From assembly GCA_039621445.1 (NCBI GenBank), contig CP154954.1, forward strand, positions 37,371,703-37,435,702: a DNA stretch of 64,000 bases, written 5' to 3'. The stretch is from Euglena gracilis (Eukaryota). Below the pieces are notes generated by a model. It was not told the DNA's origin. It saw only the letters and a list, made by a program, of their open reading frames with translations, and did no database searches. The stretch's first letter is position 1. Every line of letters starts with the position of its first letter. This document shows, piece by piece, positions 1 to 64,000 of the stretch. The position numbers and the translations under genes are program-made.

Positions 1-499
1 TGGCGGAGGGCAGGGCACGGTGGGGTCGGGCCTCGCCCCTCCATCCCTGGGTGGGGCAGCACCGGCCAGCGCGGCTTTCCTGGTTTCCTCTCATTTGCCT
101 CTTTGATTTGAATCTGAATTTCTTTCTGAAAATTTCTGAAAATTCTGCTTTTGAATTTGAATGATTTGAATCTGCATTTTTGCATTTTTTAATTTGAATG
201 ACTGCTGGACTGAAAGCCAGAGCCTCCCTCCCCAAACGTGCCCCAGAAAAGGCGCAGACCAGGAGTAGCCATGTTCCCACCCGTATGTGTTTCATTTCGG
301 CTTTTCGGCTTTTATTGCCGTTTTTCTCACTTTTGGCTGGCAAAACGGCTTTTTCGCCGTTTTCCCAACAGCGAAACGGCTTTTTTGCCGTTTTGCTGAC
401 GGCTTAACGGCTTTTTCGCCGTTTTGCCGAAAAGCCGTTTTGAAACAGAAGGGCTTCTGATGGGTGGGAACACAGACCAGGGTAATGGGGTCCCACCGC

Positions 500-3400
500 C
501 CTCCCTCCCCTGCCCCCTCCGCCCCACCGTGGGCGGGTCACTCCGTCCTCTCTCTTCCCCAGCCCTGGGCGCCTCCACCCCCGGGGCCCACGGCTCCAGC
601 ACCGCGTCGCTGTAGTCCACCGCCTCCCCGCCGGACCCGCCGCGGCCCGCTGGCCGCCGCTCGCTGCCCGCCGGGGGGCGCAGCCGGGCGTCGGCGACCC
701 CAGGCTCTGGGTCGAGGCCACCCCGCCGACGGGCCCGATGGGGTTGTGCCGGGGGTGAGCTTCTCCGACGTCCATAGCACCCTGAACGCCTATGGCACCC
801 TGAGCCCCCCTCCTCCTGGGAAGGCGAGGCTCTCAGAATCACTGACAAGTCAGCGAGTGAAAAGCCCATCTGAAAACCCCAGAACAGAACAAGTCAGCGG
901 AACCGCCGGAAGGCTGAAGGAAAGACTGAGGGGGGGGGGGGCAATCAACTGGAACCCTGGACTCTGATTGTGGCACTGAATAAGCTCACAAATAAAGCCC
1001 AAAAAGGCAGCACCTCGAAATGACACTGCACAGCCTGCCCCTTAGCACTTCGTGGACCCCTCGACACCGCGCCAATGATTGGTTGGCCCGAGATAAATCT
1101 TTGTGAATCGAAGAACACATCCACCAACACCATTTTAAAAATCACCCACTCCCTCCAAAGGGAAAACCTTCACATTATTGACAAGAATGCGATGGGGTGG
1201 TTGGAGTTGTCCTCCCGAAGCCCAGCAGTGCTCCCTCCCAGATCCACCATGCTGAAGTTCGGCCGGTCGTCTCTGCTTTGACCACTGGCGCACTTCACAC
1301 GGCGCACACTTCACACAGTGGCAAGCGACGGAGGAAGGCGAAGTCAGTGATGGCATTGCCCGAAATACACGTCCAGACAACAGGAGAGGGGAAGTGTTTC
1401 CATGGTTCCCAAAGTGGGGGACAAACATGGAAATGCAACGGTGTTTTGGTCTCACGTCTGCTGCGAAAAGATAATGGGCAACAGGGGTGGGGGGATGATT
1501 GTCCATTCAAATTGTGACTGCCTGGAAAAGACGGACAAATTAAAAGACAAACAAAAAAATCAGAGATAAAAAAAAAGCGATGAAAATAATGAGATCACAA
1601 AAAGTGATGAAGTGCATTTGTGCTTCAGGATTTGTTGACCACCTGGAGAGGGCTGGACTGAAGTTTTTTGTGCAAAAATGGGCCGGCTTTTTCGGGGTTC
1701 AACAGGTCCACAGCAAAGCCTCCTGAAAAAGAAAGTTTTTTTTCGGGCTTTTCTCGTCTTGCTGAGTTTCCTGCTTAAAAATTGCGACCATTCCAGGATT
1801 TTCTTCCCTCCCGGAAGACACCCCACCAGGGGAGATTCCAGCTGGTGGGTGTGCGGCCGCATCCAGTGGAACCGCAGGCTGACTGACCCAGCCAGGGAGG
1901 GGGTGGGCTGGATGGTGTGTCCGCTGGGAATGCAACCGCCTGGCTGGCTGGCGGCGGCATCCGGCTGGGGGGAAGGGTGCCAGTGGCCGGGCAGCGGCCG
2001 GGCGGCGCCGAGCAGGGCCTCCTGGCCGGGCGCTAGCCGGTGGGCGGGGCGGTCGGGGCGGGAGGGTGGTCCCGCCCCGGCGCCGTCGTCGGCGCTGACG
2101 GGCACCGTGGCAGCCGTCGCCCGGGAGGACGTGCCGCCAGGGCGGGGGGCCGTACCCCCTCCTCGCCCTCCCCCCGGCCACCGTCGGAAGCCCCAGGACG
2201 GGGGGGACCACGGCGCCAGGGCTGCCCGGGACCCGCCGCCCTGGGTGCTCTCCTGGCGCTCTCGGTCGCCCCCGGCGAGGGGGCAGTCCCGCCCAGCGTG
2301 CCGGCGGGCCGCGCTGTGGCTGCCGGCCTGGCGTGGGCCCGGCGTGGGCTGGCGCTGGCCGCAGGCGGGGCCAGCGCCGAGGGCTGATGGCCCCCATTCC
2401 CTCAATCTCTCCTATCAGTGGCAGGGCTTGGGGGGGGGGGGGGGGGGGGACGAGGGAGAAACAAACAAAGACAAACGGGTGCAGCGGGAAAAAAACCAAA
2501 GCACGGAAAGCATGGGGTCCCCATCAAAGTGCAGCCACCTTCCACCACGGCTGACGCCCAAGGTCCCGAAGTGCCTGTTCTCGGTGTTAATGTTAATTAT
2601 GACTGTCTCTGATGTCAAAGGCCCTATTATATGTTTTCCTCTGAGCAGTTTTGTATTTTCAAAGGTATGTATTCCCCTCATATGGTGCACAGCTTTGCAT
2701 TTTTATTCAAACACATCAATGCGGTTTCAGGAATTTTTCATTTATTTTTCATATTTAACTTCGTCTGTGATTGTCATGAAAGAATTGTGAATAAATGCCA
2801 AATTTGAAAATTATAGGCAGATGTACAAAAAAAATGGGATAACGCCGAAATACTGTCTCCCTAAAATGAATACCTGCTGGCTCGGGTCTTCTGTTCCACC
2901 GCCACCGTCCCACTCTTGAAAGAAAATCAAAGAAAAGAAATTAAGGACGTCCGATGAGAATGTCCGATTATGAGGTCCGATGTCTAAATGATGCACACCC
3001 CAGATAAAAATATTGGGGTACACTTTTTGTGAAATGCTCCGGAAAACCGGTAAGAAAATTCGAAAATCTGGACGAAAAATGCACACAAATGCACATCCTG
3101 GAAAATATCAAAGAAAATTGCTCAACAAATCGCCCGTTTGGGGACACGCCTGTTCGCTTCCGCGATGGTTTCGAGCCGGTGCGGTGGGCCCGGGCGGGGA
3201 CCGCCACCGTCCCCGGCGCGACCCTCGCCGCCGCCGCCGCCGCCGTGTGGGTGCCGGCCGCCACCGCCCGCAGCCCAGGGCGGCTGCCTCTGCCAAACCC
3301 TCCTGTCCTTCCCCAGAGCGGTGGCTTTCCCCGGGCTCAACAGGTGGCCAACGGGTCTGGCCGCCCAGCGCCCCGCAACAACCCGGCCCCACAATTGGGC

Positions 3401-6400
3401 CTTCGGGGCGGTGAGGGGAGACGCAGGCACCCTGCCGGAGCCCGCGGCCCGTCTCGCCCCTTCTTGGTCCCTCGCTTGATCTTCGGCGGTCGCCCCCCAG
3501 CCCCGTCGCGGCGGCGCACACCCCCGGCTCAGGCCTCAAGGGGAAAACATGCAACAAGGCCCCTCAAAATATGCAATGCAACAAATGCAAAAGAAATGCG
3601 TTGCATGCAGTCGCTCCTTAGGAGCTGCTGTACACTTTCCTGGAGAGGACTTAGAATTTTCATCTCCTCCCGGGAATGTTTTCCAACATTATTTGCTGCG
3701 CAACACGGTGCACAGCATATGCATCTATAATTTGCATTTGCTACATCAGAGCTCGGTAGGGGATTGCCGCAGCAGCAAGGGGAGGATGGGAAGGCTGGGG
3801 GGTCTGCCAGTGACTAAGTCATTGTGTGGGCAGGGCAGGGCACAGCCCGAGACCCCCACCCTCAGCAGGGGTGGACGCCGGCGGCGATTGGTGGGTGCCG
3901 CGCGGCCCGGGTCGCATCCGCAGAGCCACCGGCCTCGCCGCCAACAGCACGCCTGGGCTGGGGAAGGGCCACGACAGCATTCCCCAACCCATCTCCTGAA
4001 GCTGTGCATCCGTCCGCCGGGAGCATCTCTCCCGTGGAAAAGAGCAACGACACCTCGCACGGCACCAAATGCATGGGGCTCAAATGGGGTGGGCAGCTTG
4101 ACTGTGGGGGTGGGCACGTCGTTGGCCGGGCACACTGGGCACCGGAGGCCGACTGGTGGAGGGCGGGGGGGGGGGCAGCCCAGGCGTGGGAGGTTCCCGG
4201 GAAGAGGGCGGGCCGCAGAGGGATGAGCAGTGCCACCGGCACCGGGGCGGAGCTGCCGAGCGGGCTGGCGGGGACCGACTCTGCAGCGCAAGGCGAAGCG
4301 CGTTGGATTCTGGTTTCAAAAACAGGCACTTCACAGCATCCGACTTGTCGCCTGACAAACGCCGAGGACATTTCCGGCCACTGGCACTGAGCGGGATGTC
4401 CTGCACGATAAAAAGGTCGGAAGTCATTAATTTGACCAAAGAGATGCAGTGCAAACAATTCAAAAGGGGGGACAAGAGCAGTCAGGGAATACCTGGAGAC
4501 CCTTCCTGGAGGCTGGGAAACGTTGCTCCAACGTCAGCCCCGAGATGCACTGTCAGCGATGAAAACCGGTGCCTCGGCGCCATGTGCAGCAATGGGTCAT
4601 CCAACACTTCACCAAAAATTGGGCGCTTGAGTCGATCGTTTTCAGTGTCAAATTTTAGTGTCAAATACTATTGATTCATTTTTGATGGAACACCACTTTT
4701 GTCTCGTTGCTCAACAGGCACATTGTCAATAACCCTCGGGGAAAGTCCTTTGTGCTTCGACCGGCAAGCACGCACGCACGGACGCGTACGCACACCCACG
4801 TACGCGCACACACACACTTGAACACGCACACACAGACACATGAGGGTTGTTTGGGTCCCACCTTGGTCCAAACCAGTTGAAAAAATGGTCGGGGGGAGCG
4901 GGGTGGTGCGTTGTACATGTCAACACAGCAACGCCTCCCCTCCAACGCTCTCACAGCAACGCCCTCGGTTGCTTATTCAGGGCATCCCAGCTTCCGTCCA
5001 GCGTCACGCCAGGGCTGGAGTGGGTGCGGCGCCCCCTCTGTGGCACCGTCACCCCCGGCTGTGAAGGGGGTGGGGGGAAGGGCAGGACCACAGCCTGGCA
5101 GGGTTGCCCTCCCCCTGAGCTGCCATGGCGTGAAGGCGACCGTGTCGAAAGGCTCACCTTGGTGGGTCCCATGGGGGCGTCCCAGGAACCGCTGTTGGTC
5201 GGGAGGAGCAGCTACACAGGGGTGGGGGTCAATGGCATGGCTGCAAAAATGGACCCCGGCTGCAAGGGGAAAAGAACCAGAAATGAATTAGGAACACCTG
5301 GTGGGTGGAAATGTGTAGAGCTCCCGTTCGACGAATGGTGAAGAAGGTGCGTGGCATCCGGGTCAGCCGTTCTGGCACCGTCGGACCCCGCTGGAAGCGT
5401 TTGGCACGGCTGCTGGCGGGGAAATCAGCCAGATTGCCCTCTTGGAGGGGACGTGGAAGAGGACAGGGGAAGGGTGTGAAAACCCAAAGAAAACATGTGT
5501 TGTGTTTCTGAGTTGGTTCGAGATTGTGTTTTGTGTGTTTTTTCAAGTACCAAAAGAATAAAGAAGAAACAAGATCGTTCCGTTGAGCTTTGACTGTCAC
5601 TTGCTGCATTTGGCCATCGCTCCACTGGAAATGACAGAAGAACAACACCATTGCTGTTCAAGGAACCCGAAACGTCGCGCGACGGCAGACCCCATGGGAC
5701 TCGAAACGGCAACGCTTCTGCAGCCTTTGCCTTGCGAAAAACCGGTTGGAGTGACCGACCACTGCCGTGCCACCCCCAGGCCCTCCCCGGGCCATGGTCA
5801 GGGGGCTTCCCACTGCGCTGACTGCCCCGGTCCAGTGTGGGCGGCGGTAGGACCGGGGGGCCCCCGCCGGTTGGCCGCACTCCCGCCTGCCGGAGGGCGC
5901 GAGTGCACGAGAAAAACGCAGAGACGTTCGGGCACCGCACCGAAGGGTGCAATGGGGGGGCATGCATGTGCAAAATCTTGTTCCGGCGCAGGAAAAGACT
6001 GCGGGACTTCTGTGTCTCAGAGTTGAGAGGGAGAAGGGGCCTCATGGGACGCCTTCTGAAAAGGGAAATTATTTCAACTTGTCATTCTGTTGCCTGGGAG
6101 CCGCTTAGCAAACCTCCCTCCCAAAATGAGACCCCCCCCCAAAAAACATCCCCTGCCGATTTTCAGAAGAAATCCAAAAACCAGGCTCCATGGGGCGATG
6201 GGCCTTCAGGACTTTGGGGGGGATCAATGTCAAAAAGGATAGACCCCCCACCCTAGAACTGTGAAAATGTCCCAAAAAAGGCTGATATTCTGTTTTATTG
6301 TCACGCATTTTGAAATCGAAATTGGCATCCTTGAGACAACTTTGGATTATTGACAAACAGATTGTTGCTGACCCCATTGTGGGCTCCCCTTCCTGGCTTT

Positions 6401-9400
6401 TTTGGCAAAAATGTTGGCCATCCTGGGCTAGTTTGAGCCAATAAGTGCAAGCACATATGGCAATGAAGCATTTCGGGTCATTTGTGTAATTTAGGACACT
6501 TTTTCCGCCACCTCTGGTCAGTCATTCTGGGCCAATTAAGGCTGGTTTCAGGGCTTTTGAAACTTAATGTTCAGGGTTCTGTTATTCCGCCTCGGAGTTG
6601 AATGATCCCCCCACCCCACTTGGAATCTCTCTATCCTTGACAACCCCCCCCCACAAAACCTCCCTCTTCCCCAAGACGAACCATCAAACCTCGACTGGTG
6701 ACCCCCCAGAGCGAAACAGAAGCATGAAGAACTTAATGAGAAATGAAAAATGATCCACCAAAAAACCACTTCTCCATAGCAACAACAGGGAGGTTCAGGC
6801 TTTTGCTTAAGGTCCTGGTAGCCAGTCCTGGGTAGCTATTCTATTAGCCACTAGGAAAGGCCATCCGTTCTCATTATTTGACCCTCCCTGGTCCAGGGGG
6901 GGGGGTCCCCAGACTGGAAAATTTTTCCTCTGGCGCTGCGCGCCGAGGTGGTAATGGGGTTCTAAAAATGTCTTTTAGGGCGATTCTGTTCCCAAAAAAA
7001 ACCCAAAAAATGTCAAAAAATGGGCGTGCGTGCGTGCGCGCGCGTGTGTGTGTGCGTGCACGCGCAAACTGTGTTGTTACAGAATGCTAACCCCCCCCCC
7101 AAATAATACCCCCCCGGGGTATTATTTTTTTGCCCGAAGTCCCGGCCCGAGGGGGGTATTATTTGGGGGGGTATTATTTTCCAAAAATTTTCGAAATTTT
7201 TTGAAGTTCCGTAGGAGCCAAAATAAACCCCCCCCAAATAATACCCCCCCCAAATAATACCCCCCCCAAATAATACCCCCCCCCTTGGGGTCCGACTTCG
7301 GCCGCCGAAATAATACCCCCCCCCCTGGTTTCGGGCCGAAGGCCCGGATTTTTGACCTGAAAATGTAGGTAAAAATCACAATTTCTGACAACAAATTATG
7401 GAAAAAATGGATTTTTCTGGCTCATCTGACCTCCAAAAATGGTAAATTTCACAAGAAGGTGCAAAAAATGACCCCAAAGGGCGGTTTTGGGTGCTATTTT
7501 GGGTTTTACGGGACTTCGGAAAATTTCGAAAATTTTGGAAAAATAATACCCCCCCCAAATAATACCCCCCCCCCTCGGGCCGGGACTTCGGGCGAAAAAA
7601 TAATACCCCGGGGGGGGGTATTATTTGGGGGGGGTTAGCACCAAAACCCCGCTTTGGGGTCATTTTTTTGTACTCTCTTATGAAATTTAGCCTTTTTTGG
7701 AGGTCAGATGATCCAGAAAAATCGAATTTGTTGTCAGAGATTGTAATTTTTACCTACATTTTCAGGTCAAAATCCGGGCCTTCGGCCCCAAACCGGGGGG
7801 GGGGGGTATTATTTTTTAGTCTTAAGTCCCGGTCCGAGGGGGGGGGTTATTTGGGGGGGGGGTATTATTTGGGGGGGGGTATATTTTGGGTTTAACTTGA
7901 TCATGTGTATCTTTTTGCATGTTTCATGCTGGACCTTTTTTGCATTTTATTCATTTTTGTCAATTGAGCTATAAGTGAATGTCACTTTTTTTTGTGCTTT
8001 ATTTCTTCCCTCTTGCTTTCCCCCCAGAAATGATTCTCAAATTATCTTTTCTTGTCCTTTCAAATTTTGTCTGTTCTGTCCAGCATCTTCCCTTCTTTTT
8101 GCTGGAGGGGGGTTCAAGGATTCGGGGTGGACATACATGGGTGGGGGATGACCAGTCAAGGTTACATGGCTTCTGCTCACAACCCCCTGGTCCAAATTCG
8201 GGGGCGCGAATGTTTTTTTTCTGGCCCCCAAAACATTCCAAAAATGCACACACATACGAACACACACACACACACATGCACGCACGCACATGCGCATGCA
8301 CACACATGCAAACATGTGTCAGCACACATGCACACACGCACACACGAAACACATGCACGAACATGTATGCACATGCACATGCACACACACATATGTGCAC
8401 ACACACCACTGCCCGCCTCTCTGCCGTCGCCCGGCTGCAGCACTCCACCATGGTTATCACTCCATTGAGGAACTCCCCCGTTGTCGACCGCACCGCCATT
8501 GCTGTCGCTGCCGCTGCCCCCCACCCCTGGCCAGGGCACCGGCGGCTGCCCAGGCCCGCCCGCTGGCACTGCCGCCACCGGCACGCCTCCCGCTGCCAGC
8601 AGCAGAGAGGGCCGGAGGGGGCGGGGTGGCCGCTGGGGGAAACGTTGGACCCCTCGCACCCAGGGACCACCACTGCCTCCCGCGAAAACTGCCCGCCCCT
8701 CCCTGGGCGCGGGTGCAGGCTGCGTCCCCAACGCCATGCCTGGCACACCTGTGGTGTCAGCAGCGGAAGAGAGGGGACGTGGCGATGCACGGTGAGGACC
8801 CAGAGGATGATTTCCCTCGTTTCTGGAGTTTGGCAAAATCAAAAACAAAAGGGGAAACAGTTTGGATAATTGCTTCAAAATAAGACCTCTATGTCCCTCC
8901 CCATTATTTGTTTGTTTCGCATCATTTTGGTCTGGGGTGCCTCCCCCAGCTGCAACGGCCCAAGAAGCCACACCTGTCGTCCCGGGCCATGGGCCACCGC
9001 CCATCACCGCCTCCACCTCCCCCTCCAGCACCGCCACCTCCCCCTCCTCCCCGTCGTCCTCCTCCTCCTCAGCCTCGGCCTCCTCCCTCTCCGCCTCGCC
9101 GGGGCCGGGCCTTACCCGGCCCCCCTGCCGCAGCCCCGCGCTGTGCGCCGGCAGGGGCGGCCCGTGGCGGCACGCCGTGAGGTTGGCCAGGCTGGGCCGG
9201 CTCCATGCATTTCTTTAAGCACCCAGGGGGGGGGGGTGTTGGGCTGGGGCTGGGAATTTGGGCTGGTGGCCGTCCCTCCCCCTTGGGAAGGGGGGGGGGC
9301 TGGACCATACAATTGCTTACCGCCCCCGGGGGGGGGGGGGAGGGGGGTCACTCCACTTTTTAAAAAACCAGTCAGTCACTCATTTTCAAAAAACCAGCCA

Positions 9401-12400
9401 GTCACTCCCCCCCCCGGGGGGGGGGGGGTCGGCCACTCAGAAAAACGGCCACTTTCCAGTCACTTTAGGCCCAAAAAATTTTTCCGGCGCCTTCGGTGCC
9501 GGGGTCACTCAAGCCACTTTTGCCCACTCCTGGCCGACCCCCCCCCGGGTCCGGGCCAAAAACCAGTCAGTCACTTTGAAAAAACCAGTCATCCACCCCC
9601 CGGGGGGGGGGGGGGGTTGGTCAGTGCTTAAGCAATTGTCTGGGCTGGACCCCGGATTTCCGACGCAAAGTGCCAGAAATTGGGGGGAGGGGATTTGAAA
9701 AAAAGCCCAAAAATTGCGCTGTTTTGAAAAAAAAATCGGCCAAAATATACGCCAAAAAATCCTCTTCTATTGCGGTTGGCGTCGGAAAAAAAATAATTTG
9801 ATCTGCTGGGGTCCCGAGCCGCAGGGGCGGTGCCCCGTTACTGGCACCATTTTTTTGACCTTCCCCCCTGCCCCGTTATTTGGGCACTACTTGCCATCAT
9901 CAAATGTTGGATCCGCCCCGATTTTTACTACTAAGGGACCCCCCCCCCCGGGGGATAACTGGTATGCCATACACACAGATATGCATGCATGTTTGTATAC
10001 ATATGTTCATGTATGTACTCGAGGCAGGCAAGAATTGTGGAATATTTTCGTCCTCACTAACCACCTGGACCAAAAAAACTGAGGGTGCCCCGTTATTGGA
10101 ACCATCTTTTTCGCCCCCCCCCCCCGCCCCGTTATTCGGGCACTGCCCACTCAAAGGGCACTGCCCCGTTATTTGGCCGTTATTTGGGGGCGGGTTACCG
10201 CAAAAATGGAATCCTGCCAAGGAGGTCACCTGGAGGAGGCTCCGCAGAGGCTCTGGGCTCCACCAAACCAGACTCCGGGGAGGCTCCCCAGAGACCCAGG
10301 CAACCAATTTTGTTGACAGATTCAGCTGCACACAGGAGCTTGAGAAATTGGCCCCTACGGGGGGCACCAGCCACCCCAAAGAGCCGCCCAACTAAAGTTA
10401 ATGCGCACGGAGGGACCCTGCTCGGCGCCTTCAGCGCCTCGCTCGGGTCCCCCCATGTTTTTAATCCTCGGTGGGCGGCTCTTTGGGTTTGCTGAGCACC
10501 CTGTAGTGGCCAGTCTTACAAAGCTGAGCGGGACAAGCTCAACTGTTTGCAGGAGAATCCTAACCCTAGACCTACTCCTTCAAATAACCTCAAAATTCCT
10601 TTTATGTGATCGTTGTTTACAGTTTGGTGAGGTGATGACTGAGTTGGTTACTTGGAGGAGGCTCCGGGGAGGCTCCCAACCAAAAGTGAGGATTCCAAAT
10701 TTTTGGGGCCCCCGGAAGGGGGTGGTCAGGATCTGCCCCCCGGGGTCTGACCCTCTGCTCAAAACCAACCATCACTCAATTATCCGGCTGGACAATTACC
10801 CAAAAATGGAATAAGCATCTGACAACCCTGAAAAGTGCCCCCCTCCCCAAAAAGCCATTTTTGGTCCGTTTCAAAACGTCGAAAATTTTTGGTTCTTTGC
10901 AACGAAAATTCCTCCCCAAAAAACCACTTTTTCGAAGGAAAAAAAACGGGTTCGTTGCAACGAAAATTTTCGGTGGACCCAGCAAAGAGGGGCCAGCTGG
11001 GTTAGCAACAACCCCCCTCCCCTCCGGGAGCAGCTGGGCTGGGCCGAAATCGGGGCTGGCTGCAGCAGCCCCCCCCACCCCCGGGGGGTCTGCAAACCCC
11101 TAAAGTGATGCATGGCCGGCTCCGCACCACGATGACGTCGTTGTCCGGGGGGACCTCCTCTGGCAGTCGCCCGGACGGCGTGGGCGTCCACTCTGCCGGC
11201 CCTGGCGCCCGCTCCCCCGCCGCCCTCCGGGGCCCTGGGGCAGAGACCAGGCGGTTCATTAAGACGGAAGGTCTTTGGACTGCCTTTGTTTGCTCACCAC
11301 TTGCCCAGGGTCAGTGGAACTGAAGTCACTGGAAAAGCCTGATGGGTCTAAACAGTAAACCCAAAAAATACGGTCAATGACATGAGTTACAAGGCGGGTA
11401 TTGGAGAATGAAATTCAACTGTGACAACAAGCTGCAAAACAAACAGAGAAGAATGTCAGGCTTCTTATTTACCAACCCTGGGGGGGAGGAGGGTGCCTTG
11501 TGCTTCGAGGTGCCTGTCCCACAGCAGGCACCCTCCCCCAAGGGGGGGCGGGTCAGTTTCTGCCACCAGTGCCTGCGGGCCCAGGCAAATTTCCCTTGAA
11601 AATGGACATTTTCAAGACTCGGTGCCTTTAGTGCCGGGGATGTGCTGTAGCACTGCCCACACCAAAACCCGACCCCCTGGGGGTCGGAAATGTCCTACCC
11701 ACCTGCCTGCCATAGCACCCAGCCCCCCCCGGGGGGGGGGGGGAGGGTGAAAACGAAGCCTGGAAGATAAAGAAAAACACAAAAAAGAAAACAGAAACAA
11801 TAGAATCAGAACGTCGAAGAAAGCACTCAGGGAGGGGAAATTGATACCAGAGGCCTTCAAAAAAAATGCGGGAAAATTGCGGAAAAATTGATATCAGGAA
11901 TGTACACATTTCTTCTGGAGGAGGCAAAGAAAAAATTTACAATTTTTTTCATTTTGCAACATTAGCGTATATTTTGAGCCGTGGTTCACACGTTTTAAAA
12001 CAAAAAAGCCCCAAAAACATGACTTTTGGAACGTAATCCAAAAAACATGATTTTGGGAACATACCGATTCCAAAAATATGGATTTTGCTGGGCAAAAAAA
12101 AACAACGAAAATGGCGAAAAAAGATAAAAAATTTGGTCTCAGCGAAAATCTGCTCTAGAATGAGGAAATTTTTCTGAGCCGAAATCCAAATAAACCCCAA
12201 AAACCACACAAAAACGCACAAATTCTGCCCAAATTAGCAAAATTTAGCAAAATTTTTTTTGCAAAAAAAAACTGCAAGAGAATAGCAAAAATTGCATTCC
12301 CTGGCGAACCATTCACAGAATGGCCAAAACTCACTTCAGCTTCCATTCAGACTCATGCAGAAAAAATGTGGAAAGGGGGAAAAAACTGCGGGAAAATTGC

Positions 12401-15400
12401 AGAATATTGCAGAAAATTAAGGAAAACTGCGGAAATTGTGAAAAAATTGCGAATATCAATTCCCCCCTGAAATATTACAGCACACACAAGCACACACACA
12501 CACACACACAGACAGACAACACACAAGCACACACACCACTCCCAGCCGGCCCCACAAGCGCACTGCTGTCAGCTGCCGCCCCCACACTGCCCTCCATGTC
12601 CCTCTGGTGAGCAGCTCCGCCGCCTTCTGCTCCGCCACCACCGTTATCGGCGCTGCCACCGCTGCCGACCCCCGGCACCACACCAGCCCCCGGCCGCTGC
12701 GACAGCGGTTGCCCGGCTCCACCGCCTGGCGGCGCTGCAGCCGGTTCCCAGCCCGCCTCCTCCCGCCGCTGACCGCAGGGAGGGCTGGGGGGGGGGGGGC
12801 TGGAGTGCAGAGTGCAGTGGTGGCAGAGGCCTCGCCGTGTGGCCAGGCGTTTGCCGTGGCAACCACAATGGGGCACTAGATGGTGTGGTGGGCTGTGTCC
12901 TTCCCATTGCACACACCCCAGTGAAGGTGGCCAAACCCAGGGGCAGCCATGCAAATTTGCCCCTCCCTTCTGTTACAGCAGTCTTATAGCTCGATGTATT
13001 TCAGGAAAAGTTCATGAAAAAGAACTGTTTCATTCACAGCTTCTCGTCACTTCAGGAATTAGGAATGGAAGCTCTTGCACGAACGGCGGCATCATTCATC
13101 GCACCACAACCAGGGTTTTTTTTAAGACCGGGGGGAGGGGGGGTCCCCCCGGGGGGGTCCCGGAGGACCCACAAAAAATGGATAAAAATCGCGAAAAATG
13201 CTAAAAAAAACACTTTTTCGGCGCCGAAAAGTATATCCCACCCCCCTCCGGGGGCAACCCCCCCGGGGGGGGGGGGCTCTGCTGGACCCGGGGTCCACGA
13301 CTAAAAAAAACCCCTGACCACAACACCATGGCGTTGTTTAACCCTGCTGGGGGGGGGCACAGCTGGGAGGCTAAATTTCTGAGCTACCTGGAAAAAGCTG
13401 TTGGCTGACCCCCCCAATCAGGGCACAAGGCGGAAACTGCTCGCACCGGGTCAACAAAGGATTTTTGTGACAATTACAATGCATGACTTCCAGAACCAGG
13501 GGGGGGGAAATTATGCGGTCTGGCAGGCGGGGGAAAAATGCGGAAATTATGCGGAAAAATGCGGAAAAATGCGGAAATTATGCGGAAATTATGCGGAAAA
13601 AAAATGCGGAAAATATGCGGAAAAATGCGGAAAATGCGGAAAACATGCCGAAATTCTGTGGAGTCCCAGGTCACATGGAGAGGATAGATATATTTCTACC
13701 TCACAATATGCAGGGTCCCGATGCTATTTGATTCCCATCGCTGATGCCCAAGCTTGCCAGAAGTCACCAAAATGCAATGGAAAAACAAAGCACAAATTAT
13801 GTATAAAACAGAGAGATGAAAAGACGAGCACTTGTGCTCCAACATATTGGGGAAACAATGAACCTTGTAGTTGACCTGAATCCGTCCCATTGCACACACC
13901 CCAAGTGAAGGTGCCCAAACCCAGGGGCAGCCATGGAAATTATGCGGAAAATGTGGAAATTATGCTAAAAAATGCAGTAATTATGCGGAAAAATGCGGAA
14001 AATGCGGAAAAAAAAAATGCGGAAAAATGCGGAAAAAAAATGCGGAAAATGTGGAAAAATGCGGTTCAAATGCGGAAAAATGCGGAAAAAATGCGGAAAA
14101 TTTACAAAAAATGCGGAAAAAAAATGCGGAAATGCTAAAAAAAAATGCGGAAAATATGCGGAAAAATGCGGAAAAATGCGGAATAATGCGGAATAATGCG
14201 GAAATGCGGAAAAATGCGGAATAATGCGGAATAATGCGGACCGCATAATTTCCCCCCCCCTGCCAGAACCCAAATAATGCAGTCAGGATGTGCAAACTTC
14301 CTTGAAAAGCAGCCTGACAAAAAACCTCTTGAAAACATAAGAACACCCCTCTCAGAGCAAAACAGAGCTAAATGATTGTGTGTGCCTGATGCCGGCTGCA
14401 ATTTTTGCTGCGGGAGAGTGGGAGTTTTGCCTTCCCTCTGCTGGGAGTTCTCTTCACTCCTGATATGTCAAAAGCCTTAATTTCAGATTGAGTAATTGCT
14501 GTTAGCTGAGGACCCAAAAACGGCCAGAATTATCAACTAAAATATAAAACCTTTCTGTTTGCCACTCATAATGTGTTCGAACCAAAATTGACGCTGTTTG
14601 CCAAAAGAAAAAGGGTGTAGACAATCAAATAAAAAAAATACACCACCCTTTGAAAAAAACCACCACCCGTTGTCATTTAAATGAAAATTTTCATACTTTC
14701 CACTGTGCTTTTTATTCCAGATAATCCAGAATATTCTGGATATTCCAGAAATTTCTATTCTGGTTTATTCCGGTTTAATCAGGACTGGAATATTGCCCAT
14801 GTTCAGGGGTCAAAAATGGTTTCAAATGCGCATGACGACATCATTCTTTCTGTTGCGGGGTGTCACAGAGTCTTTAGAATGGGGAGTAATGATGGACAAC
14901 TTGCCACCGAACTCAACTGGTAATTTGTGGCAATCCTCCTGTGTTCTTTACTGCCCTCATCAACCACCAGCAGCAGAGTTCTCTAACAGCCCATTTCTAC
15001 CTGGTTTATTTGTTTGCATGTAAATTTCCACTGCATTTTGTGACCAACTTCAAGAACCTCCACAACATACCACAAGGATTCAGAAAGCAAGCAAAGGGGT
15101 TACCTGTTACCTGTTACCCCATCTCCAGAACACCACCTGCCACTGGCAGGTGTCGCACAGGAAAAAGGAGGTGCAGGGACCGGGGCTTTCGTGCATTTTT
15201 GGTAAATTTCTCAATTTGGGGAGGTCAGTCCCGGGGGTTTCACAACTCAGCAACGTGCTCCGGAGGGTCAAAACATCAAACTTGCACAATGCCCCCCAGG
15301 GTGGTGTGCCACCACTGAAAAGTTGCAAGCATCAACAAATGGAGGGATATGGCATATCACAACCAGCTCAAAAACCTGGACCCCAACCATCAAAAACAAA

Positions 15401-18400
15401 AGGTTCAAAATCTGCAGATCTATGTTGCTGCACCGCCGAAGTTGATGCCCTCCAGAGCGCTGCCCACCCCAAAGGCCTCCTCCAGGCCCTCCCTGGGCGT
15501 CGGTGCAAGCTGTGATTCCCACGCCGTGACCGGTGTGCCTGTGACGGTGGGCCCGCCGGCGGAAGACAACCATTAAACCCCAAATAAACCCCAAGGGAGA
15601 AAGATAAAGAAGAGGGAGGTTGAGGTGTTTTGCAAATTTCTGTCACCGCATTCTTTTGGGTTGATTTGTGGCGGATCTCTTCCTTCTGTCTTTTGGTGCA
15701 TCACACGCATGAAACGACGTGCTGAATGTCAACTTCTAATCCACCCCACTTTTTCACCCCCTTCTCAAAGCTAACACCAGCAAAGCTAACACCAGACCTA
15801 CATCCCTGCGTTGTCCCTCCATTTAAGTGCACGGGGTGCGTACATTATTGGACCGAAGTTTTGGACCCTCAGGGGCGTGACACTTATTTGGACACTGCGC
15901 ACCATTTGGGCACAGTGCACTTTAATGGAGGGTGTAAACTCCCCCCCCCCCAAATATAAAGCTCGCCCAAATAGAAAACCCCCCAGGGATGAGGTTTGCC
16001 ACCCGAAACAAAGCACCCCCCACCAATGCAAATCCCGCCGATCGTGAAATTCAGGAAAAGGAAGAAAAATCTTGGGTGAATGCAACAATTTTTCACCAGA
16101 AATTCTCCAGTTTGGACAAAAGCTGCACATTTTGGGGGAAAATGGGGATACACAACGAAAATTCGTTAAAAATTGGCATTTGATCACAGTTGAAGGCCGC
16201 CACAGTATGTATTGGCCACCGAGAAAAGTTTGATTTCCCCCCCAAATATAAAGCTCCTTCCTGGGGGTGTTGAAAGCCCACCCAAATACAAAGCTGGGGG
16301 TGCTTTCTTTTTAAAACGGGGTTAAACTGCGGGGGCACTTAGAGTTCTGGCATATCACCTCAGGCTGACAGAAGCACAGGATCCACACCTGCCACCCCGG
16401 GCCATGGGCCACCGACCATCACCACCTCCCCCACCCCCTCCAGCACCGCCACCTCCCCCTCCTCCCCGTCGTCCTCCTCCTCCTCAGCCTCGGCCTCCTC
16501 CCTCTCCGCCTCGCCGGGGCCGGGCCTTACCCGGCCCCCCTGCCGCACCCCCGCGCTGTGCGCCGGCAGGGGCGGCCCGTGGCGGCTCGCCGTGAGGTTG
16601 GCCAGGCTGGGCCGGCTCCATCCATCTCTTTAAGCACCCGGGGGTCCCAGTCGTGAAAGCCGAGCCCCACAAGTTGCATTTTGTCACGATAACGGAAAGC
16701 CCACGCTTGTCAGCTTCACGGTGAGAGTTCTGATGGTATGTATGCAGTTGCAATGCAGATCCCATCAAATGGAGGTTCGGTACATCTGACGAAGGCCCTC
16801 AGCCACCATTGGGGGGGTACCCATTTTGCTGTGTCAGCGGGCTAGGGCTAGAAATTTTCCCTAAGCCTGGGGGGAGGGCTGCAAATGTGCAGCCCTGGCT
16901 GTATCTTTGCAGGGCCGGGATGGGCAGGGTGTTAAGGGAGCAGGGAGGGGTGGTGGGACGGGACCCCCTTCTCCCTGAACAAAAATACTTTCGGCACAAA
17001 ATGCGGAAAATTTTGGGGGGAGTTTTTTAAATAAAAGCCCAAAAAAGCGAGGATTTGCACGTTTTTAGAAAAAAGCAGCCAAAATGCCAACAAAAAAAAT
17101 TATCTTCTCAAGCGAAAAAGGTTGGAGATTAGTATCATTGGTTCTGGGGTCCCCGTCTGGACCCTCCTCCGGGGTGTCTTACCTCCCCCCCCCCCGCACA
17201 AAACCAATTCGCTCAATTCGCTTAATACTGCGGCTGGGTCAAATGGGATAACCACCCCCGGGGGGTCTGCAAACCCCTAAAGTGATGCATGGCCGGCTCC
17301 GCACCACGATGACGTCGTCGCAGGCGCCGCTGCCCTGGGGCAGGTGTTTCAGTAAGGTGGAAGGTCTGGACTGCCTTTGTTTGCTCACCACTTGCCCAGG
17401 GTCAGTGGAACTGAAGTCACTGGAAAAGCCTGATGGGTCTAAACAGTAAACCCAAAAAATACGGTCAATGACATGAGTTACAAGGCGGGTGTTGAATCTC
17501 ACTTGCAAAAAAATAATGCAACATGCTACAGAACAAAAAAGATGAAAAAAAACAGAAACAGCAACAGCAAGAGAATCAGAACGACAACGCAAAAAAAAAC
17601 CTCCACGCATGCACACACACACACACACACACACACATCCATACACAAGCACACACACCACTCCCAGCCGTCCCTACCAACGCACTGCTGTCAGCTGCCA
17701 CCCCCACGCTGCCCTCCGTGTCCCTCTGGTGAGCAGCTCCGCCGCCCTCCGCGTCTATGGGTGCGTCCTCTGGCCGCCGCCCCAGTTTGGGCGTCCACTC
17801 CGCCGGCCCCGGCAGGCGTTCCCCCGCCAGCTGGTGGGGCTCTGGGGCGGGAAAAGCCAGCGTGGCAACGATGCGAACCGAGAGAAGGGAACTCCCACAG
17901 ACGCCTGTCAAAATAACTACCTTTGACAGCGTTCAACGTTCCAAGGTTTGTGTGCGAATGAAAATACCCCACTCCCAAACCCCATTCCGGAAGCGGCGTT
18001 TGAGACGGACCTGTAAAGCTGTGGGGAAGGGACATACAACCCTGCGGGCTTCGGGTTGTGGCGGGCCCCCAGCACCAAACAGGGGGACTTAACAGTGGCC
18101 ATTGTCATGGGAAATTTACCTGTTTGATCCTGTCCAGAACCCAAAACCGACCTCGGGGAGTTTGCATCCCCCTCCCCAGGGTGATGAATGCACCCCCCCC
18201 CCCCCCCCCCCGGGAGGTCTGGATCTAGGCGCATTGGGTGCCAGCCCAGGCAGGTGGGATACAGTTGGCGTTGGCAACCCGTTAAAATATAAAATTTATT
18301 CAGCCATATAACACATCCAAAATGCAAATATTTTTCAGAGCAAACCTCAGAAAATAGCCCACAAAGAGATCCCCCAAAAGCAAACTTCACCAAAATTGGA

Positions 18401-21400
18401 AAAAAGGAGGAAAAGCTGCAAAAAAGGGCGGCTGGATGGTAATAGATTTCGCTTTCGGGGGTACAAAGATGGGCCAAAAACGGGCCAAAATGGGTCAAAA
18501 AATGGACGAAAATGGGTCGGAAAAAAGCTGTCCAGGACATTTTGGGGGGTAAAAAAAATGGATTTTTTGAATAGTTGGCAATTTTTTGGACACTTTTTTG
18601 CGATTTCGTTGTTTTTTTTTTGGTTCTCAGTTTGACCCCAGGTCGGGTCCAGCTCCAGCCTGGGACCCTTATGGGGGGAGGGTGGGGGGGGGCGGGGCCA
18701 TCAGCCTTTTTCCAGCCAGCACAATTTTTCCAGCCTCTGAGCTGGACGGGGGGGGTCCTTGAGCAATGCCCTGGTCCGCCCCTTTCTTACCCATTTTTTT
18801 TGAAAATTCCAGAGAATTTTGCAATTACACTTGTTTTCTGCTTTTCTGCTTACACTTGTTTGTGCTTTTCAAGGCTGGGGCTTCTTGAAATGATTGTTTT
18901 ATTTTTTTCCATGGAGGTTACAACAGGGATGGCACCCAGACATCCCAGGATGGAAAAAGGCTGCTGGCTGGAAAAAAGTTGCTGGCTGACTGGACCCCCC
19001 TGGGGCAGGGCAGAATGGGAAGGCCTGGTGGGGGGGGACCCCCCCCCCCCGCCCACCACAGCATTTTCACTGATTTCGGGAAAACGGGGATTTTGGCCGG
19101 AAAATTTTTGAAAATTTTCTTTGAAAAAGAATCCAAAACAAATATTTTTCAGGACAATCAAAAAAAAGAGATCAAAAAGCAAACTTCACCAAAATTGGAA
19201 AAAGGAGGAAAAGCTGCAAAAAAGGGCGGAAAATAGATTTCGCTTCGGATGGGCCAGGGCCAAAATGGGTTGGGGGGGTCGGAAAAAATTTTTGGGGGGG
19301 TAAAAAAAAATGCCGCAGTTGGGTTCGTGGGGGGGGGGGGGCCATCTTTTTCCAGAAAATTCCCCTTGGGGCCCTGGGCTTTTTTTTGAAAATTCCTCAT
19401 TGCTTCTTGTACCTGGGGGCAACAGGGATGGCACCCAGACATCCCAGGATGGAAAAAGGCTGCTGGCTGGACAGTGCCTGGTGCTGCCATTTTGGGGGGA
19501 ATGAAAACCAACCCAAAATACATGGTTTTTTGATGGAAACCACATTTTTTCACAAAAAAACAAAATTTCTTCAGGAGGTCCAAAAATTGTCCAAAAATTC
19601 TTTGCTTTGGGGGGGGGGAACCCACCACCCTGGCTGTTTGGCCGATTCCCGTTCTGCCCTGCCCTGGGGGGTGGGGTCGAAATTTCTTAAACAACGCTGT
19701 GTGGAAAAAAGTGCAAAAAGCTGCGTGGGAAAAAAAAATCGACAAACCACCAGAAAAGGATTTTCGCAGTTTGGAACAGTGCAACGAACTAAGAACCCTC
19801 AAATTGGAAAGTTTGGGTCCTGTTCAATAAAAAGTGCCATGTCTCTTCGTAACGGTGAAGCAAGGAGAGGCACATGTTAGCAGGTGCTGATGGATGACTA
19901 CACTGCTGCAGGGCTCCCCCTGACCCCGTCGCCGAGGCCCCTCAACACAGGTGCGCAAGCACGCACACCGCTCCCAGCCAACACCGCCAACTCTCCGCCC
20001 TCGCCCGGCTGCCACGCTTCCCCCTGGCAGTCGATCCTGCGAGCAACTCCGCCCCCCTCCGCTCCGCCGCTGCCACCACTGCCACCGCTGCCGTCCCTGC
20101 CGCCGCCGCCACTGCCAACACCACCACCACTTCCACCACTGCCGCCACTGCCGCTACTGCTGCCGCCGACACTGCCACCACTGCCACCACTGCCACCACC
20201 ACTGCCCCCCACCCCAGCGCTGCCCCCCAGCTGGTAAACCGGCGGCCGCCCTGCCCCACCGGCTGCCAACCCCGGCACGTCCTGCGCCGCCGGCTGCAAG
20301 GAGAACTGAGGGACGATGACTGTGGTGGGGGTGGGCCAAAAAAATGCGTTCAAATGACTTTGCCCACTCCCTTCACAATGTGAAAAACATGCACACCGTG
20401 AAAAATGATGCGAATTTCTGGGAAATCAGGAGCGTGCAAGCACAAAAAAACACCATTGTTTTGTTGTCCGATAGAAGATTTCAATTTAATAAAACAATTC
20501 GTAAAAATTAGCATTTGCACCAAATTATTTTGGGAAATTGATCCATCAACAGTTTTGTCTGCTGCCTAAATGACTTTTCTGGGGAAGCAAAAAGATCGGT
20601 CAACTAACGTTGCAGAGGGCAAAAGGAGGAGTGTTTGCGAATTGGTGGCTGATGACCCATCCTGCCGGCCCGACGTTTCCCTTGGCAGACAGGCGGAGGG
20701 GTTTGTTGAGGGAGCATGAAGGAGTGCCTGCGTGCTCCAACCACTGCATTCGGATGGCACCGCAGCAACCTCCATGCCAGTCACCCCCCCCCCTGCAGCA
20801 GAAGAGTTCCAGCTCCTCCCTGGGCGTGGCGGGACGCTCAGCCCACGCTGTGCCTGGCACACCTGCGATGGCGGGCCAAACGACAGGTATTGCACTTGGG
20901 TTGCTTGGGCCACCGCTATGCCAAGGAAGGATGGAAGGGTGCTTGCACCTCTCCTACAATGATATGTGGCAGGTGAGCACCCCAGAGTGACGCATGGCCA
21001 CATTTACTGATAGCTTGGGACGGGCCTCTCGATGCCCCTGTTTGACACCCCCAAAGGAGAGAATCGATTGAAATTACAATCAACAAGAGGTACGATGGCA
21101 AGGTCAGCCAACCACATTTTCAACCCCCTTGTGGTTATGCGATCTTGTTTGGGGGTTGAATGTGGTGAGGTAGGACTTGTGTGGGGGGTTTACCCACTAA
21201 AATTATATCCAGGATTTCCCAAAAACTGGGAAAATTTCGCCACTGTTATTTTCTTGCACAACCATTGCAGATGCATTTTTTTTGTACTGAGAGGAATGTT
21301 TTTGACACACTGGTGCTGATCATGCCACCACCACCCAATGCCAGGATGCTCTTTTGTTGGAAACTCGCCCTGTGGGCACCTTTGCTGGGAAAGTTCTGCA

Positions 21401-24400
21401 GCGTTTAGCTTGCCAAAAAAAAAGCATTTTGACAGCATCAACATATTCAGAAATTAAAGAAAAAATGCTTTCTGCCCCCCTCCCCCCCCCCGGGTCCCAC
21501 TCCATCCTGGCACTCAATCAAACAACGAGATGACCCTGGCATTCATGATATTTGCGATGTATTGGAATGCTGCTGTCCGCAATTTGGGGTGAAAATGACA
21601 TGGGGTGAAAATGACATGGAGTGAAAATGACATGGGGTGAAAATGACACAACATTGTTTGTTCGCTTGTTTACACAAAATGTCAATTCTATACTTAATAT
21701 ATCTAAAAAAAATACAGAAAACGTGTTTTCGCAAAATTTCAAGAAAAGGCATTGGCATTGTATTTGTCCCAGCCATCGCCAAAACCCAACTTTTGCACAC
21801 CTCCTCCTTGCTCACCCATGGGTGCCATGCCGCCCTCCATGCCCCTCCACTGAGCAACGTCTTCCTGCTCCGCCCCGTCGCTGCCATAGAGGCTGCCACC
21901 GCCGCCACTCCCCGGCCCCACACCGCCACTGCCGCCACTGCCGCGGCCGCTGCCCCCCACCCCCGGCCGGTGTACCGGCGGCCGCCCCGCCCCGCCCACC
22001 GGTGTGGCCGCCGCCACCACTCCCGGCACACCCCCCGCCGACGACCGCAGGGAGGGCTGGGAAAGGCGGTGGGGGGGGGGGGCGCTGGCGGCCGACCCCT
22101 CCTGGTGTGATGCGGTGGGACACTTCCCGCAGCACCCACCCCTGGAGACACCTGAGGGGTTGCGTGGGGGTCGCTCCCCCACCCACCCCCACCCCCTTCC
22201 CACCTTCGAAGGTTGTCAGCTCCTCCCTGGGCGTCTGTGTCGGCTGCATCTCCCATGGGGTGCCTGGCGTGCCTGCAGTGATGGACGAGCCGCTCAAATT
22301 GGGGCGTGGTGGCGCACGGGGATGCCCAAATGGCCATGGCATACAGCGCAAACATACTGATTGGAGCAAACAATTTTCAACTGGTCACCAGCGGTCACTT
22401 TGGTGGAGGGGACTTAAGCCAGAAACCAGTCAGTTGCACCTCCTGGAGGGGGGGTTGGCCAGCGACCAAATGATTGTATGGATAGCAGACAGAAATGATC
22501 GGAAACCGGCTAATTGTTCTCATTTTTGTGAATTGTTCTGGGCTGTGGCGCAGGACGGCAATTTCAATGACCAGTTGAAAGGTTGGGGACAAGCCGTCTG
22601 TCCCTCCCCCCCTGGCTCTATGGGAGTCCTGGGGCGGGAACTGCGTTTTACCTGGTTACCTGGGGTCGAACCGGTCCGGAAAATTCGAAATTTGACTCAA
22701 AATTTGAGCAAGTTTCCTCATTTCCGGCACAAATTAAAATATGCCAAGGGAGGGGTCGTGAAGCTGCAAAATCTGCTGGCTGGTTGGACTCCGCTCCAGG
22801 GCTCCAGGGCTGGCACTGGACACAGCCCACAACGGCACAGCCACACCTGCCGCGCCGGGCCACAGGCCACCGACCGTCACCGTCTCAACCACACCCTCCA
22901 GTACCGCCACCTCCCCCTCCTCCCCATCGTCCTCCTCCTCCTCGGCCTCGGCCTCCTCCCTCTCCGCCTCGCCGGGGCCGGGCCTTACCCGGCCCCCCTG
23001 CCGCACCCCCGCGCTGTGCGCCGGCAGGGGTGGTCCGTGGCGGCTCGCCGTGAGGTTGGCCAGGCTGGGCCGGCTCCGCACCACGATGACGTCGTCGTCC
23101 GGGGGCACCTCCTCCGGCAGCCGCCCGGACGGCGTGGGCGTCCACTCCGCCGGCCCCGGCGCCCGCTCCCCCGCCGCCCTCCGGGGCCCTGGGGCGGCAA
23201 CGATGCGAACTGCGAGAAAGGCGCCAAGCTTTGTCAGGGCGGTGCCACATCTGCAAGAGGGGTAGCTGTTTGCCTGCTCTCTGGGGGTTACCTCTCCCCT
23301 CCCCCACCGCGGCCAGGCGACAGCTTTTAAACCCTTCGCCGTGACCATTGCACCAATTTTGCGTGTTTTGCGTGTTTTGGTTTCCTTGTTTTGGTCAAAT
23401 TGCGCCTTGTAAAAATCACTTTGTGCGCAGGTCATTTTTGCCCCTATTTTCACATTTTCTGGGTCGTGCACGACCCGTCCAGCGTTGGACAAGGTCGTAT
23501 GTTATCGAATCAGACAAAAGAGGCAGGAGAGAGCGGTGCCCTCAATAAAATGGTAACGGGTGATTGGATCCAAGCAATGTTGTTCGAAAAATGGGAAATG
23601 AACTCTTTTATTTTGTGTTTGAGAAATTACAAAAAACAATTGTCAGAGCAGGTCAGAGAAAATTTTTACAAATTTTTTTTACAAAAGAGAACACAAAAAA
23701 AGGGGGGGAAAGATGCCAAAAGAACAAAAAAAATCCATCAAGGAAGCAATGGACTGGCTGGTGCAGGCGAGGCAAACCGGTTGCGGCAGGAACGGCGGCG
23801 GTGCCAGAGCCGGCCAGCGGCCCAGCAGCCCCAGGGGCGGGCCAAGCGGCGGCCCCTGCTTCGCCGGGATGGGCCGGGCCCTCGGGGTGGGGCACTCCTG
23901 TGAGGCGGGGGGGGGGCACGCCACACGTTGCACGGCAGCCCCAAGTCCCCCGGTGCAGTTGACCCTTCCAAACGTTGCGGATCACCTTTTATCCCCTTGG
24001 GCAGGCGAACTGTCCCAAACAGCAGGGGTCCGAAGAGGCACAATGCCTGAGGACATTGGCCGGAAATGCAAATGTTTCTTCTCGCTTCCTGCGATGACTA
24101 CGCCTGGCATTGGCTACTGAGTTTTACGACTACCATTTAATCTTATTGTGTTGCATACTAAATAAATTATATGTTTGTATATGTATACATATGGCAGGTG
24201 TACCTTTGGATACCCCCCTGGGGGGTATTAAAGTGGGTTGGCCACCACAAATACCCTGGGGCTGGTGAAGATGAAGGGTTGGGGTCAGGCCAGCCTGGGT
24301 TCGGCCGCATGAGCAACACGCATCCTCCCTGGGCCGGGCTGCGTGATTCCCAAAGGCGGTAGATCAACAGGGAAAGCAAGATAAAGACCTCGAACCATAC

Positions 24401-27400
24401 AATTTTTTACCGACCCCCAGGGGGGGGAGGGGGGTCACTCCACTTTTCAAAAAACCAATCAGTCACTTTTTTCGGGAAACCAGTCAGTCACTACCCCCCG
24501 GGGGGGGGGGGGGTCGGCCACTCTGGAATCCAAAGGAAATTTTACCAAAAACATGCAAAAAAGGCCAAAAAAATTTCCGGTGCCTTCGGCGCCAGGTCAC
24601 TTTAGTGGTTTTTTACTGACCCCCCCCCCGGGGGGGAGGGGGTCCGGGCCAAAAACCAGTCACTTTGAAAAAAACCAGTCACCCACCCCCGGGGGGGGGG
24701 GAGGTCGGCCATTGCTTAAGCTGACTTGACTGCCTCGAACAGTCGGCCCCACAAAGGGGCCCCCACTCGGCCCTCCCTTCCTTTGGGAGACAAAAGTGTG
24801 AGTGCCGGGATTTGCGGCAGCGGGCAGCTGGGCCGGCATTTTCGGCCGCACGCAGGCAGGAGGCTAGGGAGTGGGGCCGAACCCACCAGGCCGGCCAGTC
24901 CTTACCCTCGCCCTGCGTCTTCACTAACCCCAGGGTACCCGTGGCCAACCAAGTGTCCACTTCGATACCCCCCAGGGGGGAGGGAGTATCCAAAACTAAT
25001 CTGCGTTTTGAAAAATAAAGGGACCTGAATAACAAGGTGTTGGCGGTTTGGCATGCATATTAAATTTCAGGAAATTGCCACGCTTCGCTGACAAAAAAGT
25101 GGTTTAATTAAAGACTCAAGCCGCTCCTCTCCCCACACACCGCTTCCGGCCAGCGCAGTCCACACTCCGCCCTCACCTGCCTGCGGCACGCCACCCTCCG
25201 CTTCACCCTGAGCAGCTTCACCCCCGTCCGTCCCGTCGCTGTCGTGGATGCTGCCCCCGCCGCCGCCACTGCCACTGCCGCTTCCGCGGCCGCCGCTGCC
25301 CCCCACCCCTGGCCGGTGTACCGGTGGCCGCCCTGCCAGGCCGCCCGCTGGCGGCACTCCAACCGCCCCCGGTACGCCCCCGGCCGCCGTCGCCCACAGA
25401 GAGGGCTGGAGGGTAGTGTTGAACCCCGACGGTGGCGGTCCTCAATGCCTCGCCACCTGGCCAGGCATGCTCTGGCCACGTCAACCCCCGACTGGTGGAA
25501 TGCAGTCATTGGGTGTTTGGGGGCACCGTGCCGCTGTGCTGGTGCAGTGGCAACGGTTGTGCTGTCAGCCCTTTCCCTCCCCTTCCTGCCCCTTGCCTCC
25601 CCGCCTCAGCCACTGACCGTCCAGACTGGTAAAGGAGGCCAGCGGCAATGCACAGGCCGACCAACTCACCACGCAACACCCTACCACGCCCCCTCTGCCG
25701 CCGGCAGATCCCCAGCCTCTCCCTGGGCGTTGGTGCATCCGTCGCTCTCGATGCCCCACCCAGCGCACCTGCAAATGGAGCGGAAGTGAAACCGGCTCAA
25801 GTAGACTTGGAATCGCCAACGGAAAGCGTGAAGCGGGTGACAAAGCGGGGCTGAGTTTGTGCGTCTGATTCCAAAGTCTAATGAATGAAATGTCAGAAGT
25901 GGGCCGGAGGGAACCAGCAGCCCAGGGCCGGTGTGGGCGGCGAACACACCTTCGCCCTCCCACGGCTGCGGCACTCCGCCGCGGGGGTCGCCCCACTGCC
26001 CAGGTAGGCCTCCCTCCGCTCCGGCGCCGCCGTTGTCGGCGCTGCCGCTGCCGCCGCTGCCACCGCCCGGCGCCAAACCACCCCCGCCGCCGGGGCTGCC
26101 CCCGGGGCCGCCCACCGCTGGCCGAGGCACCGGTGGTCGCCCTGCTCCGCCAGCCACTGGTGCTGCGGCCGCTCTTGGAACCCCCGCCGCTGACGGCAGA
26201 GAGGGCTGTGGCGGGGGGGGGGGGGGCTGACATCTTCCCAAGGCAAAACTCCTTCCCCACAGCTGGCGCCACCGGCTTCTCCCTGGCCGCCGACACATCT
26301 GGCATCCTCCCGGCTGTGCCTGGCTCACCTGTGATGGGGGGCAAGAACTTCTGGCAAAAGTACCACCGATTACGCAATCGCCCCCCCCCCCAACGGGAGC
26401 ATGGGCTAATTTTCCTGGGGGGATCACAGGGGAGAGGGTCCCACCCGCCCACCCGCCCACCATCCACTCCCCTCTGGGTCATCAACCCATGCCAAACCTG
26501 ACGTGGAAAACAAACGATTTGAGATGTTCACCTGTCATGTCAAATGCCTGATGTTTGTTGAGGAATTGCGCTAAAGGACAGATTTTTTGGGGACGTGCGA
26601 TTTTGGGCTGATCACAAAAATACCCTTCAGTGTACTATTGTCTCAATGACCTCGGGAGCCGACGATTCCTCAATGGGCTCCAGGACCCATTTTGGGGGTC
26701 TTTTTTAGGCCCAAAATAATGTTTCAGTGCTCTGTGTCGAAAAAAATGGAGGAAACCCCTCCACACAAGGGAACCCAGCCCGACCCTTCAGAGGTGTGGG
26801 GGGGGGGGTCACACTGGGTTCGAACCAGGTGTTTGTTAGAGAAATAACTTCCTGGAAGCATGGGTTCAGTTGTGGTCACGAGCAAAGCATGAAAGGAAAC
26901 CACCTCAACTAAGCAGTATTCGCTGCCACGCGGCACAAAAAGCATTAACCCCCCCAAATAACCTGGCGGGGTCCTTGCTCCTGGCGGGGACTGAATAACC
27001 TGGCGGGGGGAGGGGCAAAAAAGATGGTTCCAGTAACTTGGCACCCCCCCTTTTAGGCAAAATTCCTTTACGGCGCTGAAAAAAAGGCCCAAATAACCTG
27101 GCGGGGGGGGGGGGGGCAGGGCAAAAAGTGGCTTCCAAAAACCTGGCACCCCGCCAGGTTGTTTGGGGGGGGGGTTACGAAGTCCTCTGGACCACACAAA
27201 ATTAAGGGACACAAAAGTTTATCTCAAATCTTCAAATGGCAAACACGTCAAGCAATGGTTTTGAGACATGCCCTATAGCGCAACTCTCTAGGCAGCTGGG
27301 AAATATGAGTCCCCTACAACACAAGTTCCACAGAGAATATGGAGGGAAGTCAAACACCAGCCTTAAACTATGAGGTCCCCCAGTCCTTGAAAGTGAATGA

Positions 27401-30400
27401 AAGGGGGGTCAGACGCCCTACCGTTTAACAATAGGCCCAAAGCCAATTTGCCTGTGTTCTTTAAGGTGACCCGGACAATAGTAGAGCATGCGTGCTCCAG
27501 GTATAGGTCAGAGTTTGGGGATATTTCAGAGGGTCAGGGTTGGGATTGAGGCCTGTTATGCCTTATTTAGGCCCAATTTTAAGCCAGTTTTCGGCCTAAC
27601 CCTGGCTTAACCCTGACCCTGATTCTCTTCAGAACCGCAACCCTATCCCTCCCCTGAGAATAATAGAAAACACCAAAAAAAAATGCCGACAAAACCCCAA
27701 TCAACTTGCGCCGTGGTTCATTTAATGGGGGGCAATAGTTTAACACTGCCAGTTAAACCTTCTCCACCAACTCTGAGGAAAGCATGGAATACACTTGGCA
27801 CAGAAAATGAGCCCACTGGCACACTTTTCTGAGTGCCCCTGTATTATTTTAACAGATTTTTAACATCAAACAGAGTGTCCATTATGCGGTATCATGTCAT
27901 TTTTGATGTCATCTGTCCTTTTTCCTCTGAATCTTGTCAAAAAAAACCTGGCGAGGCGAAAAATAATAATATGGTTGAAAAAGCACCTTAAACAGCACAT
28001 ATGGCATAAAGTGGAGCCCTTGGGTATGTGCGGGAGGTGGGGGGGTGGGGGCGTGTGTGGAGTGTGGGGGGGCTGTGTGGGGGGGGGTGCTGTGGGGTAT
28101 CCACGTTTTGCCATAACTCTTCTTCATTCCGCAACTATCAGAAGCCTTGGACCGTGTTCACAGAGTCCATTTCCAGACCCCAAATTTCCCTCAAGAAAAC
28201 TTGATTCTCGAGGGAAATTGAGTAAACCCACCTCCTAAACAAGGCAGTGGCCGAATAACTTGGCGGGGGAGGGGCTAAAAAGATGGTGCCAAGCTACCCC
28301 TTTTAAGACAAAATACCTTTGCGACGCTGGAAAAAAAAAGCCCAAATAACCTGGGCAGGGCCAAAAATTGGTTCCAACAACCTGGCACCCCGCCAGGTTA
28401 TTTGGGGGAGGGGTTTACACTAAAAACAAAATCCAAAATCAAAAACCTTGCAAAATGTCAAAATCACCACAAGCTGAGACGAAACGGCCCACACAGCCAC
28501 ACCTACCGCCCTGGGCCACGGGCCACCGCCCATCACCGCCTCAACCTCCCCCTCCAGCACCGCCACCTCCCCCTCCTCCCCGTCGTCCTCCTCCTCCTCG
28601 GCCTCGGCCTCCTCCCTCTCCGCCTCGCCGGGGCCGGGCCTTACCCGGCCCCCCTGCCGCACCCCCGCGCTGTGCGCCGGCAGGGGCGGCCCGTGGCGGC
28701 ACGCCGTGAGGTTGGCCAGGCTGGGCCGGCTCCGCACCACGATGACGTCGTCGTCCGGGGGCACCTCCTCCGGCAGTCGCCCGGACGGCGTGGGCGTCCA
28801 CTCCGCCGGCCCCGGCGCCCGCTCCCCCGCCGCCCTCCGGGGCCCTGGAATATGAGCATTCGGCCGCCGGCAAAGCCATAGGAATACACACATTGCCTCC
28901 TTCACATCGGGTGTCATTGATTTAAGCGGAACGACATTTCTCAAGCGGCTCAAACGCCATTTGTACCGCTTGAGAAAAGTTGCGTCCACATGGGTCCTTC
29001 CATGTGTATCTCACTTGAAAAAAGGCAATGACTTTGTGCTAATGAAAGAGAAGGAGAATAAGCTGTTCTGACTTGCCAGGAATCCATGGCAGAATTTATT
29101 GATTGCCCGACCCCGCAGGATGTGGACAACAGTTGAACATACACGTGGATCAAACTCCTCTACAAGAAGCGACCATATGCAAAGCCAAAACCAAAAAAAG
29201 TTCTGACCATGGCGTGGGAACAATGAAGAGAAAAGGCGAAAATGGTACCAAATAGCAATCGCTCCAATTGTTCCCGCAACAGGCAGCCATATTCAGAGCA
29301 AACCGGTTGTTGAGGGAACTGCGAGACCTGCCGGTGGCCCATCGTCCTCAGGTCTGCCGGGAACGTTGCTGTTGCTGTTGCTGCCTATTGTCCCTGTGCA
29401 CAGGAGTGGTCGGTAGGATACCACATGAAAGAAAGAAAACAAATCCATCTGTTTGGATTTGGACAGGGATGAAACATTTGTTCTGACAAATTGGTGACGA
29501 AAGAAAGTGGCAAAGTTATTTAACTTAGGAGTTAAATTGAAGTTGAACTTTCCCAAAATATTCAGGTCCAAAGTTCAGCACACCCAAAAATCCAAGTTTG
29601 AGCAAAGTTGATGAATTGCATTGAATTCCTGCTCTGATTAGGTCAACCATCCAATTTTTGCCAACCCCCTGGGGGGAAGGGGGATCACTTCCACCCTTCC
29701 AAAGCGCAGGCGGTCACTTTTCTCGGAAAAACAGTCATTCACTACTTCCGGGAGTGGGGGGGTCGGCCACTCTAGAATTGCCGGATCATCGCCGGATCAC
29801 TTTGGTGGTTTTTCCCGACCCCCGGGGGAGGGGGTTTGGGCCAAAAGCCAGTCAGTCAAACTGAGAAAAAAAATCAGTCACCCACCAGGGGTGGCAAATA
29901 ATGGATGCCTCTGGGTCTAACACCTGGGTGAGGTTGGTCGAAAATAAATGCAGATCAGACAGAGGACATAAATGTAGATCAGACAAATAGGGTAGGCAAA
30001 AAATCACCCATTTTTTCAGGACCATTCTTCAAAAAACCACGTATTTTTATAAGAAAAATTATTTTCTCTTCCTGTGGATAGGCAAATTATTCCATTTCCT
30101 CTGTGCTCTTTTGGGGAAACCATCCAAATTTCCTGGCGTTTTGCCTTCAATATTTGGTGTTCGACTTTTGGTTACCTCAATGATTTTATAACAAAGAAAG
30201 AAGGATGAAAACGGGCTGGGGAGGTGGCAGTTTACTTTTTTTGGAACCCTTGGTGCGAAAAACTACACTTTGACCCCCCTCTGAATAGAAGCCCCCCCCC
30301 CGAATAGTGTCCCCCCCCGAATAGAACCCCCCGGGATTCTGACCATTGGTCCGAATAGAAGCCCTCCCCCTTTACACACAGTGTACAAAAACGAAGGGGG

Positions 30401-33400
30401 AAAAACATACCCCAAATAGAGCCCCCCTCGCTTTTCGACATGGGGGTTTACTTTGGGTAAACATGTGAAAGGATGACAAGATTTTTGGGGTGGGTGAAAA
30501 AAATAAAGGGGTTGATGTTATGGCACAATTCAGAGAGTGTGGGCACACGTGTGCGGCACTGACACGCACGGATGCCTTCACCAGGGGATTTTTAAACGAA
30601 ACCCCCCCCCCTGGGTGGTCCAGCCCAGAGGCTGGAAAAGTTGGGCTGGCTGGAAAAGGGCTACTGGTTCACCCCCCTCCCCCCCCAGCCCCCAGAAGTC
30701 CCGGGCTGAAACTGGGCCCCACCCGGGGTCGAACCGGTGCCAAAAAAAATCGAAACTGCAAAAAAATGTTCAAAAAAAGCTGACAATTATGCAAAAAAAA
30801 CGAATTTTTGACCCCAAATTTGCCCTGGCGAGTCCCTTTCCAACCCATTTTCGTCCGTTTTTGACCCATTTTGGCCCATTTTTGCACCCACCCAAAGGGC
30901 GGCTGGAAATAAATAAAACTCATTGATGGAGGGGAGGGGGCTCCGGGGCTGGGAAAAAGGCCTCTGGCTGGAAAACCACTGCTGGCTAGCTGAACCTCCC
31001 CAGGTGTGGGGTCGAATTTTCTTAAGCTACGCCCTGCCATGCACACATACAAAGGCTGGCAAACATTGCATGCACACAACATGGGCACATACAGCACACG
31101 TGCAAACATGCATACGTACACACAGGAATGTAAGCACTCACGCACACACAGCAGCTCCGCATAGCACAGCACACTACAGCAGCACAACACACAACAACCA
31201 ACGCACAGCACACAACACACACCTCCAGCCAGTGCAGCGGATGCTCTGCCATCACCTCCACACGCAACGCCACCCTCCGCGTCACTCCAGAAGGCGCTGC
31301 CACCCCTGCCCGGGGCCAAGCCTCCATCACCACTGCTGCCCTCCCCCCCTGGCCGGGGCCCAGGCTGCCACCCCACCCCGCCTGCTGCCAGCGCTGTGGC
31401 CGCCCATGGCACGCCCCCCGCCGCTGCCCACAGGGAAAGGGCTGATGGGGGGGGCAGGCAGACATTCTCTATGGCGGCGTGGCACCCGGGAAGAGTTAGG
31501 GGCTGTTCAAAACTCCCTCACCCCCGAAGGGCTCCAGCCCTTCCCTGGGCGGAGGCGCAGGCTGTGTCCCCCACGCTGGCAGACCTGCAACAGAGGGCAG
31601 ATATTTAGGCCCAACCGAAAATAACCCCGAATGAAAAAAAGGCTTTGCCCTCCCCTTTGCCGATGACAACTGCAGACTGGCCGGTAACTCTCCCGCATTC
31701 ACCGCTTGCGCAACGTCTCAGCCAGAACTGAGTTGCTGGAATGTGTTATCACTTTTGAACACGCAAAGGCGGAAATTGGAGAAAGTCGAGATCCAAATTA
31801 AAAATAGCAAAATGGTTGATGAGATTAAACCTTTGAAAATTGTACCACCAGATTTAGCAAATTGTGGAAATTACTGTGGCAAGTGTTGGGGACGCTTGCC
31901 TATGCAAAAAGCCAGTGCAGGGCAGACGTGCAGGACACACACCTCGGGCCTCGCCCACCTCCACCACCGCACCCTCCTTGCCACTCGAGCGAGCACCTCC
32001 GCCTCCCTCCGCTCCGCCGCCACCGTTGCCGGCGCTCCCATCACTGCCGTCCCCCGGGGCCAAGCCACTGTCACTGGCGCTGCCGCTGCCCCGCACCGCT
32101 GGCCGGTACACCGGAGGCCGCTCGGCCCCGCTGGCCGCCGGCGCTGAAGCTGAAGCCCCCGGTGTGCCTCCCAATGCTAACCGCAGGGAGGGCTGGGGTA
32201 GGCGGGTATGCCGGTAGCTGACACCTCGTCACATCACACATCGCCGGGCCAGGGCGTTGCTGAACAACCCCCGAGGGGGGTGGGTCTAGCTCAAAAGCCG
32301 CAAAATGTGGGCCGGCTGCAAGGACGCCCCAGGCTGGAACTGGGCCCGGGCTGGGGTCAAACGTCATCTGAAAAAACTGAAACTGCAAAAAACCAAAAGG
32401 CTGGAAATTCCACAAAAAATCAATTTTGTCCTTGATGTCCTTGATGTCTGCTGCATTGGCACATTTTGCCATCCTCCAAGGCAGAAATCTGTCGCTTTGG
32501 GTGCATGAAAACGAATCAACGGAGTCTGGGGTCCGGGTTTGGAAAAGGCAGCTGGCTGGAAGATGGTTGCTGGCCGGCAGCCCCCCCCCCTGGAAGTGGG
32601 TCCCTGGCTGGACCTTTCCCTTGCCAACAATGCACAATGCACCAAACCAAGGCTGGCGGCAACCCCTCCCTGGGCATGGGTCCATGCTGCGTCCCCCACG
32701 CTGTGCCTGGCAGACCTGCGGTGGCGGGAAGGCGGTGGCAATTGACATTCCTGCCTACCAGCCAACCTCCCTACGTCGGGAGTTTTTGGGCCGGGTGGAC
32801 TTCTGTTTAAGTCTTCCGGAGGGCCATCCACCGAGAATAGGTTTTTGAAGTTTCATTTAATGCAAACCAGAAAAACTGCACAATAATCCTGCAATTTTCA
32901 CGGAAAGATCAGAAATGATGGACAGGGAGGCTGAAGGTCTTTTGGTCGGTTTTTTGTCACCCCGACCCGAGAGGTCCCGTACCAACATCATTTCTGGCTG
33001 GCCCTTCCCAATCCTGGTGTGGGAACCCCAAGGGGGGGCTAGATCAACGTTCCCACCGAGTGATCAAAAGGAGCATGGAGGCCGACGGAAGCAGAAGAAT
33101 GTGGAATGAAACAGGAAACAAACAAAATGGCAATTCTGTCTTTATTTTTGACGACTTCCTCAAAAGTTCTTGATTTCACATTGAAATGGCTCAGCTGAAT
33201 TTTCAGCTGACTTCGAAGAGTGAAGCTGGCCTTCCCCAGCTTTCTACCCTCCTTCTTGCAAAGGGAACTGGAAATCCAAAGATCAAGCGGAGCTGACTCT
33301 TACAAGCGTGCATGGCTCCAGAAGGATATCTGGCTTGATGCCTTGATTATTTGTCTAGAAGGGGGTGTTGGATGCCGAGCCGAGACGTTATTTTGCAGGG

Positions 33401-36400
33401 TGGGATGCTGACCGGATCTTAAACCAAGCACCAAACCAGTCTGGTCAAGGTTTGCAGAGCAATACGTGTCAAAATGACCAAAAGAAATAGAAAATAATTT
33501 TACGATGCCCTGGAGGGTGGAAAGGAACGTTCCTGGATCCCTTCGGGTCATACTCACCCAAGGGCTGAAAAGGGGGGTATTTTTCTTGTTTCTAGCTTAG
33601 AAGAAAACTCCTTGGAATTGGCACGGCAAACCAGATGTGCCAGGTCCAGGGCCTACGCCCAGAGCCGTGTCCTCCTTCGGCAACCAGCCGGGGGGCGGCA
33701 GGCGCTTGGCCCCTGAGAAGGGGATGGCAATTGGACGGGTTGGAAGCCTGAAACTTGGAAGGTGGCCACTTCCAATTCTGCAGCCACTCCCTGGTCTGGT
33801 GGTGAGGGAAGGAGGCAACAACCAGTGGGAGCGAAACGTTATGCCTTGGTTTCACACCAACGTACAGCACTTTTGTAGCATCTGTCACCATCAAACTTCA
33901 GCATCCATCCATTCCTCCAGATCAACGATAGCAGAGATCCATTCATTTCAACCCTGTTGCACACCTAACTCCCCCCAAAATAACACCCCCCCCCCAAAAA
34001 TAACATCCTCCCCAAAATAACCCCCCAAATACCCCCCACTTTTCCAAAGCCGTCAGTTTCCCAGGTATAGGTTTACGTTGTCCACCACCTAGAACGTGTC
34101 CACAGAATTCTCCCTCTTTCACGAAAACTTTGCATTTTTGATGCCTGCCACGTGCTGCTGTGTTTTTCAATGCCTCCATCCCCCTCCTGATGTTTTTGTC
34201 GTGTTGTTCGAGGGCTTTTTTCCTTCGATTCCCTGTGAGATGGTTCCTACGATTATGTCATCCACGCAGGGGTTTGCAATACCCTGTTCCTCCTCCACAC
34301 CGCCTTTCATTCCCATGACTACCACTCTCCACTGTTTTTTTCCCTTCCGTGTGCTGCAGCAGGTGCAGGGTCTGGACCAGGTACAGGGTCTGGTTTTTAT
34401 TCAGTAGCACCTGGTGGAAGGCGTCTTTTAGGTCCAATACACTGTTCGTGGCCCGTTGGCCTTGTTGAACTAGGATGTCTTCTGTCCTAGGGAGGGGATG
34501 GGCGTCTGTTGTTGTTGCCTCATTCAGTGCTCTGAAGTCCACCATCCCTCTCCATTTTCGACCATTTTTAGCCACCACGAATGTGGGGCTGGACCAGCCA
34601 GTCGTCCCGTCTTCCACTTTCAGGTCCCTAACCCATTCGTCCACCAATGTCGATGAGTGCCTGTCGGCGTTCTCCTGCCAATTTTCAACAAAAATCCAAA
34701 AAAAAAAACACCATCCCACCCCCCATCAGGTTTTTTGGGAGAAATCCAAACTAGAAACCCCCAAAACTGTAAAAATGGACAAGGGTTAGGGTTAGGGTTA
34801 GACATTTTTTTATTTTTGTCCTTTTTCCATGTGTTAAATTGAATGTGTTACTTTGGTAGTTTCGAGATGGTTTTCGCTGATTGCCTGCCGCGGGATTTTT
34901 TTGCTAAATTTTTCAGATGGACTCAAACAAAATGTGCTTAACAGTGGCGAAGGCAGATTGCAACAAACACCTTGCCAACAGGGATAGCCCCAAACCCCCC
35001 CTCTCCCAAATAAGACCCCGGGTCTGCTTTTTGGGTCTGTTGCTGAAAATTCCTAGGCGTTGTTATTTGGGGGGTCTACCTTTTGAATTTTTGCACGACA
35101 CATCAGGGCAGTGATCAAGGCCTGTGGAAAAAAATTTACTCTGAAATTTCCTCCCTTGCATTGATTTTTGATTGATTGACCAGTGTCCACAAATGTCACG
35201 GATCTCGCCGGCATTGGTTTGATCACCTCACACCTCTTGGTGCTACGAGTTTAATGATTTTTTTTTGATTTGTCCAAAAATTAGCCCCCTGTTTGTCCAA
35301 AAACGAATCCGGGGAAATGTCCCGCCTGCAAAAAAAAGCACAAAAATGGACAAAAAAATGAGTCCTTTGCCCGAAATGTGCAAAAATTTGACAAAAAAAG
35401 TGCAAAAAAAAACACAAAATTGCAAAATTTATCAAAAGCATGCAAAAATGGCAGGAATATTACTGAAAGAAATTATGTGAAAATATGAGAGAAATCTCAT
35501 TTTGAAAAAACTAAAACTCTCAAAAAAAATTCCGAAAAAATGGAAAAATGCCAAATGGACAAAATTGTGAAAAATTGGGAAAGTCACAAAATTGCAAAAC
35601 AAGAACGAGAGCACGAAACCTCCCAACAAAAAAAATGCTGAAAAAAAAGCAAAAATATACAAAAAAAAGCACAAAAGTGCACATTTTGGAAAATTTCAAA
35701 AAAGGGCAAAAATTGTGCATTTATGTGAAAAAGTGTTCTGCGCATTGACTAATGTCCAGTGCTACACCAGCCGTCAGGCAGAGTCCTCTCCTCCGCAGGG
35801 GGGGGGGGGGGCTGAAATAATGTTGTGCAAACCCATGCCCAGCTTTGAATTGAATTTTTTTGAAATTCCCCTGTTTTTGTTCAAGACGTCTGCACACACA
35901 TGCACACACAGGTGCACGCACGCACACCGCTCCCATCAGTGAACCCTCCTCTCTCACCCGTCCGCACCACTGCACTCCGCTGCGCATCTCCGCCCCCGTC
36001 TCCGTCGCCGCCCTCGCCGGTGATGGGGTCAGTGCTGCGTCCTGGCCACTGCACCGGCGGCTGCCCCGCCCCACCGGCTGGCGGGGCTGCCGCCGCCCCC
36101 GGCACGCTCCCCACCGCCCGCAGGGAGCGTTGTGGGGGTTGGGGTATGACCCCGCCAGGCGGTGTGGTCGAAAAAGTCTCGTCGCTCCCTCCCGTCCCCC
36201 CGCTGCGCAGCCTCTCCCTGGGCGTGAGTGCCTCGTCCGTCCGCCCAGGGGTGCCCGGCGCAGCTGCGAGGAGGTGCAGAAAGAGAGGGCAGAATGACGG
36301 TGAATGAAGGTTCCACCAAATACAGCACAAACCCTGCGACTGATTGCACCCCTGAGGTTCATTGGGCCGGCAAGGCCAAAGAAGACAAGTTTTGGCAGGT

Positions 36401-36726
36401 GCAGTTGTTGCAGTGACAGTGAAGCCGCTTCCCCCCCCCTTCCGCCCGACCAAATGCAGCCAAGTTCCTTAACCCAGATTTCCCCAAAATTCGGGGTGGA
36501 GCTTCCGGGGCCCACTCAATTAGGACCCCTTGCCCCATTGCTGCTCGTTGGCTTGGCTTGAGTTCAGAGCCAAAACAAGACTTGTTAGAAACCAGAAAAA
36601 TTTCGCGGAAGCATGCCAAGATCGTAACGACAACTTATATCCCAGGGTTCCCCAGAGACTTGTGCTGACGACTTTCACCAGCCAACGAATAAAAAAAAAA
36701 ACAGGTGAGAAAATGGGATGAAAACC

Positions 36727-36791
<65 letters not shown>

Positions 36792-39700
36792 CAGAGAAGC
36801 TGCACAGGAGATGGCGGAGAGGATGTGATGGAAAGACTGGGGAGGGTTGATCCCACCCACCACCCATGGGTTTTGGGGATGCCATACAGCTTGCAGAGAG
36901 GGTTTCCGAGCGCAGAGGGCAAAAAGGAGAGCAAGTGTCACCCCCTTTCTTTTGGTTTTTTTGTTTTTCCCTTTGAAGCAGGCATTTGCTTAAGGACCCC
37001 GGGACTCACTTAATCGTGCTGGTTCGCGATTATTCATGTCACTGGGAAACCCTGAGCACAGTAAATGACTGCCCTCAAAAGGAAACCCCTCCAAAGCCCA
37101 GCGACAAGCTGCACATATGCGTACCGCCGCCCTTGCTCAGCTGCGATGTGCCGCCCTCTGCGCTGTTCCGCTGAGCAGTGCCGGCTCCGCCCGCTGCCGT
37201 ACCAGAGCTCTCGCCGTCAGCACTGACCCCACCACCACCAGGCACCTATAGTTAAGCCCCAAAATTTCTCCATTTTAAGCCATTTTGACCTGTAGGTGGG
37301 GGACCATAACTTCGAAAAAGAATTATTTAGACCATAACTTTGGATATCCATTCAAGAAAACACACTGCACATCCTCGTTCAGAGCCCTTCAATTACCTTC
37401 ACACTTTCTTCACCCTGAATAACTGCAATGGGAAATGGCTGGACCAACCTGATGGCCGATTTTTTTTGCAAATATTGCAACAAGAACAGCAAAGCAAACA
37501 ATATAAAACAACAGCGACCTGTGTGCTTATCCAGAAGAGAGGCCCAACAGTCCTTTGTTGCGGTAAGCAAATGCAAGGGTTCGAGGATAGCCTTCTTTAC
37601 TTTTGATTATTATTTTGATAAAGCTGCTCGATTGTTTTGGAAAAATGCACAACAGCACGAACCAAAATGCAATAAATCTGAAACAAACTCGCACATCCAA
37701 AAGCATTGGACGCATCGTTTGGGTTTAATAAAAATTTTCACAGAAAACAGGAACTGTGGGGGGGGGGAACAATGCATACCGACAGACAAAGGTGGCCTTG
37801 CTGTGCTCCTCCACCATCGTCCAACGTTCACAACAAAAATTACTTCTTGCGGGAAAAAATTCTCATTTCAGGCCACGTTAGGCCAGTTTGGGCCATATCA
37901 GCTCTAGGTGCCTGCCCACCGCCGCTCCCCAGGGCGGAGCTGCCGCCGCTGCTCGACCCAGGGCGGTACACCGGCAGCCGCCCAGTCCCGCTCGCCTGCG
38001 ACGCTGCAACCGCCGGCGGCGCGCCCCCCGGCCCTGCTGGCCACAGGGAGCAGCGGCCGGGGGGGGGGGGGGGCAGGCACCACAATGCCCGGGCACCCGT
38101 TCTTTGGAGGAGTCCTGGCAGGAAAGGTGCCCCATCACCCGCCCACAGCCTGCGTTGCGGCTGCCGAGCATGGCAGGGTGACGACTGGTAGCCTGGAGAA
38201 CCGACCAACCCGGCCCCACCGGCCCCCTCCCTTTTGCAGGGCTCCGGTTCCTCCCTGGGTGTGGGCATATGCTGCGCGCTCCACGCAGTGCCAAGCGTTC
38301 CTGCAATGGCAACCAGCGCATGAGGGGGAGGAGTAGCAGCACACAAGGCACCCACCTGAGAACAGCAAATGTGCTACATGAAGATGGGGAGAGTGTTGGG
38401 GGATTGGCAGGGAAATCAACAAAGTGGGAGGGGAGGGTGCCCGCCCCTCCCCTCCTACGGAGAAAAAAAAAATGGGACAAAGCACAGGAAAACTCTTGCC
38501 CAAAATGCTTTGAAAATACAAAATAATTATACCAAAGAATACGTGCCGAAAAAAATTCGCCAGAACCCTCCCCCCGAGGAAAAACAAAGCCAACCCACGC
38601 TTTACACCCAGGTGGAAAAGCTTTCAGCTCCGCAAAATGTGGGGGACCGGGCTATTGGTTGATGGATCATGTCAATGTCCCAGACTGTAATCTGACTATT
38701 TTTTGCCACACTGGCACACAGGCAGCCACCAGCCAGCACCACACACCTGCCGCACCGTACCGGAGGCTGGAGCCCTCTCCCTCCCCCTCCCCCTCCAGCA
38801 CCGCCTCGTCCTCCTCCCCCTCCTCCTCATCGTCGTCCTCTTTCTCCGTGTGGCTGGAGACGCCCACTGCGCCAGAGCCGCCTGGGCCGGGCCGCACCCG
38901 GCCCCCCTGCCGCACGCCGCCGTGCGCCGGCTGCCCGTGGCGGTTCGCCGTGAGGTTCGCCACGCTGGGCCGGCTGCGCACCACAATGACGTCGTCGTCC
39001 ATCGGGAGCTCCGCTGGCAGCCGGCCAAACGGGGTCGGCGCCGGGATCCAAAGCCCTCGTTTGCCTCCGGCGTCCCCTGGGTGTGGCGGCAAAGGACCCA
39101 AGGACGAGCCACACGACGGCGGGGGAGCACTCACACGGTTCTGCTTCCCCAGTCACATACCGGTGCTCTGCCATCGCATGGACGTTGCCTCCACCGCGGC
39201 ATATCCAGGGAAGGCTTCTTTTTACCAACCGCAAAGGGAGGGCAGTGCAATGGGGTGCCTGTGCAAAGCAGGCATTTACCCCAAAACCCAACCCCTCGGG
39301 ACGGGGTCAAAAGTACCGTCCCCACTGGCTGCCCGTAGCACCCCCCTGATGGGGGGCAACCTTCCTTAAAGAGAAGCCTGGTCCGGGGTACTCAGCCCCG
39401 TCCGCTGCGCCGCGCGGGCCCCGGCACGCCACCGGCCGGCCGGGGCGCCTCTTGGGGTGGGTGGGGAAGAAGTCGTCCATGGCGACGAGGGCCTCCTTCG
39501 GCAGCGGGGCGGGCGGGGTGGCCGCCAGCTTCCAGGAGGCGAAGGGGCTCATCCCTGGGGGGGACGGGGGGTTGTCCGGGTGCTGCCGGCAACACCGCGG
39601 AAGGGCGTTTCGGTGTTCCGGCAAAGTGCTCGGAACTCTACCACACCCGAGGAGGAGCAAATGCTCGAGTGCGGGCACAGCACTCCAGCGTCCAGGCCAC

Positions 39701-42700
39701 AGCACACCAGGGGTTGATGGGGCAGCGCTCCCCGGGAGACCGGTGTGCCCGGCGGTGCCTCGAGGGGTGAGGGACGACGGCTTAGGGGAGACGGCGAGGC
39801 CTTGGCATGCAGATTGTTTGGCTGGGGCCCAAGGGAAGTGAAGTTGCAAGCAGCGCCATGCAGCACTCCTGTCGGCTCCCCTGCTGGATCCACGTACACG
39901 GGTCGGTTGAGGTCAAGCATCATCGTCAACGTACCTGAAGGCCAGAGCAATATGTGGCACAAATGGAAAAATCGCATCCATGGTTTTGTGCATAATTTTG
40001 TGGCGAAAAGAAACTTTGGTGGATTCAATAAAACAGCAGAAACAGGGGCACTCATTAAGCCTTTACAGACAGTCAGGCAGCAGCCACAAATGAACTCCTG
40101 GGGAAGACGTGGCCGCCATCCCCCTTGCTTCCTCGCAAGGGCCCAACAGAACATAACCCTTACATTCGCCAGAATTTTCCCCGTGTCTTTGACTCCAGTC
40201 GGTGAGTTGTATTCCTCTGAAGAAAACTGGTGGTTGCCCTGTAATTGGTGATCCCAAGTGGAATCCCAGCCACCAGACACCCCAAACCCCCCAAAATAAG
40301 GCCCTGGGTCTATGTTTTCCGTTGCTGAAAATCCCAATGGTCTCCTCTTTGGACTTTTGCTGAAAAAGCGGGAAAAAAAAGCCTTCCCGCAGGAGGTGGT
40401 CAATTTTTGGCAATGATTGAAAAATTGTCTCAAAAAGGCCAAATTTGACACATTCAAAATGGGCAAAAATCAAATAAAAATCCCACAAATCATTTTGGGG
40501 GCATTTTCACGGTTTCAGGGGGTGCAGCCTTTGGATTTTCCCCCCAATAAAAAATCCCGGGGGGGGTCTTTTTTTTGGAGGATGTTTAGTGTTGTTTTTT
40601 TTGGATATTTGCTGAAAAGTGGCAGGGGGGGTCCTATTTGGGGGGGGCGGTTAGAGAGCGTTAAAAAATGCTGGCCAAATTGGTTTGCACCTTTCGGGCT
40701 GGAAACTCATTCCAATGGCTTGCTTTATTGTTATTAAACAGTTCTCATTACTCATCAGCCTTGGAAAGCACTTTTTCGGGACCCATTTTCGCATTTTACA
40801 GTCCTATTTTGGGACTTGGCTTCACTAAACTGGGAATAACTCGAGGTGGGAGTTTGGATTAATATCATGGTTCTTGAGATAACCAGGACCAAATGGAAAG
40901 TGCCCCCCCCCCAAAAAAACCGTCCTGGGGTTGGGATTTGGTCCATATCAGGGATTCCAGCAAAACGACTGCAAAAACATACAAGAAACATATGTGATCT
41001 TCATCCCCGGACTTTGATTTTTCGACCCAACAGGGCTTCGGTTGCCCCCCCCCCCCGAGGGCCTAGCTTAGCGGTTGGAAAGTTTTGGTTGGTTGTTGGC
41101 TGGAAAAAGGCTGCTGGCTGACCCCCTCCCCCCCCCCTTAGGGTCAGGGTCAAACCGGGAACCAGGTACCAAAAAATCAAAACTGAAAAAAAATGCCCCA
41201 AAAACTACCAGGTGTGAGGGAAAATAAAATTTTGGTCCAAATGGCTGGCTTCTCAAGAGCTATTTTTGGGCTGCTGGCAGTGGATGGGTCCCCATTTCAC
41301 CAGTTTTCACGTTTGAAATCACGCAGCCATTGAAATGCACCCAAAGGGAATCCATTTCATTGCCCCCCTTTGCATTGTGCAAACCTTGAATCTGATCATT
41401 ATCTTTCCATGCCAAATTGTATTTCTGCCGTTCTGCAATCCCGCGGTGGTGCCACGCAGTACAAGCTGCCACATTTCACTGTGAAACACCTGTGCTCGCA
41501 ACTCGGGGAGATGATTTGGGACGGCTCTGAGTAACGTCGGGTGCTACCATTTTTCACTTTGTTTCTGGGTCTGAAAATTCACTTGCACTTGGGTGTGAAA
41601 ATTTACTTGGCACACTGTGTTAGTTCAAAGCTGGTCAGGGTCGTCCAGGTTTGGTTCAGCCCAGCTGGGCACACCCATTGGCTGATTTTGGGCCGTCTGC
41701 ATCGCCACCTCCACCTCCTGGGCAGCCAGCACGTGGTGGGCCGTGGGGAGCTGCACCACCGCAGAGGACAGCGGAGCGTCCGCATCGTCCAGGAGGGCAA
41801 TGTGGAGAGAGCGATCCGGGTCTGGAGGGGCAAGAGGCACCATGAGACGGGGGCCGGGAAAGCCCAGGCAGAACAGGGGCAAGGGGGGATTTGCTCCCCG
41901 ATTGGGCCTGCTGCAAGCCAAAGTTGTGCTGGCTGGTGGCAAGGCTTTGGCCAAACAGCAAGAAGGAGATACACGTAAAATTATGTGTTGGTTAAAAAAA
42001 AAATGTCTGGCATTTACAATGCTTGCGCATCACATGTGGATGTTGCAGAAAGGAGTCCCTCAGTCTCAGGTCCAAAAGTGGCTCCTTCACCGCCTGAATG
42101 AACACAAAACATTCCAGCCAATAACTCGAAGAGTCTGCTTTCAAAAAAGGGAGGCAGAGAAGGCAATCAAAGATTAACAGCTGTAGAATTCACCAACAAT
42201 GGGCGTATGCGGGGACACACCGTCGGCGCGTAACCGCATATCGATGAGCCCCATCCAGTGGGCCTGTGCCTTGCCTTGGGCCGACTGCTGCAGCACCTGC
42301 CCATGACAGAAGAGACGGAGGGAGGGCCAAACCAAGCCAAGCCGTCCCGCGGCAACCTCGGCAGTGCGGGCTGGCACACCACCGACGGGGGGGTCGTTCG
42401 GGTCTCGGCGTTGGTCTTCATTTGCAGCCGCAGGGGACCGTTGGAGGGGATGGGTCCATCCAACTCAATGGTCAGGGTCTCCACCAAAACCTTGAGTCGT
42501 TGAATGGGTTCTGAGAAAAAGAGCACATGGGAGACATGCCTGGGGGAGGGGGAGCGCAACAAGGAACCTCAAAATATGCAACGCAAAAATGGAAAAAATG
42601 CCAAAAAATGTGAGCTCATTCCATACATTTAATGAGTTTATGCTGAAAACCTACCAAAGCACTTTGAATGTTTAACCACTCGCACTTTTTCCAATCATAT

Positions 42701-44727
42701 GCAATGCATGCATCGCCAAAAGAAAACACAAACCGCAAACTTGCTGTGGCCAGATTGATCTGACTTCCAGAACGGGGAAAAACTGACCAAGAACAATTGC
42801 CGATGGGAAAAATTCTGCCAGGCTTAAATTGCGGGGAAATTCCTGGATACCGGCTTAAAATGGCTGTGAAAGACCCACGTTTTCAGGGAAACGTAAGAGA
42901 ATTCACACCAAATCCTGAGGTTTTTCCCGGAATCCTAGACAGAAAATTGGTAAAAAATTTACTCCAATTTTTTGTGATTTTGAACAAAAATACATTGCAA
43001 GGTGCAGTGCCGAAGAAAGTTTTGGGCATTCACTGGAGAACTTTTTTTTAAATTTGCCGGGAAAAATCCTGGATCGACCTTAAAATGGCAGGGAAAATCC
43101 CGGACAAAATTTCGACCACAATTTTTCCCACAACATTTTTTCCCGTTCAAGTTTTTCCCCTCCCCAGCAGTGCATGCACAATAATTTCATTCCGAAAACA
43201 ACTGACATGCGAAATTATTCCCAAAACAGCCAACCTGGCACAAAAATGGTTGTTTTCATCCCAAGAGCCCCAAAAAATCCTTCGGCACTTCGTGCTTCGT
43301 GGCCATGCTTAAACTGGTTCGTATGCCATCACACACAGGGTTCGATATAAGGGTGGGGGTCCTACAGTCATCCGTAGGCGTCCAAAATTTTCCTCATCAT
43401 TTTACAGCTAACAGCCACTTTTAATGGCTGAATTAGTCAAAACAACGGCTCGAGAGTGGCATAAATGATGACTCAAGGCGGGCGCAATTAATGACTGTGG
43501 TAGGACAGATTCACTGGCTTCTGTGTGACATGAATAATGTCCCCAAGAGGATAAAAATAATGGTACTGAGATCACACAAATGATGTCTGGACAAAAATAA
43601 CGTGAAAAAAATGACGGGGAAAATGATGGGAAAAAAAGACCTCATTTTGTAACCCCCATTCCCTACTTGAGAGGGGGTTACTCGGGACCCCCCCAAAAAA
43701 TCATTTTTTTTTCCGTGCCACTCACACCCCTGCTGGAGGGAAACATGTTGAACAATCAGTCAGGGAAATTGACAAGATCACACAACAAATATGGATACTT
43801 TCCCAAGGCCTCACCACTGAAATTTAAGAAGTTCAGGAAATCACAAGCACCCAAATTGCAAAGGAAATAAAAAAAGCTGAAAGCCGGATTTTCGATCTCA
43901 GATCTCAGAAAAAGCAATGAATCAACGATGGCAGGTGGATTGGAACCTGAAAATCCATACCGAAAACGGTGGGGTGAAATTGTTGGCTTTCACTGGCAGC
44001 AATTGGATTCATTTAAAAACTGGCTGGGAAAAATCCTGGACGGATCCTTTGAAAGCCGCAGAGAATCCTGGGCTGCACATTCGGCCGGCACGAAACACAA
44101 AGACATGAACCTTCAGACAGAATGAGCTGGAGCACCTAACAAAAGCTGGCACCTGATGGGGGCCGAAAATCAACGTTTGGATCTCGACTGCTTGGTTGAG
44201 ATGGAGAAGACAATCGTACCTGTTGAAAGAAAGTGGGTGCAATTGTGGAGCCACTCCACAAAATATTCAATGCACAAAAAGCCCCTCCAAATATACACCA
44301 TAATTCCACAAAGAATACCCCCCCCCCGAGGACCGGTTGGATGCACAAATAGCAAGCCCCCATCATGCTGAAATGCAATCAAAGGGGAAAGAGAGATGGC
44401 ATGTAATGAACCTCACAGAACCCCCCCACACACTGCACCCCCACACACACATTGCTCCACTCACCCTTCCCGCATGCCCCCACACTTGGAAATGAAGTTG
44501 TTCTTTAGGCATTTTTTTTGGAGGGAACCCTTACTTGTGCAACGTACCACGCCTGCCCCCCCCCCCACAGTTGCCCACATGTTCCCCCCCCCCGCCCAAC
44601 ACACCCAATAGGATTTCAGTTTGGAGAGGTCAGGTTTAAAAAGGAAAAAATGGAGATGAGGACCTGGCTGCTTCCACTTGGTAAAGAACTAATTGCTGGG
44701 AGGTCGACAGCTGCTTTCCGAACGAAC
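500..44727 (-). CDS. Very large multi-exon gene (envelope): C2-like domain followed by an array of duplicated Gly/Pro/Ala-rich exons; true 5' and 3' ends not resolved
   Basis: More than 20 GC-rich blocks on the minus strand are bounded by YAG acceptors and G|GTGTG-type donors, most with 3n lengths and compatible phases. Exons below ~8 kb and above ~45 kb are only tentatively parsed. Confidence 0.65.
7086..7895. mobile_element. Interleaved foldback/MITE cluster (aaataatacccccc family)
   Basis: Inverted arms ~7086-7260 vs ~7500-7640 and ~7225-7450 vs ~7690-7890. Confidence 0.7.
8407..8748 (-). CDS. Family-A exon (342 nt, phase 1-1)
   Basis: cacag|GTGTGCCAGGC...AGTG|gtgtgtgc; encodes VPGMALGTQPAPAPRE...PSLLLAAGGVP...GGPGQPPVPWPGVGGSG. 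Confidence 0.65.
8974..11234 (-). CDS. Family-B exon split by a candidate nonconventional intron (pieces 11118-11234 and 8974-9198; 117+225=342 nt)
   Basis: Same acceptor, donor and sequence as the intact copies. Removing 9199-11117 restores exactly 342 nt in frame. Confidence 0.7.
9199..11117 (-). other. Candidate euglenid nonconventional intron (1919 nt)
   Basis: Minus strand reads C|GGCCATGCATCACTTTA...TAAAGAAATGCATGGAGCC|G: Y|R at both junctions, +4..+6 CAT pairs with -8..-6 ATG, extended terminal stem, no GT-AG. A 10-bp direct repeat ggccggctcc lies at 9195-9204 and 11114-11123. Confidence 0.75.
9306..9642. mobile_element. hAT-like MITE
   Basis: TIR catacaattgctta/taagcaattgtctg; 8-bp TSD ggctggac; nested in the candidate nonconventional intron. 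Confidence 0.85.
12537..12830 (-). CDS. Family-A-type exon, 5' boundary uncertain
   Basis: ...GGGAGQPLSQRPG...GAEGGGAAHQRDMEGSVGAAADSSALVGPAGS|gtgtgtg; frame offset relative to other copies near a poly-G run. Confidence 0.5.
13111..13316. mobile_element. hAT-like MITE
   Basis: TIR cagggtttttttta/taaaaaaaacccctg; 8-bp TSD accacaac. Confidence 0.85.
13497..14262. mobile_element. TIR element with ATGCGGAAAA subterminal arrays
   Basis: TIR cag(g)n-aaattatgcggtc/gaccgcataattt-(c)n-tg; TSD ccagaac(c), 7-8 bp. Confidence 0.85.
15434..15538 (-). CDS. Short family-A1 exon (105 nt, phase 1-1)
   Basis: cacag|GCACACC...GGCG|gtgcag; encodes TPVTAWESQLAPTPREGLEEAFG. Confidence 0.6.
16389..17334 (-). CDS. 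Family-B exon split by the same intron (pieces 17295-17334 and 16389-16613), with an internally deleted 5' part
   Basis: The 3' piece is 225 nt as in the other copies, but the 5' piece is only 40 nt. It is therefore out of frame from the homologous acceptor: either a pseudoexon or an upstream acceptor is used. Confidence 0.45.
16614..17294 (-). other. Candidate nonconventional intron (681 nt), paralogue of 9199-11117
   Basis: Same site and near-identical termini; direct repeat at 16610-16619 and 17291-17300; unrelated interior. Confidence 0.7.
17659..17841 (-). CDS. Chimeric B/A exon (183 nt, phase 1-1)
   Basis: ccccag|AGCC...AGTG|gtgtgtg. The first half (AGERLPGPAEWTP) is family B; the second half (GGGAAHQRDTEGSVG) matches the 12.5-kb exon tail. 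Confidence 0.6.
19969..20862 (-). CDS. Family-A exon pair (~20785-20862 and 19969-20319)
   Basis: VPGTAWAERPATPREELE and GGAGRPPVYQLGGSAGVGGSGGGSGGS...; YAG/GT boundaries; second exon is 351 nt. Confidence 0.65.
21586..21649. repeat. 16-bp tandem repeat x4
   Basis: ggggtgaaaatgacat repeated without spacers. Confidence 0.9.
21801..22272 (-). CDS. Family-A exon pair (22204-22272 and 21801-~22150)
   Basis: TPGTPWEMQPTQTPREELTTFE|gtggg and PSLRSSAGGVPG...GGAGRPPVHRPGVGGSG...|gtgtgc. Confidence 0.6.
22847..23188 (-). CDS. Family-B exon, uninterrupted (342 nt, phase 1-1)
   Basis: ccccag|GGCCCC...GCAG|gtgtgg; near-identical to 28503-28844. Confidence 0.75.
23778..23897 (-). CDS. Short Ala/Pro-rich exon (120 nt, phase 1-1)
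   Basis: tcacag|GAGTG...ACCG|gtttgc; encodes VPHPEGPAHPGEAGAAAWPAPG. Confidence 0.55.
24396..24732. mobile_element. hAT-like MITE, same family as 9306-9642
   Basis: Shared ccagtcagtcac internal motifs; 8-bp TSD cctcgaac. A degenerate third copy lies at ~29650-29900. Confidence 0.85.
25141..26328 (-). CDS. Two consecutive family-A units (~25950-26328; 25685-25768 plus 25141-~25441)
   Basis: AAREK/TPRE motif followed by PSL..AAG.P...GRPPV.RP.VGG; 25685-25768 is 84 nt, phase 1-1. Confidence 0.55.
26948..27175. mobile_element. TA-flanked MITE (ccaaataacctggcgggg family); second copy at 28225-28415
   Basis: Terminal inverted repeats, TA flanks and two related copies. Confidence 0.75.
28503..28844 (-). 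CDS. Family-B exon, uninterrupted (342 nt, phase 1-1)
   Basis: ttccag|GGCCCC...GTAG|gtgtgg; encodes PRRAAGERAPGPAEWTPTPSGRLPEEVPPDDDVIVVRSRPSLANLTA...EEEEDDGEEGEVAVLEG. Confidence 0.75.
31223..32715 (-). CDS. Two family-A units (~32650-32715 plus ~31943-32224; 31522-31584 plus 31223-31441)
   Basis: LPGTAWGTQHGPMPRE, LPAWGTQPAPPPRE and PSLRLALGG...ERPPVYRP; the 63-nt and 219-nt exons are phase 1-1 with canonical ends. Confidence 0.6.
34035..34680 (-). pseudogene. Ty3/Gypsy LTR-retrotransposon reverse transcriptase remnant
   Basis: WSSPTFVVAKNGRKWRGMVDFRALNEATTTDAHPLPRTEDIL...VLDLKDAFHQV (34404-34680) and KCKVFVKEGEFCGHVL...PIPGKLTALEKW (34035-34140) are characteristic Gypsy RT motifs. The YxDD segment is missing. 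Confidence 0.9.
34782..34801 (+). repeat. Short interstitial (TTAGGG)3 tract
   Basis: agggttagggttagggttag. Confidence 0.7.
35928..36263 (-). CDS. Family-A exon (336 nt, phase 1-1)
   Basis: cgcag|CTGCG...AGCG|gtgtgc; encodes APGTPGRTDEALTPRERL...GGAGQPPVQWPG. Confidence 0.65.
36727..36789. repeat. (ATG)n microsatellite
   Basis: About 21 perfect trinucleotide units, intronic. Confidence 0.95.
37125..38300 (-). CDS. Family-A unit interrupted by an inverted-repeat-bounded intron (pieces 37912-38300 and 37125-37245)
   Basis: TLGTAWSAQHMPTPREE...GRLPVYRPG...GSGGGQ/VPGGGGVSADG...|gtacgc. Confidence 0.55.
38747..39076 (-). CDS. Family-B exon, divergent copy (330 nt, phase 1-1)
   Basis: cag|GG...GCAG|gtgtgtg; encodes PTPFGRLPAELPMDDDVIVVRSRPSVANLTANRHG...EDDDEEEGEEDEAVLEG. 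Confidence 0.75.
39362..39800 (-). CDS. Exon group after the C2-like domain (…LTPRGTAGHTG…; GMSPFASWKLAATPPAPLPKEALVAMDDFFPTHPKRR…)
   Basis: High-GC3 frame with cag acceptors and gtgtg/gtgttg donors; internal boundaries are ambiguous. Confidence 0.55.
39869..42510 (-). CDS. C2-like domain on four exons (42380-42510, 42194-42296, 41675-41821, 39869-39934)
   Basis: Canonical GT-AG joins in frame give EPIQRLKVLVETLTIELDG...LRLQMKTNAETRTTPPSVVLQQ...AHWMGLIDMRL...DRSLHIALLDDADAPLSSAVVQL...EVAMQTAQNQPMGTLTMMLDL. The beta-strand pattern (L.V.V, W, L.I.L.D, G.L.M.L) resembles C2 domains; this is an inference by eye. Confidence 0.75.
44153..44727 (-). CDS. Two upstream exons of the minus-strand gene (44664-44727, 44153-44219)
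   Basis: tag|...AG|gt and cag|...AG|gt boundaries. A phase 2->0->1 chain gives RFVRKAAVDLPAISSLPSGSSQ/VRLSSPSQPSSRDPNVDFRPPS, which fits the phase-1 acceptor at 42510. An alternative frame also chains. Confidence 0.5.
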
Positions 44728-47700
44728 CTACAACGGCGCAATAGAGTCAACCCGGTTGACTGGCAGAGAGCAACAATCATCCGAATGACTGAGAATGATT
44801 GATATTGAAAACAGTGGCATCCCCCTTCGCTTCAGGAAAATTTGGCACAAAACATGGCAACGTGAAGACTTTGCGGTTTAGTTCGCAAGCTGAGTCTCGA
44901 AACATGTGCAGGAAGAAACAGGAACAGGAAGAAACACACAACGAAATGTGGCGATGACAATTCCAGAGAACCCCCACAAACCTCAGGTGGAAAGCGTTAG
45001 AAACACTGAGGGGTTGAGTGTGCCGCCTTCAATGAAAAAAATGGACACCTTTTTGGTGGACCTTATCACATTTGGTCGATGGGAACATTATGCATCTATC
45101 CCTTTTTTTTGCGCCGTCTGCATGGCAGGTGCTCGCACAGCGGACCCGTTTGCCACAGGCAACAACCACGGAGCGAATCACAAAAAAACCCTATTTTGCC
45201 TGGAACCCATCTTGATCATTGATTCAACCACCAAAAGCCTTTTTAAAAAAGATACCAGATGTTATGGTCGTTTTTCGAATAAATATGTTGAAAAAAAATG
45301 GGTGAAAAACAAGCAAACTTTTGCAATAATGGGCAAAGAATCCCAGCCTGCCTCCACGAAGGTTGAGGGCATACCGATGTGTTGTTTCTAGGAGTATGCG
45401 ATTGAGCTGGTGGGCAACGATTGGCCTTTCTGACAGTGCACGTTGGTGCGAAGGTGTTGAACAGGTTGTGGGCTGCATCAACTGCACGTGCAAATTGAAT
45501 TTGTCGGGGGGGGGGGTTGATAAATGATTCGGGGGGTTGATAAATGATACATTTGCAATCTGAGTTCCATCAGTCCAAACCAAACAACCTGGAAGACAAA
45601 TTGCAAAACAAGGGCATCATGCAAGCACCCTGGAAATGCATGGGTTTGCATTTTTTTTGAGTGGTTGCACAAAAATGACAAAGAAAATCTAGGGAAAAAT
45701 TCAAATTAAATCAAAAGCAATGTTGAAAACATGACCGTCCAATGAATGCCCCTGTTGATGAAAAAGGCTCTTTTTGCTTTTCAAATTTATAGAGCAACAA
45801 GGTAAGGATGAGGGGCAGACGCTTTTTTTTTTTAGAATTTCGGGGGGTCAGGATCACAGATTCACTTAGCGACCACCGGGGGGGACACTTTCCCCCCGAC
45901 CCAAGCCCACCCACCCACGTCTTTTGAACACCTGCCCACCCACCCACATTTTTTTTTTGAATACCTGCCCACCCACCCACGACCCCCCCCCCCCGGGGGT
46001 CAACCACCCCTCACCCCCCCACACAAAATCCAGCAAAAATTGGCTGAAAATGCTGAAAAAAATTTTCCTTGCCTGGCTTTTGGCTGGGCAAAAACTTGAC
46101 CCCCAACCCATCCTTTGGGGGGGGGGGGGGGTCACATAAATGTTAAATAAGTCAATGGTCCAGACCCACCCAGCCACCAATTCCCCCTGGGGGGGACTCA
46201 ATATTGTGGCTTTATATTGAGAACTATGTCCCAGACGCCGGTTCGGGCAGTGGCCCAAACCGGCGTCCGAGGCACTGGCGTCGTCTGGGACACAGTTTTT
46301 GAAACTGTGGCTAGGGAGATCCCGGTTCACGCCCGAACTGGCGGCTGAGGAATCACGGCCAATTTCGTCCCAAATCCCCATGTTTGGGGCAGTTTTGGGC
46401 GACTTCAGTCCAAATTGGCCGCCGGTCGAAATTGGAAGATTCCTCACTTCTGGCAAGTTTCCCATCAATCGAAAGGTCTTCTCAAGGGCTTTCAGCAGAT
46501 GGCCGTAGAATTCGGCCATAATGCACATAGTTCTTATTTTCAGCCATCGTACATTCCAAAATTTGAGATCTTAATTTGTCAAATCCCACAGCTCAGGTTG
46601 CATGGTGCAAACGAAAGCTCTCCCCAAGACCTGTCGTTGGTACCCACAGAACTCAGCCACATTTCACAGCGTTCTGAGAATCAGCGATTGCACTTTCCGA
46701 CCCTGTTTGCAAATTTGAAATTCCACTTTTCAGCTGCCATGTTGCCCATCGATTGAAAGCTCTTCTCAAAGGCTTTCAGCAGGTGGCTCTTGGATTTCTG
46801 CCATCCTGCATGGTATTCTATTTCAGAAATTCTCGAAAATTGGCCGAAAGGAAAAAAACCAGGGTCTGGCGAAAAACTGCTGTGATTACCACATGTGATT
46901 ACCACAAAAAATGCGATTACCACATGCCTACAAACCCTTTTGGACACTTTTTTTGGCACTTTTCATTTTGGGTCCCCCAGACGCCGGTTTCATGCCCGAA
47001 CCGGCGTCTGGGATGCCGGTTCGGGCGTGAACCGGGAGCCCCCAGACACGGTTTCAGAGCTTTTTTGGTGCTTTGCAGGATCACCCACAAACCCCGTCCT
47101 AGGTCACCAAAGTTTTTTTTAAAAAAGGCCTTTTGGTGGGAACGTGGGGGGGGGGACAATGGTGAGGGTTCCCCCTGGCCGAGCATGTCCCTCACAGAAT
47201 TGCCAATAAAAGACGTTTACCCCCAAGTACCTTGCTCAAGTCCATTTGTTATTTGGTTCACTGGCTTGGGTCTAACAGGCAGGTGGGCCAAAAGCCAGGA
47301 AAGCCCTCCAACAATGACAACTTTGAGCAGCAAATCACACACACCTTTCCAATATGGATGTTGCATTGTGGTTCAAGGGACATCGATGCACTTTCGCAGC
47401 TCTGTTCAGTTGCCCTGCAATGAAACAAATTGGCATAAGATGGAAAAAAACAAAAAGCAAATGAAACAAACAAAGAGGGCAGTGAATTTTTTGTATAAAT
47501 TGTGCACCCCCTAAAAACATTGAATTCCCTGCTGTTTGAACAGAACTTGAAGACCCTTGGCGGGGTATTCTGCATTTGGTCGGAAATTTCATCAACCTGA
47601 TCTTCAACGTATGTGACATTTTATCCCGTTGGTGCATTTTTCATCAACTTCAGTTCAATTTTCAATCATTGGGGATTGGGAAGCAAAATTAAAAAAAAAT

Positions 47701-50633
47701 GTGTGGTGAATAATTCTTGCTTTGGGGCCGTCTGTTTTTCTTGCATCCCCTTCAAAAGTTCAGTATTCGGTTGCTTCATGAGGGTTCCCATATTGGGGTC
47801 ACAGGCACCATTCTACCTGCCACGGGCGTCGGCAAAAAGCAGCTGTTACCGCCCCGGAGACGCAAAAAAAAACACCCCGGAAACGGCGTTTTGCCACTTT
47901 GAGGTTGAAGAAACATTTGATTTGCTTTGGAAATCATCAAATTTGGATTTTGCATAATTTCAAAAATGACAGACCTTATGCAAACTGTCATTCTGGATTC
48001 TTGGGCTTGAATGCTTGTCCCCCCCAGGCCCACCAAACCATGATTTTTTAACCCCCTTCTAGTGAAAAAAAATATTTAAAATCCCTTGCAGCAGCTTCAT
48101 TTTTCTGGTGAACAAAAATGAGGTCAAAATGTGCCAAAGCCAGGCGGTGTGCAAAAAAAAATACCCTAAAATTGCCCAAAATGCCTTGTATGGATCCGCT
48201 TTGGATCACACTACCTCCTCGGCTTGTCACCATTCCCCCCTTGTGGTCACCCACCAAACCAGACTCCATGACCCCCGTGGGGTTGGAAACAAGGTTTGGT
48301 TGGTTGGCTGAAAGGATCAAAAAGGTTGCCCTTGAAATGTCCAATCCAACATTGCTTTTTTCGAATATTGCAAGATCGCAACCCTGGTGAATGGGCTGAG
48401 GGGGCAATGACTTTGACAGGGTGGATGGGACAGGGGGTGCGGGGGGGGGGGACGAGGGGGAAACACCCAAAGGTCGAAATCATTGCCTCGAACCTCACGC
48501 AAGGCAATGGCACCGGAAAACCCATCAGACAATTGGGTGCTGTCTCATTGGGGGTGGGTCGGGTCACGGGAGGGGGGGGGTCAGGGGGGGGTCACGGGGA
48601 GGGTCACGGGGGGAACACCACATTTTCAGTGGCCAAATTTGGAACAACCAAACCCAAAATTTTGGAAAAAATTCTACAAATTAGGAATTCCCACACCAAA
48701 ATTAGGAATTTGACACCAAATTAAGAATCACCAACCCCAAATTTGAAAAATTTGTGCGTCAAAATTAGGAATCTGCTTGAGAATTTAATCAAATTAGGCA
48801 CCACCAGCCAAATTTCTTCCTGGAAAAATTTTGTTGAAATGGGTCGTAGGTCGGGCCACAGGGGGGTCACGGGGGGGGTCACGAGGGGAACACCCCCATT
48901 GGTGAGAAGACAAGAGACGTTGGAACTCTTAAGGAGAAATGCCTATAACCTTGGCATGTTGGTTAACTTGGTTGTCAGGGGTGCTAAAACGAGAATGATG
49001 TCCAAAAAAAATGCTTTAAACACGTTTCACAAAAAGTCAGATCTGCATCGCAACTCATCATCAATTTTCGCAGGGGGTGTTATGCGGGGGGAGGCTGTGG
49101 CCCAACTACCTCCACGCATTTTCTTTGGCGTCACTCAAAATTGTGTGTTTTTTCTCTGGTTGACGAAAAAATGTGCCCCGCCAATATTTGGGACGCGGGG
49201 GGGATGCGGGGGGGGGACGCGGGGGGGGGGACGCAGGGCAAACACCCCCCGCAGTTCTCAAATCTGCTTTTCCATCCATCCACCCTGGCCAGGCCTGCTG
49301 CCACGTCAAGCCTAGCATATGTGACACACAACTTTTTTTTGTGATACATGATGGACAATTTTTTTGGGTGATACACACTTAATGAATCAACCTTGACCCC
49401 ATGCCCCCCTCCCACGATACGAGACACCGAACCTTGTCCATGGCCCTCCGGAGTCCCCCCCTAAACCCAGGTAGGGGGGAGCGACATAACAATGCTATAC
49501 ATGTGTGTACATTTTGACATATTTCATATGTAGTCCAGTGTAGTTCATTTTTGGACCCCCAACCCCCTTGTCCAGTTCAGTTCCTGGCTCTTCCAGGGGG
49601 GTTAGGTGTATTTGCCAAAAATTGACCCCAAATGGCCGAATGGCCAAAGATGCCCTTATTTGCAAAATTTTTAACCCTCCCCCCCTATCAGTTGAGTTCG
49701 CCCAAATCTACACGGGTCCAGCCCCCCCCAAATACCTAGCCTTCCTTGGTGATGAAGACAGCAAAAAAAAAAACAGCAAAAGCACACCTGCAAGGAGCTT
49801 TGACGCATCCTCATTCCTGCATGGTAAAAAAAACCCTACAAGAACGATGGGGGTGTCCGGACCCCCCCTCCCGCGCCCCAACCTCCCTCTCCCCACATTG
49901 TGCCCAGCTTCCCCAAGAAAAAAAAATCTCGAAAAAATCGCGACGGGCCGCGCGCTTGGCGTGCGGCCCAAAAAGCATTTTCTTTTCATCAAAAATGGCC
50001 CAAAAATGGCCGAAAAATGACCACTTTTGGACCCCAAAACCACCGATTTCAGGACGCGTGCTGCCCGCGCGGCCGCCCTCGGACCCCGCCGCTCACCCCC
50101 CCCCACCATGCCAAGCCTCCTGAAGGGCAATGCCTCGTTATTTGGGGGGGTTTACATTTTTTGTCAACACCTTTGATGATAACTTTTGGAACCGCCTCCC
50201 TGTATAATTTTTCTTATTTTTTTGAAGAAAGCAAATAATGAGTGGGCAGTGCCCAAATAACGGGGCGGGGGGGGGGGGAAGGCCGAAAAAGATGGTTCCA
50301 ACAACGGGGAACCCTCAGTTTTTTTTGGTCCAAGAGGTTAGTGAGGACGAAAATATTCCACAATTCTTGCCTGCCGCGAGCACATACATGTACATATGTA
50401 CATGTGTATACAAACATGCATGCATATCTGTGTGTATGGCAGGGATTTACCAGTTATCCCCCTAGGGGGGTCCATTGGGTACAATATCATGGTTGTAAAA
50501 ATCGGGGCGGGATCCAACGTTTGATGATGGCAGGTAGTGCCCAAATAACGGGGCAGGGGGGGAGGTCAAAAAGGTTCATTTGTCTGTAGTGAGTCAAAAG
50601 GCTTCGTTAATGTGCAATGAGTACCTTGCCATC

Positions 50634-50716
50634 GGTCAGATGGTCAAGTGGTCAAAGACGCCAGCTTCAAACGCTGGTCTCCTCCAGGGGCGTGGGCTCA
50701 AATCCCACTCTGATCA
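50634..50716 (+). tRNA. tRNA-Leu(CAA)-like sequence, probably a pseudogene or SINE head
   Basis: Acceptor stem GGTCAGA/TCTGATC, D-arm, anticodon arm CCAGC-TTCAAAC-GCTGG, long variable arm, T-arm GTGGG-CTCAAAT-CCCAC (C instead of T54). Confidence 0.7.
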
Positions 50717-50760
50717 TTCTTTATTCACCAAAAATGGATTCCTCATCCAGTTGGGGAAAA

Positions 50761-50840
50761 TGATCAGAGTGGAATTTGAACCCACGCCCCCGGAGACCAG
50801 CATTTGAAGCTGGCGTCTTTGACCACCTGACCATCTGACC
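50761..50840 (-). tRNA. tRNA-Leu(CAA)-like sequence, inverted copy
   Basis: Same cloverleaf with a GGTTCAAAT T-loop/B-box and a downstream TTTT. Confidence 0.75.
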
Positions 50841-52212
50841 GATGACTATAAACAAAGCACATATCATAACTTAATGTGACCCTCACCCCGGGGTCACTCA
50901 TTTCAATTGTGATATTTGTATCATGGTTCGGCGTGCCGTGCCGAGGGGGTCGGCCGACCAGGGGGGGGCACCCATTTTGCCGTGCCGAGGGCACCATGAA
51001 CTTCGGCTCGGAGTGTTCCTCCTAGGCCGCTTTCCAAAACACACACGCAGCAAGAAGTGATCTACATTATCCTTCTCACCAAAAAAGTCGAGGACGTGGA
51101 ACAAGGACTGATGGGCAAAGAACCCGTCTACACATTGTCTCCTCTCCAGTGACACAAAAGATTTCAAACTATGTCTGTGATGAAGAACACACACAGAACA
51201 CAGAAGGGTCACAGAAGTGACCCTTCTGTGTCACTGGATTGAACGTATACATCCGGAACGGGTCCGACCCCCAGGGGGGGGGGGTGGTATACCTTTATGG
51301 GGCCAGTAACGGGTTCACCCCCCCCCATTGACCAATTATTTGACCCCCCTAATTGGCCAATTGCCTCCAGGACCAGTGGTGCAGAAGTAATTTTTTCTCG
51401 GGGGGGGCTTGACTTGACAAGGTTGAATAATCATTGTTTTTTTCCCGCCGCCCTTTGGGCAGAGAGACCGTAGTTGAATGTGACAAAAAAATGTGCAATG
51501 GAGGCCAGGTAGTCCACTTCGGGACCCCGGGACCCGGCTCCCCCGCTGTTCAGTTCACTTCGGAAATGAACAGGTGGGACCCGAGACCCCCCCCCCCGTG
51601 TAGATGTACCCGCGAAATCCGGAATGACAGGCGAACACCAAAAAGGGCTTTTTCAAAAAATTTTCGGCGGACCCCCCCCCCTCCAGGAAGTCAACATGTC
51701 CAGTTCAGTTCGGAAATGAACAGGGGGTTCCCAGCCCCCCCCCACCCCCGGACACTTGGCCCCAATGGAGTGCAATGGCAGTCGAGTTCGGGCCCCAAAA
51801 CCCCCCTCCCCCCCTTGTCTGGTTGAGTTCGGAACTCGACAGGGGGTCCCACGAGCTCCCCCCGTCTAACCAATCTAGACCCCGGAGAACAGGCGGTAAG
51901 GTGAAGTTCAGGACCCGGACCCCTTTGTTGGCCAAAAATGGCCAACAAATGACAAGTTTTCGAAAAATTCCATAAACCATTAACTTCAAAATGGCCATTT
52001 TGGGAGAAAAGGGAGCAAAATTTCACCCATCAAAATTTCACCCCCATCAAATCGGTGAAGTTCACTTGTGAACTTCACCGGTGAACTTCACCGTTGAGCA
52101 TCCCCCCCCTGGTGAACGTTCACGGGGTTGGTACGCCGTGGCGAGGGGGTCCGAATGGGGGGGGGGTAAATGGCGTGGCGAGGGGGTCGGCGACCGGGAG
52201 TGCCAAACGGTA

Positions 52213-53496
52213 GACTGGGGGGGGGGGGTAGTGGGTAGTCGGCCGACTAGTCGGCCGACTACCCAATTGGTCGGCCGACTAGTCGGCCGACTAATTGGTC
52301 GGTAGCTAGTAGGCGGGGGGGGTAGTGGGTAGTCGGCCGACTAGTCGGCCGACTACCCACTCTAATGTACTAACGGGTCAAAACCGCCGACTTTTAAGCC
52401 CCTCCCCCCCTGGGAAAAAAATTTGTCTAAATCACCTCAACGCCGGTCAAAACCCACCCAAATGGCTCCAGATCCTCCAAATCGGGAGTAAATATGCAAA
52501 AAAAATTGGGGGAAAATGTCCATTTTGGGCCACTTTTGACAAAAGTACACCTCTCCCCATTGAATTTTCAATATAAGTCAAAATTTGCACAAAAAAAGGG
52601 TCTTATCCCTCCAAGTCTATTGCCAACATAGAAGGGATTTTGTTATTTGAGGGGGGGGTGCGGGGGGGCGGAGCCCCCCCGCCTTTGCCAAAGTGAGCCA
52701 CAAAAACGACTTAGCCCCCGAGTAGTATGTTGCAAACACAAAAGGGATTTTGTTATTTGAGGGGGGGGGTGCGGGGGGGGGGGCGGAGCCCCCCCCGCCT
52801 ATGCCAAAGTGAGCCACAGAAACGACTTAACCCCCGAGTATGTTGCAAACACAGAAGGGATTTTGTTATTTGAGGGGGGGGTGCGTGGGGGGGGGCGGAG
52901 CCCCCACCCCCCCCCGCCTATGCCAAAGTGAGACACAAAAACGACTTAGCCCCCGAGTATGTTGCCAACACAGAAGGGATTTTGTTATTTGAGTCTTGGA
53001 TTGGGGTGGCGGGGGGAGTTTTCTGCCTCTCGTGATGCAAAACGCAGATTGCAGATTACATTTCTAAAGGATTTTAATGTAATCCCTGTTTCATCATTGG
53101 TTTTTTACCCCTCCGGACCCCCATCAAGGGCCCACCGACCCCCCACTGACCAAAGATTTCCATCTGGGGGTGTTTATTTAGGCGTAAGACACTTATTTGG
53201 ACCCATCCGGACCATTTCCGGGTGATTTGGGCCCGCCACAGGCCATTTTTATGACCGCCGACTAGCCACCGACTAGTTTCCATTGGATTTTGTTCATGGG
53301 GGGGGGGCTTAAAAGTCGGCGGTTTTGACCCGTTAGTACATTAGAGTGGGTAGTCGGCCGACTAGTTGGCCGACTACCCACTACCCCCCCCCCCCCCTGT
53401 CTCGCCGACTAGCTACCGACTAGGACTAGTCGGTGGACCAATTCGGTAGTCGGCCGACTAGTCAGCCGACTACCCACTACCCCCCCCCCCCCAGTC
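52213..53496. mobile_element. Foldback-like TA-flanked element with ~190-bp inverted arms
   Basis: TA|gactggggg...ccccagtc|TA. The arms are built of the palindrome tagtcggccgacta, and there is an internal ~110-bp tandem array. Confidence 0.8.
52618..52993. repeat. ~110-bp tandem repeat, about 3.3 copies
   Basis: Unit tatgttgcaaacacagaagggattttgttatttga(g)n...gccaaagtgagccacaaaaacgacttagcccccgag. Confidence 0.9.
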
Positions 53497-54663
53497 TACC
53501 GCCTTGCGCCGCGACCGGGGGGGGGGGGGAGGGCTGTACCTTCAAAAAATCGCGAAAATCCCCGGTGGTGTGGCGAGGGGGTCCGGCTGGGGGGTAAATG
53601 GCGTGGCGAGGCCCTCAGAGAGGGGGGGGGAGGGGTGTACCAATCCCCCATTGTGCCTAGCATCCCATGAAAAAAAATTGTCGCAAAAAAATCGCGACTT
53701 TTTTGAGGCCCAAAAATGGTGAAAAATGACCATTTTTGGAGAAATGGTCAAAATGGATATTTTTGGACTTTTTGGACATAAAATGGACATGTTAGGGGCC
53801 CAAAGGAGGCTAGGTAGTCAAGTTCGGGTCGCCGAACCCCCCCTCCCCCCCCCTGTCCGGTTAAGTTCAGACCTCGACAGGAGGGTCCCGCGGCCCCCGG
53901 TACTTGGGCCCCCAAAAGCATTTTTTTTTGATCAAAAATGGCACTTTTTGGACCCAAAAATCACCGATTTTGGGACGCGCGCCGCCAGCGCGGCCGCCCT
54001 CGGACCCCCCTCCGCCCCTCCCCCCCGCGCGGCCGCTCGCCCCCTCAGCCCTCTCGTGAAAGGACTACTCATTCATCCAAAAAAAAGGGTCCTAAACAAA
54101 TCCACTGTGAAGTTGTTCCTTTCAGCGAAAGGGTCCTGCGTTTTAGGGTTTTGGCACCTCGCTGCCTTTCGATGTGGATAGGGGTAATATTGGCATCTTC
54201 CCGGTTTTAGGGGATGTTCCCACTCTGAAGCCGATTCCAAAAAGTACAAAAAACTCCCATTAATTAGGAATCTGCCACTCAATTAGGAATCAAAAGTGTG
54301 TCACAAATTCCTAATTAGACCTATTTTGGACCCAAATGGCACGCAAAACTCCTAATAAGGATCTAAAATGGAAAGAATGACATCACACAAGTCACACATG
54401 ACCTGTCAAAAAACCCATTTTCCCCCGCGACACCCCCCGCGACCCCCCCCCCCGCGACCCCAACACCCCCTTAGGTGCCTTGTTGGTACCTTGTGGGTCA
54501 TCTTTGCTGGGTTGTGGGGGAAGTTGTTGGGATGATCCGTGTTGATTTAGCTTGAATAGGGAGAGTGAGTGCCTGTTGGGGGGGGGTGTCGCCATTTGCA
54601 AACGGCTCGGTTTAGAAGCACCACACAAATTGTTCAGATATCTCCTTGGCCAATGTCAAGGAA

Positions 54664-54932
54664 CAGGGTTGTTTGGTTAACCAATCTTCGGTTAATCGAC
54701 CACGACCCCCCTGGTTAATCGATCGACCAAGGCCCAATCGGTTAATGCCAATCGGCTCAATCTTTGTTCGGATGAACCTGGGGCCTCTTGGCATTATTGA
54801 GAAATAAACAAATCCCATGGAATTTTCAGCTTCCCGCTTGTGCACGCCATTAATCGGTTAATCGATCGAGGACCCCGGTTGACCACGGTTAATCGACTAG
54901 TTGCAAAAGGTCCGGTTAACTCATCAACCCTG
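54664..54932. mobile_element. MITE with 7-bp TSD
   Basis: TIR cagggttg..ggttaacc/ggttaac..caaccctg; TSD caaggaa; repeated ggttaatcga motifs. Confidence 0.8.
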
Positions 54933-55370
54933 CAAGGAAAGGGCCTGCAAGACATCTGCTCGGTTTGGCGTTGCTGCCACCAAAAGCAATACCTTGAGGA
55001 GGGGGGCATCAGGGTTGGCCCTCTTTGCCCTGTCCCAAAACCAAATATTTCTGAAATGAAATATTTTCCCAATCTTTCAAAAGATACCCAATGGAGACTA
55101 GGCACGGTGGGGAGCGGGTAGCGCAACTTCACCCAAAGCGTGCCCCGGGCCCAGGGAATCGTTTCTTTTGGCCCTCACCACAAGGAGAACCTTCATGACT
55201 CCCCGTGCGTCCACGGGTCGACGGTGTGTATTCGATGGGATATCTACAAAGAGCGTCCTGAGTGCTGAAGTGGTCAGAGGAAAACGGGCAAAGCCGAGGC
55301 GGAGATTGGGCCTGGCCCACAATACCCCCCCCTCCTTTATTGTCCCCCCCCCCTTTATTGTCCCTGGGCC

Positions 55371-56899
55371 CATGGATGGGTTTATGACGGGGTTTTGATT
55401 TTTTTGACGCAGTGTCGAAAAAAACAGCCTCTGGCTATGTCAAAAACTGTCAAAAAAAAGTCGCGAAAATTAAGAAGGTGATTCCTAATTCAATGGGCGC
55501 CTTGAAGACGAGGTGAAAAAATGCTCCGGTACATGTCGTCAATCATCATGGAATTGCAACCTTCAGATGCCAAGCACATTCACTCAACCTTTTGGTGAAA
55601 GGTCTTTTCAAGGATTGCAACCGAACAAAGATAAAAGCTTTCCGCACGGGGCAACTGGCCAGTGATCTTCGCCACTGTGGAATCGGCGACCACGTATCTT
55701 TTTCCCGCCCCTCCCCCCCGGTCTTATGATATCTTCTTTCTGCAGCTCTTCCAGGGGAATCATATCAATCAGTCTCTTGAATGCCTTGAAAGCCCCTGGT
55801 GGGATGAGGAAGAACCGAGGCCGGACTTCAAAGAAGTCAAGTTACTGTTGAAGATCAAGATTTCAAGAATGCAAGAAAGAAAAGCCTCGAAGCCCGAGCG
55901 GTTCGACTTGCTGTGGAAGTTTTTGGACTTTGGCCTTAGCGCTGCAGAAGTTCAACATGCTGTGGACTGTTTTCGGCCTGAAAAGGCCCTGGGCCCTCAG
56001 GGCCCCCTCAACTCAGCCAGTGCCCCCCCCCCAAAACTGTCAGCCATGGTTTGCAATGGGTCCTCCCAATCTAACTTGTCCAGCATGTGTAAACCCACCT
56101 TATCAACCATTCCCTGAGCCCACATTGGCTCTCACATTTCGTTCGCACCCACCCATCATCAGCCTTTCTGTTTTCACGCAAAGAGCCCTTGTGTTAATGA
56201 CATCTTCCACCAGCAACCCGTAGATTGTTTTCAAAAACTTGCCTCCACCTTCCCCCCCTGTTGTGTCACATCAGCCTTCAGACACCTCCCATTTCCAGTT
56301 TTTGTGGCCAGACATGGGGCAACTGGCTGCACCACCAATTCCCAGCTCCTCTCTCACACATGGAACTCATTTGCTGCCCTTTTTTGTGCACGTTGTTGCT
56401 TTGTTTGAAAAAACCCCACTATTTCTGGGGGCGTTTGTTTTTGTGTTAAAACCCCCTTTTTCTGTGGGGGGCTGTCGGTTCGCCTTGTGCTTTGTGCCAA
56501 AAAACTCCCATTTTCTGGGGGGGCTGTCGTTTCGGCTTTTGGGGGGGGGGGTAAAAAAAAAGCTTTGTTGGGGGGGGGCTGTCGGTTCGCCTTTTTTTTG
56601 CATAGTGATTCTTGGATTTCGGGTTTTGACCCCTGTGTTGTTTGAAGAAGCAATTTCCCAGAAAAGACTTGACCAGAAAGATCTCTTCCGACAGATTCAC
56701 TGCCAAAAAAAGCCTTAAAAAGCCTTTGGGAGCACTCTCATCGAGACCAGCGGACCTCGCTCAGTCGCCGGGAGCAGGGTTCGCGACAAACGGACGTGGA
56801 GGGGGGGATGGGATAAAAGACGTCTTTTATTTTTTGACGGCGTCGTGTTGGTTTGGGACGAGTTTTTGACATGCTCATTTTTGACAGGCCCCATCCCTG
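55371..56899. mobile_element. hAT-like element (1.5 kb) with possible decayed coding interior
   Basis: TIR catggatggg/cccatccctg (resembles the Ac terminus CAGGGATG); 8-bp TSD cctgggcc; the empty site is visible in the 62846-63026 paralogue. Confidence 0.85.
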
Positions 56900-57003
56900 C
56901 CTGGGCCCTGGCCGACAGGGGTTTTTTTGGTCCGGCCAATGAAATTCCTTTGGTACCCCTTTATTGTCCCCCCCCTTTATTGTCCGGTCGGGCCTCCCGG
57001 GGG

Positions 57004-58325
57004 AGACAAGGCAGTACAGTTGGTCAAACCTTGGGGCCCCCCCTCCCCCCCCCCTGTACAGTTCCAACCCCCGCCTCCCGGGACCCCCCCTCCCCCCCAC
57101 TTCCAACCCCCCCGAGACAGATGAAATTTTTTTTAAAAACGGCTTGTTTTTTTTAACAAAAAACAAAACATGCTTTTTTAAGGGGGTGGTGCGGGTCGCG
57201 GGGGGGGTCATGGGGGGTCACGGGGGGGGGGGTCACGGGGGGGGGGGGTCACGGGGGAAATATGACACTTTGCAGGTAGCCGGGAGGCAACATCCATGAC
57301 GTTGCATCTGCATTGTGATAAAATTGGTCATTTTTTGAAAGGGAATTTTGTTAGGATTTTCTTGACCAACACGTTTTTGGGATGAAGTTTGGTCCGTTTT
57401 TGACAAAATTCCGTTTTGGGGGGAAATGCACTAGTTTTTGGCACTTCTTCAAGGCATAGCTGGCGGTTTTTTTTTGAAAAAAAATGTTTTTTTTGTTTTT
57501 TATTGAAAAAAATGGGCAAAAAAAAACGGCAAAAAAAACAAAGCGGAAAATGATGGTCCAAATTTTGCCTTTGATCGCAAGGGTGAACCAATCTTAGCTC
57601 AAATGACTTGAAAACCAATACTTTTGGTTGTCTTCAACCCAAATTTGATGTTTTTCTCTGACCGAGGATGGGCAAAAAAAGCTAAAATTTGAGGCAAAAA
57701 TTTTTTTTTGCCCTGGACCCTCAATGGCGTATTTTTTTAAAAAAAAACGTGTTTTTTGACTTCGTTTTAAACGAAGTGCTAGCTATGCTTTAAGGGGCAA
57801 AGATTTTGGCCATTTTTGTCCAAAAATGGGGGGGGTCACGGGGGTGTAACGGGGGGCACGGGGGTAGTTAGTACCCCCTAAGAAATGTTTTTAATGTTTT
57901 TTAATTTTGTGAAAAAAAAACATCATGGAGGGTTTGGGGAAAAAAGAAAACATGTCTTTGTCTGTTTTTTTTTTGGAAAAAACAAAATTTTTTGTCCTTT
58001 GTTGAAAAACAAAAAAACGTCAACCCTGGCTCAATTCCGCCAAGTGTGCCAAGGGGGAGTGATTGAAGCTGCTTCCTGCCCTCCTGCTGAGTGTTTAAGG
58101 TGAAAACATTGGCCACTGTTCTTTTAAAAGGAGACAAATATTTCGCAAAATGCATCTGAATTTCGCAAAATCCATCATTGCGCAAAATCCAACCACAATT
58201 GGACAAAAAATGTTGCAACTGTCTCGGGGGTAGGCAGTACAGTTGTGATTTTCTGGGGACCCCCCCCCCTGTACAGCTTCCAACCCCCCCCTCGGACCAC
58301 CCCCCTCCCCCCCTGTGCCTTGTCT
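57004..58325. mobile_element. TIR element (1.3 kb)
   Basis: TIR agacaaggca/tgccttgtct; duplication ccggggg (exact TSD length ambiguous); the empty site is visible in 62846-63026. Confidence 0.8.
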
Positions 58326-60893
58326 CCGGGGGCAGGTCGGTGGGACAACAAAGGGGGGGGGGTGGTATATGGGGGGGGGGGCGCTGTGTGGCTGCGGCTA
58401 AATGCCCGTTGAGGACACTTTCTTTGCAGAAGAATAGACGGGGGTGGGGCGAACCGAATCCACTGACCAGTGGCTCAGCTTCAGTTCAGGGGAGTCAGGC
58501 TATGTACAAAAGGTGTAGGGATGGGGCAGTGATGAGAGGTGTTCAAAACACGTCCCGGGGAGGTTGGGTTCTGCTGTGGCTTTGGAAACGGTTCATGAAG
58601 GGGCACAAGGTGCCAGCCTTAATAATATATGTGGAGGGAGGGAGGGAGGGAGGGGGAGGTTGTGTGGCGCGGGTGCCCAGCCTTGTGGCATGGTTGCGTG
58701 CCACGCACTGTTTGCATTGGGTTGGATTGTATTCTATTGGGACAATGGTGTTGAGGTTTGGTGACTTTGCTGCCTAGCCTTGCGACGTCCTTGCCGTCGT
58801 TTGCAGGGTTGCGGTGAAATGCGGCGTGTATTTAGTTTGAGTTGGGAGAGTGAGAGCCTGTGGAGGAGGTGTCGGCATTTGCAGATAGTTCAGTTTAGAA
58901 GCACCACACAAGTTGTTTCGATATCTCTTTGGCTAACCGCCCCCCCCCCCCCTAATAGAAGCACGGGTGCGCTTATAGGGGACCGCCGCCTCCGGCGGCG
59001 GGGGGTGCGCTTCTATTTGGACCCTACCTGCGCGGTTTTTGTTGATTTCCTTTAGAAATCCCATCAAAATGGGGGGTGTGCTTGTAGCGGACCGCCGCCT
59101 TCGGCGGCGGGGGGTGCGCTTTTATTTGGACCCTGAGCTTGTAGCGGCCCCGTGCTTCTATTGGGGGGGGTTTAGTTGTCAGGAGAGGCCTAAGAAAAGG
59201 AACATGGTGGTGGGCGAACCGAATCCACCGACCAGTGGCACAGCCTACTGGGTTTGCAGGAGAGGGGGCTATGTACAGATGGGATCATGGTATGGTAGTA
59301 GTGAGTGGGGATAAGAGATTAGGAGAGGTCGGCTCGCGCCGCTGGTTCGTGATCCGCAGTAGAGGTCAGCTCAAAGGAAGGACGGGACGCGGTGGGTGCT
59401 TGCCAGGACTTTTTTTTTTGGCACGGCTCGGCACAGCTTGGCACGGCTTGGCTCGGCACGGCTCGTGCGTGTCTCGCACGTGTTGTGCCCGCGCTTCGCC
59501 CGTGCGAGCGCGTCGCCTGTGTCGGCGTGCTGTTCTTTGCCGTCGGGACGGGTCACAACGAGCCGTTGCACCCGTTGCACCTGTCACTTTTTGGTTTCAC
59601 TTCGATTCCCGCTGGCCTTGCCCTGAGGGGCGTGGGCCCTTTTGTGTTATTTTTTGGTGCTGGAGGGGCTACCTCCTGCCAGGCTCGCGGTTGGGAGCAT
59701 TGAATGCGAACGGGACCCACATTTGTTCCCATCACCTTGCTCTTCTTCTTGCTGCCACCCATCCAGATCCATGGGTGAGACTGCCATCACGGTGCCGGTT
59801 TGTCGACGTCTTGGGCTCCTGGATCTGGCCTGGGGGGGGGGGGTGTGGGGGTCGACCATGGTCGGCCCACGGTCGCCTCGGTCGCCCTTGGTCGCCCTCG
59901 GTCGCCCTTGGTCGCCCTCGGTTGTGGGGGGGTCGACCGAGAAGGTTGTGGGGGTCGACCGAGGACGACCATGGTCGACCCGTTTTGGGGGGAAATCCCT
60001 TTTGTTGCCCAACTGTTCGAGGGCCCCAAAATAACAAAATCCCTTGTGTTGCCCAACCGTTTTGGGGCGCTAATCCCTTGTGTAACCCAACTGTTTTGGG
60101 GGGCAAATCCCATTTGTTGCCCAATTTGAGGGTCCCAAAATAACAAAATCCCTTGTGTTACCCACCCGTTTTGGGGGCAAATCTCTTTTGTTGCCCGACT
60201 ATCTGAGGGGGCCCCAAAACAACAAAATACCTTGTGTTACCCACCCGTTTTGGGGGACAAATCCCTAGTGTAACCCAACTGTTTTCGGGGGCAAATCGCC
60301 TTTGCTACCAAACAAGAAACCTCCTTGTGTTTGCCCCCCCAAAATAGGTGGGTAACACAAGGGATGTTGCTATTTTGGGGCTCTCGAACAGTTGGGGGTG
60401 TCTGGGACGCGGGGGGGACGCGGGGGGGGGACGCGGGGGGGGGACGCGGGGGAGACGCCATTTTTGGGACAGCGAAATTAGGAATTTGCCGCAAGAAAAA
60501 TTTAGCCAAATTAGGATTCTACCACAACAAATTAGGACTAACCCACCCCAAATTAGGAATCACCCACCGCAAATTAGGAATCATCCACACCAAATTAGGA
60601 ATCACCCACCTCAGATTTGCCTAAAATTAGGAATCAGCCTCCTGAATTTGGCTTTCTCGAGAACAAAATTTTGGTTCCAAAGTGGGACGCAGGGGGGGAC
60701 GCGGGGGGGGGACGCGGGGGGGACGCGGGGGAGACACCCCCGTTGGGCAACGTAGGGGATTTGCCCTGTAAAACGGGTGGGCAACACAAGGGGCAACACA
60801 AAAACGTAAAACGGGTGGGCAAAACCTGTAAAACGGGTGGGCAACACATATTTTGTTATTCTCGGCCCTCGACCAGTTGGGCCCCCTCGAGTA

Positions 60894-61292
60894 AACCCCC
60901 CCCCCACTTACTAACCCTCCCCCACTTACTAACCCCCCCCCCCCCACTTACTAACCCCCCCTCGGGCCGACCAACCAAACCGGGACTTATAAACCCCCCC
61001 CCCCTTCGGGAAGGAAAATGAAACCCGCCGGGGCCGCTTTTTTTTGGCCTCAAACCACCCAAAAACTGATTTTTGGCCCTTTTTTGAGATCGACCATCAT
61101 CAAAAATGCCATTTTTGACCAAATTTACCAAAAATTGCCATTTTGGGGGGGGTTTGGGGTCATTTTTGGGGTTCGGATTTTCACCAACAATTCCGGGACT
61201 TATAAACCCCCCCCCACTTACTAACCCCCCCCTTCGGCCAACCAACCAAACCGGATCCTACTAACCCCGGGGGGTTTATAAGTGGGGGGGTT
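60894..61292. mobile_element. TA-flanked MITE just upstream of ATPTB1
   Basis: TIR aa(c)nactta/taagt(g)ntt; repeated cacttactaaccc motifs. Confidence 0.75.
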
Positions 61293-61409
61293 TAGTTGAG
61301 CAACAAAAGGGATCAGTCCCCAAAACGGGTTGAAAACATTTTTGTTGTTCTTGTGGCCGGCGAACGGTTCAGGACCCTTTCGCAGAAATGCTCGCGATTT
61401 ATGGGAATT

Positions 61410-61433
61410 CCTCATTCATTTTTTTGCAAACAG
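61410..61433 (+). promoter_or_regulatory. Putative spliced-leader trans-splice acceptor of ATPTB1
   Basis: Pyrimidine tract cctcattcatttttttgcaaacAG ends 3 nt upstream of the ATG. Euglenid mRNAs are SL trans-spliced (established); a cis-intron in the 5' UTR cannot be excluded. Confidence 0.6.
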
Positions 61434-61436
61434 GTG

Positions 61437-62175
61437 ATGACGGCCGTAGTGAAGAATTTGGCGAAGTTGCCTGCGGCAACCTCCCAAATTCTCACCAATG
61501 TTTCCAAGCTCCAGACATTCCACGGATTACTTGAGGAACGTCGTGACAAATATGCACCTTTGGCCTACCACACGTACGACAATTTGAAACAGAAAACAAC
61601 TTGGCACCCCATTGCGCACGCTTGGGTGGATGAGGGGCTTCCAGTCAGCAAAAAGGTGTCAAGATGTCGTCATTTCCTCCTATTCTCGTTTGATTTAGGA
61701 GTACAACGAATATTGCTGGCTGAAAAAAGACATGCAACGGCTTCTGCCACTTGCATCGCCGTTCGTTTTCGGCATTTATGGCATCCTTCCGTTGGCAGGT
61801 TTCCAGATGATTTTAAACACTGTGCCTTCCACATTGTCTCTCAGTTTGGCTTTCCAACGATGGGTATTTGCCCTCTGCCTTCAGCAGCAAGAAAGACATT
61901 GTTTCCAAAAAGCTGGAGTGGTATTCTTCTTATGGTGATGACTTGCGGCAGCAAGTGGGTGTGTAACAACATTTTTCCCCACATTTTGAAGTACCCATGT
62001 TACAGGACCCATGTTACAACACCGATTGAAAAGGCATTTGAGGGGCACTCTGAACAATGAACACAGGCTCATGCTTGACGAAGTCACTGAATCGTACAAG
62101 GAGATCTTTTACAGCCATTACACTGGCCAACTTCGGGACGTTCGGAAGTGTGCACACCTGAGGCTGTACGATGGG
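61437..62175 (+). CDS. ATPTB1: Mitochondrial ATP synthase subunit ATPTB1 (Euglenozoa-specific, LETM1/Mdm38-like), 5' part; exons 61437-61655, 61699-61798, 61845-61958, 62006-62175; continues beyond window
   Basis: Three short GT-AG introns (43, 46, 47 nt) join in frame to give MTAVVKNLAKLPAATSQ...AWVDEGLPVSKKEYNEYCWLKKDMQRLL...VWLSNDGYLPSAF...HLRLYDG. The motifs WVD..L.VS.KE, WL.ND...PS.F and YDG match ATPTB1 of Euglena/Trypanosoma as I recall them (recalled, not searched). A GT donor at 62176 opens a long intron. Confidence 0.92.
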
Positions 62176-62845
62176 GTCTGTTCCCTTTCCACATCATTGT
62201 GCATCAATCATCCATCTTGCAACTTGTGAAATTCTTGTGAAATTCGTGTGCAAAGAAATTCAGAAAGAATGGGAGGGGTGGGTTTTGGGGCTCCCCAGCG
62301 AAATGCCAGAGGCGAAACGAGGGGGTTGGCTTCGTTTGGACCCCTTAATTTTAGGAAAAAGGAAAACAGAAGCCTCCACAAAAAAAAATGGGGGTTGCCA
62401 GTTTTCCCTTGGAAAAGGCCTTTTTAGACTTTGGTGCCTTTAGAGAGATTTTCAGTCAAATGATCCATTTTCTGGAAGTGTTGGTCAGACGAAATGAACC
62501 CTGGAGGCCCTCTATCGCCCCCCCATTCGCCTTTTTGGCTGCCGACACGCCTGGCCTGTGCTCCGGACCAAAACGTCCATTTTGGGCTCCAAATCAGGCA
62601 TTTGCCACTCACAATCGGGTTAACAACCTGACCCGGCTTCTGTCAGGCCATAGGCCAGATCGGCCACCCGTGTGCTCCTCCTTTCATTGATTTTTGTTCA
62701 GTTGGGGTGGGGGGTTGGACGTATGATTGGTGGTCGGCCCAACCACCAGTGGTCGCCAACAACCACCAAAAAATCCATCACCAAGATCCTGCAATGAGCC
62801 CGATCTCGATCGTCTCTGGAACACGAATAAAATTTAAATGAAATA

Positions 62846-63026
62846 CCACCCCCCCCCCCCTTTATTGTCCCCCCCCCTTTATTGTCCCTGGGCCCCGGCC
62901 GACGGGGGTTTTTTTGGCCCGGCCAATGAAATTCCTTTGGTACCCCTTTATTGTCCCCCCCCCTTTATTGTCCGGTCGGGCCTCCTGGGGGCAGGTCGGT
63001 GGGACAATAAAGGGGGGGGGGGGTGG
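62846..63026. mobile_element. TA-flanked MITE (Tc1/mariner-type TSD) in ATPTB1 intron 4
   Basis: TA|ccac(c)n-tttattgtcc ... ggacaataaa-(g)n-tgg|TA. Confidence 0.85.
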
Positions 63027-63341
63027 TAGTAAGATAAAATGTTCAGAGAACACCTCATTTTTCTGAAAAAAATTTGGACGTGAGTGATCTACACCATTCT
63101 AAAATAGTGTAGATCACGAATTTCACACGAAAATTCCCCCCCAAAAGGGTGGGGGGTTATCGAGATTTTGTTTTCCGACCCCCCCCCAAGTGGCCCGCTG
63201 GGTCCTGGCCAAAAGGGGGGTCATTTGGGGGGTTATGGCACATTCATAATGGTTTATCAAAAAAATTTGTTAGTTGTGGACGTTGTTGCAGAAACTTGGC
63301 ACCTTTTTGATGCCCACGTTTTGGCAACTCTGAGCCAAGTA

Positions 63342-63532
63342 ACGTGACCCCCCCCCCCCTATATGTCACCCCCCCCAATTGTCGCCCCCCCCCCTTGGGG
63401 GGGGCGACAATTGGGGGGGTTACCCATGGACCCATGGACGGGTAGGGTAAATTGAGTAACCCCCCCCCTAATTGTCGCCAGGGGGGGTCAAAACGCTCCC
63501 GGGGGGGGGTGCCATTTAGGGGGGGGTCACGT
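63342..63532. mobile_element. TA-flanked MITE
   Basis: TIR acgtga(c)n/(g)ntcacgt. An adjacent tandem unit, ggcaactctaggccaaatagctggc, shows the empty site. Confidence 0.8.
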
Positions 63533-64000
63533 TAGCTGGCGCGAGCCAGCGTTCTGGCAACTCTAGGCCAAATAGCTGGCACAAGGGGCCGAAGTTTCCA
63601 GGTTTAGCTGTAATGGGCGCCTGAATGGAGATCGACTGGCCAAAACCAAAACGGGTGCCTGAATGGAAATCGACTGGCCAAACAGATTCCGATTGCAGCC
63701 TTTTTGCCAGCCGGAGGCTGGACCCCCATGTTAGTGAATGAAAAAAGTGCGAACTTGGTCGGCCGTGGGCATCAGGCAGACATCAGGCTTGTTTGGGAAT
63801 CTCGGGCAGGTCTTGGGACCTGCTTGCAGTTTTCGGTCGCCGAACTTCTCGCTGTTGAGTGTCTTGAATTTCTACTGACTTAGACGGAATTCAGGCTGAC
63901 ATTGTTAAAGTCAGTCGATTTCCATTCAGGCGCCTGTTTAGGTCAGTCGATTTCCAAGACACTGAAATCTGTTGCTGGTCAGATTTGAAATTTTTAGTGA

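Follow-up and report, generated by a model that had tools for sequence, protein, structure and literature searches.

Exon copies at the locus

A 342-nt coding exon, here called B, occurs in five copies in the window (the whole stretch of 64,000 nt of Euglena gracilis DNA that was analysed), two of them interrupted by an insert (c1, c2) and three uninterrupted (c3, c4, c5), and the question raised by this locus is whether the insert possibly shows an intron in the course of its birth. The coding strand of B is the minus strand of the window, and the copies are as follows:

22847-23188, minus strand: c3, intact B exon copy of 342 nt, insertion site empty
28503-28844, minus strand: c4, intact B exon copy of 342 nt, insertion site empty
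11118-11234, minus strand: c1, 5' part of the B exon, 117 nt, with a C-rich tract and a CAG acceptor before it
8974-9198, minus strand: c1, 3' part of the B exon, 225 nt, followed by an AG/GTGTGG donor
17295-17334, minus strand: c2, 5' part of the B exon, 40 nt, 77 nt less than in the other copies
16389-16613, minus strand: c2, 3' part of the B exon, 225 nt
about 38742-39076, minus strand: c5, diverged B-type exon, insertion site empty, exon 8 of Euglena gracilis EG_transcript_15627
38937-42421, minus strand: the eight exon segments of P0001, placed by protein mapping
17753-17899, minus strand: B', degenerate remnant of the 5' part of the B exon, upstream of c2

The flank of B' is similar to that of c3.

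The copies c3 and c4, originally predicted to be intact with 342 nt each, are indeed so and are 95.8% identical over 357 nt, while c5 has 74-76% nucleotide identity to them and 63% protein identity. Several observations show that B, a phase 1-1 exon, is a real coding exon. Of the variable columns in its first 290 nt, 10/13 are synonymous third positions, and the indels of c5 are multiples of three in the well-aligned core. CAG/GG acceptors after C-rich tracts, as well as AG/GTGTGG donors, are present in all four of c1-c4, the c5 donor being identical, and this context matches the GTGTG donor and C-rich tract of E. gracilis (PMC11170887). Also, all 247 residues of the transcript-derived E. gracilis protein P0001 (247 aa, EG_transcript_15627) map to the eight exon segments, with residues 202-247 mapping exactly to 39074-38937, inside c5, which verifies the acceptor and phase-1 entry of this copy. 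The original prediction placed the copies in one gene; membership of a gene is shown for c5, as exon 8 of P0001, but not for the four copies that it named. When a library of 1.84 billion representative proteins, which includes P0001 from EukProt, was searched with a profile, only this c5 carrier matched, and the c1-c4-type exon was found in no protein.

The insert and its ends

The inserts of c1 (1919 nt) and c2 (681 nt) are homologous. The original prediction, of an interruption at the same codon in the copies at 8974-11234 and 16389-17334, can be made more precise, as both inserts split the Arg codon of ...VVRS-R-PS... at exactly the same nucleotide. They are flanked by the direct repeat ggccggctcc (9195-9204 and 11114-11123 in c1; 16610-16619 and 17291-17300 in c2), which is single in the intact copies. 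The elements flanked by this repeat, unstranded, are:

9204-11114: Bi1, TIR element in c1, 1911 nt, termini CATGCAT...ATGCATG, 8-bp duplication GCCGGCTC at 9196-9203 and 11115-11122
16619-17291: Bi2, TIR element in c2, termini CATGCAT...ATGCATG, 8-bp duplication at 16611-16618 and 17292-17299

The inverted termini that had been noted were borne out, with 12/14 bases matching. Folding of the 30-nt insert ends, proposed as a check of the original prediction, gave duplex energies of -23.4 kcal/mol against -13.1 +/- 3.2 in shuffles and -20.9 against -15.0 +/- 3.4. The helix has 8 bp, a 2-nt mismatch and then 7 bp, and that of Bi2 has lost one pair and gained one relative to Bi1. The best reading of the insert is a non-autonomous TIR element that made a target duplication of 8 bp. 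The TIRs and the duplication of the original prediction therefore stand, but the 10 bp given for it are most likely 8 bp plus two coincidental bases; this length is preferred because four sibling elements of unambiguous length (R1b, G1, G3 and H1, listed below) all show 8 bp.

The insert in c1 and c2 is supported as a derived insertion, since the site is empty in c3, c4 and the outgroup c5, and the internal empty-site control that had been claimed holds with c5 added to it. An ancestral intron, precisely lost from c3, c4 and c5, would likewise leave a single repeat copy; nevertheless, it would need two or three independent precise losses, one of them in the 74-76%-identical c5, and the 8-bp duplication with a TIR is an insertion signature, making this the least probable of the explanations weighed here.

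The ends of the two inserts are conserved (39 nt at 100% on one side, 25 nt with 3 differences on the other), whereas the interior aligns over 170 nt at 64% identity and elsewhere not at all. Exon and upstream flank are 95% identical between c1 and c2, a discordance with the interior that needs either gene conversion or two independent insertions. The interior of Bi1 contains the nested repeats R1a (9306-9642) and R2 (9852-10176), and no Pfam domains were found in four internal ORFs.

Sibling elements in the window

Other elements with CA...TG tips are present in the same window (unstranded):

9306-9642: R1a, nested in Bi1, 337 nt, TIR 13/14, 8-bp duplication GGCTGGAC
24396-24732: R1b, second R1 copy, 8-bp duplication CCTCGAAC, not extendable to 10 bp
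13111-13316: G1, termini CAGGG...CCCTG, 8-bp duplication ACCACAAC
13497-14262: G2, termini CAGGG...CCCTG, TIR 14/14, 7-bp flanking repeat
19006-19661: G3, termini CAGGG...CCCTG, 8-bp duplication CCCTGGGG
54664-54932: G4, termini CAGGG...CCCTG, 7-bp flanking repeat
55371-56899: H1, 1529 nt, termini CATGGATGGG...CCCATCCCTG, 8-bp duplication CCTGGGCC, from a relaxed search

A generic search (perfect 8-bp duplication, CA...TG tips, TIR of at least 11/14) returned five elements, Bi1, Bi2, R1a, G1 and G3, against none in each of 30 Markov simulations, and R1b and H1 are two further elements with 8-bp duplications. The architecture of the insert is thus shared by at least four other CA...TG elements of the window, or six counting the two with 7-bp repeats. 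One insert arm matches the R1 termini at 14/20 anchored positions, a match equalled or exceeded by 27 of 9296 CA-starting 20-mers (0.29%). A 16-nt terminus pattern with up to 3 mismatches gave five matches in the window against 0.56 expected, four of them the insert ends themselves and one, at 20982, unrelated.

These elements bear on the possibility that a nonconventional intron was gained through double-strand-break repair with filler DNA, the repeat being a staggered-break fill-in. This route has been proposed in PMC4770533 for an intron of recent origin whose direct repeats are 8 nt long, and a second copy of the insert termini was not found elsewhere in the window, nor was an insert copy found in the metagenome scan. 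However, the 12/14 TIR match, the similarity of one insert arm to the R1 termini, and the fact that independent TIR elements with 8-bp repeats and CA...TG tips recur in the same 64 kb make break repair unlikely.

Register and geometry of the predicted intron

The predicted nonconventional introns are:

9199-11117, minus strand: c1, 1919 nt, made of 3 nt of the duplication, Bi1 and 5 nt of the duplication
16614-17294, minus strand: c2, 681 nt, made of 3 nt of the duplication, Bi2 and 5 nt

As had been claimed, positions +4 to +6 (CAT) pair with -8 to -6 (ATG) in this register only, one of 11, and it is also the register predicted by the 8-bp duplication model. The Y/R junctions reported for both ends are present, but do not count as two independent facts, because the repeat is cut at an identical dinucleotide at either junction, and Y/R at both ends is also given by register k=0. 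In the terminal 10+10 nt pairing test c1 has -10.6 and c2 -6.5 kcal/mol, the stated range for nonconventional introns being -10 to -2 kcal/mol (PMC11170887). The downstream exon after the predicted c1 intron has G as its first and C as its third base, as described for nonconventional introns (PMC4770533), and positions +4/+5 and -7/-6 are CA/TG, given as the most conserved pairs in PMC3935182. The register is therefore supported as having published nonconventional-intron geometry. The third pair of its triplets is T:A and not G:C, which places CAT/ATG outside the CDG/CH'G code. This code, defined by knock-in mutagenesis, is reported to cover 61.2% of nonconventional introns, and in the knock-in assay splicing was lost with any one-base change in CAG or CTG; compensated changes of the third pair do not figure in the available text (PMC12501133). 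In 55 validated nonconventional introns, +4 to +6 and -8 to -6 always pair, with CAG/CTG in 33 and absent in 22.

Nonconventional introns are present in the neighbouring P0001 transcript. Five of its seven introns are GT-AG (four GTGTG-type, one GTATG), and in the other two, at about 39779-39885 and about 39204-39387, a GT/GC-AG register is impossible. Intron 4, without such a register, has a 7-bp helix starting from +4/-6 with AGG/CCT.

In c1, excision at 9199-11117 restores 117+225=342 nt in frame, and retention would lead to a stop 38 codons into the insert. The restoration to 342 nt originally predicted for both copies does not extend to c2, where excision gives 265 nt. At the junctions no GT-AG pair restoring the exon exactly was found, which agrees with the original prediction, although GC-AG options with weak donors exist. 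Removal of the insert by the conventional spliceosome at such a cryptic GC-AG pair would preserve the frame with an exon of +3, -6 or +6 nt, and the pairs, with donors GCCATG/GCGGAG and acceptors ...GGAG, ...CCCAG and ...AAAG, are stop-free. Still, the one prominent feature of GC-AG introns in E. gracilis, a G at position 5, is missing from these donors, the acceptors lack a preceding C-rich tract, and the nearest upstream GT donor is at least 53 nt away, so that this removal seems very improbable.

State of the interrupted copies and proposed origin

We infer that c1 still serves as an exon and that its insert is removed as a nonconventional intron. Neither half of c1 has an indel or stop, and its unique substitutions are 4 synonymous and 2 non-synonymous in 342 nt (4 and 1 in the 5' part). 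In c2, 77 nt of the exon are gone and only entry in phase 0 gives the family frame, with a stop on phase-1 entry; this copy is probably decaying, and at least one insert-bearing copy is thus probably not maintained.

An origin by transposon insertion, creating the predicted nonconventional intron in c1 and leaving c2 as a decaying copy, is held here to be somewhat better than an even bet. A non-autonomous DNA transposon with short imperfect TIRs and tips CATGCAT/ATGCATG would have entered one tandem 342-nt B exon copy, making a target-site duplication of 8 bp that reads GAGCCGGC on the coding strand, and the interrupted copy would later have been duplicated or converted to give c1 and c2. With the element tips pairing and the duplication adding 3 nt before the helix and 5 nt after it, the pre-mRNA would already have the form recognised by the euglenid system: N3, a paired triplet, a second paired triplet, N5 and a purine. 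Excision at 9199-11117 would then remove the element with one duplication copy and restore the exon exactly.

A possible but clearly weaker explanation is that the transposon killed the exon copies, c1 and c2 being skipped pseudo-exons whose likeness to c3/c4 comes from recency or gene conversion; a phase 1-1 exon of 342 nt can be skipped without cost to the reading frame. The deletion and frame incompatibility of c2 agree with this explanation, as do the representative library, in which no transcript-derived protein bears a c1-c4-type exon, and the CAT/ATG triplets outside the mutagenesis-defined code. Moreover, the c1-specific change (6/342 nt) is not clearly different from the neutral rate in the shared intron flank, 5% between c1 and c2. 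Against it are the uninterrupted frame and mostly synonymous changes of c1, the full set of nonconventional-intron geometric features in the insert, the conservation of its ends over a diverged interior, and the validated introns that likewise lack CAG/CTG.

Relation to known introns and elements

A MITE origin of nonconventional introns has already been published as a hypothesis (PMC3935182; review PMC11282704), as has a recently gained intron with 8-nt repeats (PMC4770533). As in euglenid nonconventional introns (PMC3935182, PMC4770533, PMC12501133, PMC11170887), the insert, a candidate intron from the same species, has non-GT-AG borders, a direct repeat at the junction, spacers of 3 nt (5') and 5 nt (3'), a helix from +4/-6, CA/TG at +4,+5/-7,-6 and a purine as first base of the downstream exon; it differs from the CDG/CH'G-code introns described in PMC12501133 in its T:A third pair.

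The recently gained intron, gapC intron 4 of Euglena agilis ACOI 323, has documented splicing, and its repeat was attributed to break repair (PMC4770533). It shares with the insert the filled-versus-empty comparison and the eight-nucleotide junction repeat; however, strains were compared there, whereas here paralogous exon copies of one locus are compared in genomic sequence, and the TIRs and sibling elements point to transposition. A drawing in the review equates CAG/CTG with the TIR and the junction repeats with the TSD (PMC11282704), and the insert likewise has terminal inverted repeats and TSD-like junction repeats. Transposable elements were described in 2014 as not identified in euglenids (PMC3935182), and no element family is named in the available text of PMC3935182 and PMC11282704, whereas here concrete elements with 8-bp duplications adjoin a candidate intron.

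Among element families, Merlin elements of E. gracilis have 8-bp duplications and GG tips (PMC8101967), and non-autonomous hAT-superfamily elements have an 8-bp TSD and YARNG tips (PMC3014272). The insert resembles hAT in its target duplication, and the CAGGG...CCCTG tips of the G-type neighbours fit YARNG, but its own CATGC tip departs from YARNG at two positions, and a transposase was not seen. PMC3935182 cites the case of maize Ds serving as an intron, and according to the summary in PMC11282704, DNA transposon insertion creates the introns known as introners in Micromonas, Aureococcus and dinoflagellates. Introners use the spliceosome, with sites that are GT-AG or close to canonical, and occur as large families of near-identical members, while the insert, whose termini were found in the window only in c1 and c2, would use the nonconventional system; in both, a transposon insertion would become an intron whose splice-site sequence comes in part from the duplication.

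A repeated coding exon and the transcript of one copy

The B exon, a 342-nt block on the minus strand, is found in the following copies:

8974-9198 and 11118-11234 (-), c1, split block
16389-16613 and 17295-17334 (-), c2, split block
22847-23188 (-), c3, intact 342-nt block
28503-28844 (-), c4, intact 342-nt block
about 38742-39076 (-), c5, fifth, diverged copy, with 74-76% identity to the others

By its pattern of sequence variation, the block is a coding exon. Copies c3 and c4 have 95.8% identity over 357 nt, and the flanks of the copies are essentially unalignable, except for two upstream pieces common to c1 and c2 (11248-11403 with 17341-17494, 94.9% identity, and 12483-12630 with 17604-17752, 89.3% identity). 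There are 29 variable columns across c1-c4; 10 of the 13 that lie in the first 290 nt are synonymous third codon positions of one minus-strand frame, the remaining three being Asp/Asn, Cys/Ser and Val/Leu changes. The diverged c5 has indels of 6, 3, 6, 6 and 3 nt in its well-aligned core and keeps the peptide core DDDVIVVRSRPS...ANLTA.RHG, with an overall protein identity of 63%. All of c1-c4 have a C-rich tract and CAG|GG on the 5' side and AG|GTGTGG on the 3' side, and the c5 donor is identical; a GTGTG donor consensus and acceptors with a C-rich tract and CAG have been reported for the GT-AG introns of E. gracilis (Gao et al., PMC11170887). The exon is of phase 1-1, so that copies can be added or skipped with the frame unchanged. 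The other exon families of the original prediction did not appear in a translated self-comparison of the window, where B was the sole repeated coding block.

Of 1.84 billion representative proteins, a single one, P0001 (247 aa, E = 5.8e-14), was matched by a profile built from c3, c4 and c5, and no other protein in this set has a B-type exon. An exact look-up identified it as EG_transcript_15627 of Euglena gracilis (EukProt EP00667). All of its residues (247/247) map exactly to eight exon segments on the minus strand, from 42421 to 38937, of which the last is the start of c5, and the protein ends within the conserved core of that copy. The acceptor and phase-1 entry of c5 are thereby verified, and the predicted acceptors of c1-c4 align with that of c5. 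Five of the seven P0001 introns have a GT-AG register (donors GTGTG in four and GTATG in one), and two have neither a GT-AG nor a GC-AG register among the translation-compatible ones:

about 39779-39885 (-), 107 nt, intron with a 7-bp helix from +4/-6 (AGG/CCT) and pyrimidine|purine at both junctions
about 39204-39387 (-), 178 nt, intron with an 8-bp terminal helix and unusual spacer lengths

The mapping of P0001 and the presence of these two introns indicate that the locus is euglenid and that nonconventional splicing acts on a transcript with a B-type exon. No Pfam family was found in the c4 and c5 exon ORFs, and the B-exon profile gave 594 pattern matches in metagenomes, none of them confirmed. 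Word-index searches of proteins with c4 as the query, run at near lengths, at longer lengths and at longer lengths using residues 1-72 alone, gave no match, a weak result because P0001, found by the full profile scan, was also missed there. A sequencing-run listing for 22700-23400 contained no RNA run, and 14 runs of uncertain type, guessed to be DNA, contained 0.64-0.83 of the words.

An insert in two copies with empty paralogous sites

As originally described, c1 and c2 are broken within the same Arg codon, and both inserts are flanked by the direct repeat ggccggctcc (plus strand), the repeat-to-repeat distance being 1919 nt in c1 and 681 nt in c2. The two inserts share one end of 39 nt with 100% identity, the other end of 25 nt with three differences, and an internal core of 170 nt with only 64% identity (E = 4e-9); the remainder differs. 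The c1 insert has gained at least two other repeats:

9306-9642, R1a, nested in the c1 insert
9852-10176, R2, nested in the c1 insert, with a second copy at 50239-50572

The latter copy (85% identical, inverted, to 9852-10153) adjoins two convergent tRNA-Leu(CAA) genes, 44 nt apart, at 50634-50716 (+) and 50761-50840 (-); these two tRNAs were the only Rfam matches in the window.

The insert represents the derived state, given that the site is unoccupied in c3, c4 and c5; the internal control proposed from the uninterrupted c3 and c4 stands, with c5 as a further empty site. A transposon insertion with empty paralogous sites is well supported, and we hold this part of the reading with high confidence.

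The two interrupted copies differ in their condition. In c1 both halves are present and excision gives 342 nt in frame with no indels, as anticipated; the changes unique to this copy are four synonymous and two non-synonymous, of which the synonymous ones and Asp-to-Asn lie upstream of the insert and Val-to-Leu lies downstream, and retention of the insert leads to a stop 38 codons into it. The same restoration does not extend to c2, whose 5' part is only 40 nt, giving a restored length of 265 nt, and in which only a phase-0 entry leaves the family frame open, a phase-1 entry running into a stop. The 5' part missing from c2 is found as a degenerate remnant:

17753-17899 (-), remnant of the B-exon 5' part, upstream of c2, with a flank like that of c3

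This remnant abuts 17604-17752, a block common to c2 and c1 (12483-12630 in the latter), and such a layout suggests that the c2 unit was rearranged; c2 is probably a decaying copy.

Exon and flank are 95% identical between c1 and c2, against 64% for the insert core. This discordance would be expected if two diverged family members had entered the same site independently, or if gene conversion, acting after an old insertion, had made the exon and part of the flank uniform. Two independent entries may have occurred; however, both copies agree fully in site, orientation and duplication, and because of this a single insertion is favoured.

A probable 8-bp target duplication and terminal inverted repeats

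A generic search for elements with a perfect 8-bp direct repeat, CA...TG tips and at least 11 of 14 terminal bases in inverted repeat yielded five elements, versus none in 30 first-order Markov simulations:

9204-11114, Bi1, the c1 insert as CATGCAT...ATGCATG, duplication GCCGGCTC
16619-17291, Bi2, the c2 insert as CATGCAT...ATGCATG, duplication GCCGGCTC
9306-9642, R1a
13111-13316, G1, with CAGGG...CCCTG tips
19006-19661, G3, with CAGGG...CCCTG tips

Four more were added by inspection:

24396-24732, R1b, duplication CCTCGAAC
55371-56899, H1, 1529 nt, duplication CCTGGGCC, tips CATGGATGGG / CAGGGATGGGG
13497-14262, G2, CAGGG-tipped, with a 7-bp repeat
54664-54932, G4, CAGGG-tipped, with a 7-bp repeat

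The G elements (G1-G4) are four unrelated TIR elements, with target duplications of 7-8 bp. One end of H1 begins with CAGGGATG, as do the ends of maize Ac/Ds.

The 8-bp sequence GCCGGCTC is single in c3, c4 and c5, and so constitutes a target-site duplication with an empty-site comparison. The inverted termini first noted for the exon insert were recovered in both copies, with 12 of 14 terminal positions matching and about 30 nt involved when indels are allowed. The length of the duplication had been given as 10 bp; the direct repeat is indeed of that length, but the duplication is better read as 8 bp, because no extension past 8 bp is possible for the repeats of R1b, G1, G3 and H1. The exon insert and R1a, which has the same G+8+C pattern, reach 10 bp only because the first C and last G of the element agree by coincidence with bases beyond the 8-bp core. 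A scan of repeat lengths gave 17 candidates at 8 bp versus 0.5 expected and none at 9 bp, those at 10 bp being the same inserts, R1a and palindromic-array artefacts. A target duplication of 8 bp is therefore likely.

The region 52208-53501, densely packed with short palindromic units built on ACTAGTCGGCCGAC and containing large inverted copies that lie about 1.1 kb from each other, gave rise to many false positives in the scan for duplications and inverted repeats. At 7085-7890, two arms of about 400 nt (7085-7496 and 7495-7890) with 82-88% identity make up an inverted repeat. C-run/G-run palindromes (CCCCC...GGGGG) occur at 9226-9240, 9325-9345, 9408-9428, 9600-9618, 11708-11735 and elsewhere; both arms of the exon insert have them, as do R1-type elements, near their ends and internally.

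Regarding classification, hAT elements are marked by 8-bp duplications and YARNG tips (PMC3014272). The exon insert shares the 8-bp duplication, but its tip CATGC fails YARNG and for this reason it was not filed under hAT, whereas the CAGGG tips and the duplications of the G elements fit these hallmarks. Duplications of 8 bp are likewise made by the Merlin elements of E. gracilis, whose tips, however, are GG (PMC8101967). Of 20 anchored positions, one arm of the insert shares 14 with the R1 termini, a score equalled or beaten by 0.29% of the CA-starting 20-mers of the window; the other arm reaches at most 10/20, not above chance. Apart from the two inserts, which occupy the same site, the window has no copy of the insert termini, and a search of metagenomes with an insert terminus gave no matches. 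No transposase or other Pfam domain was found in eight ORFs from Bi1, H1 and G3, including the two long ORFs of H1.

Fit of the insert to a nonconventional intron

The most conserved positions of nonconventional introns are reported to be +4 to +6 and -8 to -6; among 55 validated introns these pair essentially always, with CAG/CTG in only 33 of the 55. Only one of the 11 possible excision registers within the direct repeat (k=6) gives this pairing, CAT with ATG, and it does so in both copies (9199-11117 and 16614-17294), as originally predicted. This register consists of 3 nt of the 8-bp duplication, the element and 5 nt of the duplication, and was not freely chosen because the 8-bp model predicts the same cut. 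Knock-in mutagenesis yielded the code N3-CDG...CH'G-N5-6|R, with a 5' spacer length intolerant to change and a required extended helix (PMC12501133). The spacers of the paired register, 3 nt on the 5' side and 5 nt on the 3' side, fit the published rule of 3 and 5-6 nt. The triplets of the insert fall outside the CDG/CH'G code (+6 is T, -8 is A, and the third pair is T:A, not G:C), which covers 61.2% of the annotated nonconventional introns in E. agilis (PMC12501133).

The terminal helix of the insert has 8 bp, a 2-nt mismatch and 7 more pairs. Folding of the joined termini, suggested earlier as a check, gave -23.4 (c1) and -20.9 (c2) kcal/mol versus -13.1 and -15.0 for shuffles, in agreement with a terminal stem. 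By the 10+U7+10 test (Gao et al.), c1 has -10.6 kcal/mol and c2 has -6.5 kcal/mol, the published range for nonconventional introns being -10 to -2 (PMC11170887). The paired register ends GG...CC, and GT-AG or GC-AG ends occur in none of the 11 registers. Both junctions are C|G, and the downstream exon starts with G, a purine, with C in the third position. The pyrimidine|purine rule, claimed at both ends, is thus seen at both but counts once, because a single dinucleotide of the repeat is cut at both junctions.

The claim that no GT-AG pair near the junctions restores the frame also stood, in that no GT-AG or GC-AG pair restores the B exon exactly. The frame-preserving, stop-free pairs with a small net change all use GC donors (GCCATG, GCGGAG) without a G at position 5, which has been reported for the GC-AG introns of E. 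gracilis (PMC11170887). Taken on sequence features, the predicted removal of 9199-11117 as a nonconventional intron in c1 is plausible but unproven, with the balance tilting slightly in its favour.

Relation to earlier proposals and the splicing code

Nonconventional introns make up about 72% of the introns in E. agilis (PMC12501133), and a MITE origin for them was hypothesised in 2014 (PMC3935182), an idea for which inverted repeats alone have been the basis so far. In 2016 a filled/empty case at strain level was described with a repeat of 8 nt (PMC4770533), in a 2024 review CAG/CTG is marked as the TIR and the repeats at the junctions are called TSD-like (PMC11282704), and the origin of the Euglena nonconventional introns was still called unclear in the Discussion of a 2025 study (PMC12501133). 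Our literature search, incomplete in that most subscription journals and supplements lay outside it, found no named element family and no link between an 8-bp target duplication and the 3+5 spacers. The present locus brings together a filled site, three empty sites and a measurable duplication, along with similarly built sibling elements within 64 kb and a transcript-verified gene next door. It would be an instructive new instance whose value hinges on RNA evidence: splicing of c1 at the predicted site, if true, would tie a concrete element type to intron birth and explain the 3+5 spacer rule arithmetically, in a form testable genome-wide and in the knock-in assay.

A broader and more tentative reading, to which we give somewhat less than even credence, is that the nonconventional splicing code of Euglena could be the footprint of one kind of transposon, each exon insertion being born exactly excisable. 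An 8-bp target duplication would be divided into the 3-nt and 5-nt spacers, the inverted-repeat tips would correspond to the conserved CAG(G)...(C)CTG, and the pyrimidine|purine rule would reflect a single dinucleotide (duplication positions 5 and 6) that appears at both junctions. The exon insert would then be a CAT/ATG-tipped relative caught beside empty sites. The arithmetic of 3+5=8, if true, would account for the spacer rule, for the 'fingerprint' CAG(G)/(C)CTG raised by Milanowski et al. and for the repeat of 8 nt found at the gapC intron gained recently (PMC4770533). The tips of the G elements match the E. gracilis nonconventional consensus, reported as CCAGG at +3 to +7 and CCTG at -9 to -6 (PMC11170887). 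When G1-G4 are taken with 3 + 5 nt of their 7-8-bp duplications, the full 2025 code is obtained, by construction, in 7 of 8 orientations.
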